From Bacteroidales bacterium (lineage in GTDB: Bacteria > Bacteroidota > Bacteroidia > Bacteroidales > Muribaculaceae), in contig CAAGDX010000014.1 in NCBI GenBank assembly GCA_900768685.1, positions 2,399-66,398 on the forward strand: 64,000 nucleotides of DNA, written 5' to 3'. The notes beneath the pieces are model-generated. The model saw nothing but the letters and a program-made list of their open reading frames with translations. It was not told the origin of the DNA and ran no database searches. The translations under genes and the position numbers were made by a program. How positions within the stretch are numbered: position 1 is the stretch's first letter; every line of letters starts with the position of its first letter. Below are positions 1-64,000 of the stretch, piece after piece.

Positions 1-692
1 AATTTTTCAAGGAACTCAAAGGCGTGACGGAGCCGGAAAAGAAACGTAAAATAATAGGTAAAGGCTTCATTGATGTTTTTGACAAGGAAGCACACAAAAT
101 TAAAGGCGTCAAATGGCTTGCACAGGGCACTATTTACCCGGACTGCATAGAATCGCTTTCTATCACGGGCACTACCATTAAGAGCCACCACAATGTGGGC
201 GGATTACCGGAAAAAATGAAACTCAAATTGTGTGAACCGCTGCGTTTGCTCTTTAAAGACGAAGTACGTGCTGTGGGACGTGCACTCGGAGTGCCGGAAC
301 ACCTTATTTCCCGTCACCCGTTCCCCGGACCGGGCTTGGCAGTGAGAATCCTCGGTGATATTACCCGTGAAAAAGTGTCTGTTCTCCAAGAAGCAGATGA
401 TATTTTCATCAGTAATCTGCGTGAATCCGGACTTTACGATAAAGTTTGGCAGGCAGGCGTGATTCTTCTGCCCGTACAGAGTGTAGGCGTGATGGGCGAT
501 GAACGTACTTACGAGCGTGCCGTGGCTTTGCGTGCCGTTACTTCCACAGATGCAATGACTGCAGACTGGGCTCACCTCCCATACGAATTTATGGCAAAAG
601 TGTCTAATGAAATAATAAACAAAGTTCGCGGAGTGAACCGTGTTTGCTACGACATTTCCTCAAAACCACCTGCAACAATTGAGTGGGAATAA
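1..692 (+). CDS. guaA: GMP synthase (glutamine-hydrolysing), C-terminal part; the 5' end lies off the window
   Basis: The reading frame is open from nt 3. The translation ...[20 protein letters not shown]...[24 protein letters not shown]...[14 protein letters not shown]...[10 protein letters not shown]...[10 protein letters not shown] matches the conserved GuaA dimerisation/C-terminal domain, which ends in IEWE. Confidence 0.92.
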
Positions 693-723
693 CACAAAAT
701 CAGAACTTCTAATACCATACACT

Positions 724-2022
724 ATGCTACCTGAAAATCAAAGAAAACAAATAATATCTCTCATCAATCGCGAAGTTGTGCCGGCTATGGGGTGTACGGA
801 ACCTATAGCCGTGGCACTTTGTGCGTGCCGTGCCGCAGAACTTTTAGGCTGCGTGCCGACAAAAGTGAGAGTGGCACTAAGTGCAAATATCCTCAAAAAT
901 GCTATGGGAGTGGGAATCCCCGGCACAGGCATGATAGGTTTGCCTATCGCTATAGCACTCGGTGTTACTATAGGCAAATCCTGCTATGAACTTGAGGTGC
1001 TGAAAGACGTTAGTCCGGAGGCTGTGAGCCGTGCGGAAAAACTGATAGATGCCGGAATTATAGACATTGCTCTGAAAGAAGACACCACGGAAAAATTATA
1101 CATAGAGGTGGAAACTTCGGATAGCGATGGAAATTCAGCAACTGCCGTGATTTCCGGAGGACATACAAATTTTGTGCTTCTGAAAAAAGGAGATGAAACG
1201 GTATTGGACCGCAGGAAACCTCAAGGCATTGAAGAGACTGAAGAAAAAGTGAATCTTTCTATGCGGACAGTCTGGGAATTTGCCATGACTACACCGATAG
1301 ACGAAATTCGCTTTATTTTGGAATCCCGCAGGCTTAACAAGGCTGCAGCAGAGCAGTCGTTTGCCGGGAACTATGGTCACCAAGTGGGACGTACGCTCCA
1401 CTGTGCTCGCCAGAGAACTATTATGGGCGATAGTCCGTTTTCACGCGTAATCAGTTATACTTCAGCTGCTTGTGATGCACGAATGGCGGGTGCTCCAATT
1501 CCCGTGATGAGCAATAGCGGTAGTGGAAATCAAGGTATAGCCGCAACATTGCCGGTTGTGGTGTATGCAGAGGAAGTTTTTGCATCAGAGGAGAAAACAA
1601 TCCGAGCACTTATTTTGAGTCATCTCACCGTGATTTACATTAAGCAGAGCCTTGGCAGACTTTCCGCCCTATGTGGATGTGTGGTAGCCGCAACAGGCTC
1701 AGCATGTGGCATTTGCTATCTTATGGGCGGCGATTATGAGCAGATTGTAGCCACCACAAAAAATATGGTGGCAAATCTCACCGGTATGATTTGTGACGGT
1801 GCCAAACCGAGTTGCTCAATGAAACTCTCAAGTGGTGTTTCCACCGCTGTTATTTCCGCCATGATGGCAATGGAAGGGCAGTGTGTCACCTCCGTTGAGG
1901 GCATTATAGATGATGATATAGACAAAACTATCAGTAACCTCACTCATATCGGCCGTGACGGCATGAATGAAACGGACCATCTCATCTTGGATATAATGAC
2001 TCACAAAGGAGAATGCTTGTAA
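724..2022 (+). CDS. UPF0597 / L-cysteine desulfidase (YhaM/CyuA-like, serine dehydratase alpha-like) family protein
   Basis: MLPENQRKQIISLINREVVPAMGCTEPIAVALCA is the typical N-terminus of this family. I chose the ATG at 724 over the ORF-track start at 640, which would overlap guaA by 53 nt. Confidence 0.7.
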   Translation: MLPENQRKQIISLINREVVPAMGCTEPIAVALCACRAAELLGCVPTKVRVALSANILKNAMGVGIPGTGMIGLPIAIALGVTIGKSCYELEVLKDVSPEAVSRAEKLIDAGIIDIALKEDTTEKLYIEVETSDSDGNSATAVISGGHTNFVLLKKGDETVLDRRKPQGIEETEEKVNLSMRTVWEFAMTTPIDEIRFILESRRLNKAAAEQSFAGNYGHQVGRTLHCARQRTIMGDSPFSRVISYTSAACDARMAGAPIPVMSNSGSGNQGIAATLPVVVYAEEVFASEEKTIRALILSHLTVIYIKQSLGRLSALCGCVVAATGSACGICYLMGGDYEQIVATTKNMVANLTGMICDGAKPSCSMKLSSGVSTAVISAMMAMEGQCVTSVEGIIDDDIDKTISNLTHIGRDGMNETDHLILDIMTHKGECL

Positions 2023-2098
2023 GTCATGCTTTTTAACATATTGTAAGGAATCCCAATATTTTTAAGTAATTTCTTTTGTAAAAAAGTAAAATATTTTT

Positions 2099-2106
2099 TA
2101 TTTTTG
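2099..2106 (+). promoter_or_regulatory. Bacteroidetes-type -7 promoter motif (TATTTTTG = TAnnTTTG) upstream of the island operon
   Basis: Exact match to TAnnTTTG, 38 nt upstream of the ATG at 2144, in an AT-rich intergenic region. Confidence 0.4.
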
Positions 2107-2143
2107 TACAACCTTAATGTTTTACTCAAAATAATACTCAAAT

Positions 2144-4264
2144 ATGGATATTGATATTGATGGATTCAATAATTATTGTACCCTGTTACCAAAAGGACTA
2201 CCTAATTTATATAAACGCATAAGTAGTGAAATTATTAAGTTCCTTAATGATAATGAGCATAAGATTCTTTATTTGCAATGGCCAACGGAGGAATTAACTA
2301 ATAAAACGAATAAAAAAGAAACCCTTTGGCAAGAGATATGTGATGTTGTATCTTATGCAATAAGGGTGTGTTTGAAACCACAATATGAATATAATAAGGC
2401 TAAGAATTATTTTATCCGTTGTGGTGAAGAAGAGTATTATATTAAAAAGGATGAAAATAGTAATAGAGAAATTGCCCCTTTTTATAATTGCCCGTATGGA
2501 AGAAAATTAAATTTCACAGGAAAGAACAAAGAAAGTCTTTTAAATAGTGCAATACAAGATAACAATTTTTATGAAATTGAAATTCCAAATGGTTATAGTA
2601 GAAATTTGAGCAGAAAGGTTAAGGAGGAGGTATGCGTGTTGTCATCTAATAAAGATCTTCAAAATGAAAACTTACAAACTGCTGCAATATATTGCAGCCC
2701 ATATTTTGATTTTAAATTAGCGGGACAGTATGTTTACCCCAAAGTTGAAACATTAAATTCAAATGGGAAATTTGTGAGAAAAGATGTTATTGCAATAATT
2801 GGAGACAGGGTATTTGATAAAATACAAAGGATAGTTAATATAAACCCTAAAAAACTTATAGTATTTGGTACTTCTCATCACAATTATCTTATGAACCAAA
2901 CCCCATACGTTGTAACTTTCACTTTGAAGGAAGCGTATGAATATTGTGATACAAAAAATAATTACAAATATATTGAGCCTCAATTTATTGCCATCAAATT
3001 TGATTGGTTGTCAAACAAAATTAAAGAGTTGAATGATTGTTTGAGATTATTACAACAAGAAGATAAAGGTTTAATTGATGAGGACATAAGATTTATACTC
3101 AATTTATTTAGGTATCCATTGACGTCAATTAATTTTACCGGAAACAATTTGGAGGAATATAAAAATCGTTTAATAAAGTGTATTGACGAGAGATTGGATA
3201 ATATTGGAGAAGAAACTTTTGACAAAATTGTTAAATGGATTGAGGGTATTAGTTATGAGGAATCTAATAATACTAATCCAAAAAAGAAATATTTGGAATC
3301 ACAAAAAAATTGCATATTTATTGATATAAATAGAAGCATACAGAGACAACTTAATGACATTAACGATAAGTTTAATGGTAAACTTGTGATAGATTTGCCA
3401 AAATATTCAAGAGATGTTCCTATAGAGCTCCCCATTTGCAATATTATGCGTTATCGTTTGTATGCACAAGTAATAGTATTATATTACGAAGACATTCAAG
3501 ACGATAATATGAGATACGTTAAGAATAGTCTTAATAACAATCCATATTTTCCTAATCATAATGCTGAACAAGAAAGTACAAATACGAACGGTGCCTATAG
3601 ATTAGAGGATTATATGTATGATTATATAGAATATTTGAATGAAAGTAATTCTTCCCAATTTGAGACAATCTATTTTGTTAATGATACATTTGCTCAAATT
3701 ACTGGAGATGTGTTACTTCATAAAGATAATGGAGAATATCAATACATTAATGCAAAAGATATAAATCAATATTCTGGCAGAACTATCACTTATTACGTAA
3801 AACATGATTGTTTTGATGATTTAATGAGAGGTTTTCTTGGATTTCCTAAGGACAGAGGTATAGATTATTATGTAACACAATGGCATAATGCATTGCAGCA
3901 ATATATTTCTATAGAAGGCTCAGAAAATTTTTGCAGAGAGTTTGGCATCTCCCAACAAATATTAAATAATCACCTAAATGGAACATCAAATTTTTTGACA
4001 AAAAGAAAATTTGAGAAAGTGTTAAGGTTTCTTAAAGAGAGAGGATATTTAGATGAAGAGGAAATGAAGTTTGTTCTTGCTGCAAGAAATATGCAGGGAG
4101 TAGAAAATATTAAATTTGGCAAAAAATTAAAAGAGTCTCTTTTTGAGCATATTATTAATCCTGAATCAAATAAATATGAAACTTTTTTTAATAAGATTCT
4201 TAGTGAGGAATCAACAAAGGAAAGTTTGTGTGAAAAATTTTTAAGTACAAATATAATTAGATAG
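2144..4264 (+). CDS. Hypothetical 706-aa protein; first gene of the helicase/DUF1998 island operon
   Basis: Long uninterrupted ORF with the same AT-rich codon usage as the two downstream genes and only 8 nt before the next start. It has no signal peptide and no catalytic motif I recognise. The C-terminal segment FCREFGISQQILNNHLNGTSNFLTKRKFEKVLRFLKERGYL looks helix-turn-helix-like. Confidence 0.75.
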   Translation: MDIDIDGFNNYCTLLPKGLPNLYKRISSEIIKFLNDNEHKILYLQWPTEELTNKTNKKETLWQEICDVVSYAIRVCLKPQYEYNKAKNYFIRCGEEEYYIKKDENSNREIAPFYNCPYGRKLNFTGKNKESLLNSAIQDNNFYEIEIPNGYSRNLSRKVKEEVCVLSSNKDLQNENLQTAAIYCSPYFDFKLAGQYVYPKVETLNSNGKFVRKDVIAIIGDRVFDKIQRIVNINPKKLIVFGTSHHNYLMNQTPYVVTFTLKEAYEYCDTKNNYKYIEPQFIAIKFDWLSNKIKELNDCLRLLQQEDKGLIDEDIRFILNLFRYPLTSINFTGNNLEEYKNRLIKCIDERLDNIGEETFDKIVKWIEGISYEESNNTNPKKKYLESQKNCIFIDINRSIQRQLNDINDKFNGKLVIDLPKYSRDVPIELPICNIMRYRLYAQVIVLYYEDIQDDNMRYVKNSLNNNPYFPNHNAEQESTNTNGAYRLEDYMYDYIEYLNESNSSQFETIYFVNDTFAQITGDVLLHKDNGEYQYINAKDINQYSGRTITYYVKHDCFDDLMRGFLGFPKDRGIDYYVTQWHNALQQYISIEGSENFCREFGISQQILNNHLNGTSNFLTKRKFEKVLRFLKERGYLDEEEMKFVLAARNMQGVENIKFGKKLKESLFEHIINPESNKYETFFNKILSEESTKESLCEKFLSTNIIR

Positions 4265-4272
4265 TAAGACTT

Positions 4273-7200
4273 ATGTGTTTAACAGATATAGAAGCAAGAG
4301 ACATTATAGAAGATGATGTTAAGAAAAAAATGCTTGGACCTGGGTATGCTATAGATGTCTTATTTTGTGAAGATGTTAATGAAGAAATTATTCCAGAGCA
4401 GCCCAGAAATGCATATAGAATGGGTATGTTGTTGCCTTTACAGACTCCAGGTAATGCTACTGCAAATACAAATGAAGACATTCAAAATGATGGTGATATA
4501 TTTGATGTAATTGAAGCACAAGAAGCTGAAAATGAGGCTGTAAATAATGCTAATAATGAGGGCGATTTGGATTGGAAAAATGTTTCTGATGAAGGCTCTG
4601 AAGACGTTCAGCCAACATTTGTTCCTCAAAATCAAACCGCCAACAATATGCAGTCCCATATTGGTTTGATAACTTGTGTGAATCAAAATACGAATAATGT
4701 AAGAATCACTATATCCTATGGTACATATAGCAGAATGGATTGGGATACAGAAAGGAACGAAGTAAAAGTAAAATCTGGACAGTTTACGGGTTCTGTTAGT
4801 GATGCTATTGAAGAAATAGATAGAGATGAAAATGTAAGAACATGGCTTCAACTTAATGGGATTGAATCTTTCGCAAATGCTATTAATATAGATAGGGATA
4901 ACAATCAAATATCAATATCCCCAAATTTACAAAATAGGCCGGAAAGAAATCTTTATTTTCGTAATGGAATAAATTTGGTAGTACAAGAACTTATAGGCAT
5001 ACTTTTTGCACCTCATTTTAAGCGTTCTCATCACGAAATACAAAAGGAAATTGATTTGACTCCTGGCCAGGACATAAATATTGATGAAAAACTTGACGAT
5101 AATGTTCGGCTATATGTACAGTCTTTTCAATCACAAGAAAAGAAATTCATTAATGTGCAGCTTCAGTCTATCAATCAAATAATTTATCAGCCAAAGATAG
5201 AATTGGAAGGAAATTTAATTCCTTATACAGAACCTATAACATCGCTTGAGCATGATGAAGAGAATAACATAAATGAGTTCTTGTATCGAAATGTGGAAAA
5301 TTACGGAAAAGGTGTTAATTGTGCGATAGGATGGGATAACAATAGACCGTGTAATCGTGTTTTCACAACCTTTATTCCAACAGTAAATATTGAAAAATTT
5401 TCAAATAAAGCAAATGATCAAGAAATTATTGAGTTGTGCAAGTTGCGAAATCTGAGTATTTGGACTGAGCGTAACAACGAAGATTATATTAAATGTTTGT
5501 CAGGATTCGTAGATGGTTATAAAACTTGGCATATTAAGCAAACGCAAATAGCAAATGGCATTGAAGGATATGGTAATCAAAAAACTACGATATTAGATCG
5601 TCAACAAATGCTATTAGATAGATTAAGAGACAATGTACAATACCTCCAAGATAATGAAGAGGCTCTTATGTGTTTCAAAATTGCAAATACGGCTATGCTT
5701 CTTCAGATGGTGGTGGCAAGACATCCGGATTTTAGTAAAGGCAGACCTTTAGTAGAAAGAGTTGCCGAATTTTATAATAATTTAGAATTCTTCTCTAATG
5801 CGACATATACGGAAAGAATGGACGAGCCATCATACTATCCTTTCCAACTCGCCTTCTTGCTAATGAATGTAAAATCTACATTTGAAGTTCAAGATGTTAA
5901 TCATACAAAAAATGTTGATCTTATTTGGTTTCCAACTGGAGGCGGAAAAACCGAAGCATATCTTGCACTCACTGCATTAACAATCGTGCAGCGAAGGAGA
6001 GTACAGCAGAGAAATGGAGTGTCTGTAATTATGAGATATACCCTTCGCTTGCTCACAACTCAACAATTTGAGAGAGCTACCTATCTGATATGTGCACTTG
6101 ATTTTCTTAGACAAACAAATGAAGGTTTAAATTTGGGAGAAGAAAAAATATCTATAGGACTTTATGTAGGAAATGGGGTAACTCCAAATACAATCGAAGA
6201 AGCTATAAGAAGATACCGCGATTTTAATAACAATCATAATGGAAATAATCCATTCCCTGTTTGTTACTGTCCTTGGTGCGGTACTAATTTGGTAGATGGA
6301 GATAAATATGGATATGATATAAATCGATTTACTATTAGTTGCTTAAATAATCAGTGTATATTTTCAGGCCAGTTGCCTATATATTACATTGATGAGCAAA
6401 TATATCAAAGAAAACCCACTTTGCTGTTTGCTACAGTTGACAAATTTGCGCAACTTTATAGAAATAGAAACGCAAATTTATTGAGAGACTGTTCTCCAGA
6501 CCTTATTATTCAAGATGAATTGCACCTCCTTGTAGGAGCGTTGGGTTCAATCACGGGGTTTTATGAGCCAATGATTGAAAAACTTTGTTCTACTGAAGAT
6601 AGAAGACCTAAAATAATTGCATCAACGGCAACAACGCGCAATACAAGCCGTTTGATTCAAGCACTTTATAATAGGAATGTTAATGTTTTTCCGGCACAGG
6701 GAATAGAATATAACGATAATTATTTTTCCCATACGGATAGAGGTAATGAAAAAAGACGTCAAATAGGACTTGCTCCATCACAAAACGTCTCTTCCAATGT
6801 GGCTGAAATTCGTCTTACTGCAATTTTGTTACTTGCAAAAGTAAAGGTATTTAAAGAATTCATTTCAAGACAAGGATTAGATTGGACAAATCCCCAACAT
6901 GTTATACAAGCATGCAAAAACGTTGATAGGCTAGCAGAACTACTAACAAACTATTGGACAACAGTTTTGTATTATAATAATCTTAAAGACCTTGGCAGAT
7001 CTAGAAGCAGAGTTCCTCAAGAAATCTTTGAAAATGTCCGTTCCCATCAGTACCTATATTTAATCCCAAATTCATTACGAATTTTAAGGTGTAACAATGG
7101 TTTCACAAGTAACGTTATAGAATTTACAAGCAGAATAGATTCAGGTAGAATTAAAGGATATCTTGATAGGGCACAAAATCCAATTGGTGCAACCGTTAAT

Positions 7201-7770
7201 AATTACCATTTGGATGTTAACAATAATCGTTCAGATTTAGTTTTTGCATCAAATATGATTTCCGTTGGTATTGACATTGGTCGATGGAATTTGATGATAA
7301 TGGTGGGACAACCAAAGTCTGTATCTGAATATGTTCAAGCTTCAAGCCGTGTAGCAAGAAATACTTATGGACTCGTACTGAATCTGTTTAACCCACATAG
7401 AGTTCGTGAGTTGTCTATTTATGAGAATTATACGTCTTTTCATAATTCTTATTATAAGGCAGTTGAACCTCTAAGTATTACTCCTTTCACACGCTCTACA
7501 ATTAAACACAAAATATTGAATAATATTATTGAGATTTATAGAAATTATTTTTTAGATAATCGAAATATTGACGAAACTGTGTTAGCACAAAGTGTGTATG
7601 ACTTTTTGTTTAGAAATCGTTTTGAAAATGCAGAAATTCTGAGAGACGACTTTATTCGTGAAGCTGAAAATGCATTGAGGCATAGAAATGAAGATAATAA
7701 AGCTCAGGCACTCAGGTCTGTTGGTGAAAATTCTTATATAAGTATTAATGGCGTAACTTACAGAAGATGA
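4273..7770 (+). CDS. SF2 DEAH-type helicase, DrmA-like (DISARM/Druantia-type helicase), 1165 aa
   Basis: Helicase motifs are present: I WFPTGGGKTEAYLAL (GGGKT at nt 5938-5952), II IIQDELHLL (DELH at nt 6514-6525), III IIASTATT, VI YVQASSRVAR. A Cys-rich ribbon CYCPWC...CLNNQC lies at nt 6262-6357. About 550 aa precede motif I, with PEQPRNAYRMGMLLP near the N-terminus. The stop overlaps the next start (ATGA at 7767-7770). Confidence 0.8.
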   Translation: MCLTDIEARDIIEDDVKKKMLGPGYAIDVLFCEDVNEEIIPEQPRNAYRMGMLLPLQTPGNATANTNEDIQNDGDIFDVIEAQEAENEAVNNANNEGDLDWKNVSDEGSEDVQPTFVPQNQTANNMQSHIGLITCVNQNTNNVRITISYGTYSRMDWDTERNEVKVKSGQFTGSVSDAIEEIDRDENVRTWLQLNGIESFANAINIDRDNNQISISPNLQNRPERNLYFRNGINLVVQELIGILFAPHFKRSHHEIQKEIDLTPGQDINIDEKLDDNVRLYVQSFQSQEKKFINVQLQSINQIIYQPKIELEGNLIPYTEPITSLEHDEENNINEFLYRNVENYGKGVNCAIGWDNNRPCNRVFTTFIPTVNIEKFSNKANDQEIIELCKLRNLSIWTERNNEDYIKCLSGFVDGYKTWHIKQTQIANGIEGYGNQKTTILDRQQMLLDRLRDNVQYLQDNEEALMCFKIANTAMLLQMVVARHPDFSKGRPLVERVAEFYNNLEFFSNATYTERMDEPSYYPFQLAFLLMNVKSTFEVQDVNHTKNVDLIWFPTGGGKTEAYLALTALTIVQRRRVQQRNGVSVIMRYTLRLLTTQQFERATYLICALDFLRQTNEGLNLGEEKISIGLYVGNGVTPNTIEEAIRRYRDFNNNHNGNNPFPVCYCPWCGTNLVDGDKYGYDINRFTISCLNNQCIFSGQLPIYYIDEQIYQRKPTLLFATVDKFAQLYRNRNANLLRDCSPDLIIQDELHLLVGALGSITGFYEPMIEKLCSTEDRRPKIIASTATTRNTSRLIQALYNRNVNVFPAQGIEYNDNYFSHTDRGNEKRRQIGLAPSQNVSSNVAEIRLTAILLLAKVKVFKEFISRQGLDWTNPQHVIQACKNVDRLAELLTNYWTTVLYYNNLKDLGRSRSRVPQEIFENVRSHQYLYLIPNSLRILRCNNGFTSNVIEFTSRIDSGRIKGYLDRAQNPIGATVNNYHLDVNNNRSDLVFASNMISVGIDIGRWNLMIMVGQPKSVSEYVQASSRVARNTYGLVLNLFNPHRVRELSIYENYTSFHNSYYKAVEPLSITPFTRSTIKHKILNNIIEIYRNYFLDNRNIDETVLAQSVYDFLFRNRFENAEILRDDFIREAENALRHRNEDNKAQALRSVGENSYISINGVTYRR

Positions 7771-9368
7771 AAAAATTAGAACAAATATCTCAAGAAAAAC
7801 TGATTTCGAACTATGGCGGGGGCGGAAGTATTATTGAAACTAACACAAATGGCTCATTAAAAGTTTCCGATTATGATAATTGGAGATGTTACAATCAAAG
7901 AAGAAATAATAATTTAAATGAAATAATAGATAATCGGCTTTTGAGCCTCGTAAGGCAAACATATCCTAATCGTAATGTACATCTTGTCAGTATTCCTACA
8001 CCTGATTTGTCGCAAAATGTATATTATGCAGGAAACGATGATATTAAAGATACAATTACTGCGGATAGATTCCCTAAGTGGTATTTTTGTCCTAATTGCC
8101 ATAGATTAGAAAAACTTGAAAGTTGGGCTAGATTGTGGGTTGAGCATCCGCCTAAACCTAATCAACGCAGAGGTAGAAATGCAAGGAATACAAGAAATAA
8201 TAGAACTGAACAAGAATATTATAAAAATGAGCCAATTTGTTACGTTGATAATAGAAAACTTGAACAAGTTCGTTTCGTAATGGCTTCGCTTGATACTGGA
8301 GAAATAAAAGATATTCCTTTTGATTGCCTTTTTTCAACGCAACCAGATGGTAATGTGTGGAATATTGAGCAGCTATATGTTAATAATATTTTCTACAAGA
8401 CAATTAGAAACAGAGATGGTTTAGATGCTATTTATATTGAACATAGAGATGAAAATAATATTGGTAGAAATATTTATATGTCAAGCATTGATAGATGTTA
8501 TCTTGTTTATAATGGTCATACATATAAAATGGCAATGAAAGGAAGTCAAAGTTTGTATTTCCCTAATATTGTGAGAAGCATATATATTCCTTATAACGAA
8601 GGAGACAATTTCGCTACTATAGACGAGTTGGAATTACAAGAATTTAGATTTCTAACAAATGGAGAAAATTATCGTAATAATTTACTGGTTACAGCCGACG
8701 AAAATCTTGTAATAAGGAGAAAACCTGAATTGGATGGTAGGGTTCCTCTTATTTCTAATATTAGTGCTATAGAAAGGCTGAAAGAAACGTCAGTTCTTTT
8801 AAGTTATTCTCGTTTAGGAAGAAATTCCGAGGAAATGGATTGGTATAATTGTACAACCCAAGCAATTGAAAGAACAAACCCGCATTTAAAATATCCCTTT
8901 AGAGGTGATATAAACGCTCAAACTTGGATTCCTGCTGTTGAATCTTATGGAGAAGGACTACTTTTTGAAATGGACACAGTTAATCTGCAGGTAATTCATA
9001 CGCTATGCCATATTATTATGAAAGAAATGGAGTTTCAGTGTGGATATCCTTTGACCTCCCTCAAGGAAAAAATATATATTGACAACGATAATAATAGGGC
9101 TGGTTTTATTATTTATACCATAGGAGGCAGTGAAGGAAGCTATGGTGGATTAATATCTCTCACAGACAGTGAAAAGATTGTCAACTTAATACAATCCGGT
9201 TGTGAACGTGCAAAACATTGTCCCAATGACCCAATTTGTTTAAATGACAATGCTCATTGTTTTGCATGCCTTGATTTGCCTGAAACATCTTGCTGTAAGT
9301 TTAATAACGATCTAAACAGAAGACAATTTTTGGAATTTTTAGAAAATACAATTAATCATCAAGAATAA
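7767..9368 (+). CDS. DUF1998 (MrfA-type Zn-binding) domain protein, DrmB-like, 533 aa
   Basis: The C-terminal Cys cluster CPNDPICLNDNAHCFACLDLPETSCCKFNNDLNRRQF (nt ~9200-9300) is the DUF1998 signature. The N-terminal LISNYGGGGSIIET and the CPNC ribbon (FPKWYFCPNCHRL) resemble DrmB. The gene is translationally coupled to the helicase gene. Confidence 0.8.
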   Translation: MKKLEQISQEKLISNYGGGGSIIETNTNGSLKVSDYDNWRCYNQRRNNNLNEIIDNRLLSLVRQTYPNRNVHLVSIPTPDLSQNVYYAGNDDIKDTITADRFPKWYFCPNCHRLEKLESWARLWVEHPPKPNQRRGRNARNTRNNRTEQEYYKNEPICYVDNRKLEQVRFVMASLDTGEIKDIPFDCLFSTQPDGNVWNIEQLYVNNIFYKTIRNRDGLDAIYIEHRDENNIGRNIYMSSIDRCYLVYNGHTYKMAMKGSQSLYFPNIVRSIYIPYNEGDNFATIDELELQEFRFLTNGENYRNNLLVTADENLVIRRKPELDGRVPLISNISAIERLKETSVLLSYSRLGRNSEEMDWYNCTTQAIERTNPHLKYPFRGDINAQTWIPAVESYGEGLLFEMDTVNLQVIHTLCHIIMKEMEFQCGYPLTSLKEKIYIDNDNNRAGFIIYTIGGSEGSYGGLISLTDSEKIVNLIQSGCERAKHCPNDPICLNDNAHCFACLDLPETSCCKFNNDLNRRQFLEFLENTINHQE

Positions 9369-9622
9369 GTTTGTTATAAAAAGAATTGAGCAATTTAGTA
9401 TAATTTATACTTTTTATGGGCTTTCGCCACACCTTGCTAGTAAGTGGCAAGGCGAGAGTGGCTGAGAGCCTATAGTTCTTCAATTTCGTATCATTACATT
9501 ATTCTTGTTTTCGTGTTGGGATTATCTGTTGTGTTCCAATTACTTCAAAGGTGCGTTCTCCTTAACCTTATAACTAAATTTATACTGATAGGGGACATTA
9601 GTGTTGTCTTAACGATTTTTTT

Positions 9623-9646
9623 ATTTAGAATGTTTCTAAATTAGAA
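9623..9646. promoter_or_regulatory. Operator-like array of three alternating inverted hexamers (TTAGAA-tgt-TTCTAA-a-TTAGAA) upstream of feoAB; possible Fur-type site
   Basis: ATTTAGAAtgtTTCTAAAT is a perfect 8-3-8 palindrome (9623-9641). TTCTAAaTTAGAA forms a second, overlapping palindrome (9634-9646). The array sits just upstream of a degenerate -7 motif GAAATTTG (9657-9664) and 52 nt upstream of the feoAB ATG. Confidence 0.4.
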
Positions 9647-9697
9647 ATATTATTGCGAAATTTGCAGTGTTATTCACAACTATAGTAGAGAAAAGCG

Positions 9698-12100
9698 ATG
9701 ACACTTGATGAACTGAAAACGGGTGAAAGTGCGATAATACTGAAAATTCGCGGTTATGGTGCTTTCCGTAAGCGAGTTACGGAAATGGGATTTATTCGAG
9801 GCAGAAGGATAGATGCCATTCAGGCTGCTCCTACTCATGACCCGGTGAAATACTCCATTATGGGCTATGAGGTTTTGCTCCGCCACGCAGAAGCAAAATA
9901 TATTGAAATTATTCCATGCAGTAAAGACTGCAAAGTTACTTTTGATTCGGTACGTTTTTCCGAAGACTTCACGGATGAGGTTTCACGACGTTATGCAGGC
10001 GAAAGTCACACAATAAATGTGGCACTCCTGGGAAATCCTAATAGTGGCAAGACTTCCCTGTTTAATTCCATTTCCGGTGCGAAAGGCTCTGTGGCAAACT
10101 ATGCAGGAGTGACGGTGGAGGCTGCCAAACAGTCTTTTACTTATTCCGGCTATACATTTAATTTTATTGACTTGCCCGGAACATATTCCCTTTCAACTTC
10201 TTCTCACGAAGACCTGTTTGTACGCCGTTTTCTGCAAAATGAGTGTCCTGACGTGATTCTGAATGTGGTGGATGCGTCTAACATTGAGCGAAATCTTTTC
10301 CTCACAACGGAACTGATTGATATGGACCGCCCGATGGTGATTGCCCTGAATATGTTCGACGAGTTGGAAAAGACCGGTGCGGTGTTTGACTACGACAGCC
10401 TCGGCAAGATGATAGGTGTGCCTATGGTGCCTACTGTGTCAAAAGACGGGGAGGGCAAGAATGAACTGCTTGACACACTGATAAATACATACGAGCAACA
10501 CGATAAACGTGTAAGGCATATCCATGTTCGCCTTAATGCGGATATTGAGCGTGCCGTGGGGCTGCTGAAAGATATAATTAAGGGAGATGGCACTATTGAG
10601 CGGCATTTTTCTCCACGCTACCTGGCTATCAAACTCCTTGAGGGAGACAGCGAGGTGCAAAATATCCTCGCTGATTGTGATTCATACGGCGAACTGATTA
10701 AGATTCGTGATGAGCAGGTGGCGGAAATTTTGGAGATTCACCCGCAAGAAGATATTGCCACGATTGTGGCTAATGAAAAATACGGATTTATAGCCGGTGC
10801 ACTTGCAGAGACTTTTCACCGTGCCAAAGGTGAAAGCGAAGACAAAACAAAGGCTATAGATGCTATTGTCACAAACCGTCTGATAGGCTTTCCGATATTT
10901 TTTGCGGTGATGTTCGTGATGTTTTGGGCTACCTTCTCGCTTGGTGCATATCCTCAAGACTGGATAGAATCCGGAGTGAACTTTATTTCAAACATAATCC
11001 GCGAATATATGCCGGAAGGCGTACTCAAAGACCTTGTTTGCGATGGAATTATAGGTGGAGTGGGAGGTGTGATAATCTTCCTGCCAAACATATTGATACT
11101 ATATTTCTTCATTTCGCTTATGGAGGACTCCGGCTATATGTCTCGAGCGGCATTTATTATGGACAGCACGATGCACAAACTGGGACTTCACGGCAAATCA
11201 TTTATTCCGCTCGTTATGGGCTTCGGATGTAATGTCCCTGCGGTTATGGCGTCCGGTGCAATAGAAAGTCGTACGAGCCGCATAATTACGATTCTCATCA
11301 ATCCGTTTATGTCTTGCTCTGCACGTCTGCCGGTGTATGTACTGCTGATTGGCATTTTCTTCAGTGAACATGCGGCACTGATGTTTTTCGGTATTTATGC
11401 TCTTGGCATTATGGCTGCTATTTTTTCCGCACGATTACTGAGAAGATTCTGGTACAACGATGAGGAAACACCGTTCGTAATGGAACTTCCGCCATATCGT
11501 ATGCCGACACTTAAGTCATGTCTCCGACACATGTGGGGCAAGGGTCGTGAATACCTTAAAAAGATAGCGGGAGTAATACTTTTTGCAAGTATCGTTATTT
11601 GGACACTGAATTATTTCCCGAATCACGATGTGGAGCCGCTTACAGAAGAGCAAATGGCAACTATTGATGAGTCTGAGATAGATCCCGAGCGTGACTCATA
11701 TCTGGAAATGATAGGCAAGGCGATAAATCCTGTGCTCAGTCCGCTTGGTTTCTCATGGCGTACGTCTGTGGCAGTGATTACGGGTTTGCCGGCAAAGGAA
11801 ATTACCGTTTCCACACTTGGCGTGCTTTACACCGGCGACAGTGAGGCGGAGCAAGCCACACTTAAGGAACGACTTTCCTCACCGTCGCCTATCACGGGTA
11901 AACCGGACTTTGATAAGGCGTCTGCATTGTCACTAATGGTGTTTGTACTTCTATACACTCCGTGTTTTGCTACATTGGCAGCTATAGTGAAGGAGTGTGG
12001 CTCATGGAAGTACGGTGCGTTTTCTGCGGCATACAATACTACGCTGGCATGGGTAGCAGCATTTGCAGTATATCGCATAGCACTTTTGTTTATTGCATAG
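9698..12100 (+). CDS. feoB: Ferrous iron transporter, FeoA-FeoB fusion
   Basis: The N-terminal ~75 aa are FeoA-like (LDELKTGESAIILKI...). They are followed by the FeoB G-domain (VALLGNPNSGKTSLFN, DLPGTYSL) and a polytopic membrane domain. Confidence 0.92.
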   Translation: MTLDELKTGESAIILKIRGYGAFRKRVTEMGFIRGRRIDAIQAAPTHDPVKYSIMGYEVLLRHAEAKYIEIIPCSKDCKVTFDSVRFSEDFTDEVSRRYAGESHTINVALLGNPNSGKTSLFNSISGAKGSVANYAGVTVEAAKQSFTYSGYTFNFIDLPGTYSLSTSSHEDLFVRRFLQNECPDVILNVVDASNIERNLFLTTELIDMDRPMVIALNMFDELEKTGAVFDYDSLGKMIGVPMVPTVSKDGEGKNELLDTLINTYEQHDKRVRHIHVRLNADIERAVGLLKDIIKGDGTIERHFSPRYLAIKLLEGDSEVQNILADCDSYGELIKIRDEQVAEILEIHPQEDIATIVANEKYGFIAGALAETFHRAKGESEDKTKAIDAIVTNRLIGFPIFFAVMFVMFWATFSLGAYPQDWIESGVNFISNIIREYMPEGVLKDLVCDGIIGGVGGVIIFLPNILILYFFISLMEDSGYMSRAAFIMDSTMHKLGLHGKSFIPLVMGFGCNVPAVMASGAIESRTSRIITILINPFMSCSARLPVYVLLIGIFFSEHAALMFFGIYALGIMAAIFSARLLRRFWYNDEETPFVMELPPYRMPTLKSCLRHMWGKGREYLKKIAGVILFASIVIWTLNYFPNHDVEPLTEEQMATIDESEIDPERDSYLEMIGKAINPVLSPLGFSWRTSVAVITGLPAKEITVSTLGVLYTGDSEAEQATLKERLSSPSPITGKPDFDKASALSLMVFVLLYTPCFATLAAIVKECGSWKYGAFSAAYNTTLAWVAAFAVYRIALLFIA

Positions 12101-12168
12101 CATTGGATTTTTCTGAAAATTTAAAGGTTTTAGGGCGAAAATATTTCTCTTAAAATTTGTATATCATT

Positions 12169-12203
12169 AAGGACAGAAAATTATCATCTGTCCTTATTTT
12201 TTT
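12169..12203 (+). terminator. Rho-independent terminator after feoAB
   Basis: Stem AAGGACAGA (12169-12177) pairs with TCTGTCCTT (12187-12195) around a 9-nt loop, followed by A + T7. Confidence 0.75.
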
Positions 12204-12216
12204 GTAAAAAAACGCT

Positions 12217-12289
12217 TGTCAAAAACGGACAAAATAGCATTTTAGGGGTATTTTGTCCGATTTTGTCAAACTTTTGTCCGTTTCTGTCA
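12217..12289. repeat. Three copies of an ~18-nt motif TTTTGTCCGnTTnTGnCA (one inverted, two direct); putative regulator binding array
   Basis: Copy A is TGTCAAAAACGGACAAAA (12217-12234, inverted orientation). Copy B is TTTTGTCCGATTTTGTCA (12251-12268). Copy C is TTTTGTCCGTTTCTGTCA (12272-12289). B and C start 21 nt apart, and the array lies directly upstream of the -7 motif at 12313. Confidence 0.5.
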
Positions 12290-12312
12290 TATAAAATTTG
12301 TGTAAGAACGTT

Positions 12313-12320
12313 AATTTTGC
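12313..12320 (+). promoter_or_regulatory. Bacteroidetes -7 promoter motif TAATTTTG upstream of the DUF1573 gene
   Basis: Exact TAnnTTTG, 39 nt upstream of the ATG at 12359. Confidence 0.5.
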
Positions 12321-12358
12321 AACGTAATAATACGCTTAAACGCATTTGCCGTTTAACT

Positions 12359-12784
12359 ATGAATATAATTGTGTTTTATAAAAGGCTTATTGCTTTAGTG
12401 TTTCTGTTGTTCACTGTTGCATCTGTATCCTCCCAAAGTGAAATAGGGTGGATAGGTGGAACGGTTTTTGAGTTTGGAGAAATACGTGAAGCAGATGGTG
12501 AAATCCGGCATTGTTTCCGGTTTCGCAACAATGGCGAAGAACCTTTCAGCATTATTCGCATAAGCACAAGTTGCGGTTGCACGAATGTGGATTACACACG
12601 AACCCTTATTGAACCCGGTGACACAGCAAAAATAGACGTTACATTTAATCCCGCAGGACGTGACGGAAAATTCCGCTCTCGCCTTGCAGTATATACGGAT
12701 TCTCCGGACGGCATGAACAGTCTTTTCCTCAAAGGATATGTAATACCGTTGGAAAAACCGGATAGCACCTTGGTTCAGGAATAG
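12359..12784 (+). CDS. DUF1573 domain protein (secreted, ASH/PapD-like Ig fold)
   Basis: Signal peptide MNIIVFYKRLIALVFLLFTVASVSSQ. FEFGEIREADGEIRHCFRFRNNGEEPFSIIRISTSCGCTNVDY...GDTAKIDVTFNP is the typical DUF1573 pattern, including the sCGCT motif. The start was moved from the ORF-track 12263 to the ATG that precedes the signal peptide and follows the promoter motif. Confidence 0.75.
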   Translation: MNIIVFYKRLIALVFLLFTVASVSSQSEIGWIGGTVFEFGEIREADGEIRHCFRFRNNGEEPFSIIRISTSCGCTNVDYTRTLIEPGDTAKIDVTFNPAGRDGKFRSRLAVYTDSPDGMNSLFLKGYVIPLEKPDSTLVQE

Positions 12785-12908
12785 CGTAGAGGTTTGGGGA
12801 AAGTGAAGCGGATATTAAGTCATAAAATGTGGCATAAATATAGAATACTTAACAAACAGCATAAAACAATTAATTATCTCAAATATTAACTCTAAAAACA
12901 GTGTTAAA

Positions 12909-15836
12909 ATGAAAAAACTTTTATCATTTTTCTTGATGACTGTCATTTCAACTGCCACAATGTTTGCAGCAAGAAACTGGACTTCTGTCGAGTATCAGAA
13001 CCAGGCTGTTGCATACGTAGCACTCGTTGATGGTGACGGAAATCCGATTAGTGTGGGAGAAAACACTACTCTCGGTGCCTTCATTGGTGATGAGTGCCGT
13101 GGTATTGCAGAAATCTCCACAGTAGGGACAACCACTGCTTCCTCACTGTTCACCCTCCGTATTGGTGTGAATCCTGATGAAGGAACGCAGAATGTAACCC
13201 TCGTTGTTAAATGTTACGAAACGGAATACACTCTTTCAAGTGCTATTACCGTAGATGGCACGGACCAGACATTCGGTGAGCCGTCAACACCTCTTACTCG
13301 TACATTTATTGCTGCTACTACTCTCAGCCTTCCGGAAACACTGGAAGTAAATGTGGGCGGTACTGTCAATCTTTTGGACAATCTTACCATCACTCCGTCT
13401 AATGCCAATCTTCCTGATGAGATTGTATGGGAATACGGAAACAGTAAGGATTATATCAAGGTTGAAAACAATGTCCTCACAGGTCTCAAGGCTAACCGGA
13501 CAGGTGCATACCTTGGTGTAAGTTTCGGAGCACCTAACAGCAGTGTACCAAGTGCTAATACAAATGTAATTGTAAATCAGCCTATTACAGGTATTACACT
13601 CAATCCGAATTACCCGGAGGCTACTATTCACGTTGACATCTACGATTCAGAAACCCTCACAAATGCATTGCAGTCAATAATTGTGATTACTCCGGACGAT
13701 GCTACGGAAACTGTAGTTTGGGTTCCTTCTGATGAAACTGCATTTGAAGTAAATTCAACAGTGACTAACGGTTGGACGCCGGTAAAAGCAGGTACATTTA
13801 CTATGACAGCAACTGCAGTTGGTGGTGCAAAATTTGCTGTGACTGTGATTGTTCGCCAGCCGGTAGAAAAATACGCACAGTTTTATGAAATACTCACAGT
13901 GACTGTAGGTACAGTGGTTTCAGACCTTTTGCCACATACCTTTGCACTCTTCCCGGAAACAGCAACAGACCCGATGTCAGGTATCAGTTATGCCGTATCT
14001 GGCACAGATGACCAAGGCAATGATGTCCTTTCCATGACGGAAGGCGTTATCACAGCAGAATATGTTGGTAGTGCAACGGTTACGGTTACTCACTCGGATA
14101 TTCCTAATATGCCGTGGACAGTATCTGTCAATGTAGTGAAACTGCCTACAGAAGCAGACTTCTCTATCAGCCAAGATCCACTCGTGATTGAAGTGGCACA
14201 AGATCTCCTTGGTACACTTGATATTACATCAAATATTCAAGGCAATATCAAGACAGGTGAATATGCTTTTGATGCACTTGTTTGGGCGGAAAACTATGGT
14301 GAAGGAACACCGGTGCTTACTATAAACGGTAACGGAAGTACGGCAGCATATCAGTTTATCGCTGCTGCATACGGCACAAGCCGCATTGAAGGTACTATCA
14401 CAACTCTCCTCAGCGGTTTTGACGGCAAAGGCAATTTCAGCAATGCAATTCCAAACGTATTCACAACAGGCTTCGGCATCCAAATCACACAGGCTCTCTC
14501 TGCAATTTCATTCAATCCAATCACAATCGGTTGCGAAGACACATACGAACTCGTAATCACCACAACTCCGGAAAATTATCCTCTCGCAGACGTTCAATTC
14601 ACAATTCCGACTGCAGTTGAAGATGAAGATGCACCGTATTTTACTCTTACTCGCATAGGAAATGAAAACAAGTGGACATTAGAGCCAAAACTCGTTGGTG
14701 AGTCTCGTTTGACTGCAACTGTAGGCAATCTTAGTGATACTCAACCCGTTAAGATAACTCAACGTGTAAACCTTGGCGAAGGTTGGAATTGGCTTTCACT
14801 CTATTCCGGTACGGAAAGTGCAGATGCCTTTCGCACAAACTATGCTAATGCTCAGGAAGTACGTTCACAGACACAATTAATGTACAATGACCCGAATTTC
14901 GGCTTCTTCGGCTCTCTCGTTTCACTTGACAATTCTTCATTCTATCGTGTTAAAGTGAAAGAAGGACAAACTGTTGCTTATTTGGCTGAAAACACGGATC
15001 TTTTCTCAAACGAGAGCAAAGAAGTTTCATTCAAAGCAGGATGGACATGGTTCAGCAACCGCTATTGCAAGAATCGCAACTTCCAAGAAGTATTTGGAAA
15101 AGTGATTCTTCCGGCAAACAGTTACGTTATTGCTCAAACCGGATTTATGACATTTGACTCTGAATCAAGTACATGGGTTGGTACTCTCAAATCACTCAAT
15201 GCAGGTGAAGGTTACATTGTTTACAATGCAGGCGATGCTGCTGCTAACGTATTATTTATGCCGGACAGATATCTCACTGAATATCAAGCACCTGAATCAG
15301 GCAATTCATTTGACATCTACAGCGAAACGCCGGATTTCAACTACAATCCAAATCAGTTTGCTGAAAATATGTGTATTGTCGCTGAATTTGCAGGCGACCT
15401 TGAACCGAATCGTTATGCTATCGGTGCATTCGTAGATGGTGAATGTCGCGGTGAAGGCAAGATGATTGGTAACCGTTTCTTCATCACTGTTGCCGGTCAG
15501 CCTCAAGACGTTGTAAACTTTGAACTCTTTGACCGTGCTACAGGCAACTATATTACAGTTGATAACAGCGTGAACTTCACAAAACTCCTCGGTACTCTTT
15601 CCGAACCTGCAATCCTCAAAGCAGAAGTTACAGGCGTGGATATGATTTCAAAAGATGGCTCTGTGAATATCGGTGTTGAAAACGGCAATATTGTAGTTGA
15701 CGGTGCAGAAGCAGAAAACGTAAAAGTTTATACCGTTTCAGGTCAGCAGGTATCAGGTGAAAACCTTGCAAGCGGCGTTTATGTGGTGAAAGTTGCTACT
15801 GAAAACGGCGTTATCACTCGCAAGATTGTGAAATAA
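12909..15836 (+). CDS. 975-aa secreted protein with Ig-like (Big_2-type) repeats and a T9SS C-terminal sorting domain
   Basis: Signal peptide MKKLLSFFLMTVISTATMFA. Big_2-like segments are present (e.g. LEVNVGGTVNLLDNLTITPSNANLPDEIVWEYGNSKDYIKVENNVLTGLKANRTGAY). The C-terminus VKVYTVSGQQVSGENLASGVYVVKVATENGVITRKIVK is typical of a Por/T9SS CTD. Confidence 0.8.
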   Translation: MKKLLSFFLMTVISTATMFAARNWTSVEYQNQAVAYVALVDGDGNPISVGENTTLGAFIGDECRGIAEISTVGTTTASSLFTLRIGVNPDEGTQNVTLVVKCYETEYTLSSAITVDGTDQTFGEPSTPLTRTFIAATTLSLPETLEVNVGGTVNLLDNLTITPSNANLPDEIVWEYGNSKDYIKVENNVLTGLKANRTGAYLGVSFGAPNSSVPSANTNVIVNQPITGITLNPNYPEATIHVDIYDSETLTNALQSIIVITPDDATETVVWVPSDETAFEVNSTVTNGWTPVKAGTFTMTATAVGGAKFAVTVIVRQPVEKYAQFYEILTVTVGTVVSDLLPHTFALFPETATDPMSGISYAVSGTDDQGNDVLSMTEGVITAEYVGSATVTVTHSDIPNMPWTVSVNVVKLPTEADFSISQDPLVIEVAQDLLGTLDITSNIQGNIKTGEYAFDALVWAENYGEGTPVLTINGNGSTAAYQFIAAAYGTSRIEGTITTLLSGFDGKGNFSNAIPNVFTTGFGIQITQALSAISFNPITIGCEDTYELVITTTPENYPLADVQFTIPTAVEDEDAPYFTLTRIGNENKWTLEPKLVGESRLTATVGNLSDTQPVKITQRVNLGEGWNWLSLYSGTESADAFRTNYANAQEVRSQTQLMYNDPNFGFFGSLVSLDNSSFYRVKVKEGQTVAYLAENTDLFSNESKEVSFKAGWTWFSNRYCKNRNFQEVFGKVILPANSYVIAQTGFMTFDSESSTWVGTLKSLNAGEGYIVYNAGDAAANVLFMPDRYLTEYQAPESGNSFDIYSETPDFNYNPNQFAENMCIVAEFAGDLEPNRYAIGAFVDGECRGEGKMIGNRFFITVAGQPQDVVNFELFDRATGNYITVDNSVNFTKLLGTLSEPAILKAEVTGVDMISKDGSVNIGVENGNIVVDGAEAENVKVYTVSGQQVSGENLASGVYVVKVATENGVITRKIVK

Positions 15837-16005
15837 TCACGAAGAATCTCTCGGAGCAAACATAGTGAACTCCGATAAGTAACATATATGATGAGAATAG
15901 TCGGGGCGGTTTATCCGCGTTTAACTATGAATTTTTTGGAACACCGTTCCGACTTTTCTCTTTTTTCAAAATCCGTTTACACACTATTAGATATAACAGC
16001 ACTAA

Positions 16006-17757
16006 ATGAGAATCAATAATCCCCAACTGTCCGCAATGTTCACTCGCAGGCTGAGGCAGGTTGCAGTTTCTGCAGCTTGTGCTTTTGGCATTATTGGGGC
16101 ATCGGCACAGGATATATCTCAGATAGGAAAAAGCGACCCGCTGATAATAACAGGTTCAATAGGAACGCAAAACACGTATTATCACACGTCAATGGGAGCC
16201 GGCTATATGTCACCCTTGAGCAACAGCGTATATGCGAACCTTAACATCCGTATTTACGGTTTTTCCATGCCGTTCTCGTTTTATTACACAAATAATAACA
16301 CGAGTTTCAGCTATCCGCAATTTTCATTTAATATTTCTCCGAGTTATAAAGACTTTACGGCACACATCGGACAGTCCTCAATGCCTTTCAGCACATACGT
16401 GATGAATATGTCGTTTAACGGTGTGGGACTGGAATACAAAGGTAAAAAATTCCGCACTTCCGCTTTTTACGGTGTGCTGAAGAGTGCTGTGAACGATAAT
16501 CCGGAGGACCCGAACCCGCGTAAACCGCAATATCGTCGCATTGGCTGGGGATTCAGTGCAGGCTATGGCAGCGGACGCAAGAGCATAGACGTCTATTTCC
16601 TCCGTGCTTACGACCAGGAAAGCTCTATCAATGAACTTTACAGAGAAACCTATCGCCCGCAGGAAAACCTTGTTGTGGGTGTCAAAGGTTCTTACGCAAT
16701 AAAAAATTTCCTCTCTTTCCATGTTAATGCAGCCACTTCCGCTTTTACGGCAGATACGGAGTCACAAAAAGTGACTGTGGGACAGGCTACTAAGTACGAT
16801 GGCATTTTTCAGCCGCGATACACAACTATACTCCGTTTTGCAGGCGATGCTTCTCTCGCATTCACCACGAAATGGTTTAACACATCTCTATATTACAAAA
16901 TAATCCAACCGGACTACACTTCGCTTGGAACATACTATACATCTAACAACTATCACAGTTTAGGTGCTACTTTCGGCACAACGCTTTTCAAACGCATTAC
17001 ACTCAGTGCCAATTTCTCCCTTCAGAAAGATAACCTTACAAAAAAACAATTATATACCACAAAAGGCTACGTCTATTCCGGCATGGCAGGCTTCCGCATT
17101 ACGGACAATTTTAACGTCAATGCCATGTACAACGGGTATCTGCAGGACCAGGCAGACGGTACGGTGGTGCTGAACGATACAGTTCGCGTTCACCGTATTC
17201 TTCACAGTGTCAGCCTTTTGCCTTCAATAGTTTTTCAACGCACTAACCTTGACCATTCATTCAGCCTTTCCGGTAACTACACTACGAACAAGGACTTGAA
17301 CATTTTCTCTATAGGGATGTCAGACGTAAAAACACTTGCACTCGGTGCATCTTATACTCTGAACGTAAAACCTTGGGATACAAACTTCTCGTTTAACTAT
17401 AGTCACCAGCAGTCCGAAGGCTTTGAAACAACATATCTTTCAGACGTGGGCTCGTTCACAACCGGACGCAGTTTCCTCAAAGACAATAACCTTTCCACTT
17501 CCGCCACCGTTTCCATTTGCTACAATGAGGTGAAAAAGACTTCCAAAAACCTCTCTATGGCACTGGACCTGAGTGCAAACTACACGCTGAAGAAAGCACA
17601 CTCTTTCAGTTTTTCCGCATCTTTCAGCAAGTACGGCGACGTGAACCTTACCAAGACCAAATCATCGCTTGACGGAACGGATATCCGCTTGACGATGAAC
17701 TACGTATATACATTTACACTTCTTGAAATCAAACGTAAAGCAAAGGAGAAAAAATGA
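16006..17757 (+). CDS. 583-aa predicted outer-membrane beta-barrel protein (family not recognised)
   Basis: Signal-like N-terminus (...VAVSAACAFGIIGASAQD; an alternative ATG lies at 16036). The whole length is rich in alternating aromatic/polar beta-strand patterns (SFSYPQFSFNISPSY, NFSFNYSHQQS, DIRLTMNYVYTF). The stop overlaps the next start (ATGA at 17754-17757). Confidence 0.6.
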   Translation: MRINNPQLSAMFTRRLRQVAVSAACAFGIIGASAQDISQIGKSDPLIITGSIGTQNTYYHTSMGAGYMSPLSNSVYANLNIRIYGFSMPFSFYYTNNNTSFSYPQFSFNISPSYKDFTAHIGQSSMPFSTYVMNMSFNGVGLEYKGKKFRTSAFYGVLKSAVNDNPEDPNPRKPQYRRIGWGFSAGYGSGRKSIDVYFLRAYDQESSINELYRETYRPQENLVVGVKGSYAIKNFLSFHVNAATSAFTADTESQKVTVGQATKYDGIFQPRYTTILRFAGDASLAFTTKWFNTSLYYKIIQPDYTSLGTYYTSNNYHSLGATFGTTLFKRITLSANFSLQKDNLTKKQLYTTKGYVYSGMAGFRITDNFNVNAMYNGYLQDQADGTVVLNDTVRVHRILHSVSLLPSIVFQRTNLDHSFSLSGNYTTNKDLNIFSIGMSDVKTLALGASYTLNVKPWDTNFSFNYSHQQSEGFETTYLSDVGSFTTGRSFLKDNNLSTSATVSICYNEVKKTSKNLSMALDLSANYTLKKAHSFSFSASFSKYGDVNLTKTKSSLDGTDIRLTMNYVYTFTLLEIKRKAKEKK

Positions 17758-20700
17758 AAAACTACAAAAGATATATAGTTTCGGCACTATTAGCCGTATT
17801 AGGATTGTTTAATGCCGCGGCAGAAGAACTTGTAGTGAATGTGACTACAAAAAATCCTATTTTGCCTCCACAGGTGATGTACATAATGTCCAATCCGGGG
17901 CAGTACCTGACGCTTTCCCTCTCAAACACCACGAATGAGCAGCAACTCTTCTATCTTGGTGTGGAATTGCATCAGATTTCGCCCACAAATGATATCAATA
18001 TCATTATTCCGGGTCTTACTATGCCTAAAGAGCCGTTCGTGATTGCACCTATGGGTGTCAAAATCATGAATGCCAAGGAGATGTGCGGAATGTTTAACCA
18101 CGTCCGCATGCAGGACATCACTATGCCGCAGGAACTTTTCGATAATGTGGCATCCGGCAATTTCGGTAACCTTCCGGAAGGCAAATACGAACTTTACATT
18201 TACGTTTATAAATGGGATCCTACGCTTTCTTCTCCTGTTTTGCTGAATAATCCGAGCCAGAGCAAGTGCGTTTTCGACGTTTGCTACAGTGCTCAGCCAC
18301 CGGCATGGATTTCACCTGTGGCTATAGGCGGAGAAGTGGCTGAACTAAGCCAGGAAGTGCCTTTGCTCCAGTGGATTGCCCCGGTACTGAACTGTGCACC
18401 CAGGGCTGCCGTATATACGTATGATATCAGGATAGTGCAAATGCTCCCGGGACAGTATCCGGAACTTGCTATTGAAAATAATAGCGTTGTTTATCAGGCA
18501 TTTAACCTCACTATGCCGCAGTGTATGATTCCTATAAACTACGTTAATGCCATGTCTCCGGCAGAAACGTATGCCGCACAAATCACTGCAAAGACAAATG
18601 CCGCACAGGAAGGTTCGCTCGGCTACATCAATGTGCAAAACGATGGCAAAAGCGACATCAAACTTTTCCGCATAAAGAGTTTTGCTGCGATTCCGGAACT
18701 TGAACCGGAACCCGAACCGGAGCCTGAAGAAGGTGATAAAAAAGGTAAAGAAAATATAGAGATTCACATGATGGGTGGCAGTGAAATGTCGGATTCGCTT
18801 TACACCCTCCGCAGTGTGAAAATCATCACTCCGTCGTTTGATGAAGATGCCGGTGCAAGAAAAGTCTATACAAACACGAATATTCCGGTAAAATGGAAAG
18901 CCCCGGGTATTGAAGCAAGTATCGGTGAACGTCCTGATACACTGCAATTCGAATACAATGTGGAACTTTTCCGCAATGACGACTATGCAGAACTTGCGGA
19001 AATGGTTCGCAAAGAGCCTGTATATAAAAAGCAGGGCGTAAAAATCCTTACGGATACTATCCGCTGGAGAGAAATTGAAGACAAAGTGGAGAAGGGTGAC
19101 TATCTCCTCCTCAGAGTTACCCCTATATGTAAAAATGAAACTTCGCTCCACTATACAGACACAACGAATACTATTGACTTCGCTCTTACAGAGCATTTCA
19201 CTCGTCGTTTCTTCCAGTGTGCAAACCAGGTTGATATTAAGAACGAAAAGCCTACCACTCTCAAGGCTAAAGACCTGAAAGGCAAGACTATTACCATTGG
19301 TGAATATGAACTCGTGCTTGACGGTGACTTGAAGGACCTCAAGGTTCAGGGTTGCTTCTCCGGTACAGGTCACGTGATTTGGGAACCACTCCTTGCCAAG
19401 TGGGAACTCTGCGTGAAATTCGACTCTATTGCCGTAAATACGGAAAATCAGGTGTATGCCGGACAAGTTGTGACATACGCCGGTCCTAACAACAAGATGA
19501 CCAGCTCGGAAGTGGTGGATAAACTCTTCTCAGACTGGGGTATAGATAACCTTATCGGTGACACCGGAATACCTTATGCAAGCAAACTTGAAGGCGAAGT
19601 TAAAGATAAGGCAAAATCACTCGCAGAGAATATAAATCTGGAAAAATATTATTCCGAAGTTACTAAGGGCTATGCACTTATAGACAATCTCCTTTCTTCA
19701 GGAACAGTAAAAGACGTTGGTTTCCCGCTTGAATTGCCTAAGGAGATAAACCCGTCGCCGGTGAATATTCAAATCACCACTATGAAGTTTGCCCCGACGT
19801 ATGCCACAATGGACCTTATAGGTACTTTCGTGGTGCCGGAAACAAGGGCTACGCAAAACCAGATTCTTGTGTTTGGCGCACCGCGTATGTGTATCAGCCC
19901 TAAGAGTCTCATTCCGGAAGGCGGACATGTATCATTGCTGAAAGATTTCACGGTGAAAGACCCAAGTTCCGAGTATGAACTGACGTTTAATGCTCCGGCT
20001 GATGTTCTTGAACCTGAAGACGGATGTTTCCTTGCATGGCAGGAAAACAAGTTTGCTGCCGTGAACATGGATATAGACATGAAACTGCCTAACCTCTATA
20101 AGGTGGAAGGTGAAACGGTGACAGACCAAAATCCTATTCTTAACGTCAAAGCACTTATAGAAAAATGGGACAACTGGACTGCTGATGCTCACCTGGATTC
20201 ATTCGAGCATGAGAGTCTGCCGGGATTCACTTTTGAGGAGACGGAAGTGATTATAGACTACTCAAAACGCATAAACCGTCCGGAAATGGCTGATTTCCCG
20301 AAAGACTACGATTTCTCCAAAGCCGGAGTTAAAGAAGCAAGCCATGACGACTGGCGAGGAATGTATATCAGCAATATTTATATGGCATTCCCTAAATCTT
20401 TCAGTTTTGACAAGAAGAGAATGAAACTTGGCTTGAAAGATATGTTTATAGACAAGTCCGGATGCTCACTCCGTGCAAGTATAGACAATGCAATAGACTA
20501 CAGTGCAGGAAAAAGCGGCTCTGTAGGCGGTTTCTCATTCTCGCTTGATGAGATTTTTGTAGATGTGCTGCAAAATGATTTCCGCGACTTCGGTTTCTCC
20601 GGAAAACTGGAAATTCCGCTCTTCAAGGGTGAGATTGATTACCGCTGCGACATTTTCCCGCAAAAAATAAAAGACCCGAAAAAATCCGGTTTCGCTTATG

Positions 20701-23700
20701 TTTTCAAGACCTCACAGATTGAAGACTTGGACTTCAGTTTCATTCTCGGTGAACTCTCGCTGAAGAAAGAACTTACGTATTTCCTTGTGGAGGCTATTGA
20801 CGACGAAAACGGAGATACTAAGACAAATGTGGAACTTTGCGTGGGCGGTACGGTAGATATCGTAGGTGCACAGAAAATAAACGGTGAACTGAAAAAAGTG
20901 CCGTTACCACTGGATTTGCACATCCCGGGTATCAAGTTCTGCAAAATGCGTATTGCAAACAACAAGAGTTTCATTTCACAGTACGCCCGAGAACTCCAAA
21001 CTCGCCGCGACTCTGTGGAAAATGCTTGGGGTGCAAACAAGTCAGACAGTATTGCCAACTTTGACGGACAAACCGTTCACTGGTGGAATGAAACAAAAGA
21101 ATTTGTGTTTGGCGAAAAATCTTCCACTCCCGTATATTTGAGTTTGGGTAGGTGGGGATATGCTTCACCTGAAAAGAGCATAGGCTGCTTCAAGTTTGCT
21201 TTGACGGATTATAAGTTTAATGTTTCAAAGAGTCCGGAAGGTGCGGATTTGTCGTTCCGTCTTGGTGGTAAGATTACGTTCAGCGACGATTTGGACATTT
21301 CTGCCGGTACCGGAATTTCCATCCATTCCAAAATTTCAAATATAGATGATATTTCAAATATCAAGATTTCATACGATAGAACGCAGTTTGAAAGCGCATC
21401 TCTTGAAATAAAGACAGGACAATTCAGCCTTGTCGGTGAACTGAAGGTGGTGGATAACAGCGATTCCGGTGACAAAGGCTATGAAGGTAGCGTGGATATC
21501 AGTGTTATGGATATCTTCTCTTGCACAACTTCCGGCGGCTACTACGACCATGAAGGCGAAGACGGACGTTTCTCTTGGGGCTGGTTCTTGCTCAAGTGTG
21601 ACGAGATTAAGACTTTCAAGCCTGTTGTCCTTTACGGAATCAAGGGCGGATTTTATATGAACTGCTCGCCTACAGACGACGAAAAGAGTGCAAAACCAAA
21701 CAAGGGCGCTGTGGGTGTAATCCTCGGTTTGGGTATTAAAATGGGTGACGGTGGTACTTTCGACGGCTCGTTTGACTGTACTGTCGTGGCTAAGAAAAAG
21801 CGACTCACCACTTTCAAATTTAATGGTAAGATAGACTGCGGTGGCATGATTAAGACGGACGTGGGAGTGGTTTATCAAAACGACTCTATTGACAAATACT
21901 TCCAACTTGACGTTACCGTTGACGTTTCTGCCGATTGTGGCGTGGGTGCCGCTATGAAAGAACTTGAAGCAAGCCTCTCAGAACTGCAGAAACTGAATGA
22001 TAAATTTGAAGGCTACATAAAAACTGCAGAGCAATCGCTCAATGGTGTCTTGGGTGACAAAAACTCTACTGCAGGAAAAAATGACTATGAGAAGAATCAG
22101 CAGAAGGCACAACAAATGCAGAACGAGGACAAGAATAGTGATAAAAAATCTGGTTCTTCTTGCTGTACTTTCACGATAAATCTGCAACTCAAAATTACAT
22201 TTAAGAAAGAAGGACGTACGCTTAATTCACCGGACTGGTACGTATATCTCGGTGTTCCGGACCCGAAAGAACAGCGTTGCAAATTTACTCTTGTGGATTT
22301 CAAGTCAAAAATCGTTACTGTAAGTATTGGTGCAGACGCTTATCTCTGCTTCGGTTCAGAATTGCCTAATGACGGACAACTTCCGCCACTGCCGGAAAAC
22401 GTACGCACATTCCTTGACGGTAAGCAGCATGGTGATGCCGTCAGCGATGACATTTCACAACTCAATGCCGCACAGGAAAAGGCAAAACAAGAGTTCCAAA
22501 AGAATGCACTGGACCTCAAACTTGGAGGTGGTGTAATGCTTGGTGCTTCCGCTTGGGGATACATTGACGTAAACCTCGGGCTGTTCTACGGCTCTATGGG
22601 TGCTACAATGGGATTTGACCTTGTTGTAGGTCGTTTGCAGGGAAATCAGATATGTATGAACACTGGCGGTTTCCCGGGTATAGGACAGGAAAAATATTCT
22701 GTTGGTCCTAACGGCGAAAAAGTTTTGGAATCCGTTGACCACTGGTACGGTAAAGGACAGCTTTATGCTTATCTCTATGCAAAATTCGGTCTTAACATAA
22801 ACCTTGGCTTCTTCAAGAAGAAAATTGCCCTCATCGACTGCGGTATCGGCGGTGTTCTCCAGTGTGCACTCCCGAATCCGAACTACTTCACGGGTAAGGC
22901 AAGAATTAAAGTAAGACTCCTTGACGGACTTATCAACATCAACAAGAAATTCTCATTTGAGTGCGGTGACAAGTGCGACCTCTTCCTTGGTAATGCTCTT
23001 GACAACTACATCCTCTTTGAACACTTCTCTATAGGTGTTGAAGAACCTGAAGATGTGGAAGACAACAAGATTGACCCGAATCTTTCCGCTCAGCCATACG
23101 TGGTTACACAGAGTGAAATCGGTCGCCAAATCAGTGTTGTGGACCCGAACTATCAGCAGCGTCTCCAGGAAAGCGGTAAAATCGGTGAACGTGAATCTGA
23201 TGAAACCGTGGAAGACCTTGCAAGCCGCAGGTTTAAATTTATGATTCTTGGCAAACCGATGATTTATGAGTACAATACTCTTGACGATTTGAAGAAAGAT
23301 AAAAACTGCGTGGATTCCACTGCTTACAATCAGCGACATGTAGGTGGTACTGAAAAACAGTACATCACTGTGAACAGATTCAAACCGAACAAATACTATA
23401 AACTCAAAATCACAGGTACTGCAAAAGAGCTCTACCATGGACAATGGGAAGACCCGCAAGTATTTGACACCACTATTTCCGATTTCAAATTTGAAAAGTG
23501 GACTCAAACAAAATTCTTCTATTTCGCTACTCATGAACAGGGTGAACTCGTTGTAGAAGATGATGCGGATTTGCAGCCGTTCACAAAACTCGCTTATCCG
23601 TGTAAATATACGAATAATGGACCTGAACTGATGTATTCAACGGAGAATGATTTGGTTTATGCTCAGTGTATAGACATCAAACATCCTATTATCGCTCTCA

Positions 23701-25634
23701 AAGACCATGAACTGAAAAATAAGGCATACAAGCAAGGCAAACTGATTTGGAGATTGTATGAACTTAATACTCCTTACGGTGCATGGACAAGTGAAAGAAT
23801 GCTCAAGGAGAGCGATGCTATCTGGATTGACAACGACTCCGTGTCTATCATCACAGGTACTACTGAAAATCCGGGTACTTCTAACAAGCGCCTCCGTCTG
23901 GCACTCCAATACGAATGTCAGAAAGTGGTGCAGGCGGAAGGCAACTGGATTGACTATAAGAAAATCTCCGTTTATGCTAAAAACAGGGAAGAGGCTGAAG
24001 CCAGTGCTGCAAACTATATGAAGATAATATATGCACAGGAACATGGGTATAAATACACTATTCAAACTCGTGCAGGAAACGTTATCACTCCGGGTTCTAC
24101 GGCTGCTGTTGGCAGAGTGCCGGGCGGAGGCTTGGGGGCACCTGCCGGTTGGAAACCGAGTGATATAGTAGGTGCTAAAGTTGTAGTGCAGGAGCCAAAG
24201 GGTTCTGCTGTTATTGGAAAAGGCTCGAATGGAGAATCCGCTATAAAGAAAGAATTCCGCTACGCTGTGGAAGAAGATGAATATGCTAATGAGCAAGATA
24301 TTGATATTCGCAGCGGAAACTACGGCGGACAAAAATTCAATCTTGTTATTTACAAGTATCATATAGGTTCTGCAACAATCACCGTTACAAAAGATTTGTA
24401 TAATCAGATACTCTATCCGGCATGGAATCACTCTACGTACAGAGATGTGTATTCATGTGCTTCCGGCAGAAATTCTTACTACGGACACTGCTTTATGGCT
24501 TCAACAATACAGAAAATTGAATCCGATATTGCGTACTATCGTTCTAATGGCGTAAAACTCACGGATATAGAACTTCTTGGAGGCAAAAATGTGTCTGCCA
24601 ATACCTCTGAACGAAATCTGGTGGATATAAAGAATTCTACTCCGCTGGTAGCACCAAACGGACTGTATTACATCACTCAGTCACCGGCATGGTATCTTTC
24701 ATACCTTGCAAACCACTTCTTTATAGGTGGCGGCTACGACTATGATTCACCTAAAGATGACTGTAACTTCAAGTGGTACAGCATTTGGTCAACTGCCATT
24801 TCCACTAACTTCGGCGGATATGACGGTGCATTACTCCGGAATAAGTATCACCAGATTTCTGACGGCAGATTAAGCATTGATTCAATTATGAACTTTACAA
24901 AGGGCGTTTATTACAAACAATATAATTCTCCTTATCCTATCAGCCGTGCTACCGATAATTTCAATAAATATTGGAAATATGTAGGAGAACCGGGTGATGC
25001 GGGAATAGTGAGTGCAGACTTTGAACTGAGTGTGACAAATCAGATAAATTATATCAGAAGATGCTATAATATGTGTGAAAATATCAGTAAAGATATTTCA
25101 TCCACACTCAAGATGTTCAGTAACTACTTGGCTCGAGAAGTTGCTACATGGGTAGTGAACCACCCCGGAAATAAAGTTTATACTTTACCGATTGGCTCTG
25201 CAAACGGAGGAAACGTTAAAGTCACAATCCCGAACAAGCAATTCGCTATTGTTTACGAAGGTAGTAAACGAGGACACGACAGAGGTTGCTATATTGAAAA
25301 GAGCATTTCTCCCAAGACTAATTTGCCAAGGCGTATTCAGCATCATTTCTTGGCAGACGGTAAATACAATGGTTATAGCACTTTGTATAGTACATATCTC
25401 TATGAACTTATGTACGATACTCCTCACAAGAGCGGTTACACCACTGCCACAATAAAGTTTGATGCAGCGAAAGCTTTGAAACTCATTAAGAGAATCACTT
25501 TCCGCAACTACCGTATCAATGCTTGGAATATCAAAGAAGGCAGGTGGACGGTGTTCAACTCAAACAGCTATACACCTATCGTGGAAACGAATAAAGTGTT
25601 CTTGACTACTCAAGTAGAAAATACTCCATTTTAG
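17754..25634 (+). CDS. 2626-aa giant secreted/envelope protein, unknown function
   Basis: A single 7.9-kb ORF with signal peptide MKNYKRYIVSALLAVLGLFNAAAEE. An (EP)n linker LEPEPEPEPEE lies at nt ~18695-18730. A central Gly-rich beta-like region is interrupted by a charged helical tract. I saw no obvious tandem repeats and no T9SS CTD. It ends ...TTQVENTPF. Confidence 0.85.
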   Translation: MKNYKRYIVSALLAVLGLFNAAAEELVVNVTTKNPILPPQVMYIMSNPGQYLTLSLSNTTNEQQLFYLGVELHQISPTNDINIIIPGLTMPKEPFVIAPMGVKIMNAKEMCGMFNHVRMQDITMPQELFDNVASGNFGNLPEGKYELYIYVYKWDPTLSSPVLLNNPSQSKCVFDVCYSAQPPAWISPVAIGGEVAELSQEVPLLQWIAPVLNCAPRAAVYTYDIRIVQMLPGQYPELAIENNSVVYQAFNLTMPQCMIPINYVNAMSPAETYAAQITAKTNAAQEGSLGYINVQNDGKSDIKLFRIKSFAAIPELEPEPEPEPEEGDKKGKENIEIHMMGGSEMSDSLYTLRSVKIITPSFDEDAGARKVYTNTNIPVKWKAPGIEASIGERPDTLQFEYNVELFRNDDYAELAEMVRKEPVYKKQGVKILTDTIRWREIEDKVEKGDYLLLRVTPICKNETSLHYTDTTNTIDFALTEHFTRRFFQCANQVDIKNEKPTTLKAKDLKGKTITIGEYELVLDGDLKDLKVQGCFSGTGHVIWEPLLAKWELCVKFDSIAVNTENQVYAGQVVTYAGPNNKMTSSEVVDKLFSDWGIDNLIGDTGIPYASKLEGEVKDKAKSLAENINLEKYYSEVTKGYALIDNLLSSGTVKDVGFPLELPKEINPSPVNIQITTMKFAPTYATMDLIGTFVVPETRATQNQILVFGAPRMCISPKSLIPEGGHVSLLKDFTVKDPSSEYELTFNAPADVLEPEDGCFLAWQENKFAAVNMDIDMKLPNLYKVEGETVTDQNPILNVKALIEKWDNWTADAHLDSFEHESLPGFTFEETEVIIDYSKRINRPEMADFPKDYDFSKAGVKEASHDDWRGMYISNIYMAFPKSFSFDKKRMKLGLKDMFIDKSGCSLRASIDNAIDYSAGKSGSVGGFSFSLDEIFVDVLQNDFRDFGFSGKLEIPLFKGEIDYRCDIFPQKIKDPKKSGFAYVFKTSQIEDLDFSFILGELSLKKELTYFLVEAIDDENGDTKTNVELCVGGTVDIVGAQKINGELKKVPLPLDLHIPGIKFCKMRIANNKSFISQYARELQTRRDSVENAWGANKSDSIANFDGQTVHWWNETKEFVFGEKSSTPVYLSLGRWGYASPEKSIGCFKFALTDYKFNVSKSPEGADLSFRLGGKITFSDDLDISAGTGISIHSKISNIDDISNIKISYDRTQFESASLEIKTGQFSLVGELKVVDNSDSGDKGYEGSVDISVMDIFSCTTSGGYYDHEGEDGRFSWGWFLLKCDEIKTFKPVVLYGIKGGFYMNCSPTDDEKSAKPNKGAVGVILGLGIKMGDGGTFDGSFDCTVVAKKKRLTTFKFNGKIDCGGMIKTDVGVVYQNDSIDKYFQLDVTVDVSADCGVGAAMKELEASLSELQKLNDKFEGYIKTAEQSLNGVLGDKNSTAGKNDYEKNQQKAQQMQNEDKNSDKKSGSSCCTFTINLQLKITFKKEGRTLNSPDWYVYLGVPDPKEQRCKFTLVDFKSKIVTVSIGADAYLCFGSELPNDGQLPPLPENVRTFLDGKQHGDAVSDDISQLNAAQEKAKQEFQKNALDLKLGGGVMLGASAWGYIDVNLGLFYGSMGATMGFDLVVGRLQGNQICMNTGGFPGIGQEKYSVGPNGEKVLESVDHWYGKGQLYAYLYAKFGLNINLGFFKKKIALIDCGIGGVLQCALPNPNYFTGKARIKVRLLDGLININKKFSFECGDKCDLFLGNALDNYILFEHFSIGVEEPEDVEDNKIDPNLSAQPYVVTQSEIGRQISVVDPNYQQRLQESGKIGERESDETVEDLASRRFKFMILGKPMIYEYNTLDDLKKDKNCVDSTAYNQRHVGGTEKQYITVNRFKPNKYYKLKITGTAKELYHGQWEDPQVFDTTISDFKFEKWTQTKFFYFATHEQGELVVEDDADLQPFTKLAYPCKYTNNGPELMYSTENDLVYAQCIDIKHPIIALKDHELKNKAYKQGKLIWRLYELNTPYGAWTSERMLKESDAIWIDNDSVSIITGTTENPGTSNKRLRLALQYECQKVVQAEGNWIDYKKISVYAKNREEAEASAANYMKIIYAQEHGYKYTIQTRAGNVITPGSTAAVGRVPGGGLGAPAGWKPSDIVGAKVVVQEPKGSAVIGKGSNGESAIKKEFRYAVEEDEYANEQDIDIRSGNYGGQKFNLVIYKYHIGSATITVTKDLYNQILYPAWNHSTYRDVYSCASGRNSYYGHCFMASTIQKIESDIAYYRSNGVKLTDIELLGGKNVSANTSERNLVDIKNSTPLVAPNGLYYITQSPAWYLSYLANHFFIGGGYDYDSPKDDCNFKWYSIWSTAISTNFGGYDGALLRNKYHQISDGRLSIDSIMNFTKGVYYKQYNSPYPISRATDNFNKYWKYVGEPGDAGIVSADFELSVTNQINYIRRCYNMCENISKDISSTLKMFSNYLAREVATWVVNHPGNKVYTLPIGSANGGNVKVTIPNKQFAIVYEGSKRGHDRGCYIEKSISPKTNLPRRIQHHFLADGKYNGYSTLYSTYLYELMYDTPHKSGYTTATIKFDAAKALKLIKRITFRNYRINAWNIKEGRWTVFNSNSYTPIVETNKVFLTTQVENTPF

Positions 25635-25661
25635 TAAACTATAATTTAGAATATATACAGT

Positions 25662-27953
25662 ATGAAAAAATATAATGGTCTTAAAAGTCTCGTATGGGCG
25701 GCAATGGCAATGATAGCCCTCCCTGCCGTTGCAACCTTGGACGGTGAAGTTACAATCACGGATGAGCCGTTTACCCTCCCGGACACATCTGCCGCAGTTG
25801 GAGCACCTCCACGACTGATTTTTACTCCTCATGCAGAGGATTCACTCCACCCGGATGATGTGTGGGTACCTATCACTCTCACCGGTCGTGCATACGGTGA
25901 CAGTATTGTTCTCCGCTGGGCTGTGCCGGACTTCCCTACATGGAGCTTCCTGACGCGTCGTGGCATCACGGTTCTTCGTGTAAGCAATTTCGAGACAAGT
26001 TATGAACCGGACACTATCGCCACTAATATCAAACCGCTCACACTCGAGCAGTTCAAAGCAAAATACCCGAACCAGGCAGACTCTCTGGCATACATCGCTA
26101 TGGGTTCGCTCTACGGCGACGGTGACCTCAAACCGGAGCAGACAAACTATGAGCCGGGAACTATCGGTGCTTTCACGGAACTTGAACAAGACCAAAATAT
26201 GAGAATCATGTCTGCTTTCCTCGTTTCCGAGTGGAGACAAGACCTTGCAGACGCTCTCGCTCTTCGCTTTGTGGATAGAAACGTGAAAAAGGGAGAAACG
26301 TATGCATACATCGTTATGCCTACAGTGCCGGACAATGTAAACAAATTCTTTATTTCTCCGGGACATTTCACGGTGAAAAATGAGAAATTCAAACCTGAAC
26401 CATACAATATCGAACTTAAGGACTCAATAACTGAACATGGAAAAGTGCTCCTCACATGGAACGACACCATTCACGGCAGTTTTGAGATTTTCCGCCGCGA
26501 TGCAGGCAAAAAGGATTGGCTCAAGATAAATCAGGCACCATATTTGCCCCCGCTGAAGTTTGACCTTGACGTGCAAGACGCAATTTTTGAAAACACTGTT
26601 GCGGAATTAGGTACTTACGAATATGCCGTGGCTGCACACGATGCTTTCGGAGACCTTACTCAGATGTGTAAACCCGTAAAAGTGAAGTTTAGAGATACTC
26701 GTCCGCCAAGAGGTCCTATTATCACTAAAATTATTATTGACCGCCCTGTGGAAGGTGACCCGTCTGCGGAAATTTATGCGGATATCTATTTCTACAAAGA
26801 TACTATCGAGGACGACTTTGTGCGTTTCGTTCCACTATACTACAACGAACGTGACTCTCTGAAGGAATGGCGTCTCCTTTCCAAAAAATACATCGCTCCT
26901 ACGGATACTATGGTGAGAATAGACGTGACAAAAGTTTCTACGGGTATGATTACTATCGCTGCCGTGGATACTGCGGAAAATATGGGTTATGCTATGCCGC
27001 AACTCCTCCGTGTGGAAGACCTTAAGCCACCAAAAGCTCCGCAGAACCTCCGTGCTATGACGGAACTTGACGGAACAATCCTTCTTTCATGGGAACTTGA
27101 CGATGACCTCGACGTTTATTACTACGACGTATTCTTTGCCAACGATACCACTCACTCTTTTATGCGTGTAAACACGGATATGATTAAGAGCAAATCATAC
27201 ATGGACACCGTTTCAATCGATGCCAACCAGCGTTACATCTATTATGCTGTTCGTGCCGTGGATTATGCACGAAATCACAGTGAATTTTCGGATACACTGC
27301 AAGTGCTCCGTCCAAACCCGTATCCGCCTACGGTGGCACACTTGGACTCTGCCTGGGTTGATGACCACAGCATAAACATTCGCTGGATTGCCGGCGGTGA
27401 TGAAATGATTAAGAACCACCACGTCTATCGTCGCAAACAGGGACAATCCACCTGGGAAATTATTGCCACGCTCGACGGCGACAGCATTGCTGCAAATGGA
27501 CATAAAATTGAAATTCACGATACCCCGGAAATAGACCGCTATAACCGCTACGAATACGCGGTGGAAACATTTACTTTCTGGAATGTAAGCTCCGGTCTGA
27601 CTCCTATCTATTACGCTCGTATGAGAGGTCAAGATATGATAGACGTGGATATAAAACTCTTTGCTACATACGATAAAAAATCAGAGGAAGTTCGCTTGGC
27701 TTGGGAAGTGGGAAAAGTCCCTGTTGATGCACCGTATTTCTTCTGCATTTACCGTAAATCCGCAAACGACAACTCTTATACTTTTGTGACGGACGCTCCG
27801 AGCCATATCCGTTCGTTCTCCGATGCTCGTACTCGTCCCGGTGAAACAGCGGAATACTACGTTTCCATTCGCTTTGATGATGGCAGAGGCGGCTCGATGT
27901 CTAATGTGGTGAAAGCCGTGGTGCCGCCAAAACCAAAACCGGAAGAGAAATAG
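25662..27953 (+). CDS. 763-aa secreted protein with fibronectin type III-like domains
   Basis: Signal peptide MKKYNGLKSLVWAAMAMIALPAVA. FN3-like segments are present (PPKAPQNLRAMTELDGTILLSWELDDDLDVYYYDVF; HVYRRKQGQSTWEIIATL; FCIYRKSANDNSYTFV). It has a C-terminal PPKPKPEEK tail. Confidence 0.7.
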   Translation: MKKYNGLKSLVWAAMAMIALPAVATLDGEVTITDEPFTLPDTSAAVGAPPRLIFTPHAEDSLHPDDVWVPITLTGRAYGDSIVLRWAVPDFPTWSFLTRRGITVLRVSNFETSYEPDTIATNIKPLTLEQFKAKYPNQADSLAYIAMGSLYGDGDLKPEQTNYEPGTIGAFTELEQDQNMRIMSAFLVSEWRQDLADALALRFVDRNVKKGETYAYIVMPTVPDNVNKFFISPGHFTVKNEKFKPEPYNIELKDSITEHGKVLLTWNDTIHGSFEIFRRDAGKKDWLKINQAPYLPPLKFDLDVQDAIFENTVAELGTYEYAVAAHDAFGDLTQMCKPVKVKFRDTRPPRGPIITKIIIDRPVEGDPSAEIYADIYFYKDTIEDDFVRFVPLYYNERDSLKEWRLLSKKYIAPTDTMVRIDVTKVSTGMITIAAVDTAENMGYAMPQLLRVEDLKPPKAPQNLRAMTELDGTILLSWELDDDLDVYYYDVFFANDTTHSFMRVNTDMIKSKSYMDTVSIDANQRYIYYAVRAVDYARNHSEFSDTLQVLRPNPYPPTVAHLDSAWVDDHSINIRWIAGGDEMIKNHHVYRRKQGQSTWEIIATLDGDSIAANGHKIEIHDTPEIDRYNRYEYAVETFTFWNVSSGLTPIYYARMRGQDMIDVDIKLFATYDKKSEEVRLAWEVGKVPVDAPYFFCIYRKSANDNSYTFVTDAPSHIRSFSDARTRPGETAEYYVSIRFDDGRGGSMSNVVKAVVPPKPKPEEK

Positions 27954-28021
27954 TTCCCCAGAGCATACGCTCAAACGAGATAAATATAAAAAAGTACAAT
28001 ATATAAGCTGTAAGTATATAT

Positions 28022-28705
28022 ATGAAAAAATTACTGATGATAATGGCACTTCTCCCCGTACTCACTTCGTGCGGCGACTTCTTCGTCTTTGAGTCGCAGC
28101 CTGAAGAATGGGAGGGCGTGACCATGAAAATCGATTTTCAAGACGCTTACTTGATGGTGGGTGACTCTTTGCCGCTTACCGCCACTCTCACGCCTTATAA
28201 TCCCAATGAAAGTCCTATCTACTGGAGCAAGTCCGACACCGTTTGCACAAAAATGCAAAATGATACGCTTGTGGCACTTTATCCGGGCACTTTCACCGTT
28301 ATGGCACAGGTTGGAAACGGTGCTGTGACAGATGTTGCGGAAGTCAACGTGATAGACTATTGGGACGTGTCCGAATTGGAAACACGCTATCCGTACGATA
28401 TGCTGTTTTATGCCAAAATAGACGTTGACGGTGAAGAATTTAACGATTCCACAATGATTGTTTCCGCAACCGTTCTCGGCAACGTGGCAGGCGTGGCTGT
28501 GAAACGCAATGCTTTCGGTATTGACTATGCGGAAATTCGCGTTTGGGCTGATGCGGACACCAAGCAGGGCAAAGTAACTTTCCAATGTTACGACCGCAAA
28601 AGACATAAATTATATAGATGCAACGAGCGTCCGGAGTACGACGCTTTTGCTACTTACGGCACTCTTTCTGAATTATATCCAATAACCTTTAATACTTCCG
28701 AATAA
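28022..28705 (+). CDS. 227-aa lipoprotein with an Ig-like (Big_2-type) domain
   Basis: Lipobox LLPVLTSC. VGDSLPLTATLTPYNPNESPIYWSKSDTVCTKMQNDTLVALYPGTFTVMAQVGNGAVTDVAEVNVI fits the Big_2 pattern. Confidence 0.7.
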   Translation: MKKLLMIMALLPVLTSCGDFFVFESQPEEWEGVTMKIDFQDAYLMVGDSLPLTATLTPYNPNESPIYWSKSDTVCTKMQNDTLVALYPGTFTVMAQVGNGAVTDVAEVNVIDYWDVSELETRYPYDMLFYAKIDVDGEEFNDSTMIVSATVLGNVAGVAVKRNAFGIDYAEIRVWADADTKQGKVTFQCYDRKRHKLYRCNERPEYDAFATYGTLSELYPITFNTSE

Positions 28706-31020
28706 TGAAAAAGTTTATCAGAATATCTATTTGGGCGTTTTTCCTCACTCTTTTCTCCGCTTGTACGCTTATGCTTGACGAGCCGGAAAATGTTGGTGAA
28801 GAAGTTCCGGAACAAAACGGTGACGGTTGGGAATCTCCAAGAACGGAAACCGAGGATATGGGTTCGGTTACATATCAGTTCACGAAAACTACGGTATATC
28901 TTGATGAGTCGTATCGTCAGTATATCATAAAGGCTGATTGTGACACTGCTTCAAAGCATATTGACATATACATGAAAAAATCCACGCCGAAAGACCTTAT
29001 TCCGCAGCGTGGAACAACCTTAGCTTCAAATCTTTACGATATCTTTGATGTTTGGGTGGTTCATAAAGTGGATTTCCTTGAAAATGTGGATGCTAACACT
29101 ATTAAAATTTCTTGTTCAAGTGTTGAAACAGATGAAGTTTTTGAATCACTTAAATTTGATGCCTCAGTTTATGTAGTAGAGGATTCTACGGAAAGCAGAA
29201 ATGGTGAAAGGGTGCTTAAATTTGTGCCTGCGTATGGTTCACGTTATGAAGACTCTACCACATTCCCTATTTGTCTCGGGATGCTAGCTTACGGTACTCC
29301 GGGTGCAAAAATAGATAAAGGCTTTTTGGAAGGTACAGGAATCTCATCATTTGGAGATATGACAATAAAACCATTAAATGCATTGAATTTATTCGGCCAT
29401 TTTGATGGAGCTACTGCAGTTGGCTTTGTTTCTACACTAAGGTTTGATGTTATGTACGATGATACAGATGATTGTATTTTTGATTTACATGGTTATTTTA
29501 TCAATCAACTTTTTTATTGTTCTACATGTCAAAGTATTAAAGGTGGTATAGTAATACCTTTTTTGGGTACTACGGGAGATGTGTCTTTTGATAGAGCTTA
29601 TGACGGATTTTCTATGAAAGTGGATAAAAATAAAACTCCATTCTTTATAACACTTGCTGCACCGAGTTTACCTTTAAATGTTGGTCCTTTCTTGATAACA
29701 TTAAGTGTTGAACCAAATATTGTGTTTTGTGCTTACGCGGAATTAACCGCCCCTATCTATAACTCAACATTACTCAAAAAGAAATTTGTTAAAGAATTCG
29801 GACTTCACTTTAACAAAGATGACAAAAAAGACAGATTTTTTTATCCTGAGGAAGGAAAAGAGGCTGCTGAGAAGGACGAGGAAACAGTACTGGTAGGAGA
29901 AGGTTTTGATAATTTAAAGTTTGGAATTCAAACAGTTCTTTCTTGTCCTGTTACAGCCACATTGCAAAATACAATTTCGCTCTCTATAGGTCCAACTTTT
30001 GAACCAACATTTGAGGTTAAGTTCCCTTTAAAAGGAAAGAAAAAAGATTTATATCAGATTGAAGATAAATATCTTTATGAAAACGAGGGTTATGAATCGT
30101 CTTTCTCTATGCCATTCTCAATAACTGCAAAAGGAACTATAGGGTTTAAAAAATGGATGTCTGCGGATTTATTTACGTTAACAATTAAATTACCTTCTGT
30201 AACTCCTATAGTATCAGACTTAATTGATTCATACTCCATAAGTTCAATAAAAGAGGATAAAGAAAAAACAACATATTCTGAAGTAGCATATCGTGCCCAG
30301 ATTAAATCAGACTTCGGTTTAATTAGTTATGACGATGTTGTAAGTCTGGCTATATTTGATAGTAATTGCAATTTTGTTAAAACAGTAGAAGCCACTAAGA
30401 GTGGTTATTCTTCTTATGAGTGTGAATTTACACTACCAATAGAATATGATGATAAAGGTCTTGTAAGCAAAACATCATATACTGCATTTGCGTTAAGAAA
30501 AATGCCTTTTAAAAATGAATATTTAGCAAGTGACATTTATAGCTTCAATCTTGGTGGTGATTGGGCTGTTCTTTCCAAATGTTCTCAGCTTGACACTCAA
30601 AATTGTAAACCAAGAAAGGTAAACCCGTATGATTATTCTGATGACCCGGAATTGGAATACTGCTATGCATTTAAGTTTACAGCAGACAGGCATACAAACT
30701 ATAACTCGACTTTCTATGTCCAATTTGATATATATCTGGAAAGTGGAGAATTGCTTTATTCTCTAGAACCTATAAAAGTTGGAAGATCTTGGAAAGGTGA
30801 TCGTTTAAATTATTTAGGCTATATGTATTTACCTTATAGGGACTATTTTGTAAAAGTTACAATGTTTCAGGAAGATGACGAAACCGGAGAAATGTACTTT
30901 TTAGCGGAAAAGAATATCTCCTTAAAAAAAGATTATAGTTCTTCTGAGAAATTTAATCCCGATGATGAAGCAAATATGAAGAATTGGAAGAAAAAAGGTT
31001 ATACAGTGGATGGCGAATAA
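28705..31020 (+). CDS. 771-aa lipoprotein, unknown function; last gene of the envelope locus
   Basis: Lipobox FLTLFSAC. The start ATG shares one nt with the upstream stop (TAATG at 28703-28707). Composition becomes markedly AT-rich from ~29300 onward. A strong terminator follows. Confidence 0.75.
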   Translation: MKKFIRISIWAFFLTLFSACTLMLDEPENVGEEVPEQNGDGWESPRTETEDMGSVTYQFTKTTVYLDESYRQYIIKADCDTASKHIDIYMKKSTPKDLIPQRGTTLASNLYDIFDVWVVHKVDFLENVDANTIKISCSSVETDEVFESLKFDASVYVVEDSTESRNGERVLKFVPAYGSRYEDSTTFPICLGMLAYGTPGAKIDKGFLEGTGISSFGDMTIKPLNALNLFGHFDGATAVGFVSTLRFDVMYDDTDDCIFDLHGYFINQLFYCSTCQSIKGGIVIPFLGTTGDVSFDRAYDGFSMKVDKNKTPFFITLAAPSLPLNVGPFLITLSVEPNIVFCAYAELTAPIYNSTLLKKKFVKEFGLHFNKDDKKDRFFYPEEGKEAAEKDEETVLVGEGFDNLKFGIQTVLSCPVTATLQNTISLSIGPTFEPTFEVKFPLKGKKKDLYQIEDKYLYENEGYESSFSMPFSITAKGTIGFKKWMSADLFTLTIKLPSVTPIVSDLIDSYSISSIKEDKEKTTYSEVAYRAQIKSDFGLISYDDVVSLAIFDSNCNFVKTVEATKSGYSSYECEFTLPIEYDDKGLVSKTSYTAFALRKMPFKNEYLASDIYSFNLGGDWAVLSKCSQLDTQNCKPRKVNPYDYSDDPELEYCYAFKFTADRHTNYNSTFYVQFDIYLESGELLYSLEPIKVGRSWKGDRLNYLGYMYLPYRDYFVKVTMFQEDDETGEMYFLAEKNISLKKDYSSSEKFNPDDEANMKNWKKKGYTVDGE

Positions 31021-31031
31021 GTATGAGATAA

Positions 31032-31065
31032 AAGGCTTGCAATTCACCCTTGCAAGCCTTTTTTA
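31032..31065 (+). terminator. Rho-independent terminator closing the envelope locus
   Basis: Stem AAGGCTTGCAA (31032-31042) pairs with TTGCAAGCCTT (31050-31060) around a 7-nt loop, followed by a T-run. Confidence 0.8.
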
Positions 31066-31130
31066 TGTCTTTGCCAATGCAGAACAATATTTTTTTTGAG
31101 TAAAAAAATACAATAATCGGTATAAATGCG

Positions 31131-31138
31131 TAACTTTG
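31131..31138 (+). promoter_or_regulatory. Bacteroidetes -7 promoter motif TAACTTTG upstream of aroE
   Basis: Exact TAnnTTTG, 39 nt upstream of the ATG at 31177. Confidence 0.5.
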
Positions 31139-31176
31139 CAGATTGAAGAAAATTCAATATCTAAATAGCATTTTTT

Positions 31177-31932
31177 ATGCAGAGGAAAAAAGCAATATAT
31201 GGTTTGATAGGTTTTCCACTCGGACATTCCTTCTCACAAACGTATTTTAACCAAAAGTTTGAAAGTGAGGCTATTGACGCTTCCTACGAAAATTTTGAAA
31301 TTGAAGATATTGGAGAACTGATGGAAATTTTTGCGGAATTTCCGGAACTCTCCGGACTTAATGTCACTATCCCTTACAAGCAGCAGGTCATTCCGTATAT
31401 GAACGAGATGGATGCCGTGGCTGCGGAAATCGGTGCCGTGAACGTGATTAAAATCATTCGTGGCAAAAACGGCGATTTCAAACTCAAAGGCTATAATTCC
31501 GATATCATAGGTTTTTCGGATTCTATTGCTCCGCTACTTAAGCCGCATCACAAAAAAGCTCTTGTTCTCGGTACGGGCGGTGCTTCAAAGGCTATAATGC
31601 TGGGACTGAAAAACTTGGGACTTGAGCCTACACTCGTTTCTCGCACTCCTAAAGACGGCGTCCTCACATACGAGCAATTGGACAAGGATGTTATGGACAG
31701 CCACACTGTGATTGTGAACACTACACCGCTGGGTATGTACCCCAATGTGGAGAATGCTCCTGATATTCCTTACAATCTGCTCGGTGAAAATCACCTCTGC
31801 TACGACCTTATCTATAACCCTGACGAAACAGAGTTTATGAAACGCTCGAAAGCAGCGGGTGCTACTGTGAAAAATGGACTTGAAATGCTTCTCCTCCAGG
31901 CTTTTGCTTCCTGGAATATCTGGAATGAATAA
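31177..31932 (+). CDS. aroE: Shikimate dehydrogenase
   Basis: YGLIGFPLGHSFSQTYFNQKF...NVTIPYKQ...GAVNVI...LVLGTGGASKAI are AroE hallmarks. Confidence 0.88.
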   Translation: MQRKKAIYGLIGFPLGHSFSQTYFNQKFESEAIDASYENFEIEDIGELMEIFAEFPELSGLNVTIPYKQQVIPYMNEMDAVAAEIGAVNVIKIIRGKNGDFKLKGYNSDIIGFSDSIAPLLKPHHKKALVLGTGGASKAIMLGLKNLGLEPTLVSRTPKDGVLTYEQLDKDVMDSHTVIVNTTPLGMYPNVENAPDIPYNLLGENHLCYDLIYNPDETEFMKRSKAAGATVKNGLEMLLLQAFASWNIWNE

Positions 31933-31977
31933 GGTCTGTAATAAAATGAATTTCTAATATACTAAACAGGTACTAAA

Positions 31978-32979
31978 ATGTCTGAAAACAAAAATGACGC
32001 TAAATGCGAAAAAGGCAATCTTATCTCTCTCGGTGCAAGCCGTGTGATTTACGCTGCCGCAATAATTTATATGCTTTTTCCATGGGACAAAGTAGGGTTG
32101 GGCTATTTGGCAATAAGTCCGGCTGTGGCATTGTTCCTCGGACTGGTGTTTGCTCTCCTCTGCACCATGCCAAACCCCAAGTTTAACAAAAAAGCATCAA
32201 AATATCTTCTCCAGGCTTCCGTTGTGGGTCTTGGTTTTGGTATGAGTATAGAAAAATCGCTTGAATCCGGCAGCCAAGGTATGATGTTCACCATTGTTTC
32301 CGTTGTAGGCGTAATGGTGGCAGGCGTACTGATTGGCTATTGGATGCACCTGGAGCGTAAAACGTCTTATCTCATCTCTTCCGGTACTGCCATTTGCGGT
32401 GGTAGTGCCATAGCGGCAGTAGGTCCGGTGCTGAAAGCAAATGAAAATGAAATGGCTGTATCACTGGGCGTTATCTTCATTCTCAATGCTATTGCACTCT
32501 TTATTTTCCCGCCTATCGGTCACTATTTTGAAATGAGTCAGACGCAGTTCGGAACGTGGGCTGCCATTGCCATTCACGATACTTCTTCCGTGGTCGGTGC
32601 CGGCTCTGCGTATGGCGAGGAAGCCTGTGAAATTGCCACACTCATCAAGTGTACTCGTGCACTCTGGATTATCCCTCTGGCATTCGTAACTATGCTTATT
32701 TTCCGCGAAAAAGGCAATAAGATTTCCATCCCATGGTTTATTCTCCTTTTTGTGGTTGCAATGATTATCAACACGTACTGCGGACTTCCTGCAGGCGTTT
32801 CAGAAACAATAGTTTATATTGCAAAACGTGCACTTGTTGTCACTCTTTTCTTCATTGGTGCAAGTTTGTCCGTGAAGATGATAAAATCCGTAGGCATCAA
32901 GCCTCTTGTGCTTGCCGTTCTGCTCTGGATTATTATAGGTGTATCAAGTTTCTTTGTGGTAAAAGCCACTATAGTGTAA
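31978..32979 (+). CDS. YeiH/UPF0324 family membrane protein (putative sulfate exporter family transporter)
   Basis: Polytopic membrane protein of ~330 aa with SSGTAICGGSAIAAVGP, which is typical of UPF0324. Confidence 0.6.
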   Translation: MSENKNDAKCEKGNLISLGASRVIYAAAIIYMLFPWDKVGLGYLAISPAVALFLGLVFALLCTMPNPKFNKKASKYLLQASVVGLGFGMSIEKSLESGSQGMMFTIVSVVGVMVAGVLIGYWMHLERKTSYLISSGTAICGGSAIAAVGPVLKANENEMAVSLGVIFILNAIALFIFPPIGHYFEMSQTQFGTWAAIAIHDTSSVVGAGSAYGEEACEIATLIKCTRALWIIPLAFVTMLIFREKGNKISIPWFILLFVVAMIINTYCGLPAGVSETIVYIAKRALVVTLFFIGASLSVKMIKSVGIKPLVLAVLLWIIIGVSSFFVVKATIV

Positions 32980-32995
32980 TGATTTTTTTACGGTC

Positions 32996-34969
32996 TTGAA
33001 ACCGCCGTTCTCATACGTACCCCTGTTGCCGCCGCTGATTGCTGCCATAGCAGGGGTATTGTTTTGTCATTACGTTTCATCAAGCGTTTGGGTGGGGATT
33101 ATTTTGCTGGCGGTAGTCGCAATTTTCTTTGCTCCCAAACTCCGCACTTTTATGCCCGTGGCAGGTATGCTGCTTTTGGGGTGGTGTGCGGCGGTTATTT
33201 CCGAGCCGGAAGAAAATACGGCTGCAAAATTAAATGAACACAAATCTTTCACCGCGGAAATCACGTCAATAAAGGAGACGGACACCGGATTCACGCTTTG
33301 TGCAGAGGTCTATCAGTGTGACGGAAAGGATATAAATGCAGAAAAGTGCGTTATCTATGTGGCATCCTCGGAAAAAGAGTTTTACGCCGGAGAAATAGTT
33401 CGCTTTTCAGGTTCTTTCAGTGAAATGAGGTCTGAAACGGTACTGCCCGATGAAATTGATTTTTCGCAGTCTTACCGCAACCGAGGTTACTACCTGAAAA
33501 CGCGAATAAATGCGGACAAAATCGCACATGTCGGTAGGGTAGGCGGACTGAGAGGCAGGCTCTACGATTTCAAACGTTCTGCCGTGGATTTTCTTGTGTT
33601 TTCAAACCTTTCCGAGGATACTTCCGCTTTCCTTGCCGCAACAATTTTCGGTGATACTTCGCTCCTGAGAACAGATGTCCGCAATACGTATTCCGCTACG
33701 GGTCTTGCACATATCTTGGCACTCAGCGGTATGCACGTGGCTATTATTTCGCTCATTCTCTACTGGGTTCTTTTTCCCGTCACGCTCTTGCGACAGCACA
33801 ATCTCCGGATAGTAATCACCATTATTCTGCTCTGGTGCTATGCAGTGATGACAATGCTCTCGCCGTCTGTCACGCGAGCAGTGATAATGGCAACTTTTGT
33901 GATGTTGTCGCACATTATGTACAGGCACAATGTGTCGTTCAATGCTCTTTGCGGTGCGGCTTTACTGATTATTCTTTTCAGTCCGCTCTCGCTTTACAGT
34001 GTTGGTTTTCAGTTTTCATTCGCCGCTGTGGCAGGCATACTTTTGCTTGGCGAGAGACTGAATCCTTTCCGTATGGGAACGATTCCGCACCAAATTGCCG
34101 GAATGTTTGCACTCCCTGTTTCCGCAGTCCTTGCAACGGCACCACTCATGATTTATCATTTTCACACTTTTCCTCTGTGCTTTATTGTCACCGCTCCGTT
34201 GCTCACTCTCGTGTTGTCGCTGATAATTTACGTCGGCTTTGTATATATGCTTTTGGGCTTGCCTGGTGGCTTTGTAGCAGATGCAATCAGTTTTGTTTAT
34301 GACGGTGTTTCAGATATTATTGCTGTCTTTTCCGGTATGCAGCATAGTGTGGTGAATGGCTTATATATTGAACCGATTACAGTTTTCCTATTGCTTTTGC
34401 TTGTACCTGTTCTTGCTGCATGGATAGAATACAAAAAAGGTGCTTGGGGACTTGCTTTTGCAATGATTTTTGCATCTGCAGCCGCCATAGAAACGTTTGC
34501 AGTGATGCGGTATCCCGCCACGGAATATTTTGTGGCAGATGAATATGACTACGTTAATATCGTGATGAAAGAAGATGCAAATCTTTATGTGTTTACCACC
34601 GCAAATCCTACTAAAACAACCGGAATCCGTGATAATTGCGAGTTTTTGTATGCAGACTATATGGGAAAACGCGGCATAGATTCGCTTAAAGTGGTCACAG
34701 ACAACCTTTTTACGGACAAAATTTATCTGCACAAGCCTTTTCTCAATTTTGCAGGAGAAAAAATAGTGATTGCGGATTCTGCCGTAACTCCGGATAGTTG
34801 TAAATGCGATATTCTCCTGATTTGCAAAGGTTTCCGCTACGATGCATCAAAACTTGCAATGAAAACGAAACCGGATTCCATAATTATCTGCCGGGGTGTG
34901 AATTACAAACTCCGTAAAAAATACTTTGAAACGCTTTCAAAAGAAGGCTATGCGGTGTCTTGCAGATAG
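32996..34969 (+). CDS. comEC: ComEC/Rec2 family competence membrane protein
   Basis: The polytopic core contains TGLAHILALSGMHVAII and SVGFQFSFAAVAGIL. The start is TTG in the ORF track. Confidence 0.75.
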   Translation: MKPPFSYVPLLPPLIAAIAGVLFCHYVSSSVWVGIILLAVVAIFFAPKLRTFMPVAGMLLLGWCAAVISEPEENTAAKLNEHKSFTAEITSIKETDTGFTLCAEVYQCDGKDINAEKCVIYVASSEKEFYAGEIVRFSGSFSEMRSETVLPDEIDFSQSYRNRGYYLKTRINADKIAHVGRVGGLRGRLYDFKRSAVDFLVFSNLSEDTSAFLAATIFGDTSLLRTDVRNTYSATGLAHILALSGMHVAIISLILYWVLFPVTLLRQHNLRIVITIILLWCYAVMTMLSPSVTRAVIMATFVMLSHIMYRHNVSFNALCGAALLIILFSPLSLYSVGFQFSFAAVAGILLLGERLNPFRMGTIPHQIAGMFALPVSAVLATAPLMIYHFHTFPLCFIVTAPLLTLVLSLIIYVGFVYMLLGLPGGFVADAISFVYDGVSDIIAVFSGMQHSVVNGLYIEPITVFLLLLLVPVLAAWIEYKKGAWGLAFAMIFASAAAIETFAVMRYPATEYFVADEYDYVNIVMKEDANLYVFTTANPTKTTGIRDNCEFLYADYMGKRGIDSLKVVTDNLFTDKIYLHKPFLNFAGEKIVIADSAVTPDSCKCDILLICKGFRYDASKLAMKTKPDSIIICRGVNYKLRKKYFETLSKEGYAVSCR

Positions 34970-35023
34970 AACCGGTTAACTTTATACTCGCATTTTGAAG
35001 TTGTCCGCAATGTTTGCAAGCCG

Positions 35024-36430
35024 TTAAGCATTGCTTTTCAACCTTTCCACATAATCGTTTATCCTCCGCATTTGTGCAGGAATATTGATGGTTTGCGGAC
35101 AGTGACTTACGCAGTGATTGCACCCTATGCAGTGGTTTGCTTGTCGCAGTTTGGGCACTTTGCGGTCATAGCCCACAAGGAATGCCCGGCGAGCCTTTGC
35201 ATAGTTTTCGTCTTGCGTGGAATTTGTCACAAACCCTTCGTTTATGCACTTGTTGTAATGCGAGAATATGCCCGGAATGTCAAGTCCGTAAGGGCAAGGC
35301 ATGCAGTATTGGCAAGCGGTGCAAGGAACGGATGGGTATTTCAGCATGGTTTGTGCCGTATCTTCCAGCAGTTCGAATTCTTCCTCCGTACATTCCACAA
35401 GCGGCGAATAAGTGCGAATATTGTCTTGAAGATGTTCCTTGTAAGTCATACCGCTAAGTACCGTAAGCACCTTTGGAAATGAGCCTGCAAAGCGGAAAGC
35501 CCATGCGGCGATGCTGTCTTCCGGGCGACGCTGTTTAAGTCTGCCGTTAAGGTAGTCTGTAAGTCCGGCAAGTCTGCCACCCAGCAGCGGTTCCATAACC
35601 ACTACGGGAATGTCGCGTTTTGCGAGTTCTTCGTATAGATAGTCTGCGTTGAAATTGATGCCGGAAGCATGACGGTAGTCAACATAGTTGAGTTGAATCT
35701 GCACAAAATCCCAGTGAAAATCTTCGTGACGTGAGAGAAGATAGTCGAAAGATTTAATATCACCATGGTATGAAAATCCCAGGTTGCGTATTCTTCCCGC
35801 TTCACGTTCTTTGACAAGGAAATCCACTATTTTGCAGTCTATAAAACGCTCCATTGTGGAAGCCAATCCCTGACCTATACCCACAATGTGCAGCAAATAA
35901 TAGTCAATATAGTCCGTTTGCAGTTCTTTGAACGAATTGCGGTACATTTTTACGGATTCTTCAAACATCTTTTCCGGAGTCCAACCTTGCCCTGCCATAC
36001 GGTGGTTTGAAAGTTTTGTGGCAATGAAATAGGATTCTCTGGGATGACGTTTGAGTGCTATGCCTGTGGCTTTTTCAGACATTCCCTGGCAGTATGGCGG
36101 TGCGGTGTCGTAATAGTTCACACCGTGAGCCAAAGCATAATCCACAAGGTCGTTAACAGCCTCTTGGTCAATTATTTTGCCGTCTCCTTCCGGATTGTTC
36201 ATAGTTGGCCAACGCATACATCCGTAACCGAGAATAGACACTTTGTCGCCCGTGTTATGGTTTATGCGGTAGGTCATCTTGTCGGTCGGCACTTCTTTGG
36301 AAGCAGTGTTTTCGTTTCCGGACGGTGCATCACAGCCTGTGAGTGCCGCAGCGGTGGCGATAGAGCCGAGACCGATTTTTTTCAGGAAATCTCGTCTGCC
36401 GTTATTCGTATGTTCTTCTTTACTATTCAT
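35024..36430 (-). CDS. Tat-signal aldo/keto reductase with a C-terminal 4Fe-4S dicluster domain
   Basis: Twin-arginine motif GRRDFLKKIGLGSIATAAALTGC. AKR core GVNYYDTAPPYCQGMSEKATGIAL. C-terminal CTACQYCMPCP and CIGCNHCVSHCP. Confidence 0.8.
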   Translation of the reverse strand: MNSKEEHTNNGRRDFLKKIGLGSIATAAALTGCDAPSGNENTASKEVPTDKMTYRINHNTGDKVSILGYGCMRWPTMNNPEGDGKIIDQEAVNDLVDYALAHGVNYYDTAPPYCQGMSEKATGIALKRHPRESYFIATKLSNHRMAGQGWTPEKMFEESVKMYRNSFKELQTDYIDYYLLHIVGIGQGLASTMERFIDCKIVDFLVKEREAGRIRNLGFSYHGDIKSFDYLLSRHEDFHWDFVQIQLNYVDYRHASGINFNADYLYEELAKRDIPVVVMEPLLGGRLAGLTDYLNGRLKQRRPEDSIAAWAFRFAGSFPKVLTVLSGMTYKEHLQDNIRTYSPLVECTEEEFELLEDTAQTMLKYPSVPCTACQYCMPCPYGLDIPGIFSHYNKCINEGFVTNSTQDENYAKARRAFLVGYDRKVPKLRQANHCIGCNHCVSHCPQTINIPAQMRRINDYVERLKSNA

Positions 36431-36432
36431 AG

Positions 36433-37938
36433 TTAAATTGTTCTATGACGTTCGTGACCTTCAACGTAAATTGCACTGAATGGACGTGCCGGGCAGTGAT
36501 ATTCACAGGCACCGCAACCAATGCAGCGTTCCGTATTTATAGCCGGTATTTTTGGTGAATTTTCGTCATCCGGGTTGAGTGGTACCATAAGGATTGCACC
36601 TGCCGGGCAGTGTCGGGCACAGTTGCCACATTCAGTGCCGTTTACCGCAATACAGTTTTTCCTTATCCACTCTGCATGTCCTATCTGTGTGGAAGATTTT
36701 TCCGCAATATCGATAGGTGTAATTGCTCCTGCGGGACAAACCAGAGAACATTTGTTACATTCCGGGCGACAGTAGCCGCGGTCGTATGAAAGTTCCGGCT
36801 GCATAAATGTTTTGAGGTCCGTAGATGGTCGGAGCACCTCGTTAGGGCATGCGGAAATGCATAGTTGGCAAGCAGTGCAGTGTTGTGAGAAATGGCGTAG
36901 GTTTAAAGAGCCCGGAGGTGTAATGCGAGTGGCTCTCACCGGTTTTTCTTTTTCCGTGATTGCCGCAAGTCCACCGTCAACAGCCTTTTCTTGAGAAGAA
37001 AGTGCTACGGTTGCGGTGAGAACGGCAGTGGAAACAATAAACTGTCTGCGTGATTCGTCGGTGACATTATTCTCATTGTTTTCCGCTTTATTTTCATTGC
37101 TTTCCTTTTTACCACCGTAACGGAGAACGTATTTTATGGCTCCGTGTTTGCAGGTGTCTATGCAGTCCATACACATCACGCAGCGAGTGTAATCCACTTT
37201 GTGTATTTTGCCGTTAATGCAAGCCGCTTTGCATTTTCGTGAGCAAAGTCCGCACTTATTGCATTTGGTGCTATCTATTTTTATGCAGAAAATAGAGAAT
37301 TTGGAGATGTAGCCGAGCAGTGTGCCTACGGGGCAAATTGTGTTGCAGTACGTTCTGCCGTTTTTCCACGCCAAGAAAGCGATAATGGCAAAAGTAACGG
37401 CGGCAATAATAAACGTTGTGAGACTTTTTATCCAAACGTCAACACTATAAAAAGCATAACTGTCTGCCCGTTCTGCAAAATATGCAAAGACATTGTTTCC
37501 CCAGCGGTAAAGCGGTGCAAACAGGTTGCTCGCTATTCTGCCGTATGCACTGTAAGGGGCGAGTAGGGTGAAAACGGCACTCACTCCGGCAAGGAGAGAG
37601 ATTAAGAAAACTGCTAAAAAGGCAATTCTAAGCCACTTTTTTTCAGGTGAATAACTGAAACGGAAATGGTGCTTTTTCCTTTTGCCGCTAATCCATGAAA
37701 CAACATCTTGAAAAACACCCATCGGGCAAATCACGGAGCAATATACTCTGCCTAAAATGAGCGTAAGCAATACAAGAATAAGTACCACACCGAAATTCAC
37801 TGCAAGAACTGCCGGCAAAAACTGAATCTTTGCCATCCAGCTGAGCCAGGTGTGTGCAATACCGGTGAAATCCAGGAAAAGCAGGGTGATGCCTATAAAG
37901 AATATTGAGGCGAGGGCTATGCGAATCTTACGTAGCAT
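36433..37938 (-). CDS. Membrane polyferredoxin (NapH/MauN-like 4Fe-4S binding protein)
   Basis: N-terminal TM helices with CSVICPMGVFQD and CNTICPVGTLL. Multiple CxxCxxCxxxCP motifs follow (CNKCGLCSRKC, CVMCMDCIDTC, CTACQLCISACP, CNKCSLVCP, CGNCARHCP, CIGCGACEYHCP). Confidence 0.8.
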   Translation of the reverse strand: MLRKIRIALASIFFIGITLLFLDFTGIAHTWLSWMAKIQFLPAVLAVNFGVVLILVLLTLILGRVYCSVICPMGVFQDVVSWISGKRKKHHFRFSYSPEKKWLRIAFLAVFLISLLAGVSAVFTLLAPYSAYGRIASNLFAPLYRWGNNVFAYFAERADSYAFYSVDVWIKSLTTFIIAAVTFAIIAFLAWKNGRTYCNTICPVGTLLGYISKFSIFCIKIDSTKCNKCGLCSRKCKAACINGKIHKVDYTRCVMCMDCIDTCKHGAIKYVLRYGGKKESNENKAENNENNVTDESRRQFIVSTAVLTATVALSSQEKAVDGGLAAITEKEKPVRATRITPPGSLNLRHFSQHCTACQLCISACPNEVLRPSTDLKTFMQPELSYDRGYCRPECNKCSLVCPAGAITPIDIAEKSSTQIGHAEWIRKNCIAVNGTECGNCARHCPAGAILMVPLNPDDENSPKIPAINTERCIGCGACEYHCPARPFSAIYVEGHERHRTI

Positions 37939-37944
37939 CAGTGT

Positions 37945-38883
37945 TTATGATTTTTGTGAGTTTGCTGATTTTATATCCATAATAGACACGTTTTCGTTGC
38001 GATAACGTGCATTCGGATTTTTTTCGCCGTTGGCAAGGAAAGTAATGCTGCTGTCTTTGCGGAACTGAATGGCTTTTTGCGGGCAGTTTTGTATGCATGC
38101 AAAGCAAAATTCACAGTCACCGGCTGTGGTGATGCCGGCGGAAGTGTATTCGTAGTTGCCACGAGGACAAACGTAGGTGCAAATGCCGCAACCTATACAG
38201 GATTTTGCTATCTCAAAAGCATCTTCACTTTTAACCAGAAATCCCACTTCAGGGTCAATTCCGGAGCGTTCCAGGAACCCTTGGTGCTGCTCGCGTTCCA
38301 GGTCTGTAACCGGTTCGTGCCATTGCGTGCGGCTATTTATGTCTTCGGCAATTTTGGCAAGGTTTTCAGGGATATGCTTGTCTATTTGCATCTGCTCGTT
38401 CATATCGAAATTCGGCAACCAGTTATCCACCATAATAATTGTGGAAATGTAGTCAAACTTGCAGTTGAGTTTAGACGTGATATCGTCCCAAATTTCCACA
38501 GCATTGCATTTGCGGTTTCCGTATGTGAGAACGGCAAATTTATAGTCGGCTTTAAGGTTTGCTTGTTGGATAAATTTGCGAACCATGTTTGGTGGCATGT
38601 GACCGTAGATAGGATAAACAATACCTATTTCTTCCGCTTCAATATCAAAAATGCCGTTTTTCATAAGTTGCGGAATACTAAGCAGCTCTGCGTCTTTTCC
38701 GCCAAGTTCTCTTGCAATATGGAGGCAGTTTCCTGTGCCCGTGAAATATAGTATTACCCTTTTTTTGCGTTCCGTGCAGGAAGTAAAAGAAAGGAGTCCG
38801 GAAGTAGCCATAGCTGCACCGGCTATTGTAAGTCCCATTCTTTTCAGGGCTTCTCTGCGTGAAATGTTGTTTTTCTGTGACAT
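37945..38883 (-). CDS. Flavodoxin-like/4Fe-4S ferredoxin protein (EFR1-like) with a Tat-type lipoprotein signal
   Basis: SRREALKRMGLTIAGAAMATSGLLSFTSC combines a twin-arginine motif with a lipobox. A flavodoxin-like ILYFTGTGNC...IVYPIYG segment is present. C-terminal CIGCGICTYVCP and CEFCFACIQNCP. Confidence 0.65.
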   Translation of the reverse strand: MSQKNNISRREALKRMGLTIAGAAMATSGLLSFTSCTERKKRVILYFTGTGNCLHIARELGGKDAELLSIPQLMKNGIFDIEAEEIGIVYPIYGHMPPNMVRKFIQQANLKADYKFAVLTYGNRKCNAVEIWDDITSKLNCKFDYISTIIMVDNWLPNFDMNEQMQIDKHIPENLAKIAEDINSRTQWHEPVTDLEREQHQGFLERSGIDPEVGFLVKSEDAFEIAKSCIGCGICTYVCPRGNYEYTSAGITTAGDCEFCFACIQNCPQKAIQFRKDSSITFLANGEKNPNARYRNENVSIMDIKSANSQKS

Positions 38884-38921
38884 TAGTTTTGAATTTTTAG
38901 TTAATGCCTTTTATAATGTTG

Positions 38922-38929
38922 CAAATTTA
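38922..38929 (-). promoter_or_regulatory. Bacteroidetes -7 promoter motif (TAAATTTG on the minus strand) for the redox operon
   Basis: The plus strand reads CAAATTTA. It lies 39 nt upstream of the minus-strand ATG at 38883. Confidence 0.45.
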
Positions 38930-38975
38930 GTGAATAAAAATGAATATCAATGATATATTTTTCGTAATATCTTAA

Positions 38976-39491
38976 TTATTTTTCGGAAAAGTGAAGTTCT
39001 TCAAATTGTAAAAGCCATTTTTTTATTTCCAAACCGCCGGCATAGCCCACAAGTTTGCCGTCGCTGCCTATTACTCTGTGGCAGGGAACTATCAGTTGAA
39101 CAGGGTTTACATTCATGGCAAAGCCTATGGCACGAGCATATCTGCAACCGCATTTTTTTGCAATAAAACTGTAAGATGCGGTCTTTCCAAAAGGTATCTG
39201 AGTGGTTATTTGCCATATTTTCTTCTGAAAATCCGTGCCTTCTACCTTAAGCGGCGGAAAAAAGTTCGGTTTTTTTCCGGAAAAGTAAATATCAAGCCAT
39301 TTTATAACTTGAGCGAGTGCTGCGGCATTGCCGGAATGTTCTCCATTCTCATCTAAACAGACTTTTGCATCACTATCTGTTTTTTCGTTTTTCTTTACAA
39401 ATTTAAGGCTTGTGATGCTTCCGTCTTTCGCAGTGATTCTAATTTTCCCGGCAGGAGAGGAATAGTAATAAGTGCAGACGTTTTCTTCCAT
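38976..39491 (-). CDS. ogt: Methylated-DNA--protein-cysteine methyltransferase
   Basis: Active-site motif LIVPCHRVIGSDGKLVGYAGG. I chose the ATG at 39491 (MEENVCTYYYSSPAGKIRI...) because the longer ORF (to 39620) would overlap the 3' end of ackA. Confidence 0.85.
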   Translation of the reverse strand: MEENVCTYYYSSPAGKIRITAKDGSITSLKFVKKNEKTDSDAKVCLDENGEHSGNAAALAQVIKWLDIYFSGKKPNFFPPLKVEGTDFQKKIWQITTQIPFGKTASYSFIAKKCGCRYARAIGFAMNVNPVQLIVPCHRVIGSDGKLVGYAGGLEIKKWLLQFEELHFSEK

Positions 39492-39576
39492 ATTGCTTTT
39501 ATAATAAAACAAGGAGTGCAAAAAATGATACGTTTTGCACTCCTCGGAATAATTGCTATGAATGAAAATTGTAGGA

Positions 39577-40785
39577 TTATAATTCCTTACCTGATACAAT
39601 TGCTTCAGTGTCGCGAGCAATCATCATTTCTTCGTCGGTAGGAACAACCACCACTTTTACTTTTGATTCCGGTGTGGATATGATTGTTTCCGTGCCGCGA
39701 GTTTTGGCATTCAGTTCTTCGTTTATTTCCACGCCCATAAATTTGAGAGGACGGCAAACGTTTCCGCGAAGTCCTGTCTGGTTTTCGCCAACACCACCTG
39801 TAAAGACGATGATATCCACGCCACCCATTTCTGCTGCGTATGCACCAATGTATTTTGTGATGCGTTGTTCATACATTGCAAGTGCGAGTTGTGCACGAGG
39901 GTTACCTTCCTTATCTGCAGCTTCAATTTCGCGCATATCTGAAGAAATTTCGGAAACTCCTGCTACACCACTTTCCTTATTGATGATTCTCTGGATATCA
40001 TCTGCTGTGAGGTTGTGCTTTTTCATAAGGAATGTGATTGCACCCGGGTCGATATCGCCTACGCGTGTTCCCATCATAAGTCCTTCCGTAGGAGTGAGAC
40101 CCATAGAGGTGTCAACACTCTTGCCTCCAACGATAGCGGTGATAGAACCACCGTTTCCTACGTGGCAAGTGATGATTTTTTGTTCTTTAGGGTCAACGCC
40201 GAGGATTTCACAAACGCGTGCGGAAACGTATCTGTGGCTTGTTCCGTGGAAACCGTAGCGACGTACACCGTCTTCCTTATAGAATTTATACGGCAGAGCA
40301 TACATAAAACTCTTTGCAGGCATAGTCTGGTGAAATGCTGTGTCAAATACGCCCACTTGCGGCACATTCGGGAGAATAGAGAGAATTGCTTCAACACCAG
40401 TGATGTTTGCCGGGTTATGGAGCGGTGCAAGAGGGTAACATTCTTTTACCATGGCAATTACCTGGTCATCTATTTTTACACTCTTGCTGAATTTTTCGCC
40501 TCCATGTACAAGTCTGTGACCTACTGCGTCTATTTCATCAAAACTGCTGATGCAGCCTTCTTTAGTGTCTGTGAGGTTTTTGAGGATAGCCATCACGGAG
40601 CCTTTGTGGTCCGTATTTCCGAGTTCTATTATTTTTTTAGTGCCGTCGTTGGCTTTGAATTTGAGAAAACCGTCATCAAGACCTATTTTTTCCACACCGC
40701 CTTCAGCGAGTGTTTTGTCTGCTGTGGTGTCAATGAGTTTATATTTCACGGAACTGCTTCCGCAGTTAAGAACGAGGATTTTCAT
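39577..40785 (-). CDS. ackA: Acetate kinase
   Basis: MKILVLNCGSSSVKYKL..., HRLVHGG, FDTAFHQTMP and GFHGTSHRYV are canonical AckA motifs. Confidence 0.95.
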   Translation of the reverse strand: MKILVLNCGSSSVKYKLIDTTADKTLAEGGVEKIGLDDGFLKFKANDGTKKIIELGNTDHKGSVMAILKNLTDTKEGCISSFDEIDAVGHRLVHGGEKFSKSVKIDDQVIAMVKECYPLAPLHNPANITGVEAILSILPNVPQVGVFDTAFHQTMPAKSFMYALPYKFYKEDGVRRYGFHGTSHRYVSARVCEILGVDPKEQKIITCHVGNGGSITAIVGGKSVDTSMGLTPTEGLMMGTRVGDIDPGAITFLMKKHNLTADDIQRIINKESGVAGVSEISSDMREIEAADKEGNPRAQLALAMYEQRITKYIGAYAAEMGGVDIIVFTGGVGENQTGLRGNVCRPLKFMGVEINEELNAKTRGTETIISTPESKVKVVVVPTDEEMMIARDTEAIVSGKEL

Positions 40786-40817
40786 TGCTATTCTTTGTGT
40801 TTTTATGGTGATAATAT

Positions 40818-41834
40818 TTATTTGTTTTCTTTAAGTCCGATTGCTTGGTTGCAAGTCATGATGATAGTTTTGTAAATATCTTCCGGGAAGCAACCGCGAG
40901 AAAGGTCGTTCACAGGAGCAGCAAGACCCTGGAGGACAGGACCTACGGCTTCCACTCCGCCAAGACGCTGAACAAGTTTGTATGCGATATTTCCCACTTC
41001 CAGTGACGGGAACACGAGAACGTTTGCACGTCCGCTGAGAGGTGAATTTGGTGCTTTTGTGTTGCATACAATAGGCACGATAGCGGCATCTGCCTGCAAT
41101 TCACCGTCAAGAATGAGTTCCGGAGCCATTTCGTGAGCAATCTTTGTGGCTTCAATCACCTTGTTTACTCTTTCATGTTTTGCACTGCCCTTTGTTGAGA
41201 AACTGAGAATAGCAACACGCGGTTCTATTCCTGCAATGTCGCGTGCTGTGCGGCTTGCGGATACTGCTATTTGTGCAAGTTCTGCTGCTGTTGGGTCCGG
41301 AACAACGGCACAGTCTGCAAAAACGAGGATTCCGTCTGTGCCATAGTGCTTGTCTTCCGGCAGAAGCATCAGGAACGCTCCGGAAACAACGTCAATTCCC
41401 GGCTGTGTCTTGATAACCTGGAATGCGGCACGGAGAACGTTTCCCGTTGTGTTCATTGCACCTGCCACTTGACCGTCTGCATCGCCTGCTTTCACCATAA
41501 GGCAACCCAGATAGAGCGGATTTGCCGTGGTGAGTCTTGCTTCTTCCATAGTGATGCCTTTTTTCTTGCGGAGTTCAAAGAAAAGAGGAGCGTATTTGTC
41601 TATAACCTTTTCATCGGCAGGGTCAATGATATGAGCATTGCAAATGTTTTCCAATTTCATCTCTGCTGCCATACGTTTGATATCTGCAGGGTCACCGATA
41701 AGTGTGATGTCTGCTATTCCGTCACCGATAATACGGTCTGCAGCGGTGAGAGTGCGTGGTTCTGTGCCTTCAGGTAACACAATTCTTTGTCTGTTGCTTT
41801 TTGCTTTAGCAGTAAGCTGTTCGAATAGTTTCAT
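40818..41834 (-). CDS. pta: Phosphate acetyltransferase
   Basis: RIVLPEGTEPRTLTAADRI... with ~338 aa matches short-form Pta. It lies adjacent to and upstream of ackA. Confidence 0.9.
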   Translation of the reverse strand: MKLFEQLTAKAKSNRQRIVLPEGTEPRTLTAADRIIGDGIADITLIGDPADIKRMAAEMKLENICNAHIIDPADEKVIDKYAPLFFELRKKKGITMEEARLTTANPLYLGCLMVKAGDADGQVAGAMNTTGNVLRAAFQVIKTQPGIDVVSGAFLMLLPEDKHYGTDGILVFADCAVVPDPTAAELAQIAVSASRTARDIAGIEPRVAILSFSTKGSAKHERVNKVIEATKIAHEMAPELILDGELQADAAIVPIVCNTKAPNSPLSGRANVLVFPSLEVGNIAYKLVQRLGGVEAVGPVLQGLAAPVNDLSRGCFPEDIYKTIIMTCNQAIGLKENK

Positions 41835-41877
41835 AATCGAAATATGTAAGGTTAGTTGTTATTTTACGTTTATGATG

Positions 41878-41885
41878 CAAAGTTA
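41878..41885 (-). promoter_or_regulatory. Bacteroidetes -7 promoter motif (TAACTTTG on the minus strand) for pta-ackA
   Basis: The plus strand reads CAAAGTTA. It lies 44 nt upstream of the pta ATG at 41834. Confidence 0.45.
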
Positions 41886-41995
41886 CAAATTTTAGATGTT
41901 AACTTGTCTTTTATTTTAAGATTTTTTTTGTGAAATTTGCACTGCAAATTCAATATTATTTGCTAATTTAGCACTTCAATTATAAACAGACTATT

Positions 41996-42313
41996 ATGGA
42001 ATACGACGAAAATATAGCTATCAAGCAGATACGCAAAGTGTTAAGTGCTGAATCAAATGCTCTTTACAACGAAGATGAAATCCTCAACGTGATAGACATG
42101 ATATGGGATTTCTATGAGGAAAACGGTATGCTGGAAATAGACGTGGAAGACGGAGAAGATGATAGCGAGGCTATTTTTGAAGAACTTTGCGACTACGTCA
42201 AAAGAATGTTGAAAAAAGACAAGGAAGCAAAAGTCCGTCCGGATGATGTTCCTCTGATTGTGAAAGCGGAAATAGATTATGAACTCAGTCTTGAGGAAGG
42301 AGAAGAAATATGA
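41996..42313 (+). CDS. Small acidic hypothetical protein (105 aa)
   Basis: Clean ORF, highly acidic (EIDVEDGEDDSEAIFEELCDY), no signal peptide. Its stop overlaps the next start (ATGA at 42310-42313). Confidence 0.5.
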   Translation: MEYDENIAIKQIRKVLSAESNALYNEDEILNVIDMIWDFYEENGMLEIDVEDGEDDSEAIFEELCDYVKRMLKKDKEAKVRPDDVPLIVKAEIDYELSLEEGEEI

Positions 42314-42945
42314 ACAAGGCTGTCAACATTATTAAAGTTGTGGCATTTTCGTTTGCACTGTTTGCTGCCGGAAATGTACATGCTCAAGTCGCTACACAGG
42401 AAACGGCATATTTGGAAACTTTGCAGGCTATGTCGCTGGAGGAAAATGTTTTGTCTCCTTCCGTGCCGGACAAAATGCACGAGAGAGTGAAGGGTATGAT
42501 GCACGCAGAAGCCGTGAAACTTGCTCGCCAAGGATACAAAGTGGAAACTATGCGTAAAGGAGAGGTTGTCGTGGCTACTATACAAACAGATGACCTGTTT
42601 TTGCCTAACGACACTCTTATGATTCAATCCGAGGCAGACAGACTTCTCACACCGTTCCTCAAATTCATCACAAACAAGGGTAAATTCAAACTTCTCCTTG
42701 CTGTGCACAGCGATAACACCGGAAGTAAAGATTATCTTATTGACTTGACTACAAGAAGAATAGAATCACTTTACTCCTGGTTTGATGCTATGAACGGTGA
42801 GGGCGCAAAATACGTTTTCGGTTATCCTATGGGTGACACTCAGCCTGTAAAAAAACAAGACACTCGTGAAAACAGGGCTGCAAACCGTCGCCTGGAAATT
42901 TACATTGTGCCGGAAGTGAAAACCTTGGATGCTATGAAAAAATAA
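42310..42945 (+). CDS. OmpA-like domain protein (secreted)
   Basis: Signal peptide ...FALFAAGNVHAQ. The C-terminal NRAANRRLEIYIVP is typical of OmpA_C-like peptidoglycan-binding domains. Confidence 0.65.
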   Translation: MNKAVNIIKVVAFSFALFAAGNVHAQVATQETAYLETLQAMSLEENVLSPSVPDKMHERVKGMMHAEAVKLARQGYKVETMRKGEVVVATIQTDDLFLPNDTLMIQSEADRLLTPFLKFITNKGKFKLLLAVHSDNTGSKDYLIDLTTRRIESLYSWFDAMNGEGAKYVFGYPMGDTQPVKKQDTRENRAANRRLEIYIVPEVKTLDAMKK

Positions 42946-43009
42946 AACTTTTTGAAACAGACTTTGAATTATTTTTATTGCTTGTAGCAATAGTATGCAG
43001 TAAAATTGC

Positions 43010-43017
43010 TAATTTTG
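43010..43017 (+). promoter_or_regulatory. Bacteroidetes -7 promoter motif TAATTTTG upstream of proS
   Basis: Exact TAnnTTTG, 42 nt upstream of the ATG at 43059. Confidence 0.5.
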
Positions 43018-43058
43018 CAGAATAATTAAAAATACAATAGAAAAAACATTAAATATAA

Positions 43059-44540
43059 ATGGCAACCGAACTTAAGGACCTTACAAAACGTAAGGATAAT
43101 TATTCTCAGTGGTACAACGAGTTAGTAGTGAAAGCAGACCTCGCTGAACAGTCTGCAGTTAGAGGTTGTATGGTTATCAAACCATACGGATATGCAATTT
43201 GGGAAAAAATGCAGCAGCAGTTGGACAGAATGTTCAAGGCTACAGGCGTGCAAAATGCTTATTTCCCGCTACTTATCCCTAAATCTTATCTTTGTCGTGA
43301 AGCAGAACACGTGGAAGGTTTTGCTAAGGAATGTGCCGTTGTGACACATTATCGTCTTAAAAACGACCCGAACGGCAAAGGTGTTGTGGTTGACCCTGAT
43401 GCCAAACTTGAAGAAGAACTTATCATCCGCCCTACATCTGAAACTATCATTTGGGGTACATATAAAAACTGGATTCAGTCATACCGCGACCTCCCTGTGC
43501 TTTGCAATCAGTGGGCAAACGTTATGAGATGGGAAATGCGTACGCGTATGTTCCTCCGTACTGCGGAATTTCTCTGGCAAGAAGGACACTGTGCTCATGC
43601 CACTGCTGAGGAATCTGAAGCTCGCACAGTGCAGATGATAAACCTCTATGCGGACTTTGCGGAAAAATATATGGCAGTGCCTGTCATTAAAGGTGTTAAA
43701 TCTGCAAATGAACGTTTTGCAGGTGCTTTGAATACATACACTATCGAGGCTATGATGCAAGACGGAAAAGCTCTCCAGAGCGGTACTTCTCACAACCTCG
43801 GTCAGAACTTCGCAAAAGCATTTGATGTTACATTCATCAATAAGGAAAACAAACCGGAATACGTTTGGGCTAACTCTTGGGGTGTTTCTACACGACTTAT
43901 GGGTGCTCTGATTATGTGCCACTCAGACGACAACGGACTTGTTCTTCCTCCACATTTGGCTCCAATACAGGTGGTGATTGTTCCTATCTTCAAAAATAAT
44001 GAACAACTCGCCAAAATCTCTGAAAAAGTGCAGCCTATCGTGGATAAACTCACTCAGATGGGCATCAGCGTGAAATATGATGACGCAGACAATAAGCGTC
44101 CGGGATTCAAGTTTGCCGACTATGAACTGAAAGGTATTCCTGTTCGTCTTGCTATCGGTGCTCGTGACCTTGAAAACGGTACTGTTGAACTCATGCGTCG
44201 AGATACACTTGAAAAACAAGTGGAGCCGCTTGAAGGAATTGAAGAATACATCTCCAAACTCCTTGAAGAAATTCAAAATAATATCTACCAAAAAGCTCTT
44301 AACCGCCGTCAGGAAATGACTCGCACTGTGGATACTTACGAGGAATTTAAGGTGGAAATTGAAAAAGGTGGATTTATCCTCGCTCACTGGGACGGAACTA
44401 CGGAAACGGAAGAAAAAATCAAGGAAGAAACAAAGGCTACTCTGCGTTGTATTCCTCTTGACGGTGACAAAACTCCGGGCAAATGTATGGTTACCGGTCG
44501 TCCTTCCGCTCAGAGAGTTATCTTTGCAAGAAACTACTAA
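43059..44540 (+). CDS. proS: Proline--tRNA ligase (archaeal/eukaryote-like type)
   Basis: [36 protein letters not shown]..., [12 protein letters not shown] and [12 protein letters not shown], with ~493 aa. Confidence 0.92.
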
Positions 44541-44556
44541 TTTTTTTCAAAACGGA

Positions 44557-44598
44557 TTTGGGAGATTTTTCATAAATCTCTCAAATCTTTATATTTTT
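44557..44598 (+). terminator. Probable terminator after proS
   Basis: A 12-bp stem, TTTGGGAGATTT (44557-44568) with AAATCTCTCAAA (44574-44585), contains one G-U pair. The downstream T-rich tract is interrupted. Confidence 0.45.
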
Positions 44599-44640
44599 CA
44601 AATAGCCTGACATATTATCTTTTAATACTGCTTTTTTACC

Positions 44641-45591
44641 ATGAACCTCCCGCGAATAGCCATAGTGATACCTTGCTACAACGAAGAAGAAGCTCTGCCG
44701 CTCTCTTCCAAGGAAATTCTTGCTCTTTTAGACAAAATGGCAGAGGAAAAACTTATTTCTGAAGATAGTTATATCCTTTGCAGCAACGATGGTAGCCGTG
44801 ACAAAACGTGGCAGGTTATCAATGAACTTCATGAGAAAGATAAGAGAGTGAAAGGCATCTCTCTTGCTCACAATAGAGGACACCAATACGCACTTCTTGC
44901 AGGACTTATGACTGCTAAAGAAAACTGCGATGCCGCTATCTCTATTGATGCCGATTTGCAGGACGACCCGAATGCAATTGTGGAAATGGTGAAAAAATTC
45001 CGTGAGGGAAAAGAAATTGTGTATGGTGTGCGTTCTTCTCGCAAAACAGACACATGGTTTAAGCGTAACACCGCTCACGCTTTTTACTCATTCCAGAAAA
45101 CAATGGGACTTGAAACGGTGTATGACCACGCCGATTATCGCCTTATGAGTAAGCGTGCACTTGACCTTCTCAGTGAATACGGCGAAAAAAACCTCTTCAT
45201 CCGCGGTATCGTGCCGCAGATAGGACTTGAAACAGACGTTGTGACATACGAGAGAAACGAACGTGTGGCAGGTGAATCCAAGTATCCGCTCAGCAAGATG
45301 CTCAGTTTTTCTATCGACGGCATTACTTCTTTCTCCGCACGTCCTATGCGTTGGATTTTTATGACGGGACTTGTGCTGCTCTTGCTTGATATTTTCATCG
45401 CAGTTTACGTCCTTATCTCATATTTCCACCACAGTGCCATTTCCGGTTGGACCTCAATCATACTTTCCGTATGGTTCCTTGGCTCGCTTATTCTTATGAG
45501 TATTGGTATTGTGGGCGAATACATCGGCAAGATATTTATAGAAGTTAAAAATCGTCCTCGCTACGCAATAAAAGATTATCTACTGGACTGA
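44641..45591 (+). CDS. GT2 family glycosyltransferase (GtrB/ArnC-like polyprenyl-phosphate glycosyltransferase)
   Basis: IVIPCYNEEEALP..., NDGSRDKT and SIDADLQDDP motifs, plus two C-terminal TM helices. Confidence 0.8.
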   Translation: MNLPRIAIVIPCYNEEEALPLSSKEILALLDKMAEEKLISEDSYILCSNDGSRDKTWQVINELHEKDKRVKGISLAHNRGHQYALLAGLMTAKENCDAAISIDADLQDDPNAIVEMVKKFREGKEIVYGVRSSRKTDTWFKRNTAHAFYSFQKTMGLETVYDHADYRLMSKRALDLLSEYGEKNLFIRGIVPQIGLETDVVTYERNERVAGESKYPLSKMLSFSIDGITSFSARPMRWIFMTGLVLLLLDIFIAVYVLISYFHHSAISGWTSIILSVWFLGSLILMSIGIVGEYIGKIFIEVKNRPRYAIKDYLLD

Positions 45592-46031
45592 TGAAAGATG
45601 TGTCTATTGACATATTTAATGCGGATACGTCAACCTTTATGCCTATGCCTTACGCAGAGCAGGGTATTCAGGCGGGATTTCCTTCGCCTGCACAGGATTA
45701 TATCTCTGAAAGCATAGACCTGAACCGCGAACTTATCCGTCACCCGTCTGCCACTTTTTACGGTCGTGTTTCCGGAGACTCTATGATAGAGGAAGGAATA
45801 GAGGAGGGTGACATTATTGTTATAGACCGTGCTATCGAGCCGCATGACGGTGACCTTGCAGTGTGCTGCGTAGATGGCGAATTTACTCTCAAGCACATCA
45901 AAATAGAGGAAGACCACGCTTGGCTCATTCCTGCAAACGAAAGTTTTGACCCTATACTTGTTGACGGTGAAAGCAAATTTTCCATTTGGGGAGTGGTGAC
46001 ATATACTATAAAGAGGTCGCACCGCAGATAA
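45591..46031 (+). CDS. umuD: UmuD-like S24 peptidase (translesion polymerase V accessory subunit)
   Basis: QAGFPSPAQDYISESIDLNRELIRHPSATFYGRVSGDSMI contains an Ala-Gly cleavage site and the Ser nucleophile, and ...FTLKHIK supplies the Lys. At 146 aa it has no DNA-binding domain. Confidence 0.85.
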   Translation: MKDVSIDIFNADTSTFMPMPYAEQGIQAGFPSPAQDYISESIDLNRELIRHPSATFYGRVSGDSMIEEGIEEGDIIVIDRAIEPHDGDLAVCCVDGEFTLKHIKIEEDHAWLIPANESFDPILVDGESKFSIWGVVTYTIKRSHRR

Positions 46032-46047
46032 ATTCCTATTGCCTGCC

Positions 46048-47313
46048 ATGTACGGGATTGTGGATTGCAATAATTTTTTTGTATCCTGCGAGAGGGTTTT
46101 TGACCCGAAATTGTGGGATAGACCCGTAGTGGTGTTGAGCAACAATGATGGCTGTGCCGTGGCTATTTCCAATGAGGCTAAAGCACTGGGTATTCGTCGC
46201 GGAGACCCACTTTTCAAAATTCAGGATATTGTTGATGCTCACGGAGTTATAACTCTTTCCGGAAATCATAAACTTTATGGCGATATGTCGTCACGAGTGA
46301 TGATGACGCTCGCCTCGATTTTTCCGCAAATAGAAATTTATTCCATTGATGAGTGCTTTATAAATCTTGAAGGATTTCCGGAAGAAAAACTGGAAGAAAT
46401 TGCACATCAGGCAGTTAAACTTGTACGCCGCTACACCGGCATCCCCACTTGCTTTGGCATTGCTCCCACAAAAACACTCGCAAAAGTGGCTGTGAAATTT
46501 GCAAAAAAATTTCCGGGATATAAATGCGTATGTGCTATCGATAGCGAAGAAAAACGGCTTAAGGCACTAAAACTTACGGAAATAGGTGATGTATGGGGAA
46601 TCGGACGCAGACTTGCAAGGCGTTTTGATGCTCTGAACATTCACAACGCCCTTTCTTTTGCACAAATGCAGCTGCTACAGGTGCAAGAAATGTTTAACCT
46701 TCCCGGCGAGCGTACTTGGCGTGAACTAAACGGCACTCCTTGCGTTATGGACGAGCAGCAGGAACCGGACCGCAAGCAGATTTGCACATCAAGAAGTTTT
46801 TCACAAATGATAGAAGATGTGGAAAAACTGGAGGAGGCTGTTTCCGCATTTGTCACTATTGCGGCACGCAAACTCCGCGAGCAAAACGGATTTACTTCTG
46901 CAGTCACCGTTTTTCTGCAAACAAACCGTTTCCGTGACGATTTGCCGCAATATTTCGGCAGCACTATTGTTTCACTTGAAGAACCACTTAACGATACTAT
47001 GACACTCTGCCGTGCCGCTATTGGCGGACTGCATAAAATATTCAAAAAAGGGTATAAATATAAACGTGCCGGCATCCTCTTTCCTGAAATTATCCGTGAG
47101 GAAAACGTCGTGCACAGCCTTTTCGTACAAGACGACACTCGCCAAAAACGCCTGCGTGTAATGAAGGTTTTAGACGAGATAAACACATCTCACGCTATGC
47201 ACGATAAAGTACATGTGGCATCGCACGTTCCAATGTCCGATATCGTGAAGCAACTTGCTCGCAGTCCGCTATATTCCACGCATTTTGATGAGATAATTAC
47301 TATAAAAGTATAG
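46048..47313 (+). CDS. umuC: Y-family DNA polymerase (UmuC-like)
   Basis: MYGIVDCNNFFVSCERVFDPKLWDRPVVVLSNNDGC..., SIDECFINL. The ATG at 46048 is preferred over the TTG at 46039. Confidence 0.88.
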   Translation: MYGIVDCNNFFVSCERVFDPKLWDRPVVVLSNNDGCAVAISNEAKALGIRRGDPLFKIQDIVDAHGVITLSGNHKLYGDMSSRVMMTLASIFPQIEIYSIDECFINLEGFPEEKLEEIAHQAVKLVRRYTGIPTCFGIAPTKTLAKVAVKFAKKFPGYKCVCAIDSEEKRLKALKLTEIGDVWGIGRRLARRFDALNIHNALSFAQMQLLQVQEMFNLPGERTWRELNGTPCVMDEQQEPDRKQICTSRSFSQMIEDVEKLEEAVSAFVTIAARKLREQNGFTSAVTVFLQTNRFRDDLPQYFGSTIVSLEEPLNDTMTLCRAAIGGLHKIFKKGYKYKRAGILFPEIIREENVVHSLFVQDDTRQKRLRVMKVLDEINTSHAMHDKVHVASHVPMSDIVKQLARSPLYSTHFDEIITIKV

Positions 47314-47405
47314 CAAGTTGGCAACGGTTGAAAAACTTGTTTTACAACATGTTACATTTCTGTTACAATCACTTAAAATAATTTAATATTAGAAGGCATA
47401 GTTAT

Positions 47406-47413
47406 TAAATTTG
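47406..47413 (+). promoter_or_regulatory. Bacteroidetes -7 promoter motif TAAATTTG
   Basis: Exact TAnnTTTG, 30 nt upstream of the ATG at 47443. Confidence 0.45.
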
Positions 47414-47442
47414 CATAAGAAACCACACAAAATTATCGCATT

Positions 47443-49182
47443 ATGCTTATTAAATCTATTTTTCAAAATTGTGAGAAAGCAATATTGATAAGTTCTATTG
47501 CTTTATTCCCTATGATTACGTCTTGTGACGATGAGTATGATTTGTCTGATATCAATTCTGATATCACAGTGGGAGGAGATATTAAAATCCCCATTGGTGA
47601 GACAGAAGAACTGACGTTGTCACGAATTATTGACCTAACAGACCAACTTTATGTTGACAAAAGCGGTGCGTATGCACTGACAACTAACGGTAACATCAAT
47701 TTTGATATTGCCAAAGTGCCTGCCATCACTATTAAAGACTTCGCTACGGAGCCTAATGAGGTGCCTATTGAAGTAAATTTCGGTGCTCGCACTGTGATGT
47801 TGCCGGAACTGAAAATAGAAACTGATATTGAAACCATTCTCCACTTGGATGCCGAGCAAGATATTCCGGAAGAGGTGGAAAGCGTGTTCCGTATTGATTC
47901 AGACCCGATTACAGCATACGTTGTGGTAAAACTTATTGCTAATGATATGAGCGTTTTGGATAAGTTTACCAGTGCAAGTATGAAAGATTTTACACTGTAT
48001 TTCCCGCCTGAAGTGATTTTTGGTGAAGGTCTTGATGAACTGGACTATGAAACTAATATTTTCAGAACAAAGAAAGATTATACTTTTGACAAAAACGGCG
48101 AACTCCGCGTTCCGTTCCCAATTGTCGGCTTGCACAAATTGCCGGAAATTATTAATGGCAAAATGAATATCGTTGAAGACCTGGACTGCAAAGGACACCT
48201 CTCCGCAGTTGCTGAAAACGTCAGCAATTTGGACTTTGAGGGATTCAAAATGACTGTGCAATTCGATGTTCCTGTGTTTGATGTTACAGACGTTACGGGT
48301 ATCGTGAACACAAACATTGATATGGATTCGGAAATAGTTGATTTCGGTGATTTACCTGACGTTGTTACAGACCCGGAAACAAAAATCAATATCAACACTC
48401 TGTCTCTCTGCCTTTCACTTGACAACCCTGTGGGTGTGCCTTTCAATGCTTCCCTCAAACTCACTGCACTGGACGCTGCAAAGAACGCTATAAACGAACA
48501 GGTTACCGTTGACGTAAATATCGAAAAGGCTGAAGGTTTCGGACAGTCTAAAACTACAAATCTTTTCCTCACAAATTCCGCTACTCTCGATGCTCCTGCA
48601 GGCTACAAGAAAGTGCTTGTTGATAACCTTAACAAACTCGTTTCTCAAGTACCGGAATATGTGGAAATTGACCCGGTTATTACTGTAGATAAGTCACAAA
48701 CTCACACTGTTCGCCTCGGTCAAAACTACGCTACTATCGTAAACTACGATATGCAGATGCCGTTTGAGTTCGGCGAAGGTTCTCACATAGTTTATAGAGA
48801 ATCAGTGGATAATCTTCAAGATGATATAAAAGACGTTGCAGACAAAGTGACAAGCATGGAACTTTACGCAACTGTTGAAAGCACACTGCCATTCCAGGCT
48901 AAAATATCTGTTGTGCCTTACGACTATAATGGCACCGATATGAGCGACCGCATCAGCTACACTCCGTACGTACTTATCGCTCCGGGAAGTGAATCCGCTC
49001 CTACACAAGATGTTGAAATGAAATTCAGTGAAAAAGTAAAAGGTTCTTTGGAAGACTTAGACAGAATAGAGTTTATCGTGGAAGGTGACACTAAGGCTGC
49101 CGTTTCTGTCCTCAAGCCTACGCAGTACATCAAACTCAAAATGACTGCACATATTCCTGACGGTATTACTATCACAGACTAA
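47443..49182 (+). CDS. 579-aa lipoprotein, unknown function
   Basis: Lipobox FPMITSC followed by an acidic DDEYDLSD sequence, which is typical of surface-exposed Bacteroidetes lipoproteins. No family recognised. Confidence 0.65.
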   Translation: MLIKSIFQNCEKAILISSIALFPMITSCDDEYDLSDINSDITVGGDIKIPIGETEELTLSRIIDLTDQLYVDKSGAYALTTNGNINFDIAKVPAITIKDFATEPNEVPIEVNFGARTVMLPELKIETDIETILHLDAEQDIPEEVESVFRIDSDPITAYVVVKLIANDMSVLDKFTSASMKDFTLYFPPEVIFGEGLDELDYETNIFRTKKDYTFDKNGELRVPFPIVGLHKLPEIINGKMNIVEDLDCKGHLSAVAENVSNLDFEGFKMTVQFDVPVFDVTDVTGIVNTNIDMDSEIVDFGDLPDVVTDPETKININTLSLCLSLDNPVGVPFNASLKLTALDAAKNAINEQVTVDVNIEKAEGFGQSKTTNLFLTNSATLDAPAGYKKVLVDNLNKLVSQVPEYVEIDPVITVDKSQTHTVRLGQNYATIVNYDMQMPFEFGEGSHIVYRESVDNLQDDIKDVADKVTSMELYATVESTLPFQAKISVVPYDYNGTDMSDRISYTPYVLIAPGSESAPTQDVEMKFSEKVKGSLEDLDRIEFIVEGDTKAAVSVLKPTQYIKLKMTAHIPDGITITD

Positions 49183-49222
49183 TAAACCAATCTTTTTTGT
49201 AAACTTCTAAACTGAATTCATT

Positions 49223-50626
49223 ATGAAAACATTAAAATATATTATAGCAGCATTGGTGGCTGTTTCTGCTATTACACTCTCAGCACAAACTCCACACTCC
49301 GGTTATTTCATGGACATGCCGGGCAGACACCAGTTGAACCCTGCGTTTGCAAATGAGTATAACTACATCAATATGCCGGTTATTCCTGCACTTAGCGGTA
49401 TCGCAGTTGGTATGAACGGTAACATCGGTTTGGATAAATTCCTTTTTAAACGCAACGGAGAACTTGTGACAGGTCTTAACAGTGCTGTTTCCCAGGAAGA
49501 ATTTCTTGGCGGACTTAAAGATAACAACTTTATTGAGGCTAACGTTACCTACGAAATTTTTACACTCGGATTTAAGAAATGGGGTGGTTACAACACTGTA
49601 GGTCTTAACTTCAAGTCAAGCACGGGTATTGGATTGCCTTATGGACTTTTTGACTTTGCAAAACGAGGACAAGTTGGCGGCGAATATACGGAATACGATA
49701 TCAGCGACATCAAAGTCCGCACAAACAACTATGCCGAACTCGCTATCGGTCACTCTCATGCCTTAAACAGCAAAGTCACTGTAGGTGCTAAAATTAAGTA
49801 TATAGCAGGTCTTGGCTACGCAGATATGAATGTGAGCCGTCTTGATGTGGCTATGGGTCAAGAAAAATGGTCTATCCGTGAAGCAGGTGAAATGTTTTAC
49901 ACGGAAGCACTTGACGTGATGTATAAAGACAACGGTGAAATAGACGATTTGGACTTTGGCAAGATAAACGTTGCCGGAAACGGTTTTGGCATTGATTTGG
50001 GTGTTGTTTATAATCCAATTAAGGACTTGACGCTTTCTGCTGCAATTACAGACATAGGTTTTATTTCATGGAGCGGAAGCAAAGCAGCACTCGTTGATAA
50101 AGCTTTTGATTTTGACGGTTTCCACCACCTCGTTGCTGAAGACGACCCTCAAACAGGTGAATCCGCACTTGACCGTGAAGGTGACCAAATTGAAGATGAT
50201 TTACGCGAACTCGTGCGTTTCCAACACTCTGAATCCGACAGCAAATCCGAATCACTTGCCACTACACTCAATATTGGCGTGGAATACAGCATTCTCCGTG
50301 ACAAAATCTCTTTCGGACTTCTTTCCTCAAACAGATTCGGCGGTTTGCAGTCTTGGAACGAAGTTATGCTTTCTGCTAATTTCCGTCCTGCAAAATGGTT
50401 CCAGGCTACATTAAACGGTTCAATGTCGAACCTCGGAAATTCACTTGGTGCAATGATTAACTTCTGCCCTAAAGGCTTTAACTTCTACATCGGTTCAGAC
50501 TATATACCAACAAAATACGCAAAACAAGGTGTACCTATGTCTTCATCAAAGATAAACCTTGTTATGGGTATGGCTTTCAAATTCGGCTATGCCAAAAAAG
50601 CTCCCGCAGCAGTTGAAGCAATGTGA
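49223..50626 (+). CDS. 467-aa predicted outer-membrane beta-barrel protein, with an N-terminal motif reminiscent of the PorP/SprF family
   Basis: Signal peptide ...AITLSAQ. TPHSGYFMDMPGRHQLNPAFAN resembles the QxxQYxxNxxxxNPAxAG opening of PorP/SprF-type barrels. Alternating beta-strand patterns run throughout. Confidence 0.5.
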   Translation: MKTLKYIIAALVAVSAITLSAQTPHSGYFMDMPGRHQLNPAFANEYNYINMPVIPALSGIAVGMNGNIGLDKFLFKRNGELVTGLNSAVSQEEFLGGLKDNNFIEANVTYEIFTLGFKKWGGYNTVGLNFKSSTGIGLPYGLFDFAKRGQVGGEYTEYDISDIKVRTNNYAELAIGHSHALNSKVTVGAKIKYIAGLGYADMNVSRLDVAMGQEKWSIREAGEMFYTEALDVMYKDNGEIDDLDFGKINVAGNGFGIDLGVVYNPIKDLTLSAAITDIGFISWSGSKAALVDKAFDFDGFHHLVAEDDPQTGESALDREGDQIEDDLRELVRFQHSESDSKSESLATTLNIGVEYSILRDKISFGLLSSNRFGGLQSWNEVMLSANFRPAKWFQATLNGSMSNLGNSLGAMINFCPKGFNFYIGSDYIPTKYAKQGVPMSSSKINLVMGMAFKFGYAKKAPAAVEAM

Positions 50627-50650
50627 TAATTTGAAATAAGGTTTTTAAGA

Positions 50651-50687
50651 AAATGCCTCAGACGTAATAGTCCGGGGCATTTTTTTA
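50651..50687 (+). terminator. Rho-independent terminator
   Basis: Stem AAATGCCTC pairs with GGGGCATTT (one G-U pair, 14-nt loop), followed by T6. Confidence 0.7.
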
Positions 50688-50773
50688 TCTAAAGTCAAAT
50701 GTAGAGAACAGTAATTACGGAAAAATTTCAAAATTTTGTAAAAATTGTTGTTGCAAAGAATGTTTTGTTTTCT

Positions 50774-50781
50774 TACCTTTG
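50774..50781 (+). promoter_or_regulatory. Bacteroidetes -7 promoter motif TACCTTTG
   Basis: Exact TAnnTTTG, 74 nt upstream of the ATG at 50855. Confidence 0.4.
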
Positions 50782-50854
50782 CACTACCCAAAACGAAAGT
50801 AGCAAATTAGCACTGAAATAAAGAAAAAGCACTATATAAAAACACAGGAAAGAA

Positions 50855-52249
50855 ATGATTGTTACAATCGTAGTTTTATTTTTGATTGGTTACCTTGCAA
50901 TTGCTCTTGAAAGACAACTGCGAGTTGACAAATCCGCTATTGCTCTGTTGCTCGGTATGCTCCTCTGGGTTGTATATACTATGGGTGCAGCCGAGATTGT
51001 TCCGAATGTCAGCCTTAAAGGTCTGGAAGCATTTGTGGCAGATAGCCCGCACTTAAAGGAAAAGTCACTCGCCCAGCAGTGTCTTGACTATGTTCTTAAC
51101 GTCCAGCTTGTGGAATCGCTCGGAGAGATTATTCAAACTATACTCTTCCTTATCGGAGCGATGACGATTGTGGAACTTATTGACGTTCACGGAGGTTTTT
51201 CCGTGATTACGGATAAGATTCGCACCAGAAACAAGAAAAAACTTCTCTGGGTGGTTTGTATCACCACGTTTATTTTCTCTGCCATTCTGGACAATATGAC
51301 CACGTCTATTGTGATGATTATGCTTCTGCGTAAGCTCATAGCAAACAAGCGAGAACGCTGGATTTACACTGCAATGATAGTTATTTCCGCTAATGCCGGA
51401 GGTGCATGGTCTCCTATCGGTGACGTTACCACTATCATGCTTTGGGTGAAAGGAAATGTGACTGCGGGAGCACTTATCAGCTACGTATTGTTGCCGAGTA
51501 TTGTTTCTCTGCTCGTGCCGCTGCTTATCGTTTCAAGAAATATGAAAGGTAAACTGCCCAAACACGTAGAGGAAGTGAAAACAGACGACCCTATCACACA
51601 CCGTGAAAAAAAGACAATTCTTCTCCTTGGCGTGATAGGACTTCTCTTTGTGCCTGTGTTCAAGTCTATTACACACATGCCGCCGTTTGTGGGTATTCTC
51701 TTTGTGCTCGGTGTGCTGTGGACGTTCACGGAATGTTTTTACAATGGCAAGCGTCTTGACCTTTCTCGTGAGCAGAGATTGCCTAAGGTTATTGCAAGAA
51801 TAGATATGCCGTCAATTCTCTTCTTCCTCGGTATTCTTATGGCGGTGTCCGTTCTCCAAGTTAGTGGAATTTTGGACACTACGTCAACTTTCCTTGATGA
51901 AAAAATTCACAATATATATGTTATAGACACTCTTCTGGGAATGTTATCTTCCGTGGTGGATAATGTTCCGCTTGTGGCAGGTGTGATAGGTATGTATCCT
52001 GTAGAACTGATAGAATCATCACCGTATGCTGCAAACTTTATGGTGGATGGTGCGTTCTGGGAATTTTTGAGCTATTGTGCCGGAGTAGGTGGTAACTTGC
52101 TTATCATCGGTTCTGCAGCCGGTGTTATCGCTATGGGACTTGACAAAATATCCTTTGGCTGGTATCTGCGTAAGTTTACCGGTGTGGCACTCATTGGTTA
52201 CCTTTCCGGTGCATTAGTCTATATCATAGAAGTTTGGTTGTTAAAATAA
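50855..52249 (+). CDS. NhaD/ArsB-superfamily ion transporter (probable Na+/H+ antiporter NhaD)
   Basis: Polytopic 464-aa membrane protein. SAILDNMTTSIVM and SSVVDNVPLVA are duplicated motifs typical of NhaD-type antiporters. Confidence 0.6.
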   Translation: MIVTIVVLFLIGYLAIALERQLRVDKSAIALLLGMLLWVVYTMGAAEIVPNVSLKGLEAFVADSPHLKEKSLAQQCLDYVLNVQLVESLGEIIQTILFLIGAMTIVELIDVHGGFSVITDKIRTRNKKKLLWVVCITTFIFSAILDNMTTSIVMIMLLRKLIANKRERWIYTAMIVISANAGGAWSPIGDVTTIMLWVKGNVTAGALISYVLLPSIVSLLVPLLIVSRNMKGKLPKHVEEVKTDDPITHREKKTILLLGVIGLLFVPVFKSITHMPPFVGILFVLGVLWTFTECFYNGKRLDLSREQRLPKVIARIDMPSILFFLGILMAVSVLQVSGILDTTSTFLDEKIHNIYVIDTLLGMLSSVVDNVPLVAGVIGMYPVELIESSPYAANFMVDGAFWEFLSYCAGVGGNLLIIGSAAGVIAMGLDKISFGWYLRKFTGVALIGYLSGALVYIIEVWLLK

Positions 52250-52250
52250 T

Positions 52251-52931
52251 ATGCAAGTAGTTTACGAGGATAATCATATTATTATTGTCAATAAGTTGCC
52301 GGGCGAGATAGTGCAGGGCGACAAGACCGGTGACAAGCCTCTCTGCGAGATTGTGAAAGAGTGGATAAAGGAAAAATATGCCAAGCCGGGTAATGTTTTT
52401 CTGGGTGTGGCTCACCGCTTGGACCGGCCTGTGGCAGGGCTTGTGGTGTTTGCAAAAACGTCTAAGGCACTTGCTCGCCTAAATGAAATGTTTCGCAATG
52501 GTGATGTTCATAAAACCTATTGGGCTGTGACTGCAAATAAGCCGGAACATGATGAAGCCATGCTCACTCACCATCTCCACTCAATAGAAAAGAGCAATAA
52601 GACGTACGTCTATGATTCTCCCCGAAGCAATACTAAGGAAGCAAAATTGCATTATAAACTCATAGCATCGTCTGAGAGATATTTTCTGCTGGAAGTGAAC
52701 CTCCTCACTGGTCGCAAGCACCAAATTCGGGCACAGCTTTCCGCTATTGGTTGTCCTATAAAGGGCGACCTTAAATATGGGGCAAAGCGTAGCAATCCGG
52801 ACGGTTCTATCTCGCTCCTTGCACGCAGAGTGCAATTTATTCACCCCGTTTCCAAAGTGCAGATAGACGTTACGGCACCTGTGCCTGACGATACTCTATG
52901 GCAGGCACTTGAAGCGGCAGTAAAACAGTAA
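52251..52931 (+). CDS. RluA-family RNA pseudouridine synthase
   Basis: VVYEDNHIIIVNKLPG, HRLDRPVAGLVVFAKT (catalytic Asp) and TGRKHQIRAQL. Confidence 0.85.
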   Translation: MQVVYEDNHIIIVNKLPGEIVQGDKTGDKPLCEIVKEWIKEKYAKPGNVFLGVAHRLDRPVAGLVVFAKTSKALARLNEMFRNGDVHKTYWAVTANKPEHDEAMLTHHLHSIEKSNKTYVYDSPRSNTKEAKLHYKLIASSERYFLLEVNLLTGRKHQIRAQLSAIGCPIKGDLKYGAKRSNPDGSISLLARRVQFIHPVSKVQIDVTAPVPDDTLWQALEAAVKQ

Positions 52932-52935
52932 GTTT

Positions 52936-53901
52936 ATGGAAAAGAAAGATTTAAGAATAGTATTTTTAGGCACTCCGGAGTTTGCCGTGTGCAGCCTGGA
53001 CAAAATATGCAAAGAAGGTTTTAATGTTGTGGCAGTTGTAACTATGCCGGACAAACCGGCGGGTAGGGGACACAAAATGTTTCAGTCTCCTGTAAAAGAA
53101 TATGCCGTGCAGCACGGACTTCCCGTCCTTCAGCCCGTAAACCTTAAAGATGAAGCATTTGTGGAGGAACTCCGCAGTTATAATGCTGATATATTCGTTG
53201 TGATTGCCTTCCGTATGTTGCCAAAAGTGGTTTGGACTATGCCGCCCCTCGGCACTTTTAATCTTCATGCATCATTACTCCCGGACTATCGTGGTGCAGC
53301 ACCTATAAACTGGGCTGTGATAAATGGTGAAAAGCGTACCGGCGTCACCACTTTCTTCCTCAAGCATGAAATAGACACAGGTGATATTATCTCACAGCAA
53401 GCTATTGACATTGCAGACGATGAAAATGTAGGCTCCGTTCACGACAGGCTTATGGCTATTGGTGCAGACCTTACTTTGGAAACTCTGAACAGCATTATTG
53501 CCGGAACACTTAAGACTATTCCTCAGGACGATTTGCTCAATGGAGCAGAGCCTAAACCGGCTCCAAAAATCTTTAAGGAAACCTGCAAACTGGATTTCAC
53601 GAAACCCGTAATTGAAATTTACAATAAAATTCGCGGACTTTCGCCATATCCTGCATCATACGTGGATATTTGCGACGACACCACTCCGGAACCTCGCCAG
53701 CTCAAAATTTTTAAGGCTGTTATTGCAGATAAGTCTGCAAACAAAAATCCCGGTGAAATAAGTATTGCCAACGACCGTCTCTTTATTGAAGCTCCGGACG
53801 GTACACTGGAAATCCTGGAACTTCAGATTCAAGGCAAGAAAAAAATGTCTGCCTCGGATTTTATTCACGGTGCAAAATTAGTGAATCCAAAACTGATGTA
53901 A
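52936..53901 (+). CDS. fmt: Methionyl-tRNA formyltransferase
   Basis: RIVFLGTPEFAV..., NLHASLLPDYRGAAPINWAVINGEKRTGVTTF. Confidence 0.92.
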   Translation: MEKKDLRIVFLGTPEFAVCSLDKICKEGFNVVAVVTMPDKPAGRGHKMFQSPVKEYAVQHGLPVLQPVNLKDEAFVEELRSYNADIFVVIAFRMLPKVVWTMPPLGTFNLHASLLPDYRGAAPINWAVINGEKRTGVTTFFLKHEIDTGDIISQQAIDIADDENVGSVHDRLMAIGADLTLETLNSIIAGTLKTIPQDDLLNGAEPKPAPKIFKETCKLDFTKPVIEIYNKIRGLSPYPASYVDICDDTTPEPRQLKIFKAVIADKSANKNPGEISIANDRLFIEAPDGTLEILELQIQGKKKMSASDFIHGAKLVNPKLM

Positions 53902-53911
53902 TAGAAGAAAT

Positions 53912-55546
53912 ATGAGACTTTCCGCCTTGATTTTTACCTTGTCTGTTCTGCTCCAGCTGGGCGCTACTCAGCGTACGGATTCACTCATGTCCGAGCTTAA
54001 AGACGCATTGGAGCAGAGAGATGTTTTTGTCTCTCAGAAACTTGAAAAAATCAGAAATTTTCATCTTGAGGCGGATAGTGCGGTAAGCCTTTACGACAAG
54101 TTTGAGGCTGTAGGGCATTTGCTTGATGAATATAGGTCGTTTAATTCGGACTCTGCAATGAAGATGTGCGAAGAACGTCTGAAAATCGCACAACTCATTG
54201 GTGACCGGAAACTGATAGACAATGCAAAACTGAATATAGCGGAAATTCTGTATAGTACGGGTATGTATATGGAGGCTTTTGACCTTATGGATGACATTCC
54301 CTCCGGTCGTCTGCCGGAATATTTGTTGCCGTATTATTTCCACTTGCACCGCACCGTGTATGGCTTGTTGCGTGACTATTCCATAAGGCAAGTGGAGATA
54401 GACCGCTACAGTAGTCTTACGGATGCTTATCGGGATTCTATCATTAGTGTAAATCGTCCCGGCTCGATTGCGTACGTGATTACAATGGCAGACAAACTTA
54501 ATTGCCAAAACAAGTTTCAAGATGCCATAAACGTGATTGAGGATTATTTCAATTCCGGCAACTGTTCGGACCACGACCGTGCCATTTGTGCTTACAGCCT
54601 TGCTAAGTCTTATCAGAGCCTTTGCGATACGATAGGCTATAAAGAGCAACTTATAATATCTTCAATTTCCGATGTACGCTCTGCAATTCGCGAATACGTG
54701 TCGCTGCGAGAACTTGCCTTTCTCCTTTACAGTGAGGGAGAAGTGAAAGATGCGTATCAATTTCTGCAAATTGCCATGGACGATGCCGTGAAATGCAATG
54801 CCAGAATACGCGTGCTGGAGATAAATAAGGTGTTCCCTATTGTGAACAAAGTCTATTACGATACTATTCATGCACAGCAAACTCGTCTCCGCTGGGCTTT
54901 GGCAGCAATCAGCATTTTGCTGATAATCTTGATTATCACTATGGTGTATCTTTACAAGCAGATGCAGCGAGTGGCACAAGCAAGGAAAGAAATAGAGGTA
55001 GTGAATGATAGTTTGCGTAAACTCAATGCGGAACTCACGGACTATGTGGAAAAACTCCGTCAGGCAAACAATTCCATTGAAGAACATTCAAGGCTCAAGG
55101 AAGCATACATCGCACAATATATGGAGCAGAGTTCAGACTATATAGACAAGATGGACCGTTACCGTATGGCTCTCCGAAACCTTGTAAGTTCAGGTAAGAT
55201 TACGGAGCTCACAAAAGAACTGAAATCCACCACTTTCCTTGATGACGAGCTCAAATCTTTCTATCAGAGTTTTGACGAAACGTTCCTCCGCTTGTTCCCT
55301 ACTTTTGTGGAAGACTTTAATAAACTGCTCCTCCCGGGACAGGAAATAATACCCAAAAAAACAAAGCAACTGAACACGGAATTGCGCATTTTTGCACTTA
55401 TCCGCCTCGGAATTACGGACAGCACCAAAATCTCAGGCTTCCTCCGTTATTCCCTTTCTACAATATACAATTACCGCACTAAAGTACGCAATAAAGCAGC
55501 CGGAAACCGTGATGCCCTTGAAGAAGAACTAATGAAAATAGGGTAA
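53912..55546 (+). CDS. SusR-like transmembrane regulator (periplasmic TPR-like sensor, one TM helix, coiled coil, C-terminal HTH)
   Basis: Signal-like N-terminus, helical-repeat region, TM segment LRWALAAISILLIILIITMVYLY, and C-terminal ELRIFALIRLGITDSTKISGFLRYSLSTIYNYRTKVRNK. It sits immediately upstream of susC/susD homologues. Confidence 0.6.
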   Translation: MRLSALIFTLSVLLQLGATQRTDSLMSELKDALEQRDVFVSQKLEKIRNFHLEADSAVSLYDKFEAVGHLLDEYRSFNSDSAMKMCEERLKIAQLIGDRKLIDNAKLNIAEILYSTGMYMEAFDLMDDIPSGRLPEYLLPYYFHLHRTVYGLLRDYSIRQVEIDRYSSLTDAYRDSIISVNRPGSIAYVITMADKLNCQNKFQDAINVIEDYFNSGNCSDHDRAICAYSLAKSYQSLCDTIGYKEQLIISSISDVRSAIREYVSLRELAFLLYSEGEVKDAYQFLQIAMDDAVKCNARIRVLEINKVFPIVNKVYYDTIHAQQTRLRWALAAISILLIILIITMVYLYKQMQRVAQARKEIEVVNDSLRKLNAELTDYVEKLRQANNSIEEHSRLKEAYIAQYMEQSSDYIDKMDRYRMALRNLVSSGKITELTKELKSTTFLDDELKSFYQSFDETFLRLFPTFVEDFNKLLLPGQEIIPKKTKQLNTELRIFALIRLGITDSTKISGFLRYSLSTIYNYRTKVRNKAAGNRDALEEELMKIG

Positions 55547-55842
55547 TCAATTTTGGATAACATCAAGATGCTTTAGAGCACTATTAGAGCCTATTTTGTC
55601 TAATTTTTATCATAGATAATAGTTGTTTTTAAAACGCATTCTGAAAATTTAATCAAAACAGCAATTAGATATATAATTGAGCAATTTTATCAAAATTTTA
55701 TATAAATTTCATTATATTTTTACTACATATTTATTTGCCATCAAAATTTTCAAGTATTTGAATATTAACGAATTATAATTTCATAAGTGTTAAAATTAAC
55801 TACATTTTTTTGCCGCCTCTTTTAATTCGCTTCTCTATGCAC

Positions 55843-55850
55843 TAATTTTG
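55843..55850 (+). promoter_or_regulatory. Bacteroidetes -7 promoter motif TAATTTTG upstream of the susC-like gene
   Basis: Exact TAnnTTTG, 68 nt upstream of the ATG at 55918, in a 370-nt AT-rich intergenic region. Confidence 0.45.
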
Positions 55851-55917
55851 CGTTGCAAACTTGACAATAAAACGTTCCAAAAATTTAATAATTCCTTAAT
55901 ATTAATATCTATCAAGC

Positions 55918-58900
55918 ATGAAAAAAACTAAAATTCCGGTTGCTTGGCGTTTATTTGCTCTTGTGACATTATTTATGTCATGTCTGAGCCTGAACGCACA
56001 GCAGATTACGGTTTCCGGAACCGTAACAGATTCTACAGGCGAACCTATTATAGGTGCCAGTGTATTAGTGGTGGGTACTACAAGCGGTGTTTCTACTGAC
56101 ATCGATGGTAATTACTCCTTAACTGCAGATGCTGCAGGTCAAATCAAAGTAACCTATATCGGTTACCTCCCTCAAACAATCAGTATTGATGGTAAAAGCA
56201 CTATAAATGTGGTGCTTAAGGAAAATGCCGAACTACTTGATGAAGTGGTTGTTATCGGTTATGGTACTATGAAAAAGAGCGACCTTACAGGTGCCGTTTC
56301 TTCACTCGGTTCTCGTGACATCAAGGAAGTTCCGGTAAACAATGTCGGTCAGGCTATTCAGGGTAAAATCGCCGGTGTAAACATTGTTGGCGGTAACAAA
56401 CCGGGCGACAACGTTACAATCAAAGTTCGCGGTCTCGGTTCTATTAACAACTGTGACCCACTCATTGTTATAGACGGCGTGCCTACTGATCTCGGTCTTA
56501 ACAACATTAATCCTCAGGACATTGAACGTCTTGACGTGCTCAAAGATGCTTCCGCTACCGCTATCTACGGTTCTCGCGGTGCAAATGGTGTAATTATGAT
56601 TACAACACGCAAGGGTACTGCCGGTGACAGCAAGATTTCCGTTTCTCTTAATGCTGCTATCCAAAATGCATCAAAGACTATGGATTTGCTCGGTTCTGCC
56701 GGTTATGCTTCTTTGAATAACGATATGATGAACAATTCCGGACATAATGCAAATCCGGATTGGGTTGACCCTTCTGTTCTTACTCATTCTACAAACTGGG
56801 TAGATGAACTTCTCCAGACAGGTGTGATGCAAAACTACAATATCAGTTATTCCGGCGGTAATGAAAAAACGCATCACTATTTTTCTGCCGGTTTCCTTGA
56901 CCAATCAGGTATTATAAATCACGTAAACTATCGCCGTTTCACTTTCCAGTCTAACAACGATTCACAAGTTAAAAACTGGCTCAAGATTTCAAATAATCTC
57001 CTTTTCAGTGCAGATGAAAAGAAATCCGGCAGTTACAGTATGTGGGACGCTATGCAGGCTCTCCCTATCTACACCGTGAAAGATGAATTTGGTGCATGGA
57101 CGGGTCCGGAAGGCAATTCAGAATGGTATGGCGGAGTGCGTAACCCGGTGGGTAGCAACGAAATGTATCGCAGCACTACAAAGGGATATAACTTCCTCGC
57201 AAACATTTCCGCAGACATTAAATTTACAAACTGGCTGCAATTCCGCTCTCTTTTCGGCTATGATGCAAAATTCTGGGACGCAGAAAGTTTCTCTCCAAAG
57301 TATAATTGGAAACCTACTCCTGTTGAAGAAAGTTCTCAGTATCAAAGTTCAAACAAGTCTTTCACTTACCTCTGGGATAACTATTTCACATTTAACTATA
57401 CATTTGCCAAAAAACACGATTTGAACGTGATGGCAGGTATGTCTGCACAGTGGAACGATTTCCGCTGGATGTCCGGACAAGTTAACGGTTTCCTTTTTGA
57501 CAATGTTCACCAGATAGACAACGGCGAAAAGATTTACGACTTCGGCGGTTCTCGCAACGATTGGTCTCTCCTCTCTTATATGGCTCGTGCAAACTACGTT
57601 TATGACAATAAATATTACCTCACCGCAACTGTTCGCCGCGACGGTTCAAGCCGTTTCGGTCCTAAGAACCGCTGGGGTACATTCCCGTCTGCATCTGCTG
57701 CATGGAGAATATCTTCTGAAGAATTTTTCCCGAAAGATATAGCACTGAACGACCTTAAACTCCGTCTCGGTTACGGTAAAACAGGTAGCCAGGCTTCCGT
57801 AGGCAATTACAGTTATATTTCTTCACTCACAACTATCCTCTATCCGTTTGGTCCTGATGCCGACGGCGAACAGAGTGCACTCTATTCACAAGTTCTTTCA
57901 AACCCATACATTCACTGGGAAGAAATAGAGCAGTTTAATGCAGGTGTTGATATGTCTTTCTTCAATTCCCGCTTAAACGTCAGCCTTGACGGATATATCA
58001 AAAATACTAACGATATGCTCGTAAAAGCCGCTATTCCAATCACTTCCGGCTATGAAGATACTTTTGATACTTACACAAATGCCGGTAAAGTTCGCAATAT
58101 TGGTTGGGAACTCACTGCAAACTCTCTGAACGTTCAGGGTATTGTAAACTGGGAAACAAACCTTGTGGTTACTTACAATAAAAATAAGATTAAAGACCTC
58201 AACAGCGATTCTCCGCTTTACCGCAATCAGTTTGGCGGCGCTTATGCTACAATCCTCTCTAAGGACCTACCTATCAACGCTTTCTACGGTTACGTTACAG
58301 ACGGCATCTTCCAAAATCAGGCGGAAGTTGATGCTCACGCTATTCAGCCGGGTGCCGAGCCGGGCGATATCCGCTTCAGAGACCTTAACAACGATGGTGT
58401 GATTAACGATGACGACCGTACCGTGATTGGTAACCCGAACCCGACATGGCTCTTCTCTATGAACAATCGCCTTACTTACAAGGACTTTGAACTTTCTATT
58501 TACCTCCAGGGTGCTGCCGGCGGCAAGATTTACAACCGCACACGCTCTGTTATGGAAAGTATGTCTGCCGCTTACAACCAGTATGCTACTACTGCAGACC
58601 GATGGACAGGTGAGGGCACTTCAAACTCTATGCCGCGTGCCGTTTGGGCTGACCCCAATGGTAACAACCGTATCAGCGACCGTTGGGTGGAAGACGGTTC
58701 TTACCTCCGCATTAAAAATATCTCTCTCGGTTACAACGTTCCTAAACCGCTTCTCCGCAAAATCGGTTTTGAACAGGCTCGTGTAATCCTCTCTTGCGAA
58801 AATGTGGCTACTATCACAGGTTACTCCGGTATTGACCCTGAAGTAGGTATTGATGGTATCGACTATTCAAGCTTCCCTGCTTCTCGTACATTCAACTTAG

Positions 58901-58920
58901 GCGTATCATTAAACTTCTAA
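55918..58920 (+). CDS. susC: SusC/RagA family TonB-linked outer-membrane transporter
   Basis: The carboxypeptidase-regulatory-like N-domain (ITVSGTVTDSTGEPIIGASVLVVG), the TonB box/plug region (DEVVVIGYGTMKKSDLTGAVSS) and a ~1000-aa length ending in F all fit. Confidence 0.92.
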   Translation: MKKTKIPVAWRLFALVTLFMSCLSLNAQQITVSGTVTDSTGEPIIGASVLVVGTTSGVSTDIDGNYSLTADAAGQIKVTYIGYLPQTISIDGKSTINVVLKENAELLDEVVVIGYGTMKKSDLTGAVSSLGSRDIKEVPVNNVGQAIQGKIAGVNIVGGNKPGDNVTIKVRGLGSINNCDPLIVIDGVPTDLGLNNINPQDIERLDVLKDASATAIYGSRGANGVIMITTRKGTAGDSKISVSLNAAIQNASKTMDLLGSAGYASLNNDMMNNSGHNANPDWVDPSVLTHSTNWVDELLQTGVMQNYNISYSGGNEKTHHYFSAGFLDQSGIINHVNYRRFTFQSNNDSQVKNWLKISNNLLFSADEKKSGSYSMWDAMQALPIYTVKDEFGAWTGPEGNSEWYGGVRNPVGSNEMYRSTTKGYNFLANISADIKFTNWLQFRSLFGYDAKFWDAESFSPKYNWKPTPVEESSQYQSSNKSFTYLWDNYFTFNYTFAKKHDLNVMAGMSAQWNDFRWMSGQVNGFLFDNVHQIDNGEKIYDFGGSRNDWSLLSYMARANYVYDNKYYLTATVRRDGSSRFGPKNRWGTFPSASAAWRISSEEFFPKDIALNDLKLRLGYGKTGSQASVGNYSYISSLTTILYPFGPDADGEQSALYSQVLSNPYIHWEEIEQFNAGVDMSFFNSRLNVSLDGYIKNTNDMLVKAAIPITSGYEDTFDTYTNAGKVRNIGWELTANSLNVQGIVNWETNLVVTYNKNKIKDLNSDSPLYRNQFGGAYATILSKDLPINAFYGYVTDGIFQNQAEVDAHAIQPGAEPGDIRFRDLNNDGVINDDDRTVIGNPNPTWLFSMNNRLTYKDFELSIYLQGAAGGKIYNRTRSVMESMSAAYNQYATTADRWTGEGTSNSMPRAVWADPNGNNRISDRWVEDGSYLRIKNISLGYNVPKPLLRKIGFEQARVILSCENVATITGYSGIDPEVGIDGIDYSSFPASRTFNLGVSLNF

Positions 58921-58933
58921 TCTGACTCAAATC

Positions 58934-60433
58934 ATGAAAAATAAATTATTCTTAACATTTGTCGGAGCTGCTTCACTCCTTTTTGCTTCATGTTCCGACT
59001 TCCTGGAAAAATCTCCTTACGACCAGGTTGACCCTCAAGAAAATGTTACTGATGAGGTCGCTGTTGCTATGGCAAACGCTTGCTATGTGCCTCTCAGCTC
59101 CTCAAACTTATATAACCAGCGTATGTGGTCCTTAGACATTGTGGCAGGTAACTCTAATGTTGGTGCCGGCGGCGGTGACGATGGTATTGAAACCACACAA
59201 TGTGCAAACTTTATCGCTAACTCAGACAATGGTATGGCTCTTTACATGTGGCGTTCTCCTTGGATTGGTATCGCACAGTGTAATAACCTTATCCAGTCAC
59301 TTGAAAATGCAAGTGACATCAGTTCTGATGTTTACGACCGTTGCATGGGTGAGGCTCTTTTCCTCCGTGCTCACTATTATTACATTCTCGTCCGTCTGTT
59401 CGGTGATATTCCAATCCGTACGGAACCTTACGAACCGGGTACTTCCACTGCTATTGCTCGCAGCCCAAAAGCTGAAGTTTATGAGCAGATTATCAGCGAT
59501 ACTCGTCGTGCAATTGAACTCCTTCCTGCAAAAGCGGAATATGCCGCTTACGATAGAGGTCGTGCTTGCAAGGAAGCCGCACTTTACATGATGGCAGACA
59601 TTGACCTTACTCTTGCTCAGGACAATGCCGGTCTTTATCAAGAAGTGGTTACTCTTTGCGAAGAAATCGAGGCTCTCGGCTATGACCTTCGCACTTGTGA
59701 ATATAAAGACAATTTCAACTGCCCTGTTCGCAACGGTGCTGAATCTATCTTTGAAATACAGTATTCCGGTAGCACGGAATCCGATTTCTGGGGAAACACT
59801 CCGTATTCTTCTTGGCTCTCCACTTTCATGGGACCTCGCGGTTCAAACCTCGTGGCAGGTTGCTACGGTTGGAATCAGCCTACACAGGAATTTGTTGACG
59901 CTTACGAAGAAGGCGACCTCCGCAAAGACGTGACAGTCTTCTACGACGGATGTCCGGATTGGGAAGGTACACCATACAAAAAATCATGGTCAAACACAGG
60001 ATATAATGTCCGTAAATTCCTCGTTTCCAAAACAATATCTCCGGAATACAATACAAATCCTTCTAATTTCATCGTTTATCGTTACGCAGGTGCTCTTCTT
60101 ATGAAAGCTGAAGCGCTAAACGAACTCGGTCTTACTGCCGATGCTTCAATTCCATTGAATATCGTTCGCCGTCGTGCAGGTCTGCCGGACGTGTTAGGCT
60201 CAGGCAAAACTCAGAACGAAATGCGTGAAATAATCATACACGAACGCCGTATGGAACTCGCATTTGAAGGTCACCGCTGGTTTGATATGATTCGTATTAA
60301 TCATGGCGAATATGCTCTGAACTTCTTGCACTCTATCGGCAAAACTAATGCCACTAAGGACCGTCTCCTCTTCCCGATTCCGCAGACGGAACGCGACGGT
60401 AACCCGTTGATGACACAAAACGATGGCTATTAA
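58934..60433 (+). CDS. susD: SusD/RagB family nutrient-binding lipoprotein
   Basis: Lipobox LLFASC. It also has ...RAHYYYILVRLFGDIP... and ERRMELAFEGHRWFDMIR. Confidence 0.92.
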   Translation: MKNKLFLTFVGAASLLFASCSDFLEKSPYDQVDPQENVTDEVAVAMANACYVPLSSSNLYNQRMWSLDIVAGNSNVGAGGGDDGIETTQCANFIANSDNGMALYMWRSPWIGIAQCNNLIQSLENASDISSDVYDRCMGEALFLRAHYYYILVRLFGDIPIRTEPYEPGTSTAIARSPKAEVYEQIISDTRRAIELLPAKAEYAAYDRGRACKEAALYMMADIDLTLAQDNAGLYQEVVTLCEEIEALGYDLRTCEYKDNFNCPVRNGAESIFEIQYSGSTESDFWGNTPYSSWLSTFMGPRGSNLVAGCYGWNQPTQEFVDAYEEGDLRKDVTVFYDGCPDWEGTPYKKSWSNTGYNVRKFLVSKTISPEYNTNPSNFIVYRYAGALLMKAEALNELGLTADASIPLNIVRRRAGLPDVLGSGKTQNEMREIIIHERRMELAFEGHRWFDMIRINHGEYALNFLHSIGKTNATKDRLLFPIPQTERDGNPLMTQNDGY

Positions 60434-60454
60434 TCTTTATAATCGAGAATTATC

Positions 60455-61945
60455 ATGAAACTGAAATATTTATTTAATTCACTTGCCGTTGTCGCTCTCG
60501 CTGCTTTTTCTTCTTGCACAGACAACGACTATACTGAACTCAACAAGGGTAGTGAAGAACTGGCTCTCACTGCTGATGCCACAGAGGTTATCCTCAGCGA
60601 AGTCAACCACTCAAGCGAGGCTTTCAAACTCACTTGGACTTCCGGTACAAACTATGGTACGGGTGCTCGTATTTCTTACGACCTCGAAATATCTCTCGCT
60701 GAAAATGATTTCGCTGACCCCGTTTTCGTTTACACCGGTGAAACTCAAAAATATTCCTGGGCTCCTAATGTGGAATCTTTTAACAATACTCTTTTGAACC
60801 AACTCGGCGTGCGTGCCGGTGAAACAGTGAACGTTGCCGCTCGTGTCACTGCTCACGTTGCAGGTTTGGATGAAACACAGGTGGCTACTACACAATTTGC
60901 TGTAACTGCTTATAAACCTGTCACTTCTACTCTTTATATCATTGGCGATGCTGCTCCAAACGGTTGGAGTGCGGACAATGCTGCGGAAATGACTCGCTCT
61001 GATAACGGTATATTCACTTGGATTGGCAAACTTAACGCCGGTGAATTTAAGTTCATCACCACTCGCGGTCAATTCATGCCTTCTTACAACAATGACGGTA
61101 ACGGTAACCTCATTTATCGTGACTCCGATGACCAGCCGGACTTGAAATTCGTCATTTCAGAGGCTAAAACATACCAGGTTGACGTTAACCTCCTCACTCT
61201 TACTATCTCTGTGGTTGAAAGTGCCGGTGAAACACCTGCTTTCGATGCTCTCTATTTTGTTGGTAACGAAACAGGTTGGGGATTCTGGCAAATGTCTAAA
61301 GATATCTTGGACCCATACCTCTTCCGTCTTGGTATCCTCTTTGAAAAAGGTGGTGAATTTAAGTTCGGTACATCCGACGGCTCTTGGGAAAATATGTACA
61401 AAGCTACGGAAGACAATGCTCCTTACACAAACTCAAGCGTGGAATTTGTGAAAGGTTTTGACCCGGACAAAAAATGGGTCCTCAAAGATGACGAAATGGG
61501 CGTTGCTTACAAAATTTGCTTTGATATCCGTACCGGCAAAGAACGTATGCTTATGACTCCGTTCCTCCCGTATGAAAATATCTATCTTGTCGGCGAAGCT
61601 ACTCCTAATGGCTGGGACCTCGGTAAAGCTACTGCTATGACTGCTACAGACGACCCATACGTATTCACGTGGACCGGTAACCTCAATGAAGGTGAAATGA
61701 AGTTCAGCTGCGACAAACAGTCTGACTGGAATGGTGCTTGGTTCCTCGCTTCTAAAGGCAATATGGAACCTACAGGCGTGGAAGAACAAATGCTCTTCGT
61801 AGATAAGAGCAGTGATGCTTGCAAGGCTCAATACCTTGACGTAAACATCGGTGATGTGGACCAAAAATGGAAAATCACTTCTGCCGGTAATTACACCATC
61901 ACTCTGGATCAACTCCACGAAACTGTGACAATCGCTAAAAACTAA
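60455..61945 (+). CDS. SusE/SusF-like surface glycan-binding lipoprotein
   Basis: Lipobox AAFSSC. Repeated modules YIIGDAAPNGWSADNAAEMT...FTWIGKLNAGEFKF and YLVGEATPNGWDLGKATAMT...FTWTGNLNEGEMKF are typical of SusE/F. Its position after susD also fits. Confidence 0.75.
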   Translation: MKLKYLFNSLAVVALAAFSSCTDNDYTELNKGSEELALTADATEVILSEVNHSSEAFKLTWTSGTNYGTGARISYDLEISLAENDFADPVFVYTGETQKYSWAPNVESFNNTLLNQLGVRAGETVNVAARVTAHVAGLDETQVATTQFAVTAYKPVTSTLYIIGDAAPNGWSADNAAEMTRSDNGIFTWIGKLNAGEFKFITTRGQFMPSYNNDGNGNLIYRDSDDQPDLKFVISEAKTYQVDVNLLTLTISVVESAGETPAFDALYFVGNETGWGFWQMSKDILDPYLFRLGILFEKGGEFKFGTSDGSWENMYKATEDNAPYTNSSVEFVKGFDPDKKWVLKDDEMGVAYKICFDIRTGKERMLMTPFLPYENIYLVGEATPNGWDLGKATAMTATDDPYVFTWTGNLNEGEMKFSCDKQSDWNGAWFLASKGNMEPTGVEEQMLFVDKSSDACKAQYLDVNIGDVDQKWKITSAGNYTITLDQLHETVTIAKN

Positions 61946-61960
61946 TATAAATCAAAGTCT

Positions 61961-63775
61961 ATGATTAAATATAGGTTTTTATTTGCCTCTTTGGTACTTG
62001 TCGCTGCTATCAGTTGTAGCAGCGACAATCCGGGAGACGACCCGAACAAGGGTGGTCAGGGCGGAGGAGAATCTTCCGTTACAGACGTCAGAACCGTGAA
62101 ATCCGCTCTCACTGTGGATATTACTACGGATAAGGCTTGCTATGCCCCGGGAAGCGTTGTTACTTTCAAGGCTTCCACTCTTCCGGATAATGCTCTCGTA
62201 AGGTATCGCCATGGAGATGAAGTGATTCAGGAGCAAAATTTGGCTTCCACTTCTTGGACTTGGACTGCACCCTCAAAGGATTTCACGGGTTATCTCGTGG
62301 ATATCTACAAAATGACAGGTGATAATGAAGAAACCGTGCTCGGTACTATCGCCGTTGATGTTTCTTCAGACTGGACTGTCTTCCCGAGATACGGCTTTGT
62401 GGCTACTTTTGACGGCTCTAAACTCGCATCCGGAGTAATTGAAAGCGAAATGGAATTTTTGAACCGTTGCCATATAAACGGCGTTCAATTCCAAGACTGG
62501 CACTACAAGCACCACTGGCCTCTCGGAGGCACTCGTGACAACCTTCTGGATGTTTATACAGACATCGCAAACAGAAGCGTCTATACTTCAGTTGTGAAAA
62601 AATACATCCAAGTGCAGCACAACTATGGTATGAAATCTATCTTTTACAATCTCTGCTTCGGTGCCCTTGATGATGCCGCTGCAGATGGCGTGAAAGAAGA
62701 ATGGTATATCTTCAAAAATTCCGGTCGCTCAGACAAGGATTTCCACGGTCTTCCATCTTCCTGGAAAAGTGATATATTCCTCGTTGACCCGGGAAATGAA
62801 GAATGGCAAGCGTATCTCGCTGAAAGAAACGATGAAGTCTATTCAAATCTGGACTTTGACGGATATCAGATAGACCAACTCGGTTACCGTGGCGATAGAT
62901 ACGACTATAATGGCAATGCCGTCAATCTCCCTAAAGGATATGCTTCTTTCATCAATGCAATGAAAAAGCGTCACCCGAGCAAACGCCTTATCATGAATGC
63001 TGTGGCAAGCTACGGTGCTTCGCAAATTTGCGGCACAGGCAACGTGGATTTCTGTTACAACGAAGTTTGGGGCGATGAAGCCGACTTTTCACACCTATAT
63101 AATATAATAAAGGCAAACGATGTGTATAGCAATCACTCTTTGCGTACCGTTTTTGCCGCTTATATGAATTACGACAAAGCAGACCGTGAAACAGGATATT
63201 TCAACACTCCGGGCGTACTTATGGCAGATGCCGTGATGATGGCTCTCGGTGGCGCTCACCTGGAACTCGGCGACCACATGCTCTCTCGTGAATATTTCCC
63301 GGCTTCTCCACTCGCTATGTCGGAAGAACTCCGTACTGCAATTATCCGTTACTATGATTTCTCTACGGCATACCAGAATTATCTCCGCGAATTCTCTTCA
63401 CAGAATGAAACTTCCGTGCAAATGTCTTGCAGCGATGCCTCAAAGAAAATTTCCATAAATGCTTGGCCTCCAAAAGAGGGTGGTATCACCACTTATTCAA
63501 AGAAAGTTGGAAACGCAACGGTTATCAATATGCTAAACTTCCGCAATATTGACAACCTCTCCTGGCGTGACCTTAACGGAGAACGTCCGGCTCCAAGACT
63601 GACGCTTAACACTCCCGTTACGCTCACTTATAGCACAAAAGTTAATAAAATTTGGGTAGCTTCTCCAGACTCTCATGCAGGTGCAGTTCAAGAACTCGCT
63701 TTCAAGCAGTCCGGAAATACGGTCACTTTCACAGTGCCGTCTCTCAAGTATTGGACCATGATTGTGGTTGAATAA
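61961..63775 (+). CDS. Glycoside hydrolase, GH66-like (dextranase/cycloisomaltooligosaccharide glucanotransferase family) lipoprotein
   Basis: Lipobox AAISCS. GVQFQDWHYKHHWPLGG, FDGYQIDQLGY (compare the DGWQGDTIG nucleophile region of streptococcal GH66 dextranases, as I remember it) and YNEVWGDE (candidate acid/base Glu) support the call. The assignment comes from motif memory only. Confidence 0.55.
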   Translation: MIKYRFLFASLVLVAAISCSSDNPGDDPNKGGQGGGESSVTDVRTVKSALTVDITTDKACYAPGSVVTFKASTLPDNALVRYRHGDEVIQEQNLASTSWTWTAPSKDFTGYLVDIYKMTGDNEETVLGTIAVDVSSDWTVFPRYGFVATFDGSKLASGVIESEMEFLNRCHINGVQFQDWHYKHHWPLGGTRDNLLDVYTDIANRSVYTSVVKKYIQVQHNYGMKSIFYNLCFGALDDAAADGVKEEWYIFKNSGRSDKDFHGLPSSWKSDIFLVDPGNEEWQAYLAERNDEVYSNLDFDGYQIDQLGYRGDRYDYNGNAVNLPKGYASFINAMKKRHPSKRLIMNAVASYGASQICGTGNVDFCYNEVWGDEADFSHLYNIIKANDVYSNHSLRTVFAAYMNYDKADRETGYFNTPGVLMADAVMMALGGAHLELGDHMLSREYFPASPLAMSEELRTAIIRYYDFSTAYQNYLREFSSQNETSVQMSCSDASKKISINAWPPKEGGITTYSKKVGNATVINMLNFRNIDNLSWRDLNGERPAPRLTLNTPVTLTYSTKVNKIWVASPDSHAGAVQELAFKQSGNTVTFTVPSLKYWTMIVVE

Positions 63776-63859
63776 GAGCCTGTTTTATATAGAAATGTTA
63801 AATATAAGGCTCCATACCGATAAACCAATGGACCAATAGGTAAATATATGTTTCCCTTC

Positions 63860-63894
63860 AGGGCTGCTTTTCTTTCGAATTGCAGCCCTTTTTA
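63860..63894. terminator. Hairpin terminator between convergent genes
   Basis: Stem AGGGCTGC (63860-63867) pairs with GCAGCCCT (63882-63889), followed by T5 on the plus strand. Confidence 0.7.
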
Positions 63895-63899
63895 ATATC

Positions 63900-64000
63900 T
63901 CAAATCTTCTCAATCCTCCAAACCCTCATCCCCACCATCCCTATCATTCCCGGTCTTCCCGACACTCCCGGTTCTCCCATCATTCTCATTCTCTCATTCT
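63900..64000 (-). CDS. 3' end of a minus-strand ORF with a collagen-like Gly-X-Y run (partial; continues beyond the window)
   Basis: The reverse-strand frame reads NERMRMMGEPGVSGRPGMIGMVGMRVWRIEKI*, with the stop at plus-strand TCA 63900-63902. It contains six consecutive G-X-Y triplets. The fragment is too short for the ORF track, and coding status is inferred only from frame openness and periodicity. Confidence 0.35.
   Translation of the reverse strand, partial: NERMRMMGEPGVSGRPGMIGMVGMRVWRIEKI

Follow-up and report, generated by a model that had tools for sequence, protein, structure and literature searches.

Class 2 DISARM of Bacillus paralicheniformis, reportedly described by Ofir et al. 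in 2018, is said to consist of DrmE-DrmA-DrmB-DrmC-DrmMII. Within class 2, drmA, drmB and drmE are individually essential and loss of DrmMII is deleterious; in class 1, methylases can be lost without autoimmunity (bioRxiv 10.1101/2021.12.28.474362). Class 1, represented by Serratia sp. SCBI (PDB 7S9V/7S9W), is arranged as DrmD-DrmMI-DrmA-DrmB-DrmC. DrmAB discriminates on DNA structure via a trigger loop, DrmC is dispensable and frequently missing (PMC9142583), and Serratia DISARM acts on unmethylated DNA (PMC9142583; bioRxiv 10.1101/2021.12.28.474362). Bell et al. 2025 (bioRxiv 10.1101/2025.09.15.676423) describe a DISARM-like clade with many uncharacterized DISARM-like classes and state that DISARM alone consistently encodes the helicase apart from the OB-CON-DUF1998 array; that there are DISARM-like classes lacking the canonical partners has already been recognised in the literature.

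The locus described here lies in a 64-kb window of a gut Bacteroidales genome, the window being the whole stretch of DNA that was analysed, and carries the genes X, drmA and drmB (Table 1). From homology and context we infer, with a probability of roughly 60%, that it is a horizontally acquired accessory anti-phage or anti-plasmid islet whose products X, DrmA and DrmB form a DISARM-like system with neither methyltransferase nor nuclease. This is the first of two options raised in an earlier note on this DNA, a helicase/DUF1998 system that is minimal, independent of methylation and equipped with a new third component, and it is favoured by the conservation of X, the DrmAB homology and the lack of a methylase partner. 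The cassette, with its split helicase, fits the DISARM-like classes as described in the accessible parts of Bell et al. 2025; neither the X family nor an X-DrmA-DrmB or W-X-DrmA-DrmB cassette is described in those parts of its text and supplement.

Table 1. Coordinates of the islet, its genes and its borders in the window
Feature	Position	Strand	Basis
Left flank, UPF0597/SDH_alpha-family gene	724..2022	+	Pfam SDH_alpha 3e-69
Inserted low-GC islet (~7.6 kb)	2023..9604	+	Between UPF0597/SDH_alpha gene and feoAB
Candidate Bacteroides-type promoter	2075..2106	+	Pattern match: TTTG at 2075; TAnnTTTG box TATTTTTG at 2099-2106
Gene 1, X (706 aa), at the DrmE position; conserved DrmAB-associated partner	2144..4264	+	AF2 and family search
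Gene 2, DrmA (1165 aa), SF2 YprA-family helicase	4273..7770	+	PADLOC, NCBIfam, PDB, AF2/Foldseek
Gene 3, DrmB (533 aa), DUF1998/MZB zinc-binding DrmA partner	7767..9368	+	PADLOC, NCBIfam, PDB
GC-rich hairpin, possible terminator	9414..9475	+	RNAfold dG -34.8 kcal/mol; no T-run after it
Right flank, fused feoA-feoB, native	9698..12100	+	Pfam FeoA, FeoB_N, Gate, FeoB_C

Genes 2 and 3 encode DISARM-type DrmA and DrmB

The split YprA-family DrmA and the DUF1998 DrmB share both their gene order and their translational coupling with class 2 DISARM: the three genes are packed as an operon, with an 8-nt gap followed by an ATGA overlap, both verified. The DrmA-like and DrmB-like character that the earlier note had proposed for genes 2 and 3 is borne out by profile searches (PADLOC DrmA 5e-157 and DrmB 1.8e-35) and by the Serratia structure (7s9v_A 6.7e-100; 7s9v_B 8e-21). 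The best NCBIfam model for gene 2 is the class 2-type DISARM_DrmAS; in contrast to class 2 proteins, the scores fall under the curated cutoffs (696 bits against 950 for DrmA and, for gene 3, 197 against 240 with DrmB_fam and 21 against 24.2 with Pfam MZB). The AF2 model of DrmA (pLDDT 81.7) superposes on 7S9V_A over its full length in Foldseek (TM 0.70/0.63), although the protein is only about 24% identical in sequence to its Serratia counterpart, and its Cys-rich zinc module (664-695) is placed inside RecA1 as in class 1. The helicase motifs GGGKT (556), DELH (748) and QASSRVAR (1022) are present as first read, motif III being STAT (784-787) and not SATT; 150+ DrmA columns are invariant among 36 homologues. 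Gene 3 contains the expected Cys cluster (C479/485/491/498/501/509/510). Together, these observations establish DrmA and DrmB of the island as true homologues of the split helicase found in DISARM. A further resemblance to class 1 is a long disordered acidic segment N-terminal of the helicase core (DrmA 58-126), a trigger-loop candidate by position, composition and low pLDDT whose sequence is not alignable to the Serratia loop; such a segment (54-84 aa) is kept in the 36 homologues, where it directly precedes the block whose alignment lies beyond the trigger loop of Serratia.

The YprA family of DrmA and DrmB also includes the repair helicase MrfA, which comes second after DrmA in Foldseek, and the locus could on that account encode an MrfA/YprA-type housekeeping DNA-repair helicase with no defence role. 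We consider this very improbable, because the helicase is split in the DISARM manner, the MrfB exonuclease is absent, the TM score is 0.28 for MrfA against 0.70 for DrmA, the island is accessory, low in GC and horizontally exchanged, and several related loci lie within defence islands, with AbiEii, PARP/NADAR, TIR, PglZ+SNF2 or type I RM genes as neighbours at some of them. The second option of the earlier note, a split-DruE system akin to Druantia type III (DruH + DruE) with X as the DruH analogue, is scarcely credible. Druantia likewise joins a YprA helicase/DUF1998 unit to one large protein of unknown function and fold, with no methylase; DruE, however, is one fused polypeptide that carries nuclease, BrxA-like, ZBM and MarR-like domains, according to Bell et al. 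(bioRxiv 10.1101/2025.09.15.676423), and no nuclease match was obtained here. The helicase is of the DISARM type, every helicase match being DrmA and the model matching DISARM DrmA over its full length, and PADLOC returned only DrmA and DrmB, with no DruE or DruH match for the three island proteins or for 31 relatives of X.

The N-terminal region of DrmA bears on another alternative, in which the system is modification-dependent (type IV-like) and modified bases in phage DNA are recognised by the beta-rich domains at the DrmA N-terminus, which have been described as EVE-like for DISARM; unmodified host DNA would then be ignored and no methylase needed, consistent with its absence here. For DISARM DrmA, an EVE-like/PUA domain is annotated together with a jelly roll and a wHTH by Bell et al. 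(Table S2, bioRxiv 10.1101/2025.09.15.676423), and the window DrmA, confidently modelled as beta-rich at 129-377, matches 7S9V along its full length. Canonical DISARM, which has methylases, contains these domains too, so that the variant is not set apart by them, and Serratia DISARM targets unmethylated DNA; both points make this alternative unlikely.

An accessory islet that moves by homologous recombination

The earlier note had recognized an AT-rich block between UPF0597 and feoAB, and computed values agree with it: mean GC is 0.318 in the island and 0.432 in the remaining window, GC per 500 nt is 0.28-0.36 against 0.46-0.47 in the flanks, and GC3 is 0.22-0.23 in the island genes against 0.43-0.45 outside. 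The right edge, previously set at 9697, is corrected to ~9604, since the final ~93 nt are native feoAB upstream DNA common to the empty site; homology to that site extends as far as the stop codon of UPF0597 (2022) and restarts near 9605. The empty site is that of a close relative (L029), in which 116 bp separate UPF0597 and feoAB and whose FeoAB protein is 94% identical to that of the window. In a second lineage (L109), mosaic analysis revealed that the island and the left-flank UPF0597 gene were co-transferred by homologous recombination, as an 8.7-kb segment without a methylase, between ~85% identical lineages. Because of this empty site and this mosaic, the island belongs to the accessory and not to the core genome and is mobile without an integrase, being variably present and moving by homologous recombination via its flanks. 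Searches for tRNAs and flanking repeats at the island were negative, and the absence of an integrase, tRNA or direct repeat stands as first reported; the acquisition mechanism, then described as unclear, no longer is.

Between the window and L109 copies, dN/dS (NG86) is about 0.73-0.90 in the island and 0.04-0.07 in the flanks; an extreme AT bias in codon use probably inflates the island values, which could alternatively reflect relaxed constraint. With every island ORF intact, the raised dN/dS speaks for the favoured defence islet, as do the occasional decayed copies. Yet these values, along with occasional decayed copies (split or truncated in L006 and L009) and the scores of all three proteins under curated NCBIfam or Pfam cutoffs, would also suit a once larger DISARM locus in decay, no longer functional and stripped of its methylase and nuclease. 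We regard such decay as quite improbable, given that all island ORFs are intact, with 2,404 codons open at 32% GC in both diverged copies, that the trio recurs with intact catalytic motifs across distant lineages, that DrmA retains its invariant columns and that a new lineage acquired the island only recently.

X, a conserved partner of DrmAB

The description of gene 1 as an ORFan has to be abandoned, as full-length relatives with 30-35% identity (E 1e-101 to 1e-106) are encoded upstream of DrmA homologues. The X family is small and unnamed (39 clusters among 1.84 billion proteins) and its members are found directly 5' of drmA-drmB at every locus examined, in Bacteroidales metagenomes, Xylanibacter rarus, a Haliscomenobacter plasmid and L012, which we take from its gene order to be a gammaproteobacterium. 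X is thus shown to be a conserved, dedicated DrmAB partner encoded immediately upstream, and the trio to occur on its own in many genomes. Gene 1 does lack a recognisable domain, with no Pfam, PADLOC or NCBIfam match. Its AF2 model (pLDDT 81.8) gives Foldseek matches to DDX19/Dbp5/RIG-I/nsp13 at TM 0.15-0.25 (best E 8e-4 in PDB, 9e-5 in BFVD), weakly suggesting a predicted helicase-like alpha/beta core; a Walker A motif was sought in X and is absent. The model further contains a small beta module at residues ~507-551 and, at the C-terminus (~570-706), a helical domain that, from its secondary structure and sequence pattern, may bind DNA.

The claim that the island has no methyltransferase, PLD or SNF2 partner also holds for the 64-kb window and ten independent Pfam-annotated related contexts: tblastn of the window detected no relatives of C5 or N6 methyltransferases, DrmC or DrmD (all E > 0.05), and in the ten contexts no DNA methyltransferase or PLD gene lies within 10 kb of the X-bearing loci. 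The cassette thereby differs from class 2, which has a C5 methyltransferase and PLD nuclease, and from class 1, in place of whose SNF2 helicase DrmD, N6 methylase and DrmC it has X.

As in class 2, a large protein without an annotated domain lies directly upstream, in the DrmE position, and the trio occupies the positions of the three individually essential class 2 genes. X could be a DrmE that has diverged strongly, and the trio would then be a class 2 restriction core dependent on a cytosine methyltransferase, possibly also on a PLD nuclease, encoded elsewhere in the genome. The order X-drmA-drmB equals drmE-drmA-drmB, the size of X presumably matches that of DrmE, the closest model for the helicase is class 2-type, and the gene order on an L. 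plantarum plasmid reads C5-MTase, 801-aa hypothetical, DrmA, DrmB. The essentiality of the class 2 trio and the deleterious loss of drmMII point the same way, and host PLD nucleases have been proposed to replace DrmC (Bravo et al., PMC9142583). Against this, none of 31 X-family members and none of six other upstream proteins matches DrmE or any other PADLOC or NCBIfam model, gene 1 itself matching neither DrmE nor DruH in profile searches; no methyltransferase was found in the contexts and window described above; and the 8.7-kb transfer without a methylase would be autoimmune were a cognate methylase required. We hold a diverged DrmE to be doubtful, if a serious candidate.

Proposed mode of action and candidate expression signals

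In the favoured methyltransferase-free system, DrmA:DrmB would be an ATP-driven ssDNA translocase as in Serratia DISARM, and the disordered acidic loop, like the Serratia trigger loop, would hold it off host DNA. DrmAB would load only on invader-type structures, ssDNA or 5' overhangs, so that no self-marking methylase should be needed; in class 1, loss of the methylases causes no autoimmunity. A methylase-free version is not self-evidently safe, because DrmMII loss is deleterious in class 2, the closest class for DrmA by NCBIfam. X might fill the class 2 role of DrmE, its degenerate helicase-like body without ATPase motifs and its helical C-terminal domain serving to bind DNA and, as an adaptor or sensor, to link DrmAB with the target. 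Interference without an encoded nuclease could proceed by translocase-driven disruption of replication or by recruitment of a host nuclease. Such a variant could reveal how a DrmAB helicase can block invading DNA when the DNA of the host is left unmarked. In about half of the related cassettes a UvrD-like helicase gene lies upstream, which the window lacks, so the three-gene form might be incomplete.

The candidate promoter, for which we assumed a Bacteroides consensus of TTTG / TAnnTTTG, is placed 38 nt 5' of the gene 1 ATG. An Rfam search of the island gave no matches. The hairpin lies within the inserted segment, in the 3' tail of the island, and the L109 island has a different hairpin at the matching position.

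DrmA and DrmB in a low-GC island

The island, flanked by a gene of the UPF0597/SDH_alpha family and by a feoAB fusion (both identified with Pfam), is an example of a DISARM-like cassette that recurs, is mobile, has neither methylase nor nuclease and carries a member of an unannotated partner family; it belongs with a known kind of system rather than a new one. Computation of ORFs and GC content bears out the earlier description of a low-GC block of three closely packed genes on one strand, with the gap and overlap listed in the table. GC content per 500 nt is 0.28-0.36 in the island versus 0.46-0.47 on either side, the overall values are 0.318 for the island and 0.432 for the remainder of the window, and GC at the third codon position is 0.22-0.23 in the three island genes compared with 0.43-0.45 in the flanking genes. 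In the copy of the island at locus L109, which is 97% related, a different hairpin sequence occupies the position that matches the GC-rich hairpin of the 3' tail.

Features of the island and of comparison loci (window coordinates unless a locus is named)
Feature	Coordinates	Strand	Remarks
Gene 1 (X)	2144-4264	same strand as genes 2 and 3	706-aa ORF
Gene 2 (DrmA)	4273-7770	same strand	1165-aa ORF; 8-nt gap after gene 1
Gene 3 (DrmB)	7767-9368	same strand	533-aa ORF; ATGA overlap with drmA
GC-rich hairpin	9414-9475		dG -34.8 kcal/mol; in 3' tail of island; no T-run after it
Hairpin position in L109 copy	L109:~17270-17330		different sequence
W	L003:5833-7716		upstream of X
W	L007:5914-7782		upstream of X
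W	L010:8019-9902		upstream of X
W	L023:8023-9999		upstream of X
W	L025:941-2872		upstream of X
Decayed cassette copy	L006:1363-8802		X split into 144 + 533 aa, DrmB into 371 + 204 aa
Decayed copy	L009:8038-9996		X ~80 aa shorter N-terminally than in otherwise identical loci
Hymenobacter plasmid DrmAB partner	L018:4356-6947		WP_156126500.1
Bacillus toyonensis plasmid protein	L019:13637-15169		510 aa; downstream of DrmB
Region compared between L001 and L002	1-8500		
Giant-ORF block	12263-31020		downstream of feoAB; ~18 kb

In PADLOC, ten DrmA models recognise gene 2, the best at 5e-157, and the Serratia DrmA of known structure (PDB 7s9v_A) matches it at 6.7e-100. The gene 2 score of 696 bits against NCBIfam DISARM_DrmAS lies below the equivalog cutoff of 950, and its sole BrxH match in PADLOC is marginal (E 0.0026). 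Modelled with AlphaFold2 from 36 homologues (pLDDT 81.7, pTM 0.78), the gene 2 protein superposes full-length on 7S9V_A in Foldseek (TM 0.70/0.63, E 7e-58); MrfA, a repair helicase, scores far lower (TM 0.28), and more than 150 alignment columns are invariant across the 36 homologues. Gene 3 matches PADLOC DrmB (1.8e-35) and 7S9V_B (8e-21), with scores below the curated cutoffs of NCBIfam DrmB_fam (197 bits versus 240) and Pfam MZB (21 versus 24.2). The helicase and DrmB motifs that had been read from the sequence are in place (GGGKT at 556, DELH at 748 and QASSRVAR at 1022 in gene 2; the Cys cluster at 479-510 in gene 3), except that motif III is STAT and not SATT. On these matches, genes 2 and 3 are divergent but genuine DrmA and DrmB, and the DISARM core is represented by DrmA and, directly after it, a separate DUF1998/MZB DrmB.

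The alternative of a split-DruE, Druantia-III-like variant, also raised in the earlier note, is not sustained: gene 2 matches DrmA models and no DruE model in PADLOC, and X has no DruH match. In Druantia type III, moreover, DruE is a fusion that includes a nuclease, whereas here the helicase and DUF1998 parts are encoded by separate genes. A reading of X as DruH is not supported, no protein of the island matching DruE or DruH in PADLOC.

The X family

Gene 1 yields no Pfam, NCBIfam or PADLOC match even at E ≤ 10, and word-indexed searches, whether with the single sequence or with a profile of 29 sequences, found nothing beyond a copy with 94% identity; the pre-filter of such searches saturates on this AT-rich gene, and the family emerged through exhaustive HMMER searching and neighbourhood walking. 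The neighbourhoods of DrmA homologues with ~50% identity contain, directly upstream of drmA, a gene of 720-740 aa without a Pfam domain, the product of which aligns with gene 1 from end to end (32% identity, E 1e-101 to 1e-106). Gene 1, first regarded as an ORFan, thus belongs to a conserved family, here called X. Among 1.84 billion representative proteins, the exhaustive HMMER search placed 39 clusters in this family, 32 of them at E < 1e-10, and in the ten clusters looked up all members are unnamed and come from metagenome assemblies. A genome scan found the cassette in Xylanibacter rarus as well, and a scan of viral contigs found no X.

Profile-profile comparison extends the family to the proteins upstream in the bare trios L011 and L012 (98-98.7% probability), the latter judged gammaproteobacterial from its rsmI-lpoA-yraN gene order, and to the upstream proteins of L027 and L028. 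A protein of the Haliscomenobacter hydrossis plasmid pHALHY02 matches X at 97.8% and the L011/L012 subgroup at 100%. The DrmAB partner on a Hymenobacter plasmid matches X at 96% over the C-terminal ~175 residues only. The same C-terminal ~175 residues have a weak, 61% match in the Bacillus toyonensis plasmid protein. From sequence comparison, these two matches hint at a modular, DrmAB-associated C-terminal domain.

The AlphaFold2 model of X (29-sequence alignment; pLDDT 81.8, pTM 0.62) contains a small beta module at ~507-551 and a helical domain at ~570-706, within which there may be an HTH-like stretch. Its Foldseek matches are globally weak (TM 0.15-0.25; best E 8e-4 in the PDB and 9e-5 in BFVD), and most are to two-lobed RecA-type helicases (DDX19/Dbp5, RIG-I/DRH-1, DEAH, nsp13, SLFN14 and viral UvrD-like proteins). 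A Walker A motif is present in no family member save for one chance match in P0136, and the invariant residues (P47, K237, K380, G521, Y551, W580, G659, K663) form no recognisable catalytic motif. Profile searching of X against PDB sequences returned nothing, and lenient Pfam scanning of 29 members produced no more than scattered noise in single members. In hhalign, X showed no relationship to DrmA, DrmB or W, a UvrD-like helicase encoded upstream of X in related cassettes, so that duplication of an adjacent helicase is no obvious origin for X.

Gene neighbourhood and comparison with known systems

A local HMM survey of the loci collected places X, DrmA and DrmB, without exception, close-packed in this order on one strand. 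In about half of the contexts they are preceded by W, an SF1 UvrD/AAA_19-like protein of 620-660 aa with weak PADLOC matches to NERD+UvrD, Nhi, AbiO and GajB models; the uncharacterised N-terminus of W (~240 aa) could be a nuclease. The window itself lacks W, as judged by tblastn of the 64 kb with four W proteins. Some X loci have defence genes as neighbours (AbiEii, PARP/NADAR, TIR, PglZ+SNF2, type I RM), and others, the window included, lie between housekeeping genes. Two of the copies surveyed (L006 and L009) are decayed.

The island differs from described DISARM in its partners. The PLD-family nuclease DrmC is found neither in the island nor in the window or the related neighbourhoods, and ten distinct contexts of X whose neighbouring genes have Pfam annotation contain no DNA methyltransferase or PLD nuclease within 10 kb, nor any DNA methylase Pfam family; DrmMII, the C5 cytosine methyltransferase of class 2, is absent too. 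The absence of a methyltransferase, PLD or SNF2 partner, as originally noted, is borne out by tblastn of the 64-kb window, in which two C5 and four N6-type methylases, two DrmC and two DrmD served as queries and none matched (best E 0.062 for the DrmC queries and 0.13-0.59 for DrmD and the N6-type methylases, taken from annotated class 1 loci); the SNF2 helicase DrmD and the N6 adenine methylase DrmMI that mark class 1 are thus lacking in the window. X stands in the position of the class 2 protein DrmE, and neither X and its 30 relatives nor six further upstream proteins have a PADLOC or NCBIfam match. [quoted passage not shown] Among twelve annotated plasmid loci, which are class 1, other variants or bare trios, no gene is annotated drmE, and X may still be a remote homologue of that protein.

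Two other systems are set apart by their composition. In ARMADA (Bell et al. 2025) a YprA helicase is joined by two partners that are absent here, a second helicase of BrxHII/RapA-like type and a PglX-like methyltransferase, and the MrfAB repair module is a conserved housekeeping pair of single-chain MrfA and the exonuclease MrfB, unlike the split helicase in an accessory island without an exonuclease gene. Plasmid DrmAB pairs (L016, L019, L020, L021, L112, L013, L017), mostly labelled 'helicase-related protein / DUF1998' by PGAP, vary widely in their partners: an AAA ATPase with a hypothetical protein; two small hypothetical proteins before or after the pair; a C5 methyltransferase with an unrelated 801-aa protein; or a helicase with DUF4391 and a methyltransferase. 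This variety agrees with Bell et al. (2025, bioRxiv 10.1101/2025.09.15.676423), who write of 'many uncharacterized DISARM-like classes' in the DISARM-like clade. We found no paper describing the X-DrmA-DrmB cassette or the X family.

Transfer, selection and a possible mechanism

Among 80 metagenomic loci encoding UPF0597 relatives, one, L029, comes from a close relative, and its genes for UPF0597 and FeoB (93% and 94% protein identity) are separated by only 116 bp. L029 is an empty site: homology stops at the UPF0597 stop codon (2022) and picks up again near 9605, and these borders therefore define an insert of ~7.6 kb that includes the 3' tail with the hairpin. The island is accordingly accessory, and its variable presence between UPF0597 and feoAB, envisaged in the earlier note, is confirmed. 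The island also occurs in a second lineage, L109-L111, which has a mosaic structure: its backbone is 98-100% identical to L029 as far as the start of the UPF0597 gene, its UPF0597 gene and island are 93-98% identical to the window lineage, and from the right junction on the sequence is again L029-like (98.7%). Identity between the backbones of the window and L029 is only ~85%. The mosaic shows presence/absence polymorphism of the island within one lineage, and homologous recombination through the flanks has carried the island from one lineage to another. We found no integrase, tRNA, meaningful flanking direct or inverted repeat, or Rfam family at the island (a possible GTCAT repeat of 5-6 nt at the junctions is too short to count), an absence that flank-mediated recombination explains; the acquisition mechanism, earlier called unclear, is thereby accounted for. 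In L001 and L002 the island and the UPF0597 gene are 100% identical and the genes upstream of UPF0597 wholly different: guaA/LrgAB on one contig, Band_7/NfeD together with a glycosyltransferase cluster on the second. The difference suggests rearrangement or recombination at that spot.

Between the window (2144-9368) and L109 (10001-17225), Nei-Gojobori dN/dS, which extreme AT codon bias may have inflated, reaches 0.87 (X), 0.90 (DrmA) and 0.73 (DrmB), against 0.07 for UPF0597, which was co-transferred, and 0.04 for FeoB. We read the island values as the rapid evolution that defence genes typically show, with relaxed constraint as a possible alternative; all 2,404 codons are open in DNA of 32% GC. 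Synonymous divergence is 0.03-0.06 in the island, lower than the 0.14 of the co-transferred UPF0597. The case for the cassette as a putative anti-phage defence system is made by homology, by its accessory status and horizontal transfer, and by the defence-island neighbours of related loci.

How DISARM arrests phages is still unsettled, its candidate nuclease being dispensable and its reliance on methylation dependent on class. An unstructured trigger loop of 55 residues autoinhibits Serratia DrmAB, which binds to ssDNA or to 5' overhangs and discriminates by DNA structure, not sequence; DrmC is dispensable and frequently absent (PMC9142583). In class 1, removal of both methylases caused no autoimmunity, and in class 2 drmA, drmB and drmE are each essential, drmC is not, and loss of drmMII is deleterious (bioRxiv 10.1101/2021.12.28.474362). 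Within the window DrmA, a single long internal segment is disordered (residues 58-126, pLDDT ~30). It is acidic, its sequence is poorly conserved, it is kept at 54-84 residues in 36/36 homologues, and it directly precedes a conserved block with a weak alignment to Serratia DrmA just past the trigger loop. From this position and the published frame we propose that a trigger-loop-gated DrmAB translocase would recognise invader DNA through its structure, with X as a DrmE-position adaptor or DNA-binding sensor, and that interference without a dedicated nuclease might proceed by disruption of replication or recruitment of a host nuclease. The boldest reading considered, to which we give roughly three chances in ten, is that X-DrmA-DrmB, with or without W, would be a self-contained defence system dispensing with methylation and a dedicated nuclease, in which a pseudo-helicase/HTH X senses or tethers invader DNA and trigger-loop-gated DrmAB blocks replication; the C-terminal module of X, shared with Hymenobacter and possibly with Bacillus plasmids, would then define a DrmAB adaptor superfamily that may include DrmE. 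The main rival takes X, from its place in the cassette, for a diverged DrmE and has the trio depend on a methylase encoded elsewhere, against which stands the passage of the island alone between lineages.

Should the self-contained cassette protect, DrmAB and an adaptor would suffice for self/non-self discrimination and interference, and the roles of the trigger loop and the DrmE-position protein would be directly testable with three genes. Keeping only DrmA, DrmB and one partner, it is the smallest version of DISARM available and a minimal natural test system for DrmAB. The X family, 'hypothetical' in RefSeq and metagenome catalogues, gains a name and a context, and the spread of a defence islet between ~85%-identical gut Bacteroidales lineages purely through flank homologous recombination is documented.

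Elsewhere in the window, a small DUF1573/HYDIN-like gene downstream of feoAB is followed by very large ORFs on the same strand (975, 583, 2626, 763, 227 and 771 aa), the five largest of which were scanned and have no Pfam domain; this giant-ORF block may be a cell-surface cluster.

Follow-up and report, generated by a model that had tools for sequence, protein, structure and literature searches.

Seven same-strand genes at positions 12359-31020 of the window (a 64,000-nucleotide stretch of a gut Muribaculaceae genome) are bounded upstream by a promoter element of Bacteroidetes type and downstream by the region's strongest terminator. The reading that we favour, tentatively and at somewhat less than even confidence, is that they make up a regulated operon specifying an outer-membrane complex of Bacteroidota that has not been described before. 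The complex would probably serve to keep at the cell surface a giant binding protein that is modular and diversifies rapidly. Three of the products, an outer-membrane beta barrel (g3), the giant protein itself (g4) and a protein with FN3-like repeats (g5), are by sequence homology co-inherited across three orders of Bacteroidota. In the giant, the N-terminal module (about 1800 residues) is conserved, and the C-terminal module can be exchanged. We found no published description of this system in the literature.

Anatomy of the locus and its control region

The features of the locus, all on the + strand, are given below with the evidence for each.

12224-12280, +, candidate operator with three copies of TTTTGTCCG, one of them inverted (sequence read)
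12312-12319, +, -7 promoter element TAATTTTG of the Bacteroidetes type TAnnTTTG (motif match)
12359-12784, +, g1, 141-aa exported DUF1573 protein, HYDIN/VesB-type Ig-like (Pfam PF07610, 3.8e-27)
12909-15836, +, g2, 975-aa exported protein with a T9SS type-A C-terminal sorting domain (TIGR04183, 2e-5)
15936-15952, +, weak hairpin and T-rich run between g2 and g3 (7-bp stem, 3 GC pairs)
16006-17757, +, g3, 583-aa outer-membrane beta barrel of about 26 strands (AF2 model)
17754-25634, +, g4, 2626-aa exported giant protein (ORF, signal peptide)
17754-19193, +, g4 residues 1-480: signal peptide, conserved N-terminal domains and Pro/Glu-rich linker (conservation)
19194-23120, +, g4 residues 481-1789: conserved core (conservation, AF2 model)
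23121-25634, +, g4 residues 1790-2626: variable C-terminal region (alignment coverage of relatives)
25662-27953, +, g5, 763-aa exported protein with FN3-like repeats (Pfam fn3, 0.011; PHROG gpJ, 2e-6)
28022-28705, +, g6, 227-aa lipoprotein with an Ig-like domain (lipobox LTSC; PHROG, about 1e-4)
28705-31020, +, g7, 771-aa fast-evolving lipoprotein (lipobox FSAC)
31030-31062, +, intrinsic terminator (13-bp stem, then a T run)

A preliminary description of this DNA had proposed a single promoter-to-terminator unit of seven same-strand genes, all for exported proteins, and the ORF list bears out this layout: the intergenic gaps from g1 to g7 are 124, 169, -4, 27, 68 and -1 nt, the stop of g3 and the start of g4 overlapping by 4 nt. 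As read from the translations, the N-termini of g1-g5 are signal-peptide-like and those of g6 and g7 carry lipoboxes. Pfam and NCBIfam profile searches found no cytoplasmic enzyme, ATPase or regulator encoded in the cluster, again as had been proposed. Within the window the cluster is flanked by feoAB and a shikimate dehydrogenase gene. The -7 element is the sole + strand match to TAnnTTTG in any intergenic gap of the cluster, and the hairpin at 31030-31062 is the best terminator-like site within 12000-31300; the weaker hairpin between g2 and g3 could possibly act as a partial terminator or attenuator. The ATG of g1 at 12359 sits inside an ORF that opens at a TTG at 12263.

Upstream of the -7 element, by 30-60 nt, two direct copies of TTTTGTCCG are spaced by 21 nt. 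The corresponding tandem pattern TGTC[CT]GA-N13-15-TGTCNG occurs 17 times in the 1.66 Mb of related loci plus the window, against 3.95 times in shuffles, with matches mostly on the + strand and upstream of the cluster; in nine sequences (the window and eight loci) it stands about 100-215 nt before the first cluster gene. By this pattern the candidate repeat operator is conserved. Regulator genes adjoin the cluster in related loci (L001, L004-6, L087, L088 and L089), and none adjoins it in the present window. A regulator of the TPR-sensor/AraC type or of a two-component system would turn expression on by binding the 21-nt-spaced TTGTCCGA repeats upstream of the promoter.

Conservation of gene order and partner proteins

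Among 86 related loci, all those that are not truncated at this point keep the order and strand of g2, g3 and g4, and each sufficiently long Bacteroidales locus has the same succession of T9SS-tailed protein, barrel, giant, FN3 protein, lipoprotein and lipoprotein. Complete six- or seven-gene versions were found in four different genomic contexts. The barrel-giant-FN3 triad is also present in Spirosoma (Cytophagales) and in one Chitinophagaceae genome (Chitinophagales), with homology confirmed: Spirosoma proteins are 26% identical to g3 (E 2e-41) and, for a 705-aa protein, 24% identical to g5 (E 2e-35), and the Spirosoma giant matched g4 solely within residues 1-480 in a word-indexed search. 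It is because this synteny is conserved, and not from statistics on the window alone, that the adjacency of the genes can be said to go beyond chance. That unrelated exported proteins lie side by side fortuitously, a weakness that the preliminary description had itself raised and in favour of which we can name nothing beyond absent functional annotation, is refuted by an order and strand kept in all testable loci and across three orders, and we give it practically no credence. Conserved synteny, together with the absent matches to known machinery set out below, supports the proposal of a dedicated and uncharacterised envelope system. Among the same loci the barrel is the system's most conserved protein (53-82% identity), compared with 30-57% for the giant and 24-57% for g2. 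One Paraprevotella assembly has two copies of the cluster (L021 and L029).

The partner proteins differ in how closely they follow the core. The DUF1573 assignment of g1 was upheld, and the gene varies in place, standing first in locus L001 and last in L089; upstream of the barrel it was undetected by tblastn in most of the more distant loci. It is an accessory gene, outside the phylum-wide core. The protein g2 had been described as a Big_2 protein with a T9SS C-terminal domain, of which the second part stands: its TIGR04183 score of 24.5 bits against a cut-off of 23 is marginal but real, and its tail matches the C-terminal region of HBP35 (5y1a, 7e-6), whereas Pfam found no Big_2 domain. Positional homologues of g2 precede the barrel in the Bacteroidales loci that are not cut off there. 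They end in CTD-like, T9SS-type tails, which points to a surface location, and g2 is presumably a fast-evolving surface partner.

Downstream, g5 comes after the giant wherever a locus extends beyond it, and its FN3 assignment survives with weak scores. The lipoprotein nature of g6 is confirmed by its lipobox, and its Ig-like domain is seen solely through PHROG phage tail/structural families, one of them annotated with an Ig domain; lipobox-bearing homologues of 225-303 aa occupy its position in L001, L004, L089 and L090. For g7, also a lipoprotein as had been described, we found no family or PDB match and no recognisable domain; its positional homologues (782-846 aa, with a lipobox) share 25-34% identity with it in the part that aligns, close to the N terminus. 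PHROG matches of the cluster are limited to g5 and g6, to tail and structural families, and we read them as FN3- and Ig-type domains; PADLOC anti-phage defence families gave no match to the cluster.

The barrel and the giant protein

The AF2 model of g3 (pLDDT 72) is a barrel of 26 strands without a plug and without a periplasmic domain, in keeping with the barrel-like character first ascribed to it. Searches with g3 against Pfam, NCBIfam and PDB sequences gave no match. A canonical aromatic C-terminal beta-signal is found at the ends of distant g3 homologues. Its top Foldseek match is MtrB (6r2q_B, E 9.5e-12, TM 0.52), followed by SlpA, ushers and LptD. With MtrCAB of Shewanella the locus has in common a plug-less 26-strand barrel (in g3, as modelled) and a barrel gene that is accompanied by genes for an exported partner and for lipoproteins presumably exposed at the surface. 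Unlike MtrCAB, the cluster has zero CxxCH motifs in g1-g7, so no multihaem cytochrome; g3 is without sequence or Pfam relation to MtrB (no MtrB_PioB match), and the barrel is paired with a beta-rich protein of 2626 aa. UniRef gives some Cytophagales homologues of g3 the name DUF5723, an assignment that we rejected, as g3 and six homologues gave no PF18990 match at E <= 1 and hhalign of g3 with the window's own DUF5723 protein gave a probability of 0.3%.

The giant had no match in Pfam, NCBIfam or PDB (for the profiles, whole protein and tiles at E <= 1). Its N-terminal domains, within residues 1-480, are duplicated in some relatives. A profile of the core retrieved 2160 representative relatives. 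The core contains several invariant Cys and Gly/Pro motifs. In it, beta domains are followed by a series of about 28 long amphipathic strands or beta hairpins, in which antiparallel strands of 10-20 aa are joined by tight turns, and a poorly conserved helical hairpin interrupts the series; an F-x-F-type strand closes the conserved module before the variable region. The AF2 model of residues 590-1789 is of modest confidence (pLDDT 68.6, pTM 0.41) and its Foldseek matches are weak, all with TM <= 0.15.

These features raise the possibility that the giant is itself embedded in the membrane, the hairpins forming one or two very large barrels with a C-terminal passenger, as in an oversized inverse-autotransporter-like protein, and g3 serving as an assembly factor or partner porin. 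The strands of g4 equal those of g3 in length and in hydrophobic/polar alternation, nearly all matches of the core are outer-membrane barrels (LptD, SlpA, ushers, BamA, porins), and the conserved module closes with the F-x-F-type strand. Against this reading are the uniformly low TM-scores, a top match that is the open beta-belt of ApoB100, and turns that are short on both sides of the sheet where g3 alternates short turns with long loops. Nor did g4 or its tiles match intimin, inverse-autotransporter or other autotransporter barrels or Big_1 in Pfam, and we consider a membrane-embedded giant unlikely.

After residue 1800-2050 the alignment coverage of g4 by its relatives falls. About one third to two fifths of relatives have the C-terminal region of the window's protein in common with it, the others bearing BspA/DUF285 leucine-rich repeats or unrelated sequence. 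Relatives of 4300-4700 aa bear DUF285/LRR arrays, and among 12 long relatives Pfam adds no domains other than LRR families, in four, and an L7/L12 C-terminal domain, in two. Long arrays of this kind, in proteins that NCBI names BspA family or LRR proteins, recall the BspA family, from which the window's g4 differs in having no LRR and in the conserved 1800-aa module that defines its own family and is foreign to BspA proteins. Pfam searches of tiles found no recognisable binding domain in the C-terminal module of the window's g4, and no enzyme or toxin domain was found by Pfam in this protein or in the 12 long relatives.

A barrel gene lying just upstream of, and here overlapping, the gene for a very large exported protein with a conserved N-terminal and a variable C-terminal region is also the arrangement of two-partner systems (TpsB-TpsA, CdiB-CdiA), and the cluster might by this analogy encode a contact-dependent antagonism device, in which a conserved delivery region would carry a variable effector through a dedicated barrel. 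We regard this as very improbable. The barrel has about 26 strands instead of 16, no POTRA domain and no Bac_surface_Ag match, in line with the earlier impression, from motifs, that the locus does not match TPS systems; g4 matched no TPS or haemagglutinin-repeat profile (whole and tiles, E <= 1). No known toxin profile, as in polymorphic toxins, was found in g4 or its long relatives, and no toxin/immunity pair: a small cytoplasmic gene for immunity is absent, and all products encoded downstream are exported and conserved in position. The locus has four or five further conserved exported partners. The variable modules, of 600-2700 aa, are far above typical toxin tips.

Comparison with envelope machines and a proposed arrangement

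The preliminary description had placed the barrel and the giant outside characterised machines, and no profile or fold match puts either of them in SprA/Sov, TamAB, Omp85/TpsA or LptD. A role in envelope biogenesis or transport, with the giant's beta sheets carrying lipid or other hydrophobic cargo in the manner of AsmA/TamB or ApoB and g3 as an LptD-like port, draws on the 26-strand size class that g3 shares with LptD, on LptD among the matches of both models, on ApoB100 as the top match of the core and on the enzyme and toxin domains not found. The locus also resembles LptD-LptE in having lipoproteins encoded alongside the barrel. Yet profiles of AsmA, DUF490/TamB and OstA/LptD were unmatched, the g3 model lacks the periplasmic N-terminal domain of LptD, and g4 begins with a cleavable signal peptide instead of an inner-membrane anchor; TamB is absent from the Foldseek matches of the core, a comparison of folds that the model's pTM of 0.41 limits. 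A hypervariable, often LRR-bearing C-terminal module and the fast-evolving g2 and g7 are atypical of housekeeping machinery such as the essential LptD-LptE. The two copies in the Paraprevotella assembly and the dedicated regulators also speak against a transport role; the present system is accessory, regulated and fast-evolving. A transport machine therefore appears to us quite improbable.

Chaperone-usher pili share with the locus the ushers among the structural matches of g3 and the Ig-like DUF1573/HYDIN-VesB-type domain of g1, which the preliminary description had suggested to be PapD-like. They differ from it in that g3 has no plug, no usher N or C domains and no Usher profile (FimD/PapC), that no PapD or fimbrial profile and no pilin subunits were found, and that g1 is outside the phylum-wide core. 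SprB/SprF-type loci for T9SS cargo belong to the same phylum and likewise place a giant, probably at the surface, next to a barrel, but g3 and g4 had no PorP/SprF, PorV or SprA match in Pfam or NCBIfam, and SprA (8gl6, of a family with a 36-strand barrel) ranked 25th for the g4 core (E 0.026, TM 0.12). The type-A C-terminal domain is found on g2 only; g4 matched neither type A nor type B, and its relatives have no universally conserved C-terminus. Because it lacks a T9SS C-terminal domain and a universal C-terminal signal, g4 could stay periplasmic.

In the arrangement that we favour, the giant would first be exported by Sec, and its conserved module would then dock on, or partly thread through, the wide g3 barrel, by analogy with MtrA sheathed by MtrB or LptE inside LptD. 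This contact of g3 and g4 is inferred, as adjacency and co-conservation are no proof of contact; docked or threaded in this way, the giant would expose its variable C-terminal module. The FN3 array of g5, the lipoproteins g6 and g7 and the T9SS-delivered g2 would be scaffold or surface partners. As to function, for which an adhesin complex, a contact-dependent weapon and a surface layer had been put forward, our results favour a variable binding protein displayed at the surface, a role that we infer. It is also possible, though we hold this with considerable doubt, that the barrel-giant-FN3 triad is the core of an unrecognised outer-membrane export and anchoring pathway that is widespread in Bacteroidota. 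The 26-strand barrel would then act as a sheath that lets a Sec-exported giant without a T9SS signal reach the surface and stay there, and the lipoproteins and the partner delivered by T9SS would make up the rest of the complex. If this were true, the triad would define a kind of surface-display or secretion system that is new and has thousands of variants.

Anatomy and family content of the cluster

The ORF table and the translations reproduced exactly the seven genes and the spacing reported in the preliminary description, with gaps of 124, 169, -4, 27, 68 and -1 nt from the first gene (g1) to the last (g7):

12312-12319: Bacteroidetes -7 element TAATTTTG (TAnnTTTG), upstream of the first cluster gene
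12359-12784, + strand: g1, DUF1573 protein
12909-15836, + strand: g2, T9SS-tailed protein
16006-17757, + strand: g3, the barrel
17754-25634, + strand: g4, the giant (2626 aa)
25662-27953, + strand: g5, FN3 protein
28022-28705, + strand: g6, lipoprotein
28705-31020, + strand: g7, lipoprotein
31030-31062: terminator, 13-bp hairpin and T run

Typical signal peptides at the N-termini of g1-g5 and lipoboxes in g6 (LTSC) and g7 (FSAC) bear out the earlier claim that every product is exported. The proposed promoter motif corresponds to the -7 element, of which the intergenic gaps of the cluster contain no second + strand copy, and the strong terminator reported at the far end is the best terminator-like site in 12000-31300. 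The 169-nt stretch separating g2 from g3 contains a weak hairpin with a T-rich run (15936-15952), which could act as an attenuator of read-through and fix how much g2 is made relative to the genes after it. The cluster is flanked by same-strand housekeeping genes, feoAB upstream and the shikimate dehydrogenase gene downstream, and its G+C content is nothing unusual.

All seven proteins were searched against Pfam, NCBIfam, PADLOC and PHROGs profiles, with Pfam also run on 400-500-aa tiles at E ≤ 1, and these searches yielded only DUF1573, the T9SS tail of g2 and weak FN3- and Ig-type matches. The sole solid family assignment is that of g1 to DUF1573 (Pfam, 3.8e-27), as first described, overlapping the HYDIN/VesB Ig-like family. 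The T9SS C-terminal domain attributed to g2 was also found, as a type-A domain scoring slightly above the NCBIfam cut-off, and this tail matches the C-terminal region of HBP35, a T9SS cargo of P. gingivalis; the Big_2 label of the same protein was not recovered by the profile searches. FN3 signals are present in g5, as had been reported, and are weak. For g6, originally labelled Big_2, an Ig-type assignment is retained through matches to PHROG families of phage tail and structural proteins, one family carrying an Ig-domain annotation, and no Big_2 match was obtained. No match to g3, g4 or g7 was found in Pfam, NCBIfam or PDB sequences, even tiled at E ≤ 1, and neither single proteins nor the barrel and giant-core profiles retrieved anything relevant from the PDB sequences. 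PADLOC gave no defence-system profile for any of the seven proteins, and no model in NCBIfam (June 2026) or Pfam (2025) covers g3, g4, g5, g6 or g7.

Elsewhere in the window, positions 2001-9400 form an island of low GC (0.28-0.34, compared with about 0.43 outside it) with genes at 2144-4264, 4273-7770 and 7767-9368, where a DISARM-type DrmA helicase (PADLOC 5e-157) and DrmB (2e-35) are preceded by a 706-aa protein without family match. The island lies between a serine dehydratase gene and feoAB and is probably an anti-phage defence locus gained by horizontal transfer; within the window there was no sign of a methylase or of DrmC. At 47443-50626, a 579-aa protein without Pfam match and, after it, a genuine DUF5723 protein (467 aa, 7.5e-100) look like another uncharacterised gene pair. 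A polysaccharide utilisation locus at 53912-63775 comprises a DUF6377 protein, a SusC-like TonB-dependent receptor, SusD, a SusE/F-like protein and a GH66 (dextranase-family) enzyme. The window contains no tRNA or Rfam element.

Gene order and a candidate operator

The word-indexed search with the giant gave 64 relatives; all come from Bacteroidales metagenome bins and none bears a family name. Contigs encoding two of them showed the same gene order in unrelated neighbourhoods. Two peptides of the barrel were used to scan 185,579 species genomes; 142 gave a match, and 80 loci were kept. Their titles are Bacteroidales (Muribaculaceae, Prevotella, Hallella, Paraprevotella, Barnesiella, Bacteroidaceae) or unclassified, except for a few bins titled as other phyla that we take to be mislabelled; the nearest locus belongs to a Muribaculaceae bin at 98% identity. 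In tblastn searches with the seven proteins, the synteny on which the preliminary description hinged held throughout: the order and strand of g2-g3-g4 are kept in every locus not truncated there, and g5 follows the giant in every locus where the sequence extends beyond it. Two further genomic contexts confirm a six-gene Bacteroidales core:

Core gene 1: T9SS-tailed protein, 760-1030 aa
Core gene 2: barrel, 571-591 aa
Core gene 3: giant
Core gene 4: FN3 protein, 722-788 aa
Core gene 5: lipoprotein, 225-303 aa
Core gene 6: lipoprotein, 782-846 aa

The DUF1573 gene stands first in the window and in L001, and last in L089, two of the related loci from other genomes. In the full-cluster loci examined, each product has a signal peptide or lipobox. 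Conservation is highest by far in the barrel, with 53-82% identity across loci against 30-57% for the giant. Judged by gene order, the adjacency of the cluster genes is meaningful. The cluster is multicopy in some genomes: L021 and L029 both belong to one Paraprevotella MAG, as separate contigs, and L046-L048 carry extra g4-like tblastn matches about 7 kb upstream of the barrel.

Tandem TTGTCCGA-type direct repeats with a 21-nt period closely precede the promoter element (TAnnTTTG) of the first cluster gene in the window and in several other genomes; in L009, L012, L015/16, L020, L034 and L036 they take the form TTGTCCGA-N13. The recorded positions are:

Window 12224-12280: three TTTTGTCCG copies, one inverted, the direct pair 21 nt apart, just upstream of the -7 element and before g1
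L012, ~6033: repeat site
L015, 2483-2520: repeat site
L020, ~1633: repeat site
L034, 2057-2090: repeat site
L036, 6291-6330: repeat site

There are 17 instances of the tandem pattern in 1.66 Mb, compared with 3.95 in shuffles; most matches are on the + strand upstream of the cluster, and nine sequences (the window and eight loci) have a match some 100-215 nt ahead of the first cluster gene. The cluster adjoins TPR and AraC-type regulators or hybrid kinase-regulator-AraC proteins in L001, L004-6 and L089, and TPR-HisKA_3 kinases with GerE-type regulators in Spirosoma and Chitinophagaceae; in the window no regulator adjoins it. Such activators typically bind direct repeats spaced two helical turns. 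We regard the tandem repeats as a candidate operator, probably recognised by the AraC-type or two-component regulators present beside the cluster in other genomes.

The reach of the family was defined with a giant-core profile of nine sequences (residues 590-1789), scored against 1.84 billion representative proteins. It matched 2160 proteins at E ≤ 1e-3 (50% identity clusters), 1405 of which reach E ≤ 1e-30, and the listed matches are 1900-5500 aa long, evident fragments aside. Distant members carry no Pfam domain and only the names "hypothetical" or "LRR domain-containing". In Spirosoma humi a distant giant of 2003 aa is preceded by a 564-aa g3 homologue (26% identity, E 2e-41) and followed by a g5 homologue (24% identity, E 2e-35); a 945-aa FN3 protein of the Spirosoma cluster also ends in a T9SS-like tail. 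A Chitinophagaceae genome encodes, in matching order, a 569-aa protein of the same size class as the barrel, a giant and a 721-aa protein with fn3, the outer two being putative counterparts of g3 and g5. Relatives of the Spirosoma barrel number 1146 in cultured Cytophagales, for example Spirosoma, Larkinella, Fibrella, Dyadobacter and Runella. Since Spirosoma and Chitinophagaceae show the order barrel-giant-FN3 protein, this triad appears to be spread across the phylum, and the T9SS-tailed protein and the two lipoproteins are, on gene content, additions to it that are constant in Bacteroidales.

Models of the barrel and the giant

The beta-barrel label first given to g3 agrees with its AF2 model (26 homologues, mean pLDDT 72), which has 26 strands and otherwise only a signal peptide. 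Long loops alternate with short turns, as in true outer-membrane proteins, and the Cytophagales and Chitinophagaceae counterparts finish with the canonical aromatic C-terminal strand. The predicted structure is a wide outer-membrane barrel without a plug. Bacteroidales barrels have a conserved basic tail (TLLEIKRKAKEKK) beyond the last strand, at about 17716-17754 in g3; in the Spirosoma and Chitinophagaceae barrels examined there is no such tail and the aromatic strand is the very end. The best Foldseek match was MtrB (E 9.5e-12, TM 0.52), which forms the 26-strand sheath of the Shewanella Mtr complex, followed by SlpA, the FimD/PapC ushers and LptD; single and profile searches of the PDB showed no sequence relation of g3 to any of them. 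A porin-cytochrome reading was rejected as there are no CxxCH motifs. DUF5723, the UniRef label of some g3 homologues, was discarded because PF18990 does not match them, and kinship with the DUF5723 protein of the window itself because the two are unrelated by hhalign.

The giant can be divided as follows:

Residues 1-480: N-terminal domains, duplicated in some relatives (coverage and conservation profiles)
Inside residues 1-480: Pro/Glu-rich linker (coverage and conservation profiles)
Residues 481 to ~1790: core, strongly conserved, with invariant Cys, Gly and Pro positions
Residues 1790-2626: C-terminal region, common to only about 1/3 to 2/5 of relatives

Where this C-terminal region is missing, relatives have either 2500 aa of DUF285/LRR repeats or unrelated sequence in its place. 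The Pfam domains added in 12 long relatives are LRR families (four proteins) and the L7/L12 C-terminal domain (two), and nothing else; no enzyme or toxin Pfam domain was found in these 12. The ribosomal L7/L12 domain (PF00542, 1.9e-19), fused at the extreme C-terminus of P0262 and one other of these relatives, is odd on an extracytoplasmic protein. There is no T9SS C-terminal domain on g4, and the idea that all giants share a C-terminal sorting signal was discarded: the motif F..YRVN[AS][WF][ND]FK is present in only 78 of 193 sequences and at variable distance from the C-terminus.

In the AF2 model of g4 residues 590-1789 (pLDDT 68.6, pTM 0.41), N-terminal helices and beta domains come first, then some 28 antiparallel strands, each 10-20 residues long and joined by tight turns, with a low-confidence helical hairpin interrupting the series. 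The alternation of hydrophobic and polar faces in these strands is as strong as in g3, and the short-turn/long-loop alternation of g3 is absent. Foldseek matches of the core in the PDB were the ApoB100 beta-belt, LptD, SlpA, ushers, BamA and porins, all weak (TM ≤ 0.15), and BFVD gave nothing useful. As these matches are weak, the modelled core may form a barrel or a groove, or lie open as an amphipathic sheet.

Proposed mechanism and significance

Taken together, the features shown or predicted from sequence are an all-exported, co-inherited and regulated gene set, and a giant with a conserved and a swappable module, with T9SS-tailed and lipoprotein partners. In the most economical mechanism, the barrel would hold the conserved module of the giant, or this module would thread through the barrel; the variable module would be displayed as a binding surface, and the remaining proteins of the cluster would serve as scaffold or surface partners. 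This is our best reading, held tentatively and at slightly less than even confidence. A surface binding role is suggested by the LRR modules in relatives and the T9SS tail on g2, by g2, g4 and g7 diverging fast while the barrel evolves slowly, and by the absence of recognisable toxin, enzyme and immunity genes. Less probable rivals are a giant that inserts itself in the membrane in the manner of inverse autotransporters, an AsmA/LptD-like transport machine and a CDI-like weapon.

In its working the system most resembles barrel-plus-partner arrangements (MtrAB, LptDE, TpsBA); it departs from these families in every defining feature testable here. The searchable literature held no description of the system, and descriptions beyond the searched library are possible; multibarrel OMPs (PMC8346858) and Flavobacterium pep25/lbp26 (PMC9950754) were promising at first and proved unrelated. 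Because the tested family features fail, no description was found and NCBIfam and Pfam have no models for g3-g7, we rate the system as outside known kinds, with a function that we infer. The dedicated, uncharacterised envelope system of the preliminary description is supported by conserved gene order and the lack of any family or machine match for the barrel and the giant, and we are confident that the cluster represents a real, conserved and undescribed envelope system.

Bacteroidota are dominant members of gut communities and of many soil ones, and their known surface routes are T9SS, lipoprotein flipping and type V pili. Among the 2160 representative relatives of the giant none bears a family name. 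The question is testable since cultured strains carry homologous clusters, including Hallella seregens ATCC 51272, Hallella faecis and Prevotella sp. P3-122. Should the cluster prove to be a display system, it would represent a new way for Bacteroidota to present adhesins to hosts, food particles or other microbes, would account for a class of "hypothetical" or "BspA-like" giants in Prevotella and Muribaculaceae genomes, and would give structural biologists a new barrel-partner architecture to study.
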